Shown: positions 1 to 44,118 of the stretch, piece by piece
How the letters are laid out: each line of letters opens with the position of its first letter
Numbering within the stretch: position 1 is the first letter of the stretch
NCBI GenBank assembly: GCA_002783105.1
Contig: PFJN01000044.1
Coordinates: 1 to 44,118, forward strand
Length of the DNA stretch: 44,118 nt
Source: Candidatus Pacebacteria bacterium CG_4_10_14_3_um_filter_34_15
Lineage (GTDB): Bacteria; Patescibacteriota; Microgenomatia; UBA1400; PJMF01
Direction: 5' to 3'
Notes under the pieces: model-generated
Database searches by the model: none
What the model saw: only the letters and a program-made list of their open reading frames with translations
What the model was told of the DNA's origin: nothing
Made by a program: the position numbers and the translations under genes

Positions 1-9
1 AAATATATG

Positions 10-82
10 TGAGTCGAGAGGGACTCGAACCCCCGACCAGTAAGGTATAAGCTTACCGCTCTACCAACTGAGCTATCGACTC
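10..82 (-). tRNA. tRNA-Ile, anticodon UAU (CCA not encoded)
   Basis: Reverse complement folds as a cloverleaf: acceptor GAGTCGA/TCGACTC, D arm GCTC-AGTTGGTA-GAGC, anticodon arm GTAAG-CT TAT AC-CTTAC, variable TGGTC, T arm GGGGG-TTCGAGT-CCCTC, discriminator A. Confidence 0.95.
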
Positions 83-176
83 ATTTGTGCAATTTGCTCA
101 GAAGATTGCAGACTCATTATATAACACAAAACTTCAACTTCAATCATAATTTCAGGCTGTAAGCAATATTTTGTGA

Positions 177-185
177 TGTTATAAT
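177..185 (+). promoter_or_regulatory. Putative extended -10 promoter (TGtTATAAT) for the ABC exporter operon
   Basis: TGTTATAAT 23 nt upstream of the ATG at 209, with an AAAGGA SD-like motif in between. Confidence 0.55.
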
Positions 186-208
186 TACCCTTCAGAAAGA
201 AACATTAA

Positions 209-1252
209 ATGAAAAATATTTTTAGCTCAACATTAAATCAAATGAAAAAAAGATGGAAACTCTCTTCAATAATCGCCGTAGTTGTCATATTAATATTAGT
301 TTTTGTAGTTCGCTCGAATGCTACTAAAAATAATCTTCAGCTCAAATTTGAACACCCTGTCAAAAATTCTATTACCAAAACTTTAGAAATTTCCGGCCAT
401 GTCGATGCTAAGCAAAAAGCGCGCTTAAGATTTGCCGCTGGTGGAAAAGTCGTCTATTTAGGAGCTCAAGAAGGTGATATTGTCAAAAAATGGCAAACAA
501 TTGCTTCAATTGATGCTGCATCACTTGCCAAAACACTTCAAAAAGACCTAAATCTCTACATGAAAGAACGATGGGATTGGGAAACAACAACTGACAACAA
601 CAAAGGTCAGTCTCTCGATACTGTTGAACAAAGAACGGTTGATAAAGAACAATGGGACTTAAACAATACGGTCATTGATGTCGAAATTCAAGACATAGCA
701 ATAAAAAATACCACTATTTATACTCCTTTTGAAGGCATCCTAACTAGCTCTCCAACCACAGTTACAGGCGTACAACTCTTGGCTAGTGATTATTTTGAAA
801 TCGTCAACCCAAACTCACTAATATTTAGAGCCGCAGTGGATGAGTCTGATATTTCATTCATTTCTGAAGGCCAAACAGCTAATCTGGTCTTAGATTCATA
901 TCCAAACGAAATAATTTCGACTACCGTAAGCTACGTTTCCTTTGTCAGTACTGAAACATCAAGCGGAACAGCTTTTATCATTGAATTTCCTTTAAATGAA
1001 ACTACTAATAGTAATCTACTCAGAATTGGTATGAATGGCGACATCAACATAGTATTGGAAACCAAAAATAATGTGCTTACTATTCCAACAATTTCTATCA
1101 CTCAAAGAGAAAATAAAATATTTGTAAATGTCAAAACTGGAGAAAATCAATCTGAAGAAAAAGAAATAAAAATTGGCTTGGAAACTGATGATACCGTTGA
1201 GGTTTTAGAAGGACTTTCTGAGTCAGATGAAATTGTAGTTCCAGAACAATAA
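209..1252 (+). CDS. Efflux membrane fusion (adaptor) protein, MacA/YknX-like
   Basis: N-terminal TM; lipoyl-like halves (GGKVVYLGAQEGDIVKK; IYTPFEGIL); VDESDI...GQ; C-terminal IKIGLETDDTVEVLEGLSESD; first gene of the ABC operon. Confidence 0.9.
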   Translation: MKNIFSSTLNQMKKRWKLSSIIAVVVILILVFVVRSNATKNNLQLKFEHPVKNSITKTLEISGHVDAKQKARLRFAAGGKVVYLGAQEGDIVKKWQTIASIDAASLAKTLQKDLNLYMKERWDWETTTDNNKGQSLDTVEQRTVDKEQWDLNNTVIDVEIQDIAIKNTTIYTPFEGILTSSPTTVTGVQLLASDYFEIVNPNSLIFRAAVDESDISFISEGQTANLVLDSYPNEIISTTVSYVSFVSTETSSGTAFIIEFPLNETTNSNLLRIGMNGDINIVLETKNNVLTIPTISITQRENKIFVNVKTGENQSEEKEIKIGLETDDTVEVLEGLSESDEIVVPEQ

Positions 1253-1256
1253 CATA

Positions 1257-1952
1257 ATGTTAAAATTATTAAATGTTTCTAAACATTACCAATTAGGTAA
1301 TAATCTTATCAAAGCTTTAAATAATGTATCTTTAGAGGTTAAAACGGGTGAATTTATCTCCATCATGGGTCCATCAGGATCTGGAAAATCAACATTCTTA
1401 CAAGTAGCTAGTATTTTGGCAGAACCAACAAGTGGTCAAATTTTTCTTAAAGACAAAGAAGTTAGTTTATATAACGAGATCGAACGAGCAAAACTCAGAA
1501 ATAAAGAAATTGGATTCATTTTTCAATCTTTTAATTTATTAGCAAGAACATCTGCAATCGATAATGTCGCCCTACCCTTGGTATATTCTGGCGTTAAACA
1601 TTCAGAGCAAATGAGAAAAGCAAAAGAAATTTTAGAAAAAGTAGGACTTGGAGACAGATTGAATAATTCGCCCGCACAACTTTCTGGTGGACAACAACAA
1701 AGAGTTGCTATTGCTCGCGCTCTTATTAACGACCCATCTATTGTTTTTGCAGATGAGCCAACAGGAAATCTTGATTCAAAATCTGGTGATGAGATTATGG
1801 ATATATTGTTAAAACTTCATAAAGAAGGCAAAACTATTGTGATGGTTACTCATGAAGAAGAAATTGCCCAATGTGCCAAAAGACAGATAGTATTTAAAGA
1901 TGGAAAAATTATCAAAGATTTTAAAACTAAAACGGCAAAAAAGAAAAAATAA
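1257..1952 (+). CDS. ABC transporter ATP-binding protein, MacB/LolD family
   Basis: Walker [18 protein letters not shown], signature LSGGQQQR, Walker [15 protein letters not shown]. Confidence 0.96.
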
Positions 1953-3160
1953 TGCTTAACACATTTAAAATTGCGATAAAAGCAATTCTAGTAAATAAAT
2001 ACAGGTCATTTTTAACAATGTTGGGCGTTATCATTGGAGTGGGTTCTGTTGTCATGCTCACAGCAATTGGAACTGGCCTCCAAGCCTATATTTCCGAACA
2101 ATTTGATGAGTTAGGAGCAAATACAGTTCTTGTTTTTCCAGGAGACCCTTTTGGAGAAGGTGGTGGCTTTAGCAGAGAAAATCAATTAAATGCGCTAGCA
2201 AATAGCAAGCTTGAGATGAATGATGTAAAAGAAATAGAAAAAATTAGAGAATTTGTCGAGTTGGCAGTCCCTTTTACCACTCAAACAGACAATATCTCTT
2301 ATAGGAATAATGATAAATCCGTAACAGTTGTTGGATCAACTCATGAATACCTAGTTGCTCAGCCAAGTACTAAAGTCGAAAAAGGCAGATTTTTTGATAA
2401 AAATGAAAATGATTCTAAGAAAAAAGTAGTGGTTATTGGCTTCAAAGTGGCAGAAGAACTGTTTGGAAGTATCGATCCAATTGGCAAAAAAGTGAAAATT
2501 GGTAACCAAACATATACTGTTATCGGCATGCAAGAAGAGGCCGGTGGTTCTTTTGGAGGACCAAGTCTAGACACATATATCTATATTCCTCTAGAAACAA
2601 TGTTCAAACAATACGATACTAAAAAGATTTTAGAAATTGTTGTTAAAACTAAAAGTGCTGACAATATTCCAGAGAGCATTGCTGCTATCGAGAAACAAAT
2701 GTTAAAGAAATATGAAGATGACGAATTTTCAGTCTTTGATCAATCAGAAATTTTAGACACTATTAATCAAATACTTGGAGTTTTAACAATAGCACTTGGC
2801 GGTATCTCTGGGATTTCGCTTCTAGTTGGTGGAATTGGAATTATGAATATTATGCTAGTTTCTGTCACCGAAAGAACGAGAGAAATCGGCCTTAGAAAGG
2901 CCTTGGGAGCCACTCCAAACACAATTTTAATGCAGTTCTTAATTGAAGCCGCAGTACTTTCAGTCTTAGGCGGATTAATTGGTCTAATAATAGCATTCTT
3001 AGGAACCTTGGCAATTCAACTATATTTCCCTGCCAAAATCACTCTGCAAGCAGTAATTCTAGCCTTTGGTGTTTCCACAGTTGTTGGCTTAGTTTTTGGG
3101 GCAGCACCAGCTAGAAGGGCCTCCAAACTATCTCCAATTGAAGCACTTAGGTATGAATAA
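1952..3160 (+). CDS. ABC transporter permease, MacB/FtsX family
   Basis: RSFLTMLGVIIGV, large extracytoplasmic loop, VGGIGIMNIMLVSVTERTREIGLRKALGA, PARRASKLSPIEALRYE; TAATG stop/start coupling with the upstream gene. Confidence 0.96.
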   Translation: MLNTFKIAIKAILVNKYRSFLTMLGVIIGVGSVVMLTAIGTGLQAYISEQFDELGANTVLVFPGDPFGEGGGFSRENQLNALANSKLEMNDVKEIEKIREFVELAVPFTTQTDNISYRNNDKSVTVVGSTHEYLVAQPSTKVEKGRFFDKNENDSKKKVVVIGFKVAEELFGSIDPIGKKVKIGNQTYTVIGMQEEAGGSFGGPSLDTYIYIPLETMFKQYDTKKILEIVVKTKSADNIPESIAAIEKQMLKKYEDDEFSVFDQSEILDTINQILGVLTIALGGISGISLLVGGIGIMNIMLVSVTERTREIGLRKALGATPNTILMQFLIEAAVLSVLGGLIGLIIAFLGTLAIQLYFPAKITLQAVILAFGVSTVVGLVFGAAPARRASKLSPIEALRYE

Positions 3161-3251
3161 GATTGAGTAACTTTCTAGTAATTGTTTCTAAATCAGCTAA
3201 ATTGAGCTTGTTTGTATAAATATTTACTAGACATAGTATACTAAATCCACC

Positions 3252-3659
3252 ATGTTTTTTAAAACTAAGCTTCTCATCTTCTTAATTATTCTTACTTCTA
3301 CTGGAGCCACACTCTACTACTTCGGAGATCGAAAAAAAATAAATGAAATAACGCAACAAACTCTAGAGGAAACTCCTCTGAAAAATCTTGTTGAGAGGGC
3401 AAATAATTTTGATAAAAATAAAATTAATTTTGACCTTGACAGTATGGTTCAAGGCGTCGAACAGGAATTCTCACAGCTATCAACTCACACAGAAGAAGTA
3501 AAGAAACACGCCGACAACATTCTAGGAGCTACAAAATCGCTCGAATCGCCTTTTGATGCAACTGCAGATTCAACTCCAATCTACGAAAAAACCTTTGAAT
3601 ATGGAAAATATGTCTATTGCAAACAGGTTGTTGAAGATTACGAAGAATTTAATAAATAA
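3252..3659 (+). CDS. Hypothetical membrane-anchored protein
   Basis: 135-aa ORF with N-terminal hydrophobic segment; TATACT box 9 nt upstream of the ATG. Confidence 0.75.
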   Translation: MFFKTKLLIFLIILTSTGATLYYFGDRKKINEITQQTLEETPLKNLVERANNFDKNKINFDLDSMVQGVEQEFSQLSTHTEEVKKHADNILGATKSLESPFDATADSTPIYEKTFEYGKYVYCKQVVEDYEEFNK

Positions 3660-3664
3660 ATTTA

Positions 3665-3772
3665 TAAAAAATAACTTAATATTTATGTAAACAAGTCTGA
3701 TGAAGCGTAGATTTATAATATCTTAAAATCTGCGTAATTAAACTTGTGTCACAAATATTAAGTTATTTTTTA
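3665..3772. repeat. Long inverted repeat/hairpin between convergent genes (possible bidirectional terminator)
   Basis: Perfect 20-bp arms TAAAAAATAACTTAATATTT (3665-3684) / AAATATTAAGTTATTTTTTA (3753-3772), continued inward by ACAAGT/ACTTGT and CGTAGATTT/AAATCTGCG. Confidence 0.8.
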
Positions 3773-6106
3773 CTAAAGATTGCTTCTACTCTGAATTTCT
3801 GCTTCAACCACATGGACATCTTTACCATACTTTAATCTAGAAAGCTCTTTGATCATCTCTGCCTGTTTTGGATTCATTCTAGCCTTGATATCGTCCATAT
3901 CTTTTGCCAATGACATACTGAAAGGAGGTACTGGCTCATTGTTAACAATGGTTTTGATATAAACGTGATATTTTTCAATATTTGTTAAATCTCCCTCATT
4001 AAAAACTGGTGCATACTCATGTTGCAAAAAGTTTGCATCTGGAACACCCACTCGGAAAGAAATCATAGTACCAACGTTACCAAAAACAGCATTTTTAACA
4101 TCTTCATCGATCTGACCAACAAACTGATTGGCAACTATCAGGTTCAGGCGATACTTACGAGCTTCAGATAGAATAACTGCAAAATCTTCTGTGGCATAGT
4201 TTTGGAACTCATCAACATATAAGAAAAAGTCTTTTCGATCTTCCATAGCCATGTCCTGACGACTCATGGCGGCGGTCAAAACTTTTGGCACAAGAATCAA
4301 ACCTAAAAATTTTGCATCTTCCTCACCCAAAATACCTTTTGAAAGATTACAAAGAATAACTTTTTGCTCATCCATTGCCTGTCTAATATTAAATGAGCTT
4401 TCTGGTTGACCAATAATATTACGCATGGTTTTGTTTGTAACAAAACGACCAAATTTAGAAACAATATAATCAAGAACTTCAGACTTATGAAAATCCGCCG
4501 TTTGAGCAATTTGATCAGTCCAGTATCGTTTCACCACCGGATCCAAAACTAAAGGTAACATTTCATCAACATATTTAGCATCTGTCAAAATACGCACTAA
4601 CTCGATAAAAGTACTACCCTTTTTATACATAATCGTAAGCATGGCATTTCTAATTGCATGTTCAAATCTTGGGCCAATAATTCCGGTTCTATGAGGATCA
4701 TAAAGTTTGTACATTAATCCAATAATTGAGCCAACAACAAAATGTCTCTGTTCTTCGGAATCAGCCTCCATCATATTCAAACCCATAGGTCTACTTAAAT
4801 CAGAAGGATTAAAATAAATAACATCATCAGCTCTCTCTGGAGGCATTAATTCTAAAACATCTTCAATAAACTCTCCGTGAGGATCAATGGCACAAACTCC
4901 TTTGCCCGCTTCAATGTCCTGCAGAATCATTTCCTTCAAAAATTCAGATTTTCCTGTACCAGTTTTACCAATAATGTACATATGTCTTCTGCGATCATCA
5001 TCACCAATGAAAACTTCCCTCATTTCGCCCCTATAGTTTGATTTTCCCAGATATAAACCTGTCTTTGGAATGTTATGAGGAGCTGGAGCGTTTTTTGCAT
5101 TCAGATATCTAATATGATGAGTTTCAACGGTCTTATTTGGTAAATGAAAAATTGTTGCGAGCTCTTCTGAATTTAGAATAAAAGTGCCAGCCCCAAATAT
5201 TGGCATATACCGATAAATAAAATCAATCATGAAAAGTTGCTTCATCAAAATAATTTTTGGTCTCTTAAATGAATTATAGGCAGAAGAATATTGAGCAAAA
5301 GAACCAGCAATGTTATTAAGATGAGAATCAGCTGTATGTTCATTTTGTGCGGATACAACAATGCGAATAGAAACCTTAAAACCTGGTTTTTCTATTTTTT
5401 GCGAGATCATTTCCATTTCTTTTGGATCATTAGTATAGGTAGCATTTTTTGGATCCGACTCTCTTTTTTTCTGAGCAGAAATATATGATCTGCCCTTACT
5501 TTGCCAACGCCTTGATTCTGGCTGAAGAAGAATTTGAACAATTGCACCTTCTCCTGGACCCATTTTAGATAGAGCTGAAGTCAATAATGATAAGCCATCA
5601 GTTGGCAAGTCTTTATACAGCTTTATTGGCAAAAATGTTGATTTATCAAGTTTAATAGAGTTAAAAGCTACTTTTCCTTTTTTACTAAAAATATTGACTT
5701 CATCTGTCTCTTTTATATCTGCATTAGGATATGCTCCATGAATTTGCTTTTCTACCAAATCTCTAATTCTTTTTGGGCAATTCATATAAAAAGAAATTTC
5801 TTCTTGAAGAGCAACTAATTCAAATGAAAATAAATCCTCGGCTTGCGCCCATGAAAAAAATCCACTTTTTTTTAATGTATATAGCGATGCAAAAAGTTGT
5901 TCAGCAGCATCAATTTTTGTTTCGTTATCTTTTGGCACTCTCACAAGCAAAGTCACGAATTCAAGAGCAACTTTCTCTCGGTTTCGATGTTTAAACCATT
6001 GAAATAACATATAAACAAATACGGCAAATATTGCTATAAATAAAATAAACAACACCACAGTCATTATTATCGAAACTAATTGCGCTGTAAAATCACCTTT
6101 AAACAT
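3773..6106 (-). CDS. VirD4/TraG/TraD-like type IV secretion coupling ATPase (HerA/FtsK superfamily)
   Basis: N-terminal TM; RRRHMYIIGKTGTGKS (Walker A), IDPHGE, FFLYVDEFQNY (Walker B), LSEARKYRL, ANQFVGQ, VFGNVGT. Confidence 0.88.
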   Translation of the reverse strand: MFKGDFTAQLVSIIMTVVLFILFIAIFAVFVYMLFQWFKHRNREKVALEFVTLLVRVPKDNETKIDAAEQLFASLYTLKKSGFFSWAQAEDLFSFELVALQEEISFYMNCPKRIRDLVEKQIHGAYPNADIKETDEVNIFSKKGKVAFNSIKLDKSTFLPIKLYKDLPTDGLSLLTSALSKMGPGEGAIVQILLQPESRRWQSKGRSYISAQKKRESDPKNATYTNDPKEMEMISQKIEKPGFKVSIRIVVSAQNEHTADSHLNNIAGSFAQYSSAYNSFKRPKIILMKQLFMIDFIYRYMPIFGAGTFILNSEELATIFHLPNKTVETHHIRYLNAKNAPAPHNIPKTGLYLGKSNYRGEMREVFIGDDDRRRHMYIIGKTGTGKSEFLKEMILQDIEAGKGVCAIDPHGEFIEDVLELMPPERADDVIYFNPSDLSRPMGLNMMEADSEEQRHFVVGSIIGLMYKLYDPHRTGIIGPRFEHAIRNAMLTIMYKKGSTFIELVRILTDAKYVDEMLPLVLDPVVKRYWTDQIAQTADFHKSEVLDYIVSKFGRFVTNKTMRNIIGQPESSFNIRQAMDEQKVILCNLSKGILGEEDAKFLGLILVPKVLTAAMSRQDMAMEDRKDFFLYVDEFQNYATEDFAVILSEARKYRLNLIVANQFVGQIDEDVKNAVFGNVGTMISFRVGVPDANFLQHEYAPVFNEGDLTNIEKYHVYIKTIVNNEPVPPFSMSLAKDMDDIKARMNPKQAEMIKELSRLKYGKDVHVVEAEIQSRSNL

Positions 6107-6764
6107 TTAATCTATCCTTATGCCCCAGGGCACCCTCTCTGGCTTCGCCATGGCCCAGGCCAGCTTCTCTTGCTTCGCAATTCACCTTCTTCACCTTGTA
6201 AACTGCTTTTCCAGCAAATAATTTAATAACTTTATGACTCCACTCGACTAACCACCTAAAACTAAACTTCAAACTTTTCTTTTCACCCTCTTTTTCTTCG
6301 TCTTGAGTTATTGGCAAAACAACTACTGGAGTTGAGGGATAATTAGCTTTGGCTGTTTCTACTGTCCCATCTGCAATCACAATCTCTTGAGGAGCTTGAT
6401 TCTGATGATCCTCAACTCTATGAAGAAAGCTCTCAACTTCGACAGGAATTTCGGGCATTTTTTCATGCTCAACTAGCGTTACTCCACCACCTACGTCAAT
6501 TGGAGCAGAATCAAGCAGAGATGAAGATTCTGCTTTCTCTTTAGCAGTTCTCGTTGGGTTAAGTGGATTTAAAGTATCTGTCGATTGGCGTATTGCTGTA
6601 GTAACAGCTTGAGGAGCAATTGAACCTATCTCATCCAAAATTTCACCAAATGTATTTAAATCTCCAGTAGTTTGAATCTGATCAGTGGAAATAAGATTTG
6701 CACTTTGAACATCGTCCGTTGCTGGATCATATAAAACTGGTTGGGTCTGGGCAGTATCTGTCAT
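6099..6764 (-). CDS. Hypothetical protein coupled to the VirD4-like ATPase
   Basis: 221-aa ORF, acidic/low-complexity N-part, LPIT...RWLVEW motif near the C-terminus; overlaps the ATPase start by 8 bp. Confidence 0.8.
   Translation of the reverse strand: MTDTAQTQPVLYDPATDDVQSANLISTDQIQTTGDLNTFGEILDEIGSIAPQAVTTAIRQSTDTLNPLNPTRTAKEKAESSSLLDSAPIDVGGGVTLVEHEKMPEIPVEVESFLHRVEDHQNQAPQEIVIADGTVETAKANYPSTPVVVLPITQDEEKEGEKKSLKFSFRWLVEWSHKVIKLFAGKAVYKVKKVNCEAREAGLGHGEAREGALGHKDRLNV
6120..6179. repeat. GC-rich 2 x 30-bp imperfect tandem repeat
   Basis: ATGCCCCAGGGCACCCTCTCTGGCTTCGCC / ATGGCCCAGGCCAGCTTCTCTTGCTTCGCA: 24/30 identical, 39/60 G+C; encodes EAREAGLGHG-EAREGALGH on the minus strand. Confidence 0.85.
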
Positions 6765-6789
6765 ATTATCTTACTCATAATAATATCAT

Positions 6790-7317
6790 TTATTTGATGA
6801 TAACCACATCACCGACTTCAAGATTATATTTGTCAATATCACCTGAATTAAGCTCTAAAACTTTATCTGAATATTTCTTTATTGAAACTCTCTCAATATC
6901 TTGACTTGCCGTCCCTGGAATTGGCTTTTTGATGTTTTTTGAGAAGCCAACAACTTCATTGCCATTGATCCAAACAAAATCTAAATCAAATTTCATATCA
7001 AACATCCAAAAAGTTCTCAAAGTACTGTCAGGAAAAACAAACAACAATCCATCACTACCAATTTCATCTCGACCACTTAGTCCTTGTTGAGTGCTTTGAG
7101 AAGTATTGGCGATTTCAACATTAAGATTTGTCCTAATTTCTGGAAATGAAGATTTTGAGTCACTGCCATTTTTAATCAAAATTGAGATCATTTCTCCATC
7201 AGAAATTTTATCAAAAGACCCTAATGACTCAGACTTTTTTTTATAAAGATTAAGCATAAGTAAAACCAGACAGAAAATTAATAAAATACTAATATTTATA
7301 ATTCTATTTGAAAACAT
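6790..7317 (-). CDS. DUF192 family protein
   Basis: N-terminal TM; VEIANT...QGLSGR...GLLFVF...FWMFDMKFDLDFVWI...VLELNSG...VGD. Confidence 0.9.
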   Translation of the reverse strand: MFSNRIINISILLIFCLVLLMLNLYKKKSESLGSFDKISDGEMISILIKNGSDSKSSFPEIRTNLNVEIANTSQSTQQGLSGRDEIGSDGLLFVFPDSTLRTFWMFDMKFDLDFVWINGNEVVGFSKNIKKPIPGTASQDIERVSIKKYSDKVLELNSGDIDKYNLEVGDVVIIK

Positions 7318-8375
7318 ACTTTCTTATTGTATACAGAATCGCAGATAATCCATATATTGAAAAGAAATTTAAAATTATAAAACTCGGAAATAAGTATCTA
7401 TTAAAACCTACTCGAGCATAATAATAGTTTGTTATCAAGCAATAAGCCAATAAAATTAGATTAAGATAATATTTTTTATTAAAAAAAACCTTCTTGAGTG
7501 AAAACAATATTCCTAAAATAGAAAATAAGAAAGAAAAGAAAGATATTAACAAATTATTATAAATAAGCGCATAGTTTTTAAATAAAAACATAAGATACTC
7601 AAAAATATTATAAGAATTAACATATAAAAAACTGTGCTGTTGTCTTATCCTAGCAGTAATAAGTGTTCTAAAACCGTTTACAGGATTGATAAATATCTCA
7701 GGTTCAAGAAAAGTAAATGTTATTAAAAATGATAAAACTCAAATAGATAAAAAATATAGAAAACATATCCATGGAAGCTACCTGAGAAAGCCACTCTAAC
7801 ACTGGATTGAACACAAAAATAGCTATAGAAACAATACTTAGTAAAACTGACTTAAAAATTCTTAAAATAAAAATGCCGTGAATAAATAGAAAAAACAAAA
7901 ACATATAAAAACTATATTGCCTTAGCTCAATAATAATGGACAACCAATTCTCATTAATTAAGGTTTGCAACTCACTTGGGCTTTTGCCACCAGTAGAACC
8001 CCACATTTCTCCAAATCTTCCAAACTCTTTTTGTTCCTGGTTAAACCACTTATCAGCTTTTTGATAATTAAAACCTGAATCACTCTTACTGATAAGAAAT
8101 CCAAAAATGTATTTACCCATTTGAGGTTGATCAATCAAACGATAATCAATTGAAGCCCAATTTGACTTTAGATTTTTTTCTGAAAAATTAAATATTTCAT
8201 AATTTCCATTTATTCTTTGTTGATAAATTTGAGAATCATAAACCCAAACATATTCATCTGTATTGAATGAAGTTTCGTCAATATATTTATAACTCGAATA
8301 TAGCTTGTTAATAACTAGGCATCCGACTGCGATTATCAAAATTATTTTTAATAATTTAAAAATTTTTGACATCAT
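7304..8375 (-). pseudogene. Disrupted GT-C (lipid-carrier-dependent/PMT-like) glycosyltransferase; frameshift near 7704-7738
   Basis: 5' ORF (8375-7704) has TM-DE (NTDEYVW), DQPQMGKYIFG and SMDMF. A second frame is open from 7738 to 7304 (FLEPEIFINPVNG...FNRYLFPSF), overlaps the end of the first, and supplies the typical C-terminal RY-x-x-P motif. Confidence 0.7.
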
Positions 8376-9175
8376 TACTTTTTTTTAAGTTTATAACTAT
8401 TTAATAGAAGTAAAGTTAATGAAAAAAAAGCTATAATTAATAATACCACCTGGTTAACTCCCATATTAGTCCAACTCAACATAGCTTTATCAATCCTTAT
8501 AAAATCTAAAAAGAATCTAATTGCTGAATAAAAGACAGTATAAATTAAAAATAATTTTCCTGTTCCAATTTTAGGTAGTTTTTTCTTTGAATTTAAATAG
8601 TAAATTGCAATGCTAAAGCCAATGGTAGCCACCATTTCGTAAAAAAATAAAGGATGATAATATTCAATATTTTCATATCCTAACAACCTATTCTCAGGGG
8701 AAATATATACTCTAAAAATTGAACCATTAGTAGGTATTCCATACAATTCTTGATTTGCAAAGTTACCAAGCCTACCGATTGCCTGACCAATTGGTAAACC
8801 AAAAATAGCAATATCTAAAAATTCTAGAAATTGAATTTTTTTACCAACGCCATCCGACTTGAAAAAATTACTATTTTGGAAAAAACACAGCGACAGATAA
8901 ACTCCCATCGCTCCTCCTAAAATTCCTCCAAAAATGCTCAGACCTCCGTTCCAGATGAAAAACACTTCTTTAAAATTATCAATGTACAAATTGTAATCTG
9001 TAGCTACGTGCCATAGGCGAGCGCCAATAATACCAAATACCAAGCTTGTAATTATTATTTTCCAAAAATATTTTTCTGAAGATCTTATTTTTTTATACTG
9101 TTTTTCTATTAAAGTAGTTGCGACAACCACAGCAATGCCAACAATAAACCCATACAAATGGAAAGGTAAAATCAT
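8375..9175 (-). CDS. lgt: Prolipoprotein diacylglyceryl transferase
   Basis: LYG, GARLWHV, IWNGGLSIFGG, GQAIGRLGNFANQELYG, HPLFFYE, RFFLDFIR. ATG 9175 preferred over the overlapping upstream start. Confidence 0.92.
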   Translation of the reverse strand: MILPFHLYGFIVGIAVVVATTLIEKQYKKIRSSEKYFWKIIITSLVFGIIGARLWHVATDYNLYIDNFKEVFFIWNGGLSIFGGILGGAMGVYLSLCFFQNSNFFKSDGVGKKIQFLEFLDIAIFGLPIGQAIGRLGNFANQELYGIPTNGSIFRVYISPENRLLGYENIEYYHPLFFYEMVATIGFSIAIYYLNSKKKLPKIGTGKLFLIYTVFYSAIRFFLDFIRIDKAMLSWTNMGVNQVVLLIIAFFSLTLLLLNSYKLKKK

Positions 9176-9182
9176 AAAATGT

Positions 9183-9665
9183 TTATCTCCCAAGAAAAAA
9201 AGTAAGTAAAACAAAAATTAGTGTCAGCACACTAAAAATAGATACAAAATATTTAATTTCTTGAGCACTTAATTTTCTTTTGAGTTGGGATAAAAATCTT
9301 GAGTGAAAAAGATCAATACTATTTCTATAAATGATTAATTCAATTAATAAGGTAGTAAGTATTCCTAAAAATAAACCAATGCCTATCTCACTTCCGGTAG
9401 AAGTTACGATGAATATTCCCATGGGTAAAAGTGAAAACATAAACAATACTGAACGCGTAATCAGCTTTATTTCTGTTTCGTTTTTTTCAAGATAATATTT
9501 ATAAAAAACTGCTTCATCTAAATCCATCAAAATTGTTCCTAAAACTGTCCCTACGGTAAAAAATATCAAATTATAGTAACTAATTTCACCCTTAAAAAAA
9601 TTTGCAAGAAAAAATAATCCTAAATAAAACAAAGGAATTAATATTATTTGGGGTTTAATTTTCAG
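9183..9665 (-). CDS. Hypothetical integral membrane protein (~4-5 TM); start uncertain (TTG 9632 or CTG 9665)
   Basis: Hydrophobic ORF with GTILMDLDE and VTSTGS motifs; frame stays open to 9683, with GGGAG 6 nt before the CTG at 9665. Confidence 0.75.
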   Translation of the reverse strand: MKIKPQIILIPLFYLGLFFLANFFKGEISYYNLIFFTVGTVLGTILMDLDEAVFYKYYLEKNETEIKLITRSVLFMFSLLPMGIFIVTSTGSEIGIGLFLGILTTLLIELIIYRNSIDLFHSRFLSQLKRKLSAQEIKYFVSIFSVLTLIFVLLTFFLGR

Positions 9666-10849
9666 ATTTGGCTCCCTGTATATTTATAGTTTACAATTTT
9701 TAAAACTGCTTCGTCAACTAAATTTTTAAATGTTGCGTCACTATCATATCGAACGGATAAATCATTAATGATATTTTTCAACTCTTCTGTTGTCACGGTT
9801 GGACCATAAATTAATACTTCATCTCCTGCTGTTATAGCTTCTCCCGAAACTTTAACCAGATCTTTTGCTTCATTTATATTATTTTTATCAAAACTGGCCG
9901 ATTTCATGTCAAGAGCATCAGAAAAAATTAATATATCTGGATAAACTGCTTTTAATTCACCCACACAATCAGCACTCAAAGAACATGGAATGCCCGGATC
10001 CTGGTTAAGAACTCCAGCGTGAGAAACCATAACTCCAACATGCGGAGATTCATTTATTAGATAGGTATATAGTTTGACATCGTTGTCCAATACTTTAGCA
10101 AAATCAAAACTAGTGTGTAAATCTTTTGTAATGTTTCCAATTCCGGGAAAATGCTTTAGTACTGGCAGAATCTCATAACTATCAAATATCACGGTAAACT
10201 CAAGACTTCTTTCTGCCACCACCGGGTATGAATCAGAACAAATTCTGTCTTTTAATACCTGACTATCGCCAACATCTAAAACTGGTGCCAAAACTATATC
10301 TATACCTGTGTCTTTAAGCTCCTGAGCAGATGTTTTTAGGATTTGTTTGAATTCTTCAATGTCTTCAATGGCACAAAGTTTTTTCCATGAAGGTATTATC
10401 GTGTATCCTGCTCCATTTAATCTTTGTACTTTGCCACCTTCGTGATCGACTGCAAATTTTGGAGATAATAGACTACTTTTATATAAACTTTTAGCTTCAA
10501 CAATTTTTAGTTTTGCACTTTCAGAAGAAATATTCTCTCCAAAAATAGTAATAAATCCAGTCTCTAAATTAACAGCAGATGGAGTGGCCGATTTACTACT
10601 CTCATTTTCAATACTTTCATCAATAACTAAAGGTGACGCTATCATTTGAGCAATTTTTTCTTTTGAAGATAATTGTTTAAAAATATCGGCACCTGACAAA
10701 ACTACTGGCTCCTCAGAAATATTTATCTGCTGTACATCGGTTTCTTTCACATCAAAATATTTTTCGAATGGTCTTGTAAAATAATTAACACCCAGTAAAA
10801 TTAAAACAATAAAAAGTATTCCAATAAAAATGCGTTGTCTAATTTTCAT
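9662..10849 (-). CDS. nagZ: Membrane-anchored GH3 beta-N-acetylhexosaminidase (NagZ-like)
   Basis: AVDHEGGKVQRL, LAPVLDV, KHFPGIG...DLH (Asp-His dyad), IFSDALDM (nucleophile); N-terminal TM from ATG 10849. Confidence 0.85.
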   Translation of the reverse strand: MKIRQRIFIGILFIVLILLGVNYFTRPFEKYFDVKETDVQQINISEEPVVLSGADIFKQLSSKEKIAQMIASPLVIDESIENESSKSATPSAVNLETGFITIFGENISSESAKLKIVEAKSLYKSSLLSPKFAVDHEGGKVQRLNGAGYTIIPSWKKLCAIEDIEEFKQILKTSAQELKDTGIDIVLAPVLDVGDSQVLKDRICSDSYPVVAERSLEFTVIFDSYEILPVLKHFPGIGNITKDLHTSFDFAKVLDNDVKLYTYLINESPHVGVMVSHAGVLNQDPGIPCSLSADCVGELKAVYPDILIFSDALDMKSASFDKNNINEAKDLVKVSGEAITAGDEVLIYGPTVTTEELKNIINDLSVRYDSDATFKNLVDEAVLKIVNYKYTGSQI

Positions 10850-11189
10850 CTTTGAGTTGTTTAACCTTCCACATAAATAATCTTGCCTTACTTTTTGCCA
10901 AACCTGCATCCGTTACAAATGACAATGCTCTCTCCAAAATTCCTCTGTCAACGGTTTTTGCCATTCCAATATACAAACTTTTATGGCTCATGTCATTAAG
11001 TGCTACTGCCAATCTATAACCAAAGTCTTGAAATTCCTGAGTTATATATCCTCCCTTGTCTTTTAAATTATATTTTTTCAATAATGAACCGATTTCACTA
11101 AAGCCTTTTTTCTTTTTTTTCAATGGTTCATTAAATCCAAGATCCATCTGAGTTGAATCTTGTTTAATTGAAACTGATTTTTTAGACAT
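10839..11189 (-). CDS. Hypothetical basic protein
   Basis: ORF overlapping both neighbours; EFQDFGYRLA..L.D..HKSLYI...ARLFMW pattern; start at 11189 or 11207. Confidence 0.8.
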   Translation of the reverse strand: MSKKSVSIKQDSTQMDLGFNEPLKKKKKGFSEIGSLLKKYNLKDKGGYITQEFQDFGYRLAVALNDMSHKSLYIGMAKTVDRGILERALSFVTDAGLAKSKARLFMWKVKQLKDEN

Positions 11190-12411
11190 AATCTGGTTTT
11201 TTTTCACTAATTAACATACCTACCAATATAGCAACTCCAGCGAATACAAAAATTGAGTTCCATGACGAAAAGAAAAGAAAGAATATTCCAAATAGTGACC
11301 AAAAAATAATTCTAACAAAATTTAAAATCATTTCCAAATAAGTAAAATATTCATCAGATAAATGACCTTTACCACGTTTCATAAACATTGAGTCAAAAAA
11401 TAGTGAATACACGTTTGTGGCTAATCTATCAAATGTGTCTACCAGAGCTATACTCCAAACATCAAAAACCTGAGTTCTTACTAACCATAAAAATGAAATA
11501 AATCCTCCTGACATGTAAAAAGGTCTTTTATTTTTATGATGGTCGATATACTTTCCAATAAAGAATGTAAAAGTCATCGCCAAAAATAATGAAAATGTGT
11601 ATAAATAGCCAACTCTATCTACCGATCCTAAAAGGAAAAAAATGTATAAAGACCATAAATATATAATAGAGTCATTAATATTTCTTCCAGAGTTAGCAAT
11701 TCCTAATTGAAGAAATTTTTTATTCTTTATCCAGATCATAAAATTAGCAAAACTCACATTATTTTTACGAACTTTTGCGTCCATCATTAGTGCAAAAACA
11801 CTTGATAAAAGATTTATCGCAATCCCAATTAAGAACAGATATTCAAATCCAATCAAATATACAATTACGCCACTAATGGCTGGGGAAATCATTGCAACTG
11901 ATTGCAACAAAAACCGTATTAAACTCAGATCTTTACCCATGTTACTTTTATGAGCTGTTTTACTTAATAAAGAAAAATAACCTGGCCAAAAAAACTGAGA
12001 GTTTACACCATCGATAATTGCCGATACCAAGACATAAATAGGATTTGCTTTTGATAAATAAAGCGTCACAAACATCAATATTCTTAAAAATAATGATAAA
12101 ACAAAACTTCTTTGATAGCCAATTTTTCCCAACATTTTTCCAGAAAATATTCCAAAAGATAAACCCACTACTCCATAAACAACATAATAAAAAGATATGG
12201 TCAGCATTCCTCTTTGAAAATCTGTAAATGGAAGGAATGACAGAAAGCTTGTTTCAGAACCAATCATAAAAAGAAAAATTGGCAGAAAAAACAGAGCCAT
12301 CTTATTTACTAAATCTCTAGTTACTCTTATTCCATAAAGTAACTTCATGTTTTTACTATCATCATAAGTAATATGAGGCAAATGAAGATGGTGAGCTCTA
12401 ATTCTAGGCAT
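11182..12411 (-). CDS. MFS transporter
   Basis: 409 aa with ~12 hydrophobic segments; motif-A-like GKMLGKIGYQR and GKYIDHHKNKR loops; His-rich N-terminus. Confidence 0.85.
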   Translation of the reverse strand: MPRIRAHHLHLPHITYDDSKNMKLLYGIRVTRDLVNKMALFFLPIFLFMIGSETSFLSFLPFTDFQRGMLTISFYYVVYGVVGLSFGIFSGKMLGKIGYQRSFVLSLFLRILMFVTLYLSKANPIYVLVSAIIDGVNSQFFWPGYFSLLSKTAHKSNMGKDLSLIRFLLQSVAMISPAISGVIVYLIGFEYLFLIGIAINLLSSVFALMMDAKVRKNNVSFANFMIWIKNKKFLQLGIANSGRNINDSIIYLWSLYIFFLLGSVDRVGYLYTFSLFLAMTFTFFIGKYIDHHKNKRPFYMSGGFISFLWLVRTQVFDVWSIALVDTFDRLATNVYSLFFDSMFMKRGKGHLSDEYFTYLEMILNFVRIIFWSLFGIFFLFFSSWNSIFVFAGVAILVGMLISEKKPDYV

Positions 12412-12420
12412 AAATTATTT

Positions 12421-12957
12421 CTACTTGACTAAGTTCATCAATCTTTTGACAACTTCCATTTTTACAAAATTAAATTTTTGAGTTTCATTTACATTAAATT
12501 TCTGTAAAACATAGACTGGAGAGGACATTGTCCTATCACCCTCTCTTGTATCAATTCCAATTCGAACGTGCCAAAAATTTTTAGTTCCCAAGTGTTGATA
12601 AATGGACATTAGGCCGTTGTGTCCTACTGGACCACTGCCAAATTTAATTTTAAAATCTCCCAAGGCTATATCTAGATCATCATGAATTACATAAAGATTT
12701 TCGTAGCTTGTCTGAGGTTTTTTGAGATAATAATCCAAAACTGCCTTGACTGAAAATCCAGAACCATTCATAAAGGTTTGCGGTTTGACGAATATATTTT
12801 GATCTAGTTTGCAAACTTCTGACTGCAGCTTTTTTTTAAGAGAAAAATTTGGACAACCCAGAGTTTCGCTCAAGTTTTGAATAATCTCAAATCCAACATT
12901 ATGCCTGGAATTATTATAAATGTCTCCCGGATTACCTAGTCCTGCAACAATATTCAT
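12421..12957 (-). CDS. pth: Peptidyl-tRNA hydrolase
   Basis: GLGNPG, RHNVGF, KPQTFMNGSG, HDDLD, GHNGL, RIGI. Confidence 0.97.
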   Translation of the reverse strand: MNIVAGLGNPGDIYNNSRHNVGFEIIQNLSETLGCPNFSLKKKLQSEVCKLDQNIFVKPQTFMNGSGFSVKAVLDYYLKKPQTSYENLYVIHDDLDIALGDFKIKFGSGPVGHNGLMSIYQHLGTKNFWHVRIGIDTREGDRTMSSPVYVLQKFNVNETQKFNFVKMEVVKRLMNLVK

Positions 12958-12999
12958 ATTTAATCTTCTATCTTATTTAATACATTGTAACAGTCTCCC

Positions 13000-13008
13000 T
13001 GTTATAAT
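13000..13008 (+). promoter_or_regulatory. Extended -10 (TGtTATAAT), leaderless-type
   Basis: Box ends 7 nt before the ATG at 13016; no SD. Confidence 0.6.
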
Positions 13009-13015
13009 ACATAAT

Positions 13016-13753
13016 ATGAAAAATAGTCCATTCTTCTCAATTGTAATTCCAACATTAAATGAAGAAGAGTACCTGCCCCATCTACTAATTGATCTTAGTT
13101 TACAAACATATAAAGATTTTGAAATCATTCATATTGACGGAAAATCTGAGGACAAAACTGTTGAGTTTGCAAGCAAATTTAATGTAGTAACCAAAATTGT
13201 GAGAGTTAGAAATGTCAGCTACCAAAGAAATGTTGGTACCAAACTTGCAAAAGGAAAATGGATAATCTTTATGGATGCTGATAATAGATTAGATTCGTCA
13301 TTTTTAAAAAATATCAAACTTCAAATATCCAAATATAAAACTATTGATATTTTTAACACCTTAGTAAAGATTGATGAAAATAGAATTATGGAAACAATGG
13401 CCAACTTGTGGCTTCTGTTTAATGATAAATTTGAAAAAAAAGCTGCCTATGGAGCTATGATTGGTGTAAAAACCCACCTTGCTTTAAAATTTCCTTTTGA
13501 TGAAAAACAGAAATTAATGGAGGATAGCATTTTTGTACAAAACTTGATCAATAAAGGTTGCGTTTTTAAAATTTTCAAAAACCCAAGATATTTACTTTCA
13601 ATTAGAAGAATTAACTCCGATGGTATTTTAAAAACAATTAAAAATAATTCTAAATCAATTAATCACTACTATATTAAAGGAAAAGATTTCAAAAATTCTA
13701 ACTGTGAATATAAAATGAACGGAGGAACCAAGATTTCTAAAAAACTAGACTAA
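13016..13753 (+). CDS. Glycosyltransferase family 2
   Basis: FSIVIPTLNEE, EIIHIDGKSEDKT, RNVG, IFMDAD (DxD), ED. ATG 13016 avoids overlap with pth. Confidence 0.92.
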   Translation: MKNSPFFSIVIPTLNEEEYLPHLLIDLSLQTYKDFEIIHIDGKSEDKTVEFASKFNVVTKIVRVRNVSYQRNVGTKLAKGKWIIFMDADNRLDSSFLKNIKLQISKYKTIDIFNTLVKIDENRIMETMANLWLLFNDKFEKKAAYGAMIGVKTHLALKFPFDEKQKLMEDSIFVQNLINKGCVFKIFKNPRYLLSIRRINSDGILKTIKNNSKSINHYYIKGKDFKNSNCEYKMNGGTKISKKLD

Positions 13754-13754
13754 T

Positions 13755-14972
13755 TTATAGATTAATTTTAGACTTTAAATACTTTCCCACTGATCTTCTT
13801 TCTTTTTTCTCAGTTATCAATTTTCTGTACAGCTCAAGATGTTGCTTTGCAGAATTTGCGATGGAATATTCTTTCGCTAGTTGGATCGAACTCTTAGACA
13901 TTTCTTTTTGTAATTTTGCATCTAATAAAATTTTTGATATTTTATCTGAAAATTCATCGGCATTATCTCCATCTACAAGATAACCATTGTTGTGAATCAT
14001 CTCTACAAGACCTCTAGAATGAGCAGCCACTATTGGAAGACCAAAATTCATTGCTTCAATAATACTCACTGGTTGAACTTCACTATGACTGGCCGTTACA
14101 AAAACCTTAGCAAGCTTAAAGATTCCTTTTCTAACTAAATCCAAATTTTTTAGTTCTCCAGAAAAAATTACCTGTTTCTTTATATTGAGGTCTGATACAA
14201 GTTTTTGAAGACGTTTTAAGTCTGGACCACCTCCAACAATTAATAGTTTTGAATCTGGAATTTTTTTTATTACAATTGCGAAACTTTTGATCAAGGTTTC
14301 GATATTTTTTTCAAGGCTAACTCTGCCAACATATAAAATTATTTTAGATTTTGAGAGTGAATATTTTTTAATAAAGTCTTTTTGCTGTTCCTTGTATAAC
14401 TCCACATTTAAAAAATTGACAGCATTTCTAATAACGTTTATAGGGCCAGAAAAATCGTGACCTAGAAGATCATTTTTAACAAAACTTGAAGGGGTAACTA
14501 CGACGTCTGCTCGATCATAAAATGTTTTAGCCAATGACCACAACATTTTTTGAACTGTCCCAACACCTCGATTCTTGATTCCCCAAACTCGCAAATATTC
14601 TGGCTCCATGAAATATCCATGAAAAGCGGCTACAGATTTTATGTTAACTAGTTTAGAGTAAAAAAGACCAATACTTCCGACTGTTCCAGGACCAATTATA
14701 TGAACAATATCTGGAGAAAACTTTTTCAAGACACTAAAAAGCTCCCTAGAAAACATACCCAACATTAATTCTGGATAAACAACCGCAGGAATTGAAGGCA
14801 AAAAAATAATTTTAATGCCTTTTAGCTTCACTGTTTTACTTCCTTTTGCCTTTGGAGTAATTACTAGAACCTCATGTCCTTGTTTTACAAATTCTTGAGT
14901 CAAGTGAACCAAACTATTGGTGACACCATCAACGTGTGGCAAAAACATATCAGCAAAAACGGCAATTTTCAT
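13755..14972 (-). CDS. Glycosyltransferase family 4 (diacylglycerol glucosyltransferase/PimB-like)
   Basis: MKIAVFADMFLPHVDGVT, YVGRVSLEKN, IVGGGP, SEVQPVSIIEAM (EX7E). Confidence 0.92.
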   Translation of the reverse strand: MKIAVFADMFLPHVDGVTNSLVHLTQEFVKQGHEVLVITPKAKGSKTVKLKGIKIIFLPSIPAVVYPELMLGMFSRELFSVLKKFSPDIVHIIGPGTVGSIGLFYSKLVNIKSVAAFHGYFMEPEYLRVWGIKNRGVGTVQKMLWSLAKTFYDRADVVVTPSSFVKNDLLGHDFSGPINVIRNAVNFLNVELYKEQQKDFIKKYSLSKSKIILYVGRVSLEKNIETLIKSFAIVIKKIPDSKLLIVGGGPDLKRLQKLVSDLNIKKQVIFSGELKNLDLVRKGIFKLAKVFVTASHSEVQPVSIIEAMNFGLPIVAAHSRGLVEMIHNNGYLVDGDNADEFSDKISKILLDAKLQKEMSKSSIQLAKEYSIANSAKQHLELYRKLITEKKERRSVGKYLKSKINL

Positions 14973-14985
14973 AGGCTATATTATA

Positions 14986-16908
14986 CTAAAATTTATCTAA
15001 CTCGTTAATTTGAGTTGCGTCCGTCCAGTTTTTATCATCTCTAAACTTGATTAATCTTGGAAAACGCATTGCAAAGCCCGCCGTATGACTTGGTGATTTG
15101 GTAATTTCATCGGCAGCAATCTCTACCACCAGTTCAGGGATTAACCAAACATCTGGCAACAAAATTTTTGCTACTTCATAATTATCTGGTTTTTCTTTGG
15201 TTTCCAACAAATCTATGCGCTTCTTCAAATCTTTAAACTGCTCATCAGTTAGACCCGTACCAACTTTGCCAATTGTTTTGACTTCTTGTTTCTCATTAAG
15301 AACTCCCGCCAAAAATGCTCCCACTCCAAATTGTGAGCGTTTACCCCGTCCAAAATAATAACCCATAACAACTAAATCTAAAGTATCTTTCAGTTTTCCT
15401 GAAGTACCTTCTTCCTCTTTTATTTTAACCCACTGCCAACCTTTTCTGCCACTTTTATAACTAGAATTTCGCTGCTTCATTACAGCTCCTTCCAGCCCAC
15501 TCCCCAACTGTAACCCATGAAATTCTTTTAGAATCTTCGGGTCGCTAATCACCGAAGCTTTTGTATACCTAATGGTGTCATTATCTTTGAATAGATCTCT
15601 TAGTAGCTCTTTTCTTGATTGCAACTTTTCATCTAAAAGAGAGCTATTGTTTAAAAATAAACAATCAAAAACATAAAATCTTATGGGTACTTTTTTTGAC
15701 TGTTCTACCACTAAGTGCTTTCGTTTTCTGGTAATTGTTTCTTGAAAAGACAATAGTTTTCCTGTCTCATTGTCATAGCCAATTGCTTCAGCATCCAAAA
15801 TACAATTAGCACAATTTAAGGTTTTTGCCACAGTTTCGAGTTCCGGAAACATATGCGTAACATCTTCTAAATTTCTTGTAAACGCTCTTATGTTTATAAT
15901 GTTTCCAGCAGTATCTTTGTCACCGCCCATACCTAAAATATTAAAACCATTTTTTGAATAATGAATTTGAATTCGCAGTCCATCATATTTTGGTTCAGCA
16001 AAAACTTCACCCATTTTTGCAATTATTTCTTCGGATGAATTTAATCTTTGACACAAAGCTGGAATAACTGGAGTTCCAACTACAACTAAATAATTGCTGT
16101 TTAACTTAGATGCTAATTTTGAAGGAAAATCACTTTTTGAAACTTTTTTTAGATTTCGCGAAATTTTAATATATGTTTTTGCTAATTCACCTACATCTGC
16201 TCTTTTTTGATATGCATTTTCAAGTAAGTTTCTGTGATCTTTGCTTCCAAGAACCGACCAAGATAGCGCGTCAAGCATTGTCATCGCCGAGAATCCAAGC
16301 CTAAGCTTTCCAATTACTATTCTTGCAACAAATTTTGAAGAAATAGGATCTAAATTCATCAACAATTCTGATAGTTTATTTACTTTTCTATTTTGAGAAC
16401 CCGATCCATTGTCTAAAGCAATTTTTTTAAGTTTTTCGTAAACATCTAAAACTGACAGATCATTTCTTAGGTTTGCGCCACTTTTCTCAGCTATCGATCT
16501 AAATTTTGTCACAATTTCTTTTGTAGCATTGCCAACATCACCACTTTTTTTATAGTCTTTAGTAATTTTTATTATTTCTGAATCTAAAGATAATTCTTTA
16601 AAATCTGGATCAACCTCTTCAAAAAGACTTGACTCAAAATCATTTAAATTATTATTTTTGTCGAATGCACCAGCAATAGCACTCTTTGATTCTAATCTTG
16701 CCAATGCCCTAATAACCATCTTGACAGAAAGTTGAAATTCTAATGATAAATATAACGGAACCAGGCTACCTTGCATCAAATAACTTGCTTGAGTTACTTC
16801 TTCATCTTCTAATACATTAAACAAATCTGCCAACTGATACATCATTTCTAGACGAGATGGTGTGCTTTCCAATTTTTCGAGGTAATTTGAGAATTTACTA
16901 AATAACAT
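14986..16908 (-). CDS. lig: ATP-dependent DNA ligase (archaeal/eukaryotic LigI-like architecture with N-terminal DNA-binding domain)
   Basis: Motif I EPKYDGLR, III ILDAEAIG, IIIa FYVFDCLF, IV LEGAVMK, V WVKIK...DTLDLVVMG, KVGTG, VI MRFPRL..RDDK. Confidence 0.95.
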   Translation of the reverse strand: MLFSKFSNYLEKLESTPSRLEMMYQLADLFNVLEDEEVTQASYLMQGSLVPLYLSLEFQLSVKMVIRALARLESKSAIAGAFDKNNNLNDFESSLFEEVDPDFKELSLDSEIIKITKDYKKSGDVGNATKEIVTKFRSIAEKSGANLRNDLSVLDVYEKLKKIALDNGSGSQNRKVNKLSELLMNLDPISSKFVARIVIGKLRLGFSAMTMLDALSWSVLGSKDHRNLLENAYQKRADVGELAKTYIKISRNLKKVSKSDFPSKLASKLNSNYLVVVGTPVIPALCQRLNSSEEIIAKMGEVFAEPKYDGLRIQIHYSKNGFNILGMGGDKDTAGNIINIRAFTRNLEDVTHMFPELETVAKTLNCANCILDAEAIGYDNETGKLLSFQETITRKRKHLVVEQSKKVPIRFYVFDCLFLNNSSLLDEKLQSRKELLRDLFKDNDTIRYTKASVISDPKILKEFHGLQLGSGLEGAVMKQRNSSYKSGRKGWQWVKIKEEEGTSGKLKDTLDLVVMGYYFGRGKRSQFGVGAFLAGVLNEKQEVKTIGKVGTGLTDEQFKDLKKRIDLLETKEKPDNYEVAKILLPDVWLIPELVVEIAADEITKSPSHTAGFAMRFPRLIKFRDDKNWTDATQINELDKF

Positions 16909-16953
16909 AAGTCAGTTTAACACAACATACTTGTTGCGAAATATAATTAGAAA

Positions 16954-18045
16954 TCAATCTACCAACTTGTAACTTACACCCTTGGTAACGCCGTGTTTTT
17001 CAATAACTTTTTTATCAATTAAATCTTTAAGATCTCTTAAGATCGTATCAACTGAGACGTTTGGTAGAACCATTTTCATGTCGTCTGACGTAACATCATC
17101 CTGATTTTGAAAAAGCTCCAATAAAATTATTTGTCTTTCTGATAGGGCAACTTGCTTACCAAGTTGTTTCTTTAATTTTAAATCTTTTGACAGTCTCATC
17201 ACCTGATTTCTAATTTTATCTATTTCGATTGCGAGTCCGTAGCAAAAATATTCTAGCCAATAGCTTAAGTCATTATTTTTGCTTTGTTGAACTGACAATA
17301 AAGCCTGGTAGTAGGCTTCAACATCGCTATCAAAATATTGTTCAATAGAAAAGAATTTTTTAAAATCATAATCTAGTGAGTACATTATCAGCGATGCCAT
17401 CGCTCTAGCTGTTCGGCCATTGCCCTCAATAAAAGGATGAATATAAACCAACTGATAATGAACAATTGCTGCCCTAAAAATTGGGTGAATTTGTTGAGCT
17501 TCATCGCTATTAACCCAAGTGAAAAAGTCTTCAATTAAATAAGGTATTTCCATTGAAACCGGTGGACGGTAAATAATATTTTCATTTAACGCACTTTTAA
17601 TAATCACTTGTTTATCTCTGTAAACCCCAGCATATTTATCGTCAACCAAATTAGCTACAGTCAATTTGTGAATTGTTTTAAGGGTACTTTCGGTAAAAAT
17701 AGTCTTTAAATTTCCACTTCGTTGTTTATCAATCCATGAAATAACATTTCGATAATTTAAAACCTCTTGGATATCTCTAGCTCTGGCCATAATGCCAGTT
17801 TTTTCAGCTATTTCGGATGTATCGACAATGTTTTCCATTCTAACAACTTGCTGAGCCTGTTCCTTTGTTAGATCGTTTCCCTCAATTTTAGTGCCATAAT
17901 GAACAGTTCTAGTAAATGCCTCATCTCTAAATTTTGCCTCCCATGCAGGAACCAAAGGAGAATGATCAATAAGAGTCTTTGAAGACTCAATTCTTGAAAT
18001 ATAAGTAAGAAGATTGCTTGTAATTTTGAACTCTGGCTGGTACAT
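16954..18045 (-). CDS. Fic family protein with C-terminal winged HTH
   Basis: HPFIEGNGRTAR active-site motif; N-terminal GTKIEGN (inhibitory helix-like); C-terminal VSVDTILRDLKDL...GVTKG. Confidence 0.94.
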   Translation of the reverse strand: MYQPEFKITSNLLTYISRIESSKTLIDHSPLVPAWEAKFRDEAFTRTVHYGTKIEGNDLTKEQAQQVVRMENIVDTSEIAEKTGIMARARDIQEVLNYRNVISWIDKQRSGNLKTIFTESTLKTIHKLTVANLVDDKYAGVYRDKQVIIKSALNENIIYRPPVSMEIPYLIEDFFTWVNSDEAQQIHPIFRAAIVHYQLVYIHPFIEGNGRTARAMASLIMYSLDYDFKKFFSIEQYFDSDVEAYYQALLSVQQSKNNDLSYWLEYFCYGLAIEIDKIRNQVMRLSKDLKLKKQLGKQVALSERQIILLELFQNQDDVTSDDMKMVLPNVSVDTILRDLKDLIDKKVIEKHGVTKGVSYKLVD

Positions 18046-18109
18046 CTAAGGACAGAGTATAACTTATTATTGCAAATTTTGCAGAGATAAAATCTAACCC
18101 AATGCTTTA

Positions 18110-18370
18110 TCAACCATATAATTCACTATGGGTACCAATTAAACCAAAAATAATTACCACTTCACCTTTTTTTAAATAAAGTGCTCTTAAATCACCACTT
18201 ATATTCATACTCCAATATCCCTTAAAGAAACCTTTTAATGGATGAATTCGCAGTTTGTGATTAGTTGGTTCAATTAAAAAAAGTCTAAGACGATCGTCAA
18301 ACTGCTGTTGAAATTTTTGAGGTAATTTTTTGTATTGTTTTTTAAACTTTAGAGCATACTGAATAGTCAT
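18110..18370 (-). CDS. Type II toxin, RelE/YafQ family mRNA interferase
   Basis: FKKQYKKL, LRIHPLKG, WSMNISGDLRALY, C-terminal IGTHSELY. Confidence 0.92.
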   Translation of the reverse strand: MTIQYALKFKKQYKKLPQKFQQQFDDRLRLFLIEPTNHKLRIHPLKGFFKGYWSMNISGDLRALYLKKGEVVIIFGLIGTHSELYG

Positions 18371-18379
18371 AAATAAACA

Positions 18380-18649
18380 TTATTTTTTAAGATCTACCAA
18401 AAAATCATCGGCATTATTAAACTGGTCACTAACTTTGCCAGATTTTAATTCAGCTTCTACTTCAGATATAAAATCCTCCAGGTTGGGAGTCATCTTTTCG
18501 GGAGCATATAACTCAATACGTCCAGTAACTATAACTTGACGCAGATATGCATTAATCATAGTACTCAAAGAAATTCCAATACTCTGAGCAATTTGCTGTG
18601 CCGCATTCTTCACATCTTTATCAGTTCTTACGCTAATTACTGTATTCAT
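18380..18649 (-). CDS. Type II antitoxin, RelB/DinJ family
   Basis: RHH-like N-terminus ISVRTDKDVKNAAQQIAQSIGISLSTMINAYLRQ and acidic C-terminus, directly upstream of the toxin; ATG 18649 lies 7 nt after the -10 box. Confidence 0.9.
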   Translation of the reverse strand: MNTVISVRTDKDVKNAAQQIAQSIGISLSTMINAYLRQVIVTGRIELYAPEKMTPNLEDFISEVEAELKSGKVSDQFNNADDFLVDLKK

Positions 18650-18684
18650 ACTACATAGTATATACTTTGTAGTATGAATGTCAA
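18644..18684 (-). promoter_or_regulatory. TA promoter (TTGACA-16-TATACT) with overlapping 36-bp palindromic operator
   Basis: ATTCATACTACATAGTATATACTTTGTAGTATGAAT (18644-18679) is palindromic except for one pair; minus-strand -35 at 18684-18679 and -10 at 18662-18657. Confidence 0.85.
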
Positions 18685-18701
18685 TAAGGATCATTAAAGG
18701 T

Positions 18702-19538
18702 TTATTTCACAGCTTTCCAAAAAACTTTGGGAATTATCTCAACTAAATCTGAAGTATTAAAATATGGACCTACGGATTTGTATAATTCATCACCCGCTTT
18801 TTTGTTGATATAGCTACCAACAACCGCCGCCGTTACTTGATCATGAGTGCAATAAAGAGCCGCAACTAAACCGGCTAAGGAATCGCCACTACCACCTTTA
18901 GTCATGCCTGCGTTACCACCCTCAACTTCTATTATTTGTCTTTTCTCCGATGTTTCTACGTCTGCTAATAACTGTTTTCCATCAACACTTGTAAAAGTAA
19001 TTTTATCAATTTTACCTTTTAGCAAAATAGTGGCCTCAAGTTTACTAATATCTAGACCAACACTCTTAAATGAGTCTTCAAGTTTAATCATCTCATGCTT
19101 GTGAGGCGTAATAATATGATTTTTATTTAATAACTTAGGTTCAATCACCTGAAGCGCGCCTGCATCTATGACCCATTTTTTGTCTGGAAATTCACTTATT
19201 AATTTGTCAACAAAGTCTTTTGTTTTTTTATCTCTAACCAATCCTGGTCCAATTAAAATGCAATCTGCTTCATCAATGTAGCTCTCAACTTCGCCACGCG
19301 GAACAACAATTCCATTCCAAAAATCACCTTTAACCTCTTTTATCAGATCATTATTATCTGGAACTGAAGAATAAAAAACCATATCAACAAACTTTGAAGC
19401 AACGTCTAGGCTCCATTTACTAGCAGCATGAAAAAGCTCAGAACCGCCAATTAGCAACAGCTTCCCATTCTGGCCTTTGTGAGAGTCATCGGAAGGAAGT
19501 TTAATATTCTTCAAGTAATTTTTAACTTCTGTGTTCAT
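18702..19538 (-). CDS. nnrD: ADP-dependent NAD(P)H-hydrate dehydratase (YjeF C-terminal domain, stand-alone)
   Basis: SHKGQNGKLLLIGGS, LIGPGL, VIDAGAL, IITPHKHE, LLKG, GNAGMTKGGSGDSLAG. Confidence 0.92.
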   Translation of the reverse strand: MNTEVKNYLKNIKLPSDDSHKGQNGKLLLIGGSELFHAASKWSLDVASKFVDMVFYSSVPDNNDLIKEVKGDFWNGIVVPRGEVESYIDEADCILIGPGLVRDKKTKDFVDKLISEFPDKKWVIDAGALQVIEPKLLNKNHIITPHKHEMIKLEDSFKSVGLDISKLEATILLKGKIDKITFTSVDGKQLLADVETSEKRQIIEVEGGNAGMTKGGSGDSLAGLVAALYCTHDQVTAAVVGSYINKKAGDELYKSVGPYFNTSDLVEIIPKVFWKAVK

Positions 19539-19560
19539 ATATTTTCTATAATATTTTTAT

Positions 19561-19686
19561 GTTATTGTAGCTAAATTTAATAAAATGTGTACATAAGTGA
19601 GCAATCAGCGAGTTGTCGCTTTAGCTGTCAATATAGAGCGTATGCTCACGTTGTATATATTTTATTCAACGAAGCTACAACCTAAC
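19561..19686 (+). ncRNA. Candidate structured ncRNA (long imperfect rod), family unknown
   Basis: Nested pairings GTTA/TAAC, TTGTAGCT/AGCTACAA, AATAAAATGTGTACA/TGTATATATTTTATT, GTGAGCA/TGCTCAC, CGCTTTA/TAGAGCG; mismatches read as G-U on +; TATAAT at 19547-19552. Confidence 0.4.
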
Positions 19687-20751
19687 TACAATACTATCTT
19701 CAGAATGTTTCTGTATTTCAGTAATTAGACTTTCGTCTGTCGTTGTTACCACTGACTGATAATTCTTTAAAACACTTAGCGCCAACACCTTGCTCTCATC
19801 ATCTAGTTCTGACAAAATATCATCCAGTAATAATAGCGTTTTTTTATTTCCAGCAATAGTCGCTAAATATTCTATCTCACAAAATTTTAACCACAATACT
19901 CCAAGTCTCTGTTGACCTCTTGAACCGAATGTATCAAGACGCAGTCTTCTACCTTTTTGAGTCAAAAATACGATAATATCATCTTTGTGGGGACCGACTA
20001 GCGTATGGCCAGCGGCAATCTCCCGATCAAGATATTGATTAATTTTTTTGTCGGAAATTATCGACGGATCATACTCTATTTCAAAATTAACTGGAAACTC
20101 AACTCCTGTGAAACTAGCTACAAAATCTTTTCTATATTTTTGTAAAATTTCTCCATACCTAGACAAATTAATGTTCCAATATTGTAAACTCGTTTTTGGT
20201 TGTTCTCTCTCGCGCACCTGTAACAATAATTTATTTCTTCTTCTTAGTGTTTGTTCATAACTTTTAAATGTAACTTCGTATTCAGGATGAATCATAGAAA
20301 GCAATGTGTCGAGAAAAATTCGTCTCCTTGACGGAGAACCCTCAATCAATCTCATGTCTTCAGGTCGAAAAACAACAGTATAAAATTTCCTAATCGCATC
20401 TTTCTTTCTACGCTTAACACCATTTACTGAAAAAAGTCGGTACTGAGTTTTTTTACCGTTTACCTCACTTCTGGTAATGATTATTTCAATTTCATCTTTT
20501 TCAGCTAAACTTCCTTCTGATTCATAATTAATAATTCCCTTAACTCTTGCTAAATCGGCCTCAAAATTTATCATTTCCTCAACCCTGCCAGCTCTGAAAC
20601 TATTCCCAGTCGAAAGTAGTGAAAGCGCTTCAATAATACTTGTTTTACCAATAGCATTATCGCCAACAATAATTGTTGTTTTACTTGTAAATTTTAATGT
20701 AAAACTTATGTGTGAACGAAGATTTTGAAGCGCGAGACCTGTAATGACCAT
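19675..20751 (-). CDS. recF: DNA replication and repair protein RecF
   Basis: LQNLRSH, GDNAIGKTSIIEAL, GSPSRRRIFLD, GPHKDD, GSRGQQR, LLLLDDILSELD. Confidence 0.95.
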   Translation of the reverse strand: MVITGLALQNLRSHISFTLKFTSKTTIIVGDNAIGKTSIIEALSLLSTGNSFRAGRVEEMINFEADLARVKGIINYESEGSLAEKDEIEIIITRSEVNGKKTQYRLFSVNGVKRRKKDAIRKFYTVVFRPEDMRLIEGSPSRRRIFLDTLLSMIHPEYEVTFKSYEQTLRRRNKLLLQVREREQPKTSLQYWNINLSRYGEILQKYRKDFVASFTGVEFPVNFEIEYDPSIISDKKINQYLDREIAAGHTLVGPHKDDIIVFLTQKGRRLRLDTFGSRGQQRLGVLWLKFCEIEYLATIAGNKKTLLLLDDILSELDDESKVLALSVLKNYQSVVTTTDESLITEIQKHSEDSIVVRL

Positions 20752-20836
20752 AGTTGAGTTACTATAACATCTTGATCTAATAAAAACACTACAGTTGGTG
20801 TAAAAATTTGGCTGTATAAGCTACTAAAACTACTGC

Positions 20837-20870
20837 TTTACAAAAAGCTATGCTGGTAATAAAATATTAC
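20837..20870 (+). promoter_or_regulatory. vapBC promoter (TTTACA-17-TAAAAT) with small inverted-repeat operator
   Basis: -35 at 20837-20842, -10 at 20860-20865; IR GTAATA-AAA-TATTAC (20856-20870) overlaps the -10. Confidence 0.6.
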
Positions 20871-20874
20871 TAGT

Positions 20875-21183
20875 ATGAAAATAGGAAAACTAACACACAC
20901 CAACACCAAAGGACAGCTAGTAATTCCGCAAGAGTATAGAGAACTACTTGGCATAAATAGTGAAGTTACTTTAAATATTATTTTACAAAAAACAGGACTT
21001 TTTATTCAACCAATAAAAAAAGTAATTCCAGAAATAACGGGAGAAAACATGTACACAAAAACCCTAGAAAAAACTGCTGGAGCCTGGAGAGAAGACCTTC
21101 AAAATTCTAACGATATTGATTCAAAAACAAAAAAGAGAAATCTTGAGCTCGAAGCTTCTAAAGCAAGAAAAAAACAATGGTAA
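20875..21183 (+). CDS. AbrB/MazE/SpoVT-family antitoxin (VapB-like)
   Basis: NTKGQLVIPQEYRELLGI swapped-hairpin motif; overlaps the downstream PIN toxin by 7 bp. Confidence 0.9.
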   Translation: MKIGKLTHTNTKGQLVIPQEYRELLGINSEVTLNIILQKTGLFIQPIKKVIPEITGENMYTKTLEKTAGAWREDLQNSNDIDSKTKKRNLELEASKARKKQW

Positions 21184-21566
21184 TTTTAGATACAAATATT
21201 ATTATTGATCACTTGAGACAAAAACCGGGTACAAAATCTTATTTAGCAAAAATAAATGATGCTGAAGGAAAAGACGACTTGGCTATCTCTATCATTACGA
21301 TTCAAGAACTATTCGAGGGTAAAAGCACTTTAGATCAGCAAAAAACTACAGAACTTCTGGCAATTCTTTCTCCACTTAAAATCTTTGAATATAATTTAGA
21401 AGTTGCACAAAAGGCAGGAGAGATTGCCAGAGATTTAAAAAATCCAATCGAATTTGCAGATTCTGCAATTGCTGCAACTTGTATTTTTAATAATTGCCAG
21501 CTTTTAACTCTAAATAAAAAACATTTTCAGAATATTCTAGATTTAGAATTTTATAGTCAGACGTAA
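21177..21566 (+). CDS. vapC: PIN-domain toxin, VapC family
   Basis: VILDTNIIID, SIITIQELFEG, FADSAIAAT, LLTLNKKHF. Confidence 0.93.
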   Translation: MVILDTNIIIDHLRQKPGTKSYLAKINDAEGKDDLAISIITIQELFEGKSTLDQQKTTELLAILSPLKIFEYNLEVAQKAGEIARDLKNPIEFADSAIAATCIFNNCQLLTLNKKHFQNILDLEFYSQT

Positions 21567-21581
21567 TTTCATCTCACACCC

Positions 21582-23372
21582 CTATTTTTTTTCAATATTA
21601 AAGAGACCACTTTTTAGTGAAACTGCCCCTGGAGCTCTAATATTGAAAACTTTATAGAAATCATTACCATTTATTGTCACAGAATTACCGTCTGCTTGAA
21701 ATATAACGCTTGCGGTTACTCCATTATTGCCATAAGTTACTGAAACTCCAGTCACACTCGAATAACCTTTTCCTAAACTAGCAGCTTTATTCCTTAATTC
21801 ATCAATTGAATAAGGATTGCCTCCCCAACAAGAACCAATTGCTCCAACACGATCATCACTTTGACCATGCTCTACCAATACTACCCAAGCATTAATAATA
21901 TCTGCCATTTCTCCGCTTGTCAGCCAAGGGTGACTACTTCCACAGCTATCACCACTGCGTTTTTTATACCAAGCTTTGTAAAACCAAGGACTACCAGCAA
22001 TTTTTTCATAAGCCTGACTAGTCCAACCACTTTGGCCATTTTTAGTGTCCCAAAATGCTGGAGTACTATATCCAGAATTATAACTAGATGAATATGATTC
22101 TTGATATCCTCCAGAACTAGCAGCATATTGAGCCCAAAGAGGACTTCCGTTTGCCATCATTACCCAACCAGAAGTTTCATTTACTGCTTGTTCCCAATTC
22201 CCTCCCTTGTTAACTGGTTTATAGACTTGGCAACTCTCGGTCATACAAATACAACCTCTATTTTTTACAGTGGCCAAAGCATAACTTTTTGCAGCAACAG
22301 CTTGTGCTTTTAGTGCCTCCATGCCCCCATCGTCCCCCCATGAACTAGGAACCTCATATATTCTATTTGCATAAGTCTCTAAATCAACCGATCCTTGATC
22401 GCAAATTAAACTACCATTAACATATCTTCCCAACGTAATAGTTTCATTTGGATAATCTTTTTTTATCTCTATTCCGCTTCCATAATAAGCTTTCAAAATA
22501 TCTTCTGCTGTTTGACCATCTTTTGACCGACCATATGCTCCATATTGACTCAAACCTTTAAAATGTGGAGCTCCAAAACTAAAAGCAGCAAAAGCTGGCG
22601 AAAACCCTGGATTATAATCTGGTCTACTAGCTGGATCATCTGCTGGTGGAACATCTCCAACAGTAGTTTGAAAAGTTCCAGATTTTTCGTTTAAAATCTC
22701 TTGTTGACGAGCAGACAGTGCGGCGATTTGGCCACCAAGCGCCTGTTGATAATCCTTAGCCTTGTTAATTTCAACTTTAAAAAAAGCTGCCTGTTCGTCT
22801 AATTGTTTTTCAAGTGCAGCTAAAGTAATTTGATCCAACTCAAGTTTTTTCTTGTCTTTCTGAAGCTCTCTGATATCCTCACCTATCGCTCGAATAAATT
22901 GATTATCTTGATTTTTAACCGAATCTCGATAAGCAAGATCTTTGGTTAAATCAGCAGCATTATTACTAGCTAAAATTGAAATTATTGGAGAAAAAGTTCT
23001 AATTCTTTTATATTGTTGAGCAATTCTTTTAGAAAAAATTTGATACTGAAGGGCCAAATCAACTTCACGATCGCCAATTTTTATAGCGAGTGCTTTTGCT
23101 TCATTTTTTGCTACTTCAATTGAATATCTTGCATTTTGGATTCTTTTTTCTAAAGAACCAACTTCAGACTCCAAAGGCTTAGTAGCATCTTCGGAAAGTT
23201 GCTTAAGATGTTCGAGTTCATCAATTTGTTTTTGAAGATCATCAACTTCTTCGGCATAAACCTGAAAAAGTGATATTTTTGATAATATATTAAATATTTC
23301 TGTTCTATTACTCAAAACCGCAATAAAAACTAGGAATACGAAAATTTGAGTAACTAATTTTAATTTTTTCAT
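21582..23372 (-). CDS. Exported coiled-coil protein with SpoIID/LytB domain (putative peptidoglycan lytic enzyme)
   Basis: N-terminal TM/signal, ~190-aa heptad coiled coil, HFKGLSQYGA...ILKAYY, IYEVPSSW, MEALKAQAVAAKSYA, CQVY; ATG 23372 preferred. Confidence 0.88.
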   Translation of the reverse strand: MKKLKLVTQIFVFLVFIAVLSNRTEIFNILSKISLFQVYAEEVDDLQKQIDELEHLKQLSEDATKPLESEVGSLEKRIQNARYSIEVAKNEAKALAIKIGDREVDLALQYQIFSKRIAQQYKRIRTFSPIISILASNNAADLTKDLAYRDSVKNQDNQFIRAIGEDIRELQKDKKKLELDQITLAALEKQLDEQAAFFKVEINKAKDYQQALGGQIAALSARQQEILNEKSGTFQTTVGDVPPADDPASRPDYNPGFSPAFAAFSFGAPHFKGLSQYGAYGRSKDGQTAEDILKAYYGSGIEIKKDYPNETITLGRYVNGSLICDQGSVDLETYANRIYEVPSSWGDDGGMEALKAQAVAAKSYALATVKNRGCICMTESCQVYKPVNKGGNWEQAVNETSGWVMMANGSPLWAQYAASSGGYQESYSSSYNSGYSTPAFWDTKNGQSGWTSQAYEKIAGSPWFYKAWYKKRSGDSCGSSHPWLTSGEMADIINAWVVLVEHGQSDDRVGAIGSCWGGNPYSIDELRNKAASLGKGYSSVTGVSVTYGNNGVTASVIFQADGNSVTINGNDFYKVFNIRAPGAVSLKSGLFNIEKK

Positions 23373-23401
23373 AAATAACTGACATAAATCATTTTGATCA
23401 A

Positions 23402-23568
23402 TAGACTTGTTTCGAGATAAAATTATTGTCAATTTTGCATATATTTGAGAAAGTGCTGTAACCTTTTATCTAGAAACAAGTCTAATTGTAACTGACTCTC
23501 GAAGAGTTTTATAGTGGGTTAAGTTATTTTATAAATAAGCGCTGGCAACTCGGCTCAGGTTACAGTAC
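23402..23568. other. Structured divergent intergenic region with two interleaved inverted repeats
   Basis: IR1 23402-23422/23464-23484 (20/21 match); IR2 23453-23464/23557-23568 (12 bp, one G-U on +); inner hairpin ATTGTAA..ACTCT-CGA-AGAGT..TTATAGT. Confidence 0.6.
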
Positions 23569-23610
23569 AATAAAGCTTACATTTTGTACAAAAAAAATAA
23601 ATACCTAATC

Positions 23611-24756
23611 ATGAAAAAAATACTTGAGATTTTGGTCGTTTTTGCTCTTGGATTTTTTGCATCTGCACAAACAGGGAAGATTTATGCCGGTGATTGTTCA
23701 GGTTTTAATTTTGTGGGTGACGCTGGAGGTCCCTTTAGTGCAGGAGTTGCCTCTAATAAAATAGCTTTTAAACTTACTAATGTTAGCGATGACAATTATA
23801 AATTTCATTTTAGATCAGTATTGGACAATGGAGCAATTGTGATTAAAGTGATATCTAAATCCGGAATTGGTGGTGAACTCAATTTTTCAACTAACGACCC
23901 AGATCTTTTTCAAGTAGGAACCTGGAGTATTCAAGTCGTCAAACCTGGTACCATTTTCTTATGTGATTTAGATACCTATTTAGTAACTGGACCCTATTGC
24001 GGTCCAGTTTTTGCAAGTCAAACTGGTAGAGATGACTCTACCGCTGGTGGAGTTTGTTATTATAGTCCAGACGGTGGATGTATTGATTCCACTCATGACG
24101 TTCTAATTACCTCTACAGTCTACAGTTCAGATGGTAGCCCATATCCAGATAATATTATACAAAACTTAATACCAGGAGGAAGCAAGAATGGATCGTCACC
24201 AGATGGAATTCTTGAATCAAATTTTGGAGCTCTAGACGCGAAAAATTACAGTGTCAAAATACAGACTGGACTTATCACCGGTGTACTTTGTACCTATGAT
24301 TTTGAAGTTATGGGAAGCTGCGAAGGTGTAGAAGATCAATGTATGGAAGAGCCAGAACCGATATCTGAAGGTCCAGACGTATTTTCACTTTGTGACCAGA
24401 TTCCTAAAGAAAATGTCGAACAAAGAACCGCCTGTATGGATTGCACCGAAGGAACTGAAGAAGAAGAAGAAGACGCCGGAGTCTGGACAGCTATTGGGTG
24501 TATCAAAAGAGATCCTCAGATTATCATTAAAAAATTAATTACTGTAAGTCTTCAAGTTGGCGGAGGCTTTACACTCATAACTTTTTTAGTAGCTGGGTTT
24601 ATATTTAGCACATCCCAAGGAAGCCCAGAAAGAGTGAAAAGTGCCAAAGAAATGATGACTGCCTCTGTTATGGGTTTAATATTTGTTATATTTTCAGTTT
24701 CGGTACTTCAATTTATTGGATGGTCAGTATTGAAAATTCCAGGATTTGGAAGCTAA
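23611..24756 (+). CDS. Exported Cys-rich protein with C-terminal VirB2/TrbC-like pilin domain
   Basis: Signal peptide (..KIYA|GD), beta-rich Cys-containing region (12 Cys), VWTAIGCI, then TM-AGFIFSTSQGSPERVKSAKEMMTASVMGL-TM pilin hairpin. Confidence 0.8.
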   Translation: MKKILEILVVFALGFFASAQTGKIYAGDCSGFNFVGDAGGPFSAGVASNKIAFKLTNVSDDNYKFHFRSVLDNGAIVIKVISKSGIGGELNFSTNDPDLFQVGTWSIQVVKPGTIFLCDLDTYLVTGPYCGPVFASQTGRDDSTAGGVCYYSPDGGCIDSTHDVLITSTVYSSDGSPYPDNIIQNLIPGGSKNGSSPDGILESNFGALDAKNYSVKIQTGLITGVLCTYDFEVMGSCEGVEDQCMEEPEPISEGPDVFSLCDQIPKENVEQRTACMDCTEGTEEEEEDAGVWTAIGCIKRDPQIIIKKLITVSLQVGGGFTLITFLVAGFIFSTSQGSPERVKSAKEMMTASVMGLIFVIFSVSVLQFIGWSVLKIPGFGS

Positions 24757-24761
24757 ATAAA

Positions 24762-25160
24762 ATGAAAAAAAACGTTTACAAAATTATCTCCATTTTTATC
24801 ATTCTGCTTTTTGCGTTTTTTGTAACATCAAAAATAAATGCTCAAGAAGTAATAGAAGTAACTGCAGAAACGTTTGATGATCTAAATCCTCTTGTAATTG
24901 CTGGATCTCCTTTAGCCGGAGAATCCCCTGGTGGTCTTGTATCTAGGACGTTAAATTTTCTATTTCCACTTACTGGATTAATTCTATTTCTATTAATCAG
25001 TTGGGGCGGATTTGAAATACTTATTAGCTCTGCCGATCAAAAAGGTATGGAAGCAGGTAAAAATAGGGTAACTGCGGCTATCATTGGCTTTCTTCTTCTT
25101 TTCTCAACCTACTGGATGGCACAGATTGTTGAAATAATTTTTAGAATTAAAATACTCTAA
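24762..25160 (+). CDS. VirB2/TrbC-like pilin
   Basis: Signal peptide (..KINA|QE), TM-WGGFEILISSADQKGMEAGKNRVTAAIIGF-TM. Confidence 0.82.
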   Translation: MKKNVYKIISIFIILLFAFFVTSKINAQEVIEVTAETFDDLNPLVIAGSPLAGESPGGLVSRTLNFLFPLTGLILFLLISWGGFEILISSADQKGMEAGKNRVTAAIIGFLLLFSTYWMAQIVEIIFRIKIL

Positions 25161-25216
25161 AATTTGAGTTAAATAAAACAATTTGTTTCTTTTTTTTCTT
25201 AATAGGAAAATTAAAT

Positions 25217-25954
25217 CTACCCACCAAACCTTCTGTTCCTTAAATAAAATTCTTCTAAAACTTCATCTAGTTTTTTTGCTGTGAAATCTGGAAAATTAAA
25301 CTTTGGAAAAATGATTTCTGCATATTGATGTTGCCAAGACATAAATCCTGAAAGCCTAGTGTTATCCTCACCGGTTCTAACAATTACTTCTGGATCTGGC
25401 ATATAACTAGTATCCAAATTTTCTGAAATTAATTTTTCATCAATTTGTTCTGGCTTTAATTTTCCATCAGCAACTTTTTTAGCGATCTTTTGCATAGTTC
25501 GCTTGATTTCGTCTCGACCACCATAATTCATTGCCAAGGTAACTGTGAATTGTTTTCCAGTATTTTTTAAAACATTTTTTTTGGTTTTTTCAACACCTTT
25601 TTTAATTCTCTCCTGAATATCTTTCTCAAAACCATTAATGTCTCCAATCATTTTAACTCTTATTCCTTTTTTGCTCCATTCATCCAATCTTTCATCAAAA
25701 ACTTTTCTGAATAAATTCATTAAAAAATCAACTTCGATCTTTTCTCTTTTCCAATTTTCGGTGCTAAATATCCAAAACGTTAAATATTCCAAGCCTATTT
25801 CAATACTGCGATCTATTAAAGTTTCAAAAACTTCATTAACCGCTTTTTCGTGACCCATGAAAACTTTGAGACCTCTTTTTCTAGCCCAAGTTCTGTTGCC
25901 ATCACAAATGATAGCGACATGTTTTGGTGGAATATTTTTTTTCATTTTTAACAT
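25217..25954 (-). CDS. uppS: cis-prenyltransferase (undecaprenyl diphosphate synthase)
   Basis: HVAIICDGNRTWA, FSTENWKR, NYGGRDEI, RTGE..RLSGFMSWQ..YAE, RRFGG. Confidence 0.96.
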   Translation of the reverse strand: MLKMKKNIPPKHVAIICDGNRTWARKRGLKVFMGHEKAVNEVFETLIDRSIEIGLEYLTFWIFSTENWKREKIEVDFLMNLFRKVFDERLDEWSKKGIRVKMIGDINGFEKDIQERIKKGVEKTKKNVLKNTGKQFTVTLAMNYGGRDEIKRTMQKIAKKVADGKLKPEQIDEKLISENLDTSYMPDPEVIVRTGEDNTRLSGFMSWQHQYAEIIFPKFNFPDFTAKKLDEVLEEFYLRNRRFGG

Positions 25955-25987
25955 TTAATTAATTTATATTCGACTGTATTGAGTATA

Positions 25988-27001
25988 TTAAAACAAGTGA
26001 TCTTCTAAATATTCTGGTTTACCTCCAACTTTTGCAGTCAGTGTTTTTTTAACTAAGTCTAAACTATCCAATCTGTTTTGAACTTTTTCTTCAAACTCTG
26101 GCAATGTTAAAACATGAACATTAAAGCCAGTGTTGATTGTAAAATAGCACTCAATTCCTTCGGCTCTCATCTTTTGAACTTCATGAATAATTTGCAAAGT
26201 TCCTGGATACCACAAAACCATAGGTGGTTGGCTTGTTAATAAAATACTATGAAATTCTAGACACTCTGCTTCAATTAAAGATCCAAGCGAAGAAAAATCC
26301 TTCTTTTCTATAAATTTTTTTGTATCTTCAATTTTTTGTTTGATATTTTTTTGTCTAGCTTCGAAAAATATGCTTGATCCCGCTAATGTATGGCCTTCTG
26401 TTGATGAAATTTTTTTCTTTCCAAAATCAACAACAGCCACAATGTCTCTAATATCCCAATATTTTTGATCAAAGATTGTTTTTGAATACGAGGTTTCGGA
26501 AGTTTCTCCGTCAAGCCATTCTACAAATCCGCCTAAAGCACACCTGCAAGCGGTTCCAGACGCCTGTCGACTTAAAATACTTAATTCTTTTTCATTTAAA
26601 TCTAAACCAATAGCTTTGGTGGCGGCAAAAGTTAAAGCAGCCATTCCAGATCCAGAACTAGAAAGACCTGTACTTCTTGGAAATGAGTTTTCTGATACTA
26701 CTTTGGCAAATTGATTGGAGTTGGATATGTTTTGTTCTTTTGCTAAAGCTCTAATTTTATCTAAATGTTTAATCACTCTTTTTAATTCAATTGAAGTAGA
26801 ATCTATAATTTCTCCTTCTATGCTTAACTCATCTGCTGATAATTCTGGAATAAACTCAACTGTTGTAATCGTGTCTAGACCTTCTAACTTGATAGAAATA
26901 CTCCCATTTTCAGGAAGTCTTAGAATTTCATCTTTTTTGCCCCAATACTTTACTAAAGATATATCGCTTGATGCCTTGACGGTTGATTTGTTTAATTCCA
27001 T
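25988..27001 (-). CDS. mvaD: (Di)phosphomevalonate decarboxylase family protein with atypical active-site residues
   Basis: DISLVKYWGK, SISIKL, NSFPRSTGLSSSGSG, SGTACRC..GGFVEW, KKISSTEGH, YFTINTGFNVH; GAGG SD before ATG 27001. Confidence 0.9.
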   Translation of the reverse strand: MELNKSTVKASSDISLVKYWGKKDEILRLPENGSISIKLEGLDTITTVEFIPELSADELSIEGEIIDSTSIELKRVIKHLDKIRALAKEQNISNSNQFAKVVSENSFPRSTGLSSSGSGMAALTFAATKAIGLDLNEKELSILSRQASGTACRCALGGFVEWLDGETSETSYSKTIFDQKYWDIRDIVAVVDFGKKKISSTEGHTLAGSSIFFEARQKNIKQKIEDTKKFIEKKDFSSLGSLIEAECLEFHSILLTSQPPMVLWYPGTLQIIHEVQKMRAEGIECYFTINTGFNVHVLTLPEFEEKVQNRLDSLDLVKKTLTAKVGGKPEYLEDHLF

Positions 27002-27047
27002 AAAAATCCTCAACTTATTATACTAAAAACAGAGTGTGATATTTTAA

Positions 27048-28022
27048 TTATTTTTCAACCCGCACACCCTCAACATTTGTTTGTACTTTTATTACTTGAC
27101 CTCCAGAACGAGTTATTGCTTCCTCAACATCTACAACTTTATTAGTTGGAGTTAACGCAATCATACAATCTCCAATTCCAGCTCCTGACAACTTAGCTCC
27201 CCACGCTCCAGCGTCGCGCGCAGCATAAATCATTGCAGACAATTTTGCACTTCCGACACCCAATGCTTCCAGCATTCCTTGGTCAAAATTCATTAGCTCT
27301 CCAACAACCGGTAAAGTTTTTGCCATAAACGCAACCTTAGTGGCTTCAACCATTTTACCAATGTGCATATAGATTGAGTCTATCAAATCTGGGTGGCGAG
27401 ATGCTTTTTCTGCAACTGCCTGTATCAGAGTTACTGTATCTGCTTTTATGCCTGTGTAACCAACAACTAAAGGCAACTCCTTAATTTCTATTGGCTCTAT
27501 CACTTTTCCCCCAGTAACAAAATATAATGTACCCCCATAAATAGCAGCCGCAACATCAAATCCTGAACCTTTTCCCTGAATATCAAGAACTGTTTGATAT
27601 GCTAAATTAAAAATATCTTTATTTGATAGTTTAATATCAAATATAACAGCTAAACCCTTAATCACGCATACTGTTGATGCAGAAGAAGATCCAAATCCAA
27701 ACTGTGATGAAAATTCTGATTTAGTCTTTATTCGAATGCCTGAATTTATCTTATATTTTTCATTAAAATTTTTAACCGCCATCTCCACAAATTTTGCACC
27801 TTTTGAGATATCTCCCAAACCTAGGTCTGTTAATGATTTACTATAACCAGTTACTCCAACATCTTCAGCCTCAAGTTCAAGTCTTTTTTCAGATATTATC
27901 TCTAGCGTAACACTAAGTCTTTGTCCTACTGCTGTCACTATGCACGGACGATTGTAAACTACGGCATGTTCTCCAAGAAGCATAAGCTTTCCTGGTGCTG
28001 AAACAGTTACTTGTTTTTTCAT
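27048..28022 (-). CDS. GHMP kinase, most likely phosphomevalonate kinase
   Basis: APGKLMLLGEHAVVY, GFGSSSA, QGKGSGFDVAAAIYGG (ERG8/MvaK2-like), KLSGAGIGDC (GDC typical of phosphomevalonate kinases). Confidence 0.75.
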   Translation of the reverse strand: MKKQVTVSAPGKLMLLGEHAVVYNRPCIVTAVGQRLSVTLEIISEKRLELEAEDVGVTGYSKSLTDLGLGDISKGAKFVEMAVKNFNEKYKINSGIRIKTKSEFSSQFGFGSSSASTVCVIKGLAVIFDIKLSNKDIFNLAYQTVLDIQGKGSGFDVAAAIYGGTLYFVTGGKVIEPIEIKELPLVVGYTGIKADTVTLIQAVAEKASRHPDLIDSIYMHIGKMVEATKVAFMAKTLPVVGELMNFDQGMLEALGVGSAKLSAMIYAARDAGAWGAKLSGAGIGDCMIALTPTNKVVDVEEAITRSGGQVIKVQTNVEGVRVEK

Positions 28023-28065
28023 AGATTATCTCCTAAATAATAATTTTTTATTAATTTGTTTTTTC

Positions 28066-28857
28066 TTAACTAAGTTTTATTGCTTTGAGTACAACTAACG
28101 GGTAATCAATTTTTAAACCATCTGAATCTTGACGTATATTAAACACTTCTTTTATGTGATCTGGCGCATCTACTATCTTTTGATTTAATTTACCTAATTG
28201 TTCCTCTGTTACCTGTTTGCTTTTCTTCCATGCACTTGTATTAACATAGCTTACTGATCTACCAAAAACCTCTGTCTTAAAACCAGCCTTTTCTAATAAC
28301 TCAATCCATTCTGATTCTGATGGAATATTACATTTTCCTTCAGTTTGTGGATTTCTGCCACTAAGTTCTTGTTTTAAAGCATGTTGAGCATTTAGCCACT
28401 CACCCGTACCTTCTGGAGATATCATGTCTGCTACAATCAGACATCCGTTAGGTTTTAAAATTCTGAATAATCCTTCAATAACTTCTGGTTGAACATCAGC
28501 GGTTAAATCCTTAATACCAAAACGCACAACAACAACATCAAATGATTCATAAACAATAGGCAATGACTGAACCTCAGCAAGTATACGTAAATTTGACACT
28601 TCTGGTGATATTTTCGAAAGCTGAGAGCCTGCAAAATCTAAACAATAATAATTAGCAGGAGATTTGTTTACCAATTCACCTGTCAACTTCCCTGGACCAG
28701 ACATAAGATCTAATACCTTTGGGTCTTCTGATGTTTCATTTAATCCTGTAGCAAGGTAAATTATTTCTACAAATGATTTATCGCGATATATTGTAGGAGC
28801 TGCATCAAAAGTACGTTTATTATATGCTTCTTTCAGATTAAAATTTTCTTTTCTCAT
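28066..28857 (-). CDS. Class I SAM-dependent methyltransferase (UbiE-like fold)
   Basis: VLDLMSGPG (motif I), CLDF, SLP...SFDVVV, FRILKPNGCLIVAD, LLEKAGF. Confidence 0.9.
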   Translation of the reverse strand: MRKENFNLKEAYNKRTFDAAPTIYRDKSFVEIIYLATGLNETSEDPKVLDLMSGPGKLTGELVNKSPANYYCLDFAGSQLSKISPEVSNLRILAEVQSLPIVYESFDVVVVRFGIKDLTADVQPEVIEGLFRILKPNGCLIVADMISPEGTGEWLNAQHALKQELSGRNPQTEGKCNIPSESEWIELLEKAGFKTEVFGRSVSYVNTSAWKKSKQVTEEQLGKLNQKIVDAPDHIKEVFNIRQDSDGLKIDYPLVVLKAIKLS

Positions 28858-28882
28858 AATAATATTTGTAAGTATAAAAAAT

Positions 28883-29779
28883 CTATTTTATTTCAATTTT
28901 GTAACTTTCTATAGTATTTTGACTTAAAAATTCTTTCAATCCATCTTTATTTGGATGATATGCCAAAATCCAACCAGAACCTTTTTTGACTCCACCCGCA
29001 CCTGTAATTTTTGCAAATCCTCCCTGATTTTCAATTTCTTTAATCATATTTTTTGCTTTCAAACTAACCACACCAAGTTTTTCTAATAATCTTTCGTTTT
29101 GAGTAAGTAAACATGGATCAAAATTTTTATCTTTAATACTCTCAATCATATTGAAAGTAACTCGGCCGATATCTTTAATTATTTTTGAATTATTTTTGTT
29201 TGATTCTACCTTTGTTTTTACAAGGCTTACCATTTCACCCGTACTTTCTTCAGGTTTTCCAGAATTAACTAAAATAAAGTCCATTTTAGAAAAACTTTTT
29301 AGCATCTTTCTTTTTCCTTTTCTAAATATTTGAACTCCCCCAAATACAACTGCAGAAGGATCAGTCCCACTTGAATTACCATGAATAAATTTTTCAGCCT
29401 GCCAAACTAAATTAAAAATTTCTTCTTCTGGTAAAATTAAATTGAAATGATTGAGCAAACATAAAAAAACCACATGTGCATATGCAGCTGAAGATCCCAG
29501 CCCAGATTTTCTAGGTAAATTCGAAGTTACTTTTATTTCCAAGTTATCTGTATTTAGATTTTTGCTTGAAAATTTTTCTTTAAAAATTTTAAAAATATGA
29601 TTCAAATATCCTGCCTTTGAATTTTTATTAACTTCTTTCGTTCTCTCTTCCACACTAGCCTTAATACCTAAGTTAATTGCAGATATTAAAGCAGGTTCTC
29701 CATAAACAACACTATGTTCTCCACTCAAAATAACTTTTCCAGATGAAAAAAAGATTTTGCTTTTTGAATTATTAATCAT
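28883..29779 (-). CDS. mvk: Mevalonate kinase
   Basis: GKVILSGEHSVVYG, SNLPRKSGLGSSAA, AEKFIHGNSSGTD, AKITGAGG. Confidence 0.88.
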   Translation of the reverse strand: MINNSKSKIFFSSGKVILSGEHSVVYGEPALISAINLGIKASVEERTKEVNKNSKAGYLNHIFKIFKEKFSSKNLNTDNLEIKVTSNLPRKSGLGSSAAYAHVVFLCLLNHFNLILPEEEIFNLVWQAEKFIHGNSSGTDPSAVVFGGVQIFRKGKRKMLKSFSKMDFILVNSGKPEESTGEMVSLVKTKVESNKNNSKIIKDIGRVTFNMIESIKDKNFDPCLLTQNERLLEKLGVVSLKAKNMIKEIENQGGFAKITGAGGVKKGSGWILAYHPNKDGLKEFLSQNTIESYKIEIK

Positions 29780-29788
29780 ATTTGTCAG

Positions 29789-30085
29789 TTATTTTTTTAA
29801 TACCAACTTAATTCCATAATTTATCAGAGAAGAATTATTTGAATCACTCACTTTTCTAAAAACAAACTCTACCTTGTCACCTTTTTTAAGCTCAATACCT
29901 TTTTCACCCATAAATTCATATCTTTCACCGTCCATTTCGACAATTGCGAAACAATAAGGAAGAAAAGACTGCAACTCTGGAGATGTTACTTCTACTCTAG
30001 TCACAAAAACTACCTCTCCTAATTTTCCAACAAAATTATTCCAATTTTTATTTTTACGCCAATAGTTAGCAGGATTAAGTAGCAT
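29789..30085 (-). CDS. DUF35-family OB-fold protein (thiolase/HMG-CoA synthase scaffold) lacking the Zn ribbon
   Basis: PANYWR, GEVVFVTRV, PYCFAIVEMDG, GDKVEFVFRK, INYGIK; 1 bp downstream of the thiolase; no CxxC pairs. Confidence 0.85.
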   Translation of the reverse strand: MLLNPANYWRKNKNWNNFVGKLGEVVFVTRVEVTSPELQSFLPYCFAIVEMDGERYEFMGEKGIELKKGDKVEFVFRKVSDSNNSSLINYGIKLVLKK

Positions 30086-30086
30086 A

Positions 30087-31319
30087 TTATTTCTCCAAGA
30101 TATGAACTACTACTGTTGCTCCGCTTCCACCAACATTATGCGCAAGTGCATATTTAAAATTCATTATTTTTTTTGATCGGTCTGTTTTAACTTTAATTCC
30201 ATTCTCAAGTAACTCTGCTAAATATGCCACTTGTTTAACTCCAGTAGCACCGACAGGATGTCCGCACGCTTTTAATCCTCCAGAAGGATTAATTAAAACT
30301 TTTCCACCAAAGGTGGTTTGCCCATCAAGCGTTGCCTGACCGCCAGTGCCTTTTTTGAAAAATCCTAAATCCTCAATCGCTAAAATTTCTGCGATCGTAA
30401 AACAATCGTGAACTTCGGCGACCTCAATATCTTTTGAGGTTAGACCCGCTTGTTTAAAGGCATCTTTTGCTGCCTTAATTGTGGCATTAAGACTAGTTAA
30501 ACTTTTTCTATTAGCCAAACTTAAAAAATCTTGAGCATGACCCATGCCAATAATTTTTGGCTTATTTTTATAGTTGACTGTTTTACCATCCAATAATTTT
30601 CCCGAATCTTTTGTACTTAAAATCACCGCACTTGATCCATCTGAAACCGGTGAGCAATCGAGTAATCGTAAAGGATCTGCTACCATCGAACTCTGACTTA
30701 CTTGCTCCAAAGTAAATAATTTATTAAAATGGGCTTTAGAATTGGTTAATGCATGGGCATGATTTTTAACTGAGACTGCTGATAATTGTTCACGTGTAGT
30801 TCCATATTTATGCATATGAGCTTTAGCTAATAATGCATACAAAGCTGGAAAAGTGCTCCCATACTCAAAATTATAGTCAGAAGCCGATGATAAAACCTTA
30901 GTTGCTTCATTAGAATTAAAATCAGTCATTTTTTCTACACCTAGAACCATTACTGTTTTATATCTGCCAGAATTTAATGCATCTTGGGCTGTAATCATCG
31001 CCAAACTGCCAGAAGCGCAGGCTCCCTCTACTCTAATAGATGGAGGAAAATGTTCAAATAATTCACTCACAACTGCATTTAAATGCAACTGATTATTAAA
31101 TATTCCTGAAGCCATGTTGGCAATATAAACTGCCTCAATTTCTTTTGGATCAAAATCGCCATCCTTTGAAACATTCTTAAGAACTCCAAAAACTGCCTCT
31201 TTTATTAAATCATTAAGTGACTTATCCCAAAGCTCACCAAAATGATCGGAGATAAATGAGCCAACTATCTTTACCGATTTTATTTCTCTAACCGCGTTTT
31301 TATCAGTTTGTTTTTTCAT
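30087..31319 (-). CDS. Acetyl-CoA acetyltransferase (archaeal/SCP2-type thiolase)
   Basis: VEGACASGS (catalytic Cys), GVEKM, DCSPVSDG, EVHDCFT, GHPVGATG, HNVGG. Confidence 0.94.
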   Translation of the reverse strand: MKKQTDKNAVREIKSVKIVGSFISDHFGELWDKSLNDLIKEAVFGVLKNVSKDGDFDPKEIEAVYIANMASGIFNNQLHLNAVVSELFEHFPPSIRVEGACASGSLAMITAQDALNSGRYKTVMVLGVEKMTDFNSNEATKVLSSASDYNFEYGSTFPALYALLAKAHMHKYGTTREQLSAVSVKNHAHALTNSKAHFNKLFTLEQVSQSSMVADPLRLLDCSPVSDGSSAVILSTKDSGKLLDGKTVNYKNKPKIIGMGHAQDFLSLANRKSLTSLNATIKAAKDAFKQAGLTSKDIEVAEVHDCFTIAEILAIEDLGFFKKGTGGQATLDGQTTFGGKVLINPSGGLKACGHPVGATGVKQVAYLAELLENGIKVKTDRSKKIMNFKYALAHNVGGSGATVVVHILEK

Positions 31320-31351
31320 AATTTTATGTCCCAACTACCTTTATGTCCTAG

Positions 31352-32410
31352 CTATTCTGTGTTTTTAATATAGGTGTGATAACTCACTTCTTTCATACTT
31401 TCAATTTGGTTTCTCAAAAATCTTTTCCAAGTTTTTCTTTTCTTTTCCAAAAGGCTGGTTGTCTCAAATGCAAATGCGTCACTGCCTGACCCAGAACCAT
31501 ACGAAACCATCAGAATTTTCTGTCCTTTTGTAGCAATATCTAAAACTGAAGATAAGGCAATTAAACTAGCTGCAGAATAAACGTTACCAATTTTATCAAC
31601 CACCAAACTTGGTTTGAGTTGTTCGGGGGTAAAACCTAAGCTTTTAGCAATCATTTTTGGGAATTTGGCATTGGGTGTATGAAAAACACAGTAATCAAAA
31701 TCTTTAGGCTTCATCTTTAAATCGGCCATAATTTTTTTGGCAGCCAAAGCAATGTGATAAAAATATGCAGGCTCACCACTAAATCTTCCAGCATGCTCTG
31801 GATACTTCATCCTTGGTCTTCTCCAAAAATCTGGGGTGTCTGTGGCAACTGAAGCTGTGCCCAATAGTTTTGCAATAATATTTTGTGTCCCTACTAAAAA
31901 CGCTGCTGATCCTGCTCCAGCCGTATATTCTAATACATCTCCTGGACGTGATTGAGCTGTATCTGATCCAATGGCTAAACCATTTTTTGAGATTCCTGAA
32001 CCAATATAAGCAAAACAGATTTGCAAAGCTTGAGTTCCAGCCTTACAAGCAAACTGTAAATCTGCCATTGATAAATTATCAGAAAGTCCAAGAGCTTGTT
32101 TTACCATTGTTCCAGTTGGCTTAACTGCATACGGATGACTTTCACTACCAATAAACAAACAACTAATGTCATTTTTGTTATTACTCTTTGAATCACTAAA
32201 AAATCTTTTAATAGCCTGCGAGCCAGATTGAACAGATATTGTTGTCGTATCTTCGTCAATCGATGGAACACTTTTTTGAAAAACTCCTAATGACTTATAT
32301 ATATCGGATCCAAATTTTTCCTGAGCTGCTTCAATATTTTTCCCTGTAACAAAATTACCGGGAATGTATGATCCATAGGAAACTATTCCTAAATCGCTTG
32401 TATTATTCAT
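31352..32410 (-). CDS. Hydroxymethylglutaryl-CoA synthase, archaeal type
   Basis: DEDTTT, GSESHPYAVKP, FACKAGT (catalytic Cys), DTPDFWRR, GEPAYF, FHTPN, GNVYS, SYGSG. Confidence 0.95.
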   Translation of the reverse strand: MNNTSDLGIVSYGSYIPGNFVTGKNIEAAQEKFGSDIYKSLGVFQKSVPSIDEDTTTISVQSGSQAIKRFFSDSKSNNKNDISCLFIGSESHPYAVKPTGTMVKQALGLSDNLSMADLQFACKAGTQALQICFAYIGSGISKNGLAIGSDTAQSRPGDVLEYTAGAGSAAFLVGTQNIIAKLLGTASVATDTPDFWRRPRMKYPEHAGRFSGEPAYFYHIALAAKKIMADLKMKPKDFDYCVFHTPNAKFPKMIAKSLGFTPEQLKPSLVVDKIGNVYSAASLIALSSVLDIATKGQKILMVSYGSGSGSDAFAFETTSLLEKKRKTWKRFLRNQIESMKEVSYHTYIKNTE

Positions 32411-32411
32411 G

Positions 32412-33659
32412 TTATAAATTTGTGGTTCGACCACGTAGATTAAAGTTGCATCTAGCTAACTTTTGATGAGCGCTCGCTAATGAATTATTGGTGAGAGCGC
32501 ATAAACCAGAAATTTCGCCTGCTAAAGCTGCAACACCTGCACAAAGAGCTAAAATTGTTGAACTGGCAAGATTATTTTCTTTATCGTTCCCAGATAAAAT
32601 TAATGATCTTGCTTGTGTTTGCTTTGGTAGCCAAGTTCCACCACCAATACTCCCCACACTGACAGTTGGCAACGTTAGAGCCACATAAAGACCGTCACCA
32701 TCTTCTTCAAAAGTTACGGATGACTCGCTACCTCCCACGACATGTGCTGGATCCTGGCCGGTTGCTATATAAAATGCAGCCAAAGCATTTGCCACATGCA
32801 TATTTTGCGCCATCGAACCAGCCACATTGCTTCCAACTAAATTTTTGGCTACATGGCTTTTGACCAAATCTTTTGCATTTACATCAAAAATATCCGCCAA
32901 AATTTCTTTTGATAAAAAAGCCTCGAGTTCAACATTGAATCCTCTGCCAAACATACGATTTAGCACAGAATCTTTTTTATCAGTACAGACATTTCCTGAC
33001 AACGAAAGCAACTTTACTTTTTTATGATCTTCCTCAATCTTATTCCAAGCATATTTAAGAGCAATTGTTACCATATTCATGCCCATAGCTTCTTGCGTAT
33101 CAAAGCTGAATCTTAAGTAAACATGCCTGCCTCTTATAAATGACTGATAAGTTAAAAACTTAAGATGTTTACTTGTGCTTTCACAATAGTCGGCAAATGT
33201 CTTAATATTTTTATTCATCCAATCAATAAATTTATAAGCCTCTAGTGTACTGTCGCATCTGAATACTAGCGCACGTGCCATACCTACTTTGTTTATCACA
33301 ACTGAAAGATTGTCGGCTAAATTAAGAGCTTTACAGCCCCTATTTATTGAAGCGACCAAAGCACCCTCAGTTGTTGCTAAAGGTATAAAAATATCATCAA
33401 TTGATGATATTTCACCTTCTTTGTTAGCATCAATAAAATTTTTAACTTTAACTGGCCCCACTAATCCAACTGGTATTTCAATACTACCAATCATGTTTTC
33501 GCAATTGCTGCTTCCAGCTTTTTCTACAGGAAAATTAATATCAAAAAGTTCTTGGAAATCTCCAACTCGAGAACTTTTGACTAGTTCTTGCCTTTTCACG
33601 ACTTTTTCAACTTCAGAAAGATTCTCATCTCTGATATACAAACTAAATTTATGGGCCAT
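32412..33659 (-). CDS. hmgA: HMG-CoA reductase, class I (archaeal/eukaryotic type)
   Basis: CENMIG, PLATTEGALVAS, AMGMNMV, LSGNVCTDKK, ATGQDPAH, GGGT, GEIS, C-terminal His (LASAH). Confidence 0.95.
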   Translation of the reverse strand: MAHKFSLYIRDENLSEVEKVVKRQELVKSSRVGDFQELFDINFPVEKAGSSNCENMIGSIEIPVGLVGPVKVKNFIDANKEGEISSIDDIFIPLATTEGALVASINRGCKALNLADNLSVVINKVGMARALVFRCDSTLEAYKFIDWMNKNIKTFADYCESTSKHLKFLTYQSFIRGRHVYLRFSFDTQEAMGMNMVTIALKYAWNKIEEDHKKVKLLSLSGNVCTDKKDSVLNRMFGRGFNVELEAFLSKEILADIFDVNAKDLVKSHVAKNLVGSNVAGSMAQNMHVANALAAFYIATGQDPAHVVGGSESSVTFEEDGDGLYVALTLPTVSVGSIGGGTWLPKQTQARSLILSGNDKENNLASSTILALCAGVAALAGEISGLCALTNNSLASAHQKLARCNFNLRGRTTNL

Positions 33660-34344
33660 AACAACTTAGTCGTAAATTTGATGTGAAATCATGCAACTTT
33701 TTTAATTCTTCAGAAAGTCTTAAATCCTTCAACATCATACAAGCCCAAGGTGCTAAAAAAACTTTTTCTTCATTAATAGTTATTTCGCAAGGAGCTGTTT
33801 TTTGTTGAAGTTCATCCAAATCCATTATTAAAGTTTGTTCGGGTGAAGCAATTGAAGTCTTAAGATTAATTTGAGTAACTAGATCATCAAAGTTGACCCA
33901 AGCAACTCTAGCAACTTCATTTTCATTAATAATAATTTTCCCGTTGTAACTCCCAACATACACTTGATCAAATTCATGCTCACCATATTTATCATTACAA
34001 TAGGCTTTATACACAAATTTATAAATTGGTTGAATTTCTCCATCCAAATCTCCATATAAAATGCCAATTTCTTCTCTTAGTCTTCTTTTAGCACAGTCAA
34101 AATAAATTTCAGAAGGTCTCAAGTTTCCACAAATAGCATTTGCCCACCAGCCAGCACCAACAATTTTTTTAGCACTTCTTTCTTGCAATAAAACCTGACC
34201 TTTTTTATTTATTAGCCATACAGAAGAACACCGGTGGAGTTTCGCAGGGTGTTCGTGGGCCTCAAATTTATCCATTTGTCCAATGGGTTCATTATCTGGA
34301 TTTACTAATAAAACTTCATCGTCATGCACTGTCGATATATTCAT
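33649..34344 (-). CDS. idi: Isopentenyl-diphosphate delta-isomerase, type 1 (Nudix fold)
   Basis: KFEAH...LHRCSSVWL, LLQERS, WANAICGN, RRLREEIG, EHEFD, NENEV, APW. Confidence 0.92.
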   Translation of the reverse strand: MNISTVHDDEVLLVNPDNEPIGQMDKFEAHEHPAKLHRCSSVWLINKKGQVLLQERSAKKIVGAGWWANAICGNLRPSEIYFDCAKRRLREEIGILYGDLDGEIQPIYKFVYKAYCNDKYGEHEFDQVYVGSYNGKIIINENEVARVAWVNFDDLVTQINLKTSIASPEQTLIMDLDELQQKTAPCEITINEEKVFLAPWACMMLKDLRLSEELKKLHDFTSNLRLSCYGP

Positions 34345-34685
34345 GATTTTTTCCTATATGCTGAGCTAAATCTAATTAGTAAATAAAATAATAATAATTG
34401 CCAATAAATACAGTAGAACGAAATAACGTTTGAAACAAAACTTAGCCAATCACAATTAATAACAACACTTTGAGAACAAGAGAAAACAAACCTAACCAGC
34501 GGAACAATCATAATTTTCCATAACACCGTAGTTACCATTAATAATAAACTTGGCAATAAAGACATCCAAACAAAAATTTTCTCCCTTACCAAGGCTTGCA
34601 TCGTTTGATATGGATGTAAAACTAATCCAACTGAGATTTGACCAAGAGAATATGTGGTTGAGAGAATTAATTTGCGTTTTTTCAT
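34341..34685 (-). CDS. Hypothetical membrane protein
   Basis: 114 aa, 2 hydrophobic segments, GLVLHPYQTM motif; ATGA overlaps on both sides. Confidence 0.8.
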   Translation of the reverse strand: MKKRKLILSTTYSLGQISVGLVLHPYQTMQALVREKIFVWMSLLPSLLLMVTTVLWKIMIVPLVRFVFSCSQSVVINCDWLSFVSNVISFYCIYWQLLLFYLLIRFSSAYRKKS

Positions 34686-34858
34686 ATCAACTCCACCAAA
34701 ATTGTTGATAAAACAGATAATATTAATAATGTTTGCCAGGAATGTATCCCAATAAAAGAAGTAATTTCATCCAAAAATTCTGGAAAAATTCTTTCCTCAT
34801 TCAGTTTTTTTTGAGTTGTTGCTTCTTTTTGCAGTTCTTTTAAAAAATCATTTTTCAT
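34682..34858 (-). CDS. Small single-TM protein (58 aa), possible anti-sigma factor; absent from the ORF track
   Basis: Hand translation MKNDFLKELQKEATTQKKLNEERIFPEFLDEITSFIGIHSWQTLLILSVLSTILVELI*; fills the gap after the sigma factor; its TGA overlaps the next ATG. Confidence 0.8.
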   Translation of the reverse strand: MKNDFLKELQKEATTQKKLNEERIFPEFLDEITSFIGIHSWQTLLILSVLSTILVELI

Positions 34859-34874
34859 CGTTATATTTATCTGT

Positions 34875-35393
34875 TTATTCCACCCACAGACACCTGAATT
34901 CTCGTCTTGCCCTAAAAAGATCTGACTCTACTGATTTGATGCTTTTCCCCATCTCTTTTGCGATTAATGACACCTTTTTTCCATCAACATACTTTAACAT
35001 TAAGAGTTCCCCATAATTACTCTTCATATTTTTTAACACCAATTTTACTTTTTGAGATACTTCCTCAGAATTATCAATATCGTCTAACATTAGCAAATCA
35101 GAAAGATGCGTGGTTATTAGAGCTTTTTTTGCGTATTTTTTTCTAAAATAATCAGCAATTTCATGTTTCGCAATCGAGTTCATCCATGTCCAAATACTAC
35201 ATTTACCTCTGAAAAGAGGTAAATGTCTTAGACAGTTTAAAAAAGTTTGTTGAACTATTTCTTCAGAATCTTGTTTATTTGAAATTTTTCCAATCACCAT
35301 TGTCACTAATCTATTTTTGTACATTTTAAACCAATAACTTACTGCTCTTGAGTCACCATACTTAAGTTTAGCTAATAGCATTTTTTCTTCCAT
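34875..35393 (-). CDS. ECF-type RNA polymerase sigma-70 factor
   Basis: Region 2 DSEEIVQQTFL...FRGKCSIWTWMNSIAKHEIADYFRK; region 4 LKYVDGKKVSLIAKEMGKSIKSVESDLFRARREFR; no region 3. Confidence 0.92.
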   Translation of the reverse strand: MEEKMLLAKLKYGDSRAVSYWFKMYKNRLVTMVIGKISNKQDSEEIVQQTFLNCLRHLPLFRGKCSIWTWMNSIAKHEIADYFRKKYAKKALITTHLSDLLMLDDIDNSEEVSQKVKLVLKNMKSNYGELLMLKYVDGKKVSLIAKEMGKSIKSVESDLFRARREFRCLWVE

Positions 35394-35415
35394 ATACTAT
35401 ATAATATCATTACAT

Positions 35416-35796
35416 ATGTCTTTTAAGTTAATTTCAACCGTTTTTGCAGAAGAAGCAAGCCCTTGTGGAGCAGGAGAAGGTGGTGGAATTAATCTAGGAG
35501 ATTGTCTCAAACTAAGTGATAGCACAAAAATAAGTGAAGTTTACGATACTCCAGCCACTTTAATTGATATTATTATTAATAATATGTTTCCTATTACTGG
35601 AGTAATCATATTTTCGATGCTATTCTTAGCAGGCTTTAAATTTATTACCAAAGGAAAAGAAGGCATAGAAGACGCAAAAAAGATTGTAACTACAACTCTA
35701 ATTGGATTTTTAGTAATGTTTTCCGCTTATTGGATTGTTCAAATAATTTCCTTATTAACTGGAATAAATATACCTGGAATAGGTGCAGACTATTAA
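35416..35796 (+). CDS. VirB2/TrbC-like pilin
   Basis: Short leader (..TVFA|EE), Cys pair, TM-AGFKFITKGKEGIEDAKKIVTTTLIGF-TM. Confidence 0.82.
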   Translation: MSFKLISTVFAEEASPCGAGEGGGINLGDCLKLSDSTKISEVYDTPATLIDIIINNMFPITGVIIFSMLFLAGFKFITKGKEGIEDAKKIVTTTLIGFLVMFSAYWIVQIISLLTGINIPGIGADY

Positions 35797-35798
35797 TT

Positions 35799-36194
35799 AT
35801 GAAAAGTTTTCAATTGATTAAATCAGTATTTGCTCAAGGTGAATTTGATGCTCTTATTGGTGACGTAAGATCACCAGCTGGGGTAGGCACAATAAATATT
35901 GAATCTGGAGGCAGTGAAAATAGCATCGGTATACTTCTGCTTGTCTCAAGACTTTTAGGAATTGTAACTGTTATTGCCAGTGTTTGGGTTGCGGTAAACG
36001 TTATTTATGCCGCATACACATACTTGACTGGTGCAGGAAAACCTGCAAATCATCAAAAAGCAAGCGATATTTTAACAATGAGTATTATTGGCTTAATTCT
36101 CATTGTCAGTACTTATACGTTTGCTGGATTAATTGGATTGTTGTTTTTTGGAGATGCTGCGGCAATTATTAATCCGACAATTGCGCCAATTTAA
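35799..36194 (+). CDS. VirB2/TrbC-like pilin
   Basis: ATG 2 nt after the previous stop; leader MKSFQLIKSVFA|QG; TM-AAYTYLTGAGKPANHQKASDILTMSIIGL-TM. Confidence 0.82.
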   Translation: MKSFQLIKSVFAQGEFDALIGDVRSPAGVGTINIESGGSENSIGILLLVSRLLGIVTVIASVWVAVNVIYAAYTYLTGAGKPANHQKASDILTMSIIGLILIVSTYTFAGLIGLLFFGDAAAIINPTIAPI

Positions 36195-36204
36195 GAACAA
36201 AAAT

Positions 36205-36774
36205 ATGCTCAACTCAATTATTATAAAGAAAATACTAACTTTAGTTTCATTTTTAATTTTAGCCATTTCATTAATTTCATTTTCCAAAACCCAACCCGCT
36301 TTTGCTGGTGCACCATGCTCTAATGGAGGTTGCTATGACAATATAAAGTGCGTTTGGGTTGTGGATGATAGCCTCCCAGCTGGTGGATACTATACTACAG
36401 GTACAGAACCATGCGGATCGGCTGTGATAGGTGGAGTAGCACCTCCACCAGCTATCGCAAATATTAATAGAATTTCTGGAAATAGTGTAGATGGAAGTGG
36501 GCTTGGTGTACTTTTATTTTTTTCCAGAGCTCTTAATTTTGGAGCAATAGTTGGAGGAATTATTGTAGTTGGAAATTTTATTGGAGCAGGATTAATGTAT
36601 GTCACTGGGGCTGGAAATTCAGAAACTCATGTTAAAGTCATGAATAAAATTACCTATAGTGTTATAGGTATAATAATAATTGTTTCTACCTATACGATAG
36701 TCGGATTAATTGGTCTCATTTTCTTCAAGGACCCAGCATTCCTGCTCAAACCTAATTTATATGGAGTACGTTAG
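36205..36774 (+). CDS. VirB2/TrbC-like pilin with small Cys-rich N-terminal domain
   Basis: Signal peptide (..PAFA|GA), 4 Cys, TM-AGLMYVTGAGNSETHVKVMNKITYSVIGI-TM. Confidence 0.8.
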   Translation: MLNSIIIKKILTLVSFLILAISLISFSKTQPAFAGAPCSNGGCYDNIKCVWVVDDSLPAGGYYTTGTEPCGSAVIGGVAPPPAIANINRISGNSVDGSGLGVLLFFSRALNFGAIVGGIIVVGNFIGAGLMYVTGAGNSETHVKVMNKITYSVIGIIIIVSTYTIVGLIGLIFFKDPAFLLKPNLYGVR

Positions 36775-36814
36775 TATATAATAAATATTAGTTAATAAAA
36801 TAAGTTATAAAATT

Positions 36815-37198
36815 ATGTTTTTACCAACACTAATCGCACAATTTGGAGATGGAATTACCTCACCTTCCAAGGCATACACTGAAGGAGGAACTACCCGACC
36901 AGGAGTACTCGCTAACTTTGATTTGATTATTTCTAATTTGCTTGGTTTATTTACAATTATTGGTGCCTTAATATTTGTTGTCTACTTTTTAATTGCCGCT
37001 ATTCAATGGATAACAGCCGGTGGTGATGCCGGAAAGCTCACCGAAGCTAGAGAAAAGATTATTCAAGGAGTTCTTGGTTTAGTAATTTTAGTAGCTGCTT
37101 ATGGAATATTAGGATTAATTGGAACACTTGTTGGAATCGACATCCTAAACCCAGTAACTCAACTAGAAGAAATAATCCCAAAGATAGGACCATATTAA
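36815..37198 (+). CDS. VirB2/TrbC-like pilin
   Basis: TM-AAIQWITAGGDAGKLTEAREKIIQGVLGL-TM. Confidence 0.87.
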   Translation: MFLPTLIAQFGDGITSPSKAYTEGGTTRPGVLANFDLIISNLLGLFTIIGALIFVVYFLIAAIQWITAGGDAGKLTEAREKIIQGVLGLVILVAAYGILGLIGTLVGIDILNPVTQLEEIIPKIGPY

Positions 37199-38013
37199 TG
37201 AAAATTTTAAAATCCTTTTTATTAGGTGTGACAAGCTTTCTAAGCTTTATGACAGTTTTTATGATAACCAAAGTTTCTGCATTTAATAATCCAGTTATAA
37301 ATGGAGATCTAGGTGGAAATGGCGCTGGAGGCGTTGACGCCGCTACAAGTGGAGCAACTTTTGTAAGCTATTTTGTGTCGCTATGGCAAGCTTTTATTGT
37401 CATTGGCGCTGTTATGGTCCTAATTTATTTTCTCTGGGGATCTATTGAATGGATTACAGCTGGCGCCGATACGGCCATAGTTGAAAAAGCCAGAAATAGA
37501 ATTACTCAAGCAATGATTGGTTTATTCGTTCTAATTGGCTCATTTGTGATTATTGAGTTTGTTAGTCACCTTTTCTTTGGAGACGAATTCTCAATCCTAA
37601 ATCTTGAATTTATTGCCCCTGCTCCTGCAGAAGAAGCAAGTCTTGAAAAATTCGATTTCTTCGCACCTCCGGTTGCATATGCGGTTGAATTAAACATTGG
37701 TGATACTGCAGCCGGTCGAAATCTTCCGGGAACAGCTGACTATAATTCAGCCGATGGAGAAGCTGGATTTGGAAAACTTTTGAGCAAAGTTTTAAATATT
37801 GTTCTGGTTATAGGAGCACTAATTGTTTTCATGTACTTAATTTGGGGTGGAGTTGAATGGATCACAGCTGGAGGTGATGCTACTAAAACTGAGGCTGCTC
37901 GAAATAAAATTACTCAGTCAATGATAGGACTGATTGTTTTAGCAGCTACAGTTGCTTTATTTATAATGATCCAGAATTTCCTCGATCTTGAAATTCTAAC
38001 CTTTACTTTCTGA
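37198..38013 (+). CDS. Tandem double-pilin protein (two VirB2/TrbC-like domains)
   Basis: Two units: WGSIEWITAGADTAIVEKARNRITQAMIGL and WGGVEWITAGGDATKTEAARNKITQSMIGL, joined by a linker containing PPVAYA|VE. Confidence 0.87.
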   Translation: MKILKSFLLGVTSFLSFMTVFMITKVSAFNNPVINGDLGGNGAGGVDAATSGATFVSYFVSLWQAFIVIGAVMVLIYFLWGSIEWITAGADTAIVEKARNRITQAMIGLFVLIGSFVIIEFVSHLFFGDEFSILNLEFIAPAPAEEASLEKFDFFAPPVAYAVELNIGDTAAGRNLPGTADYNSADGEAGFGKLLSKVLNIVLVIGALIVFMYLIWGGVEWITAGGDATKTEAARNKITQSMIGLIVLAATVALFIMIQNFLDLEILTFTF

Positions 38014-38045
38014 GCCTAAAAACTATTAATAAAAAATAAATAAAC

Positions 38046-38075
38046 TTGACTATTTTTCCCAAAAGCAGGTATAAT
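38046..38075 (+). promoter_or_regulatory. Sigma-70 promoter TTGACT-18-TATAAT for the 38123 pilin
   Basis: -35 at 38046-38051, -10 at 38070-38075; AAGGAG SD at 38114-38119. Confidence 0.75.
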
Positions 38076-38122
38076 TAGTCATTCAGCTAAAAAACTGATA
38101 TATAAAAGTAATTAAGGAGACT

Positions 38123-38491
38123 ATGAAAAAAAGAATAAACAGCCTAGCCGTAACAGCAGTTGCTTTAGTAGCATCAAGTAGCAAGGCATTGGCAATAACA
38201 AAAATTGAGACCCCAAAAGCCTTCTTTACTGATATAGGCTCATTAATTACCAAAGCATTAGATTTTGTTTTGATTCTTGGCGCCCTACTTGTTTTCATGT
38301 ACCTTATTTGGGGTGGCATTGAATGGATCACATCGGGTGGAGATAAAGGAAAGACAGAATCTGCACGTAATAAAATTACTGCTGCTATCGTTGGACTGAT
38401 TGTTCTCGCATCAGCATGGGCAATCCTATTGCTAGTCCTAGGATTCTTAGACACAAACTTAGATGAATTATTCTCAAATGCTGGAGTCTAA
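38123..38491 (+). CDS. VirB2/TrbC-like pilin, probable major subunit
   Basis: Signal peptide (..KALA|IT), minimal pilin WGGIEWITSGGDKGKTESARNKITAAIVGL; own promoter, SD and terminator. Confidence 0.9.
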   Translation: MKKRINSLAVTAVALVASSSKALAITKIETPKAFFTDIGSLITKALDFVLILGALLVFMYLIWGGIEWITSGGDKGKTESARNKITAAIVGLIVLASAWAILLLVLGFLDTNLDELFSNAGV

Positions 38492-38514
38492 TTTGAAATC
38501 TTAATTTAGAATTT

Positions 38515-38539
38515 AAACCCCCGCTCGAGCGGGGGTTTT
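38515..38539 (+). terminator. Rho-independent terminator
   Basis: AAACCCCCGC-TCGA-GCGGGGGTTTT: GC-rich stem plus T run, 23 nt after the pilin stop. Confidence 0.9.
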
Positions 38540-38573
38540 CTGATATAATTAATATACTCATTCAAAATATTCT

Positions 38574-39038
38574 ATGAAAAATCTAAAAAAAGAAAATATA
38601 GCTCAACAAAGAATCAAGTTTCTAAAAAGACATATTTTGTTAATTTTTTTAGTTCTTATCAGCAATCTCTATACTGCCTCTCCAGTCTTTGCCCAAACAA
38701 CTACTTGGACCGGAGTATGTGTTTCGGGAATTGGTGACGATCCAACAACTCATGATGTGGCAACTATCCAGGGATTAGAATGTTTGATTGCAAACATATT
38801 TACTGTCATTATTACCCTTATTGGTCTTATAGCATTTGTGATGCTTATTGTTGGATCAGTTTTATGGTTAGTATCTGGCGGTAGTGCTGAAGGCACTAAA
38901 AAGGCTCGTGACACTTTGACCTATGCCGTACTTGGAATTGTTGTTGCCTTGAGTGCATTTATAGTTTTGAACCTAATTTCAGGATTTACTGGTGTTGAAG
39001 ATATTAAGCAATTTATAATCCCTACCTCAAACTCATAA
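38574..39038 (+). CDS. VirB2/TrbC-like pilin
   Basis: Signal peptide (..PVFA|QT), C...VATIQGLECL, TM-GSVLWLVSGGSAEGTKKARDTLTYAVLGI-TM; TGaTATAAT at 38541-38549. Confidence 0.86.
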   Translation: MKNLKKENIAQQRIKFLKRHILLIFLVLISNLYTASPVFAQTTTWTGVCVSGIGDDPTTHDVATIQGLECLIANIFTVIITLIGLIAFVMLIVGSVLWLVSGGSAEGTKKARDTLTYAVLGIVVALSAFIVLNLISGFTGVEDIKQFIIPTSNS

Positions 39039-39044
39039 ATTAAA

Positions 39045-41789
39045 TTGTATAATAAATTTGTGCCAAAACAGTTTATTGTCTCATTAATCTTTTTTACTTT
39101 TAGTTTAGTATTTTTACCATATTTTAATTTTGTTTATGCAACAGAAGAAGCAAGTGGTGGTAAATTTAATGAAAGTAGTCAATTCAATATTGAACAATAT
39201 AGAACATACAACACCAAGGGTTATCCAGATTTTGATGACAAGTTCTATATCACCCCAATAAAAAATATTATCCAAGGGAATGGTCCCAGCGAACCCACTG
39301 TAGAAGGAGAATATAAAGATATAAGACTAGAACTAGCTATGACTGGTTATGAAACTTATTGTATGGCTGAAAATGTAGAGATTAATCCGCAATATAATAC
39401 GGAAAAATTAATAGATTTATTTTTATATTATAATCCTCAAGGAATTAATCTTCATGCCTTCTCAACAGAAGTTCTTGGTATGAAAAATGCCAATTATCCT
39501 ATTTGGAGAGATTTAGATGGTAGACAATTTTTAATGAATTCTCTTGAGGAATATTTTGGATTTAAAGATGTCTATGAAAAAGATCCTGCCAAATCAGAAG
39601 TGAACTCGGCGGCTATCAATTCTCTTCTCTCTCAAGAACAAGCATGTGTCCAGGGTTGGATAACTTTAGGAGCGGAAAGAAGAGCATGCAACAGATTGCA
39701 AGATATATCCACCTGTCAACTTACAAAAAGAATGATTCCTGGAGGCGGATTTGAAGTTCATGACATTATGGGCATGTTGAGTGATTTTACCGGGGGAGGT
39801 TGGGCCGGTGGCGATGCCCAAAAAGGTGAGGAACTAGCAATAAAGTGGTGTAATATCTTATTTTCTGAACCACCCGATCCGAATGACTCTGAATTAAACA
39901 CTGTTCAAAAAGCCTTAGTAAAACCAATCAAAGAAACGATCATAAATGTTCCTACATATAGAGATAAGGGTTATAGAATTGGATTTATAGTTGCGGCCAT
40001 GGAAACCAGGCAACCATTCGAACCTGCAAGCAATCCAGAAGAAGCTACGCAAATTTTTAATTTTTTCACACCAAAAACAGAAGACAAAGAATGGGATGAA
40101 GTATTAGTGGCAGCATTCAAACTTCCTGATATAGGAACAAATAAAGGACCTGGATCGTTATTTGGCCAAGAAAAATGGGACGATCCTCTAGATTTAACTA
40201 GATTGGTTTTAACTACTGATGAAGCTCACAAAACACAAGAAGGCTTGGGACATTCAGAAAGAGAAGCTGCTTTAAATGGAGCCATTGCCGCACAAGAACA
40301 AACCCCTGAAAGTAGAATTTATTGCTATGACGGTATATTTCCTGGAGGCAATGGTACAAATTCATGCCTTCTTCCCCTACCAAAGGCTCTAACTGATTTT
40401 ATTAATTCCAAAAGAGTTGATTGTGAAAATGATGCCGAAGCTGCAAAAGAAATTAGTGATTTAGCAGGCTTAAGAGATGCAAGTGACACTTATGGTAAAT
40501 TATTTACCAAAGCTAATGGAGGTCAAGTACTCGTAAATTTATTTTTGGGTTCTCCATATAATGCAGGAGGAGCTAGTCCAGATCTTGCTACATTAAGCAA
40601 TATTGAAACTATCTGGACTATCAGAGAACCAATCTGGAGGCCACAGGTTAATAATAGTTTAGTCCATTTTTATTTGGTTTATCCAGTTGGCTATGAATTA
40701 GAAACTGTAGAAGAAGCAATTAAAGGAACTTTTTTTACACAAGCTCAAATTGCTCAGATGAATGAAGATAAAAGCATTATTAACAATTTTGAGGTCACTG
40801 GACAAACTCAAGCTCTTGATGGCGGAAAAGTTAGTTGGAAATTTGAAGATACAGATTGGATTATAAATAATCCTGGAGATTGTGGTTATGAAAAGGATGA
40901 ATTTGGAGAAGTCATCATACCTAAAGTCCCAATAATCTGTAAAGAGCGTCCAAGCATTGGAATAAAACAAGATGGTGGCAAAATTGATATCTTGGGTTCA
41001 AGACTCAGTTGGTGGCTCAGAAAAGTCCAAGTTGCCTTAAGTTCCAAATTCAGTATAGCCAGTAAGTATTATGGAGCTTGCAAAACAATGGAGGAATTTC
41101 TCCTTGGAAGATGTATTGTAATCGACTCAGTCGGAGGAGACGTAGATCCAGAAACAGTGGCGGCCGTAGCACAGTGTAATGAAGTTACTCCTGGAGCATG
41201 TGATGGAATTACTTCTGGAGAAACCGCTGTGCATGTGCCTGCTCCAGGAACATGTCCAGATCCTACCGTAACTCCAAATATGTACGTTCCAGCACTTCAC
41301 GAAATACCAGCGTGGTTTGATCCAAACGATCCTGCTCCAGTTTGCAATGATGACTTTTATTCTTATATTGCTTGTACATATCCAAATACCCTAGTGGCTA
41401 ATCCAGTTAATGAGGAGGGAGTATTTGTGGCCAGTTCAAACATGACCGCGTGCGAATTTGTTGTGAACAAAGCAAAAGAACTAGGCTTTAGTCCTAGATT
41501 TGCCCTATCAATGTGGGCCGAGGAAACAGGTATGAGCCACATAAGAACTTCTAAAGGAGCTTTTGGAATAACTCCAACAGTTGCAGAGCCATTCCATCTT
41601 GGACAGCAAATGGACGCCCTTTATGGAACAATGTGGCATTGGAAAGATTCATATCAAAACTTTTTGGAAAAATATTCTGATGAAGAATTAAATTCTAATA
41701 AATTTTGCACAAATCCATTTTTCCCTGCCAGACTCTTCACCTATTATTGGTACTTGCATCCAAATAGTTTTGAGCCTTGCAACAATTAG
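39045..41789 (+). CDS. Large exported Cys-rich protein with possible C-terminal lysozyme-like domain
   Basis: 914-aa ORF (start TTG 39045 or GTG 39060), signal peptide (..FVYA|TE), ~20 Cys, C-terminal KAKELGFSPRFALSMWAEETG...GAFG. Confidence 0.8.
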   Translation: MYNKFVPKQFIVSLIFFTFSLVFLPYFNFVYATEEASGGKFNESSQFNIEQYRTYNTKGYPDFDDKFYITPIKNIIQGNGPSEPTVEGEYKDIRLELAMTGYETYCMAENVEINPQYNTEKLIDLFLYYNPQGINLHAFSTEVLGMKNANYPIWRDLDGRQFLMNSLEEYFGFKDVYEKDPAKSEVNSAAINSLLSQEQACVQGWITLGAERRACNRLQDISTCQLTKRMIPGGGFEVHDIMGMLSDFTGGGWAGGDAQKGEELAIKWCNILFSEPPDPNDSELNTVQKALVKPIKETIINVPTYRDKGYRIGFIVAAMETRQPFEPASNPEEATQIFNFFTPKTEDKEWDEVLVAAFKLPDIGTNKGPGSLFGQEKWDDPLDLTRLVLTTDEAHKTQEGLGHSEREAALNGAIAAQEQTPESRIYCYDGIFPGGNGTNSCLLPLPKALTDFINSKRVDCENDAEAAKEISDLAGLRDASDTYGKLFTKANGGQVLVNLFLGSPYNAGGASPDLATLSNIETIWTIREPIWRPQVNNSLVHFYLVYPVGYELETVEEAIKGTFFTQAQIAQMNEDKSIINNFEVTGQTQALDGGKVSWKFEDTDWIINNPGDCGYEKDEFGEVIIPKVPIICKERPSIGIKQDGGKIDILGSRLSWWLRKVQVALSSKFSIASKYYGACKTMEEFLLGRCIVIDSVGGDVDPETVAAVAQCNEVTPGACDGITSGETAVHVPAPGTCPDPTVTPNMYVPALHEIPAWFDPNDPAPVCNDDFYSYIACTYPNTLVANPVNEEGVFVASSNMTACEFVVNKAKELGFSPRFALSMWAEETGMSHIRTSKGAFGITPTVAEPFHLGQQMDALYGTMWHWKDSYQNFLEKYSDEELNSNKFCTNPFFPARLFTYYWYLHPNSFEPCNN

Positions 41790-42709
41790 AGTGGTTCTCT
41801 TCTTGTCTTTTTAGCAAGTTTTTTTAATCTAAATCGTTCTTTTTCTCTTTTTTGTGAATCGGTAATTTTCTTTGGAGAAAAACTGCCAGTTAAATCTTTG
41901 TTTTTTGGAACCTCGGCTGCAACCTTCTTATCAACATTTGTTAGTTGTTCGCCTTGTTGCTTCTTCAGTTTTTTTGTAATTCTCCTCGCCCCCGCTTTCA
42001 TCAGTTTTGAAATAACATAAAAAGTATCAGCTGTTGCCGAAAATGAGCTAAAATTATTAGTTTCTTCGTTTATGCCAGTCAATAAATTAGTTGCTGACTC
42101 TGGATCAATTGGAATTTGAAGTTCATACAAAACTTGAAAAATAAATTCACTAAAAGATGAAGCGCCAGAAATGTCAAATTTGAAATTTCCAAACTCAGTT
42201 TCATAAGTATTAATATTTACTAGAGTTGCAGTGTTAAACAGATTTTCGTAGCCAAAATAAAGCTTTCCTAAAGAATCTAGTTCATCAACCCCAACTAAAA
42301 TAATTAAGTCTGCCTCTGCCCCTGTATATGAAAAATCAATATTTTCTTTTGAAAGAGGGGCAAAACCTTTTTTGGGCTTAATAGTTAAATAAAACTTTTT
42401 TGTTTCTTCGCTGACGTGATAACTTACTTTATCAACTGAATTTTCCAAATAGTCTAAGCCTATGCAAAGATTTTCATGCCCAATTTCAGATTGGGCTTCT
42501 TCTAAATAGGCAATATCACTTTGTTCCTTTGAAAGGTCTTTAGAACACAAAAGTTTTGTGCTTTTATTTGAAGTTGATTTTAACGACGCATAAAATGATG
42601 CTGCAGCAAATAACTGATCTCTTGTTGCGTTTTGCGAATAGATAATCAAGATAGATTGAGATCGGTCAAATATCTCTTTAAATAATTCTAGTTTTCTTTT
42701 ATCTATCAT
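41786..42709 (-). CDS. Degenerate DHH-family (NrnA-like) phosphoesterase homologue
   Basis: Fold pattern SQSILII...D...AAASFY, ADLIILVG, LVNINT, ASSFSE, ATNLLTGINEETNNF, LMKAGA; the DxD and DHH metal ligands are missing; basic C-terminal tail. Confidence 0.75.
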   Translation of the reverse strand: MIDKRKLELFKEIFDRSQSILIIYSQNATRDQLFAAASFYASLKSTSNKSTKLLCSKDLSKEQSDIAYLEEAQSEIGHENLCIGLDYLENSVDKVSYHVSEETKKFYLTIKPKKGFAPLSKENIDFSYTGAEADLIILVGVDELDSLGKLYFGYENLFNTATLVNINTYETEFGNFKFDISGASSFSEFIFQVLYELQIPIDPESATNLLTGINEETNNFSSFSATADTFYVISKLMKAGARRITKKLKKQQGEQLTNVDKKVAAEVPKNKDLTGSFSPKKITDSQKREKERFRLKKLAKKTRREPL

Positions 42710-42768
42710 TAAGTGTCTTTCTACATCATTTGTGTATGATTTATTACTATACTCGAATAATCAAATTT

Positions 42769-42777
42769 TGCTATAAT
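42769..42777 (+). promoter_or_regulatory. Extended -10 (TGcTATAAT), leaderless-type
   Basis: Box ends 7 nt before the ATG at 42785; no SD. Confidence 0.6.
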
Positions 42778-42784
42778 TAATTGT

Positions 42785-44118
42785 ATGAGTAAAAAAGTAT
42801 TACTTTTTTTGGTTTTGTTATTTGGTATTTTCTCCATTAATGTGAATGGTGTTTATGCTCAAGAAACAGAAGAGCCTCCTGCAACAGAAGAACCTTTAGA
42901 AAAAGCTAAGCCTTGGGGACCAACATATGACCAAGATCAAATAGATAACTACAGAGATGCAATAAAAATGGATAATTGTGCGACCCCATCTTTAGAATGT
43001 CTAGTTCATCAAACCTCAAGATTTGTAGCCATCGAATGGGTCAATAGTATCATATATCCAGGTTCAACAGGCATAGCAGATGCAGGATCAAAAGATTCCA
43101 AAGTTGCAACACAGCAAGGTGGTTTTGTTAACGGAATTACTTATCTAATTGGAGAAATGTATCGTTATCCAGCTGCAAGAACTTCTATTTATGTTGCCGA
43201 TGTACTTCAAAATGCTCATATTATCACCCCAGCCTACGCCCAAGGACTTGGGTTCGCATCTTTAAATCCGGTCTTAGACTTGTGGAAAATTTTTAGAAAC
43301 GTTTCTTACATGTTATTTATCATGATTTTTATAGTACTTGGATTCATGATAATGTTTAGACAAAAAATTGGCGGACAATCTGCAGTAACTGCTCAACAAG
43401 CTATTCCTAGTGTCATTGCAAGCTTAATCTTTGTAACTTTTTCATATGCAATTGCCGGTTTTCTAATAGATATGATGTACCTTCTAATGTTTATGATTAT
43501 TGGCATATTTGAACAAACAACTCCAGATATAAGTGGCAAAATCATGGATTTTGATATTTTAGAATTAATGGGACAATTAAATTCGAAAGTCGGAGTAACC
43601 ACTGGCGGATTTCAGAGTATTGATATTGTTAAAAATCTTATGGGATCAATGGTAGAAAGTGAAAAATTGGGAGAAACATTAGGAGTTGTTGGTGGCGTTA
43701 CTTTGTCACTCGTCTTGGCTGTGGCGATTTTGATTGGAACATTTAAATTATTTTTTGAATTATTAAAATCATACGCCATTGTTGTTTTATATGTTGTCAC
43801 TGCACCATTAATATTACTTGGGGGAGCTTTCCCTGGAAAAAATGTCTTCGGGCCTTGGATTAAAAATATAATTGCAAATCTGTCTGCTTTTCCAACAGTA
43901 TTGATGACAGTAATCTTATTTTATCAATTTACAAAAGAAGCTCCAACAACTGGTGGTTTTATCCCACCGTTTTTATTAGGAAGAGGCCAAGCCGACGCAA
44001 TCACCACTCTGATGGGTTTGGCAATTATTTTGGCATTGCCAGAAATCGTTAAAGATGTAAAGAAAAACCTGGGTGCTACTGAGGGATTTGGAACGATGGT
44101 ATTCAATGCGGCTGGTGC
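42785..44118 (+). CDS. VirB6/TrbL-like polytopic membrane protein (3' truncated by the window edge; absent from the ORF track)
   Basis: Hand translation MSKKVLLFLVLLFGIFSINVNGVYA|QE...PAYAQGLGFASLNPVLDLWKIFRNVSYMLF...GFMIMFRQKIGGQSAVTAQQAIPSVIASLIFVTFSYAIAGFLID...; further TMs follow and no stop was seen before the window end. Confidence 0.78.
   Translation, partial: MSKKVLLFLVLLFGIFSINVNGVYAQETEEPPATEEPLEKAKPWGPTYDQDQIDNYRDAIKMDNCATPSLECLVHQTSRFVAIEWVNSIIYPGSTGIADAGSKDSKVATQQGGFVNGITYLIGEMYRYPAARTSIYVADVLQNAHIITPAYAQGLGFASLNPVLDLWKIFRNVSYMLFIMIFIVLGFMIMFRQKIGGQSAVTAQQAIPSVIASLIFVTFSYAIAGFLIDMMYLLMFMIIGIFEQTTPDISGKIMDFDILELMGQLNSKVGVTTGGFQSIDIVKNLMGSMVESEKLGETLGVVGGVTLSLVLAVAILIGTFKLFFELLKSYAIVVLYVVTAPLILLGGAFPGKNVFGPWIKNIIANLSAFPTVLMTVILFYQFTKEAPTTGGFIPPFLLGRGQADAITTLMGLAIILALPEIVKDVKKNLGATEGFGTMVFNAAG

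Follow-up and report, generated by a model that had tools for sequence, protein, structure and literature searches.

A probable SigM-like ECF sigma module for isoprenoid (lipid-carrier) supply, placed near VirB2-like pilin arrays by old synteny

Genes for a cell-wall lipid carrier are seemingly switched on by the only spare sigma factor of an ultra-small groundwater bacterium (genome of 1.0 Mb, 99% complete), and the pilus genes at the same locus seem to rely on ordinary promoters. The best explanation, which is given a probability of about 0.6, is an ECF sigma/anti-sigma module of the SigM type that serves isoprenoid (lipid-carrier) supply and lies near pilin arrays by old synteny. The locus would then comprise two systems, distinct from each other and adjacent since an early point in the history of the Microgenomates-type CPR class. 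The first would be an isoprenoid/lipid-carrier supply operon with its own regulator, the second a patescibacterial type IV secretion system consisting of the pilin arrays, a large exported protein and a VirB6-like protein.

In the window, that is the whole stretch of 44,118 nucleotides that was analysed, contig annotation places a two-gene pilin group on the plus strand, the isoprenoid operon on the minus strand and a seven-gene pilin group on the plus strand. Pilin genes had been predicted to flank a minus-strand operon running from a sigma factor to uppS, and they are found there with family matches that agree. The operon consists of 14 tightly packed genes, neighbours overlapping or being separated by at most 43 bp. 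Its features, in operon order, are the following:

35394..35415, strand not applicable: divergent control region of 22 bp, in which TATAAT (35400-35405, plus) overlaps TATTAT (35406-35401, minus)
34875..35393, minus: ECF-type sigma factor (Pfam r2 and r4_2; TIGR02937, 59.1 bits, cut-off 42.9)
34682..34858, minus: 58-aa protein, candidate anti-sigma factor, with a helix at its N-terminus and a membrane helix at its C-terminus (ORF extraction)
34341..34685, minus: 114-aa multi-pass membrane protein, candidate second anti-sigma factor or sensor subunit (alignment)
33649..34344, minus: type 1 IPP isomerase (IDI) of the Nudix fold (NF002995, 126.7 bits, cut-off 127; Pfam NUDIX)
33667..33694, minus: promoter-like motif GCATGATTT-N12-ACGACTA, equal to GCATGA-N16-CGACTA (sequence reading, PWM)
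32412..33659, minus: HMG-CoA reductase (HMGR; PF00368, 326 bits)
31352..32434, minus: HMG-CoA synthase-like (HMGS) condensing enzyme (Pfam ACP_syn_III_C, HMG_CoA_synt_C)
30087..31334, minus: thiolase (Pfam Thiolase_C_1, Thiolase_N)
29789..30085, minus: OB-fold-like protein of 98 aa (weak PF01796, E 0.04; orthologue E 0.019)
28883..29779, minus: second GHMP kinase, MVK/PMK-like (TIGR00549, 159 bits, slightly below the cut-off of 163)
28066..28857, minus: UbiE-like SAM methyltransferase (Pfam methyltransferase families)
27048..28022, minus: GHMP kinase of the mevalonate-kinase type, MVK or PMK (TIGR00549, 206 bits, cut-off 163)
25988..27013, minus: diphosphomevalonate decarboxylase (MVD; PF22700, 160 bits, and PF18376)
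25217..25954, minus: UppS (cis-prenyltransferase), the final operon gene (PF01255, 218 bits)

The sigma factor at the head of the operon contains region 2 and region 4 only and passes the ECF superfamily model, in line with the predicted sigma-led operon. The genome holds two sigma-70-family genes, the primary one and this ECF factor, and no other alternative sigma. A conserved homologue of the 58-aa protein directly follows sigma in 23 of the 24 loci from which such an ORF was extracted, and the 114-aa gene comes after this small ORF in 25 of 31 order-level loci, so that sigma and the two membrane proteins form a conserved triad. The 114-aa protein is characterized by the motifs GLxLHPYQTMQ and YWQxxLxYLxxRF; of 21 members, one matches Pfam Yip1, and neither membrane protein matched a known anti-sigma family.

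In Bacillus subtilis, the sigM-yhdL-yhdK operon senses undecaprenyl phosphate, and the published model has a membrane complex that frees sigma when the carrier pool drops (PMC11081497, in the part consulted). By analogy with that part of the description, the present module would share with SigM-YhdL-YhdK a single operon of an ECF sigma factor and two integral membrane proteins with a tie to the lipid carrier. A leaderless housekeeping-type promoter would drive sigma, the 58-aa single-pass protein, the 114-aa multi-pass protein and IDI, and a second promoter of non-sigma-70 type (GCATGA-N16-CGACTA), presumably read by the ECF sigma factor, would drive HMGR through UppS. Following the SigM-YhdL-YhdK logic, the two membrane proteins may restrain sigma until a demand is signalled by the polyprenyl-phosphate pool or by the envelope. 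In contrast to the Bacillus system, and compared by description, the two membrane proteins here measure 58 and 114 aa and have no anti-sigma family match. The presumed regulon also differs, comprising precursor synthesis (mevalonate/MEP genes, IPK, UppS) rather than peptidoglycan synthesis and carrier recycling as in the Bacillus system.

The motif before HMGR, a putative promoter element of non-sigma-70 type that is new here, ends 7-8 nt before the HMGR ATG within the 3' end of the IDI reading frame. It is the sole strong PWM site of the whole genome (31.4 bits, the next site scoring 12.5). In relatives, the same motif precedes HMGR, kinase, IDI/Nudix, IPK and uppS genes. A regex search of 2.07 Mb of fetched loci returned 18 matches, 12 of them with an isoprenoid gene called at most 260 nt downstream; the targets were HMGR (5), the second kinase (2), Nudix/IDI (5, partly farther away), IPK (1) and UppS (1), and 2 further matches fell inside IPK and kinase genes that had been called too long at the 5' end. 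A PWM scan gave 32 matches versus 5.0 in shuffles, 16 of the 32 lying outside the training set, among them the HMGR of three more genus members. Since the motif was found by eye upstream of isoprenoid genes, these regex and PWM counts are partly circular.

Independent evidence comes from an exact-pattern search of 41 whole genomes and from the relative G015. The search returned 23 matches, its backwards control 6. Isoprenoid clusters contain about 20 of the 23, and the matches occur in 18 of the 41 genomes, restricted to the window's own family and two other families. G015 has no HMGR match, carries MEP-pathway genes and is the only relative with a true DXS; there, IspD (163 bits) has a motif site 10 nt upstream and DXS (262 bits) has one 7 nt upstream, the two sites being unlinked. 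The motif also stands before HMGR in G001 and G007, outside the discovery loci, and stays with the upper mevalonate operon in G018 and G023, where that operon lies 10 kb off or on another contig.

From the geometry and position of the motif and the single alternative sigma of the genome, we infer that the ECF sigma factor, not a DNA-binding regulator, reads it. In an unlikely alternative, a conventional DNA-binding regulator would use the motif as its operator, or the motif would be a non-promoter element of another kind, and sigma would have another regulon and head the isoprenoid genes by synteny only. This alternative would account for the absence of the canonical ECF signature (AAC at -35, CGT at -10) from the motif; none was found near sigma either. 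No motif copy lies upstream of sigma, so the usual ECF autoregulation is not seen, a further difference from the SigM system. Against an operator speak the fixed two-box geometry with its 16-nt spacer and a second box ending 7-11 nt before start codons, which is the position of the -10 boxes in leaderless genes of this genome. Moreover, HMGR overlaps IDI, and a start at HMGR therefore needs its own promoter.

The second system surrounds this operon with the following features:

21582..23432, minus: exported protein with a SpoIID domain and a coiled-coil N-terminus (Pfam SpoIID, 50.4 bits)
23584..24756, plus: 390-aa protein with a Cys-rich ectodomain of about 300 aa and a C-terminal pilin domain (residues about 315-377; PF18895, E 9e-5; 27.6 bits genome-wide), likely start at 23611
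24720..25160, plus: second left-hand VirB2-like pilin (PF18895, 29.0 bits, cut-off 26.6)
35416..39038, plus: seven VirB2-like pilin genes with eight pilin domains, one gene having two (PF18895)
39045..41789, plus: exported protein of 914 aa, conserved in position
42785..44116, plus: multi-pass membrane protein, VirB6/TrbL-like as a lead only, truncated by the contig end (ESM Atlas)

Nine PF18895 (T4SS_pilin, VirB2-like) genes flank the operon, two on the left and seven on the right, five of the nine scoring above the Pfam cut-off; 10 of the 12 PF18895 matches of the whole 1.0-Mb genome are on the contig of the window. A structure model of the sixth right-hand pilin (pLDDT 83) comprises a signal helix followed by a two-helix hairpin. 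To the left of the two-gene group, in divergent orientation, comes the SpoIID-domain gene, whose position is conserved; it is divergent from a pilin in 31 fetched loci. The predicted downstream pair lies where expected. A large exported protein does follow the array, as does a protein of about 800-1000 aa in most relatives, and it has no family match in Pfam or PDB. The VirB6-like gene is in place, its identity being no more than a lead: sequence searches of Pfam, NCBIfam and PDB gave no match, and a full-length homologue falls into ESM Atlas clusters auto-named TrbL/VirB6 at 0.96, with TM values of 0.45/0.62 and 0.40/0.58 against TrbL clusters.

The promoters predicted for both pilin arrays and the sigma gene appear to be leaderless and of housekeeping (sigma-70) type, and system 2 would be transcribed from such consensus promoters. 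Many relatives have a TATAAT 11-17 nt upstream of the first pilin ATG, TTGACA-N17-TAnAnT-6/7-ATG precedes pilins in four families, and the left array has a genus-conserved CTGGCA-N18-TACAAT upstream. Across the genome, -10 boxes are enriched at this distance (5-8% per position versus about 2%). As predicted, sigma (ATG at 35393) and the first right-hand pilin (ATG at 35416) are head-to-head across 22 bp. Their overlapping opposite-strand -10 boxes, read from sequence alone, resemble the pseudo-symmetric bidirectional bacterial promoters described in the consulted parts of PMC12825309 and PMC10268837; other genus members have the sigma start 46-98 bp away with a -10 box of its own.

This shared region, or else unrecognised pilin promoters, would be the route by which the ECF sigma factor governed both the isoprenoid genes and the flanking pilins as one regulon. 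In 28 of 31 order-level loci, a divergently oriented pilin gene is found no more than two genes from sigma, and the two remain paired in genomes whose isoprenoid genes now lie elsewhere (G018, G020, G024, G050, G155). The co-regulation of isoprenoid supply and filament production proposed in the original prediction nevertheless finds no support in the promoters: those of the pilins fit the housekeeping consensus, TTGACA -35 boxes included, and the isoprenoid motif precedes a pilin in none of the 18 regex matches (2.07 Mb of fetched loci) and, weakly, in one of the 32 PWM matches, nor did the exact-pattern search of 41 genomes place it before a pilin. Many class-level loci also hold pilin arrays and UppS with sigma absent from the locus. 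A single regulon is accordingly judged quite unlikely. In the preferred reading of two systems, adjacency would be inherited synteny with at most basal coupling via the 22-bp pseudo-symmetric promoter region.

Across the class, 22 of the 40 sampled UppS loci show the layout, and none of 38 UppS loci of other classes has pilins nearby. UppS directly adjoins a pilin gene in 15 of the 40 class-level loci and has a pilin group on either side in 13. The stretch enclosed by the groups carries isoprenoid genes almost exclusively, the sigma module being present in some loci and missing from others. UppS-pilin adjacency has survived at least three local rearrangements (3' end of the two-gene group, its 5' end, 3' end of the seven-gene group), and conjugative pili are reportedly pilin-phospholipid polymers. 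It is thus conceivable that selection holds the genes together, polyprenyl phosphate being the lipid of the VirB2-like filament or the sugar carrier for pilin glycosylation, or the pilins being prenylated. Such a biochemical coupling is improbable all the same. All 16 class genomes that lack a UppS match still have pilin arrays, and in other classes each of the 5 closed or nearly closed genomes checked has UppS and pilin array at least 97 kb apart, findings that do not favour the proposed pilus lipid, glycosylation or prenylation role. HMGR was found in 18 of 41 relatives versus pilins in 41 of 41, the predicted isoprenoid promoter is unlike the pilin promoters, and the locus showed no oligosaccharyltransferase or protein-acting prenyltransferase. 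Synteny by itself is weak evidence because the conserved block also includes unrelated housekeeping genes, among them SmpB and a ComF-like gene. A prenyl lipid supply line to the pilus would be no part of the two-system explanation, outside which the persistent UppS-pilin adjacency could reflect selection.

The original prediction had offered, as its alternative, a chance insertion that split the array. The patchy HMGR distribution would suit a recently inserted mobile mevalonate operon, as would the contiguous arrays of other classes and, where listed, of the UppS-less class genomes. However, 17 families of the order and many other class families have the array split two plus seven around UppS, independently of mevalonate genes, and base composition of the window gives no island signature. 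The conserved split array contradicts a recent insertion, which was rejected as extremely improbable. A contiguous array with the isoprenoid genes elsewhere was found outside the class and not inside the order.

Light-switched pigment genes offer a further parallel. In the CarQ-CarR system of Myxococcus xanthus, an ECF sigma factor restrained by a membrane anti-sigma activates carotenoid (isoprenoid end-product) genes. Here, by contrast, the genes switched on would be those for core precursor synthesis and for the synthase of the cell-wall carrier, under a single alternative sigma.

Patescibacterial pilins of PF18895 and PF04956 are described as arrays of 2-11 divergent paralogues, notably in Microgenomatia, that lie on the chromosome and have VirB4 and VirB6-like genes at other places nearby (Quinonero-Coronel 2025, PMC12102498; review PMC12857230; consulted parts). 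In the main text of PMC12102498, isoprenoid, undecaprenyl, mevalonate and sigma never occur, and the split array with UppS in its gap is undescribed. The enzyme set agrees with the CPR/Microgenomates mevalonate clusters of thiolase, HMGS, class I HMGR, two GHMP kinases, decarboxylase and type 1 IDI (Hoshino and Gaucher 2018, PMC6107057), a paper whose consulted part makes no mention of a sigma module, promoter motif, operon-end UppS or pilin flanks. The 98-aa OB-fold-like protein, whose slot between thiolase and kinase is conserved in relatives, is a probable DUF35-type partner of thiolase and HMGS. The UbiE-like methyltransferase is additional to the clusters in that part of PMC6107057 and, with a homologue labelled in 0 of 36 order-level loci, is an insertion peculiar to the window.

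As the original prediction had it, two groups of pilin genes flank a minus-strand operon that runs from an ECF-type sigma factor gene to UppS, a layout borne out by Pfam matches and gene coordinates. The genome is 1.0 Mb in size, 99% complete and 34% in G+C, and the window is one entire contig of it. The space between the pilin groups is filled by 14 minus-strand genes that overlap or are separated by at most 43 bp, and the start codons of sigma and of the first right-hand pilin lie head-to-head with 22 bp between them.

Features of the locus in the window
23584-25160, plus strand: left group, two T4SS_pilin (PF18895) genes (Pfam)
Operon tail, minus strand: GHMP kinase, SAM methyltransferase, second GHMP kinase, diphosphomevalonate decarboxylase, UppS
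Operon middle, minus strand: type 1 IDI, HMGR, HMGS, thiolase, 98-aa OB-fold-like protein
33694-33667, minus strand: promoter-like motif within the last IDI codons, ending 7 nt before the HMGR ATG
Operon head, minus strand: ECF-type sigma, 58-aa protein with one C-terminal membrane helix, 114-aa multi-pass membrane protein
35416-39038, plus strand: right group, seven T4SS_pilin (PF18895) genes (Pfam)

All nine pilin genes match PF18895 at E 2.5e-4 or better, with the 26.6-bit cut-off exceeded by five genes in the window search and by eight places in the genome-wide search; 10 of the 12 genome-wide matches fall on the window contig. One pilin gene also matches TrbC (PF04956, E 0.002). The model of the pilin at 38123-38491 (pLDDT 83; helices 5-17, 38-70 and 75-108) has a signal peptide and a two-helix hydrophobic hairpin, for which Foldseek against the PDB returned generic helical hairpins only and nothing at E 0.001 or better. 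The first left pilin (23584-24756, plus strand) carries a Cys-rich extracellular stretch of about 300 aa ahead of the pilin domain, and its homologues range from 127 to 471 aa. The predicted exported protein, of 914 aa and without any family, does follow the right array; the next gene encodes a membrane protein that is only putatively VirB6-like, its TrbL/VirB6 name being taken from ESM Atlas cluster auto-names of relatives and TM values of 0.40-0.62. No Pfam or NCBIfam match was obtained for the latter, and a 12-homologue profile of its family finds nothing among PDB sequences. PDB sequence searches with the pilins and the 914-aa protein gave blank or chance-level matches, and relaxed Pfam searches gave nothing usable for the 914-aa protein (in three pieces), the 58-aa protein or a 307-aa protein at 41786-42709 (minus strand). 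A DUF87/TrwB-type (VirB4/DUF87-type) ATPase is encoded 30 kb from the array at 3773-6106 (minus strand) and another on C54, a different contig of the genome.

The gene-neighbourhood survey proposed with the prediction links sigma, isoprenoid genes and pilins throughout the order. For this survey, 36 loci were fetched round HMGR, pilin or sigma genes of relatives and their frames labelled by BLAST against the window proteins, or, for pilins, with a profile built from the window pilins; genes were called as longest frames, so that some 5' starts are over-extended. At least 15 of 17 HMGR genomes have a same-contig pilin match within 13 kb of HMGR, among the 150 of 392 pilin matches listed, and 35 of 41 genomes have a sigma homologue. 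The order-wide layout reads SpoIID, two pilins, UppS, isoprenoid genes, the 114-aa protein, the small protein and sigma, followed by six to seven pilins, the large exported protein and the VirB6-like protein, and is kept with or without mevalonate genes. Sigma is divergent from a pilin at most two genes away in 28 of 31 sigma-centred order loci and has an isoprenoid gene within 5 kb in 30; pilins flank both sides in 20, several of the remaining loci stopping at contig ends. The genomes compared are kin, and such counts overstate independence. The UbiE-like SAM methyltransferase between the two GHMP kinase genes (28066-28857, minus strand) has a labelled homologue in none of the 36 order-level loci.

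At class level, a UppS gene turned up in 105 of the 121 sampled genomes, a tally that takes in one unpublished genome (G103) used in no other count. Forty UppS-centred 20-kb loci, 35 from other orders and 5 from this order, were analyzed: pilin genes lie within 10 kb in 22, UppS adjoins a pilin in 15, and pilins occur on both sides in 13. The cargo between two pilin groups at this level consists almost solely of isoprenoid genes, with the sigma module present or absent. Outside the class, the window-derived profile detected pilins near UppS in 0 of 38 loci; this profile may lose sensitivity at such distances, and whole-genome PF18895 searches agree with it, placing the arrays at least 97 kb from UppS in all five closed or nearly closed genomes of other classes. 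The arrangement is thus an old synteny specific to the class. This conservation across order and class leads to rejection of the alternative reading, in which a chance insertion had split the pilin array.

Several neighbours recur as well. Beyond SpoIID, many families (loci L081, L094, L074 and others) carry a bPH_2 membrane protein, DUF5657, an unknown protein of 600-650 aa, SmpB and a ComF-like protein, a block that is not adjacent to SpoIID in the window, and a ligase-Fic-kinase block also recurs beside the conserved locus. Frozen synteny over long stretches, taking in unrelated genes (SmpB, ComF-like), is thus normal in the class, and the linkage is to be read with caution. C70, a 4887-bp contig of the same assembly with the layout of another family, bears a further UppS gene along with two pilin genes, Nudix, a partial GHMP kinase and Fic. 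It was set aside as a second UppS locus of the genome, because its Fic is 68% identical to the other family's copy and its G+C is 37.7% vs 34.3% for the genome; C70 is probably a mis-binned fragment, and it independently displays UppS-pilin adjacency. The relative G035 has two sigma-pilin loci: L036 and L050. One, a 6.5-kb contig resembling another family's layout, bears the upper mevalonate genes and may likewise be mis-binned; the other bears the lower pathway and UppS.

Those isoprenoid genes that have no other gene immediately in front of them share an upstream two-box motif, GCRTGATTT-N12-(C/G)CGACTA (equivalent to GCATGA-N16-CGACTA). A weight matrix scores the window site, which belongs to the training set, at 31.4 bits, and no other site in the genome exceeds 12.5. 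A regular expression run over 2.07 Mb of fetched loci yielded 18 matches. Twelve of them lie no more than 260 nt ahead of a called isoprenoid gene, two more fall within IPK and kinase calls whose 5' ends are over-extended, and none has a pilin behind it. The matrix gave 32 sites vs 5.0 in shuffles, one weak site lying near a pilin. Its additions include HMGR sites in three other members of the genus and, in further families, sites that come right behind the 114-aa protein. A less circular test than these locus-based counts was the exact-pattern search of 41 whole genomes, which gave 23 matches, at one to three per genome, vs 6 for the backwards control; about 20 of the 23 are in isoprenoid clusters. 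In the relatives G018 and G023 the upper mevalonate operon lies 10 kb off or on another contig and retains the motif. G015 lacks an HMGR match and, alone among the relatives, has a true DXS; its two motif matches lie elsewhere in the genome, one 10 nt upstream of IspD and the other 7 nt upstream of DXS. The motif therefore behaves as a regulon with a trans-acting factor: it marks isoprenoid-precursor genes of either pathway, at any location. Its second box occupies the position of -10 boxes in this genome, and both boxes are unlike the housekeeping consensus. Small frames of about 70-100 aa are often found immediately after the motif, ahead of the Nudix gene (loci L042, L048, L050, L041 and others); one class-level locus has, at the equivalent place, a 76-aa protein with a match to the DUF35-type zinc ribbon.

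ECF (group 4) sigma factors usually have a co-transcribed anti-sigma and a promoter with an AAC-type -35 and a CGT-type -10 element before their own gene. The sigma of the window (172 aa) shows only Sigma70_r2 and Sigma70_r4_2 in Pfam, without region 1.1 or region 3, whereas a relative's primary sigma shows r1.1, r1.2, r2, r3 and r4. It reaches 59.1 bits against the ECF superfamily model TIGR02937 (cut-off 42.9) and no equivalog model. The genome's sigma-70 set consists of one primary and one ECF-type sigma. Sigma is followed by the 58-aa protein after a 16-bp gap and then by the 114-aa protein with a 4-bp overlap; a small protein with a helix at the N-terminus and a membrane helix at the C-terminus comes directly after sigma in 23 of the 24 loci where the ORF was extracted, and the 114-aa protein follows in 25 of 31 sigma-centred order loci. 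From this gene order, the 58-aa protein would be a candidate anti-sigma; it matches no anti-sigma family, and predictions of its complex with sigma scored 0.26 in both uncontrolled runs, under the mark of 0.32. For the 114-aa protein, the ESM Atlas returned CPR hypotheticals only, with Yip1 at 0.77, and Pfam gave one Yip1 match among 21 family members. A conserved copy of the canonical AAC-N16-19-CGT promoter was not found near sigma in 47 loci. The B. subtilis sigM-yhdL-yhdK operon has the same order of a sigma and two membrane proteins, and in the published model the two membrane proteins hold SigM until undecaprenyl phosphate runs low (PMC11081497). Judged by gene order, the likeness would be a functional parallel only.

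Because the genome has only one ECF-type sigma, linked to isoprenoid genes (it accompanies them in 30 of 31 order loci and 15 of 40 class loci), we infer that this sigma reads the motif. The motif precedes isoprenoid genes and was not found before sigma itself.

Pilins and sigma carry putative promoters of the housekeeping type. The right array has TATAAT 11-17 nt ahead of its first ATG in most genus members and many other genomes, and a full TTGACA-N17-TAnAnT 6-7 nt before the ATG in four families. Before the left array, CTGGCA-N18-TACAAT is conserved in the genus and a TGnTAnAnT box lies 7-8 nt before the ATG in other families; before sigma, many genomes have a TGnTAnAAT box at 6-9 nt. Genome-wide, TAnAnT occurs in excess between -15 and -12 of first genes (5-8% at each position vs about 2%); leaderless housekeeping-type transcription thus appears to be the rule here, and pilins and sigma conform. 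Many promoters in the fetched loci lie 6-8 nt from the ATG, and leaderless mRNAs seem common in the group. Within the 22-bp region of the window, TATAAT (35400-35405, plus strand) overlaps TATTAT (35406-35401, minus strand), the same form as the pseudo-symmetric bidirectional promoters described in PMC12825309 and PMC10268837. The region may be such a promoter; its exact form is not conserved across the genus. A generic promoter/terminator scan of the window was uninformative (55 promoter-like sites vs 59.8 expected). A search of sequencing runs matched the window in 24 DNA runs, from groundwater and aquifers, and in no RNA run.

The mevalonate cluster is complete (thiolase, HMGS, HMGR, two GHMP kinases as an MVK/PMK pair, MVD and IDI) and is the sole IPP route detected in this 99%-complete genome, where neither IspH nor DXS was found and a DXR-like signal amounts to one marginal 21.6-bit stretch. 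The mevalonate cluster of Microgenomates has been published before (PMC6107057). HMGR was found in 17 of the 40 nearest genomes (18/41 including this one); in genomes without it, the slot holds Nudix, a second Nudix-like protein, an amino-acid-kinase-family protein (isopentenyl phosphate kinase family) and UppS. Many relatives with neither HMGR nor a true DXS keep this set behind the sigma module (for example L038, L039, L042, L044 and L047-L049), which looks like salvage of host-derived precursors instead of synthesis. In the genus member G003 (L023), a kinase-family protein, a Tag glycosylase and a 253-aa protein of unknown kind replace both GHMP kinases and the decarboxylase. A polyprenyl synthase is placed between sigma and the pilins in three families. 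The trans-polyprenyl diphosphate synthase family PF00348 is present in 10 of 24 family genomes and 22 of 41 overall and was not found in this genome or in any of the 8 others of the genus. The genus has the full mevalonate pathway, IDI and UppS, and UppS may be primed by DMAPP directly or by scavenged farnesyl diphosphate.

It had also been proposed that the isoprenoid operon supplies the pilus, with a lipid or a carrier for modification. UppS stays beside pilin genes through several rearrangements, which is the sole point in favour of this proposal, and several results go against it: pilin arrays occur in 41/41 relatives and HMGR in 18/41, pilin arrays are kept (contiguous where listed) in each of the 16 genomes of the class that gave no UppS match, the arrays of other classes lie far from UppS, and the putative promoters of pilin and isoprenoid genes differ. 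Supply of the pilus is accordingly regarded as unlikely. Improbable, too, is the fuller version, in which the polyprenyl-phosphate pathway would be tied physically and functionally to the VirB2-like filament, the UppS product serving as pilus lipid or pilin-modification carrier and the ECF module matching lipid supply to filament demand. If true, it would explain why UppS is wedged between pilin groups despite rearrangements. As a class-wide feature, the position of UppS within the pilin array offers a clean synteny marker, and it keeps the pilus-lipid idea alive, unlikely as it is.

To our knowledge, almost no regulation has been described in CPR bacteria, and we know of no growth of these organisms in isolation yet. 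The 1-Mb genome seems to devote its single alternative sigma to the supply of isoprenoid precursors and of the cell-wall lipid carrier, and a short, specific promoter signature stands before mevalonate genes in some relatives and before MEP genes in another. This points to lipid-carrier supply as a controlled bottleneck in envelope biology. With a single sigma and between one and three promoters in each genome, the regulon is directly testable. VirB2-like arrays have been published (PMC12102498 and PMC12857230), and the main text of the array paper has no mention of isoprenoid, undecaprenyl, mevalonate or sigma (PMC12102498). A literature search found no paper joining pilin arrays, UppS/mevalonate genes and sigma in CPR; the supplements of PMC12102498, which lie outside its scope, may show array neighbours. 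Within that scope, three observations are new: UppS inside the pilin array class-wide, the module of sigma and two membrane proteins heading isoprenoid genes, and the isoprenoid-specific promoter-like motif.
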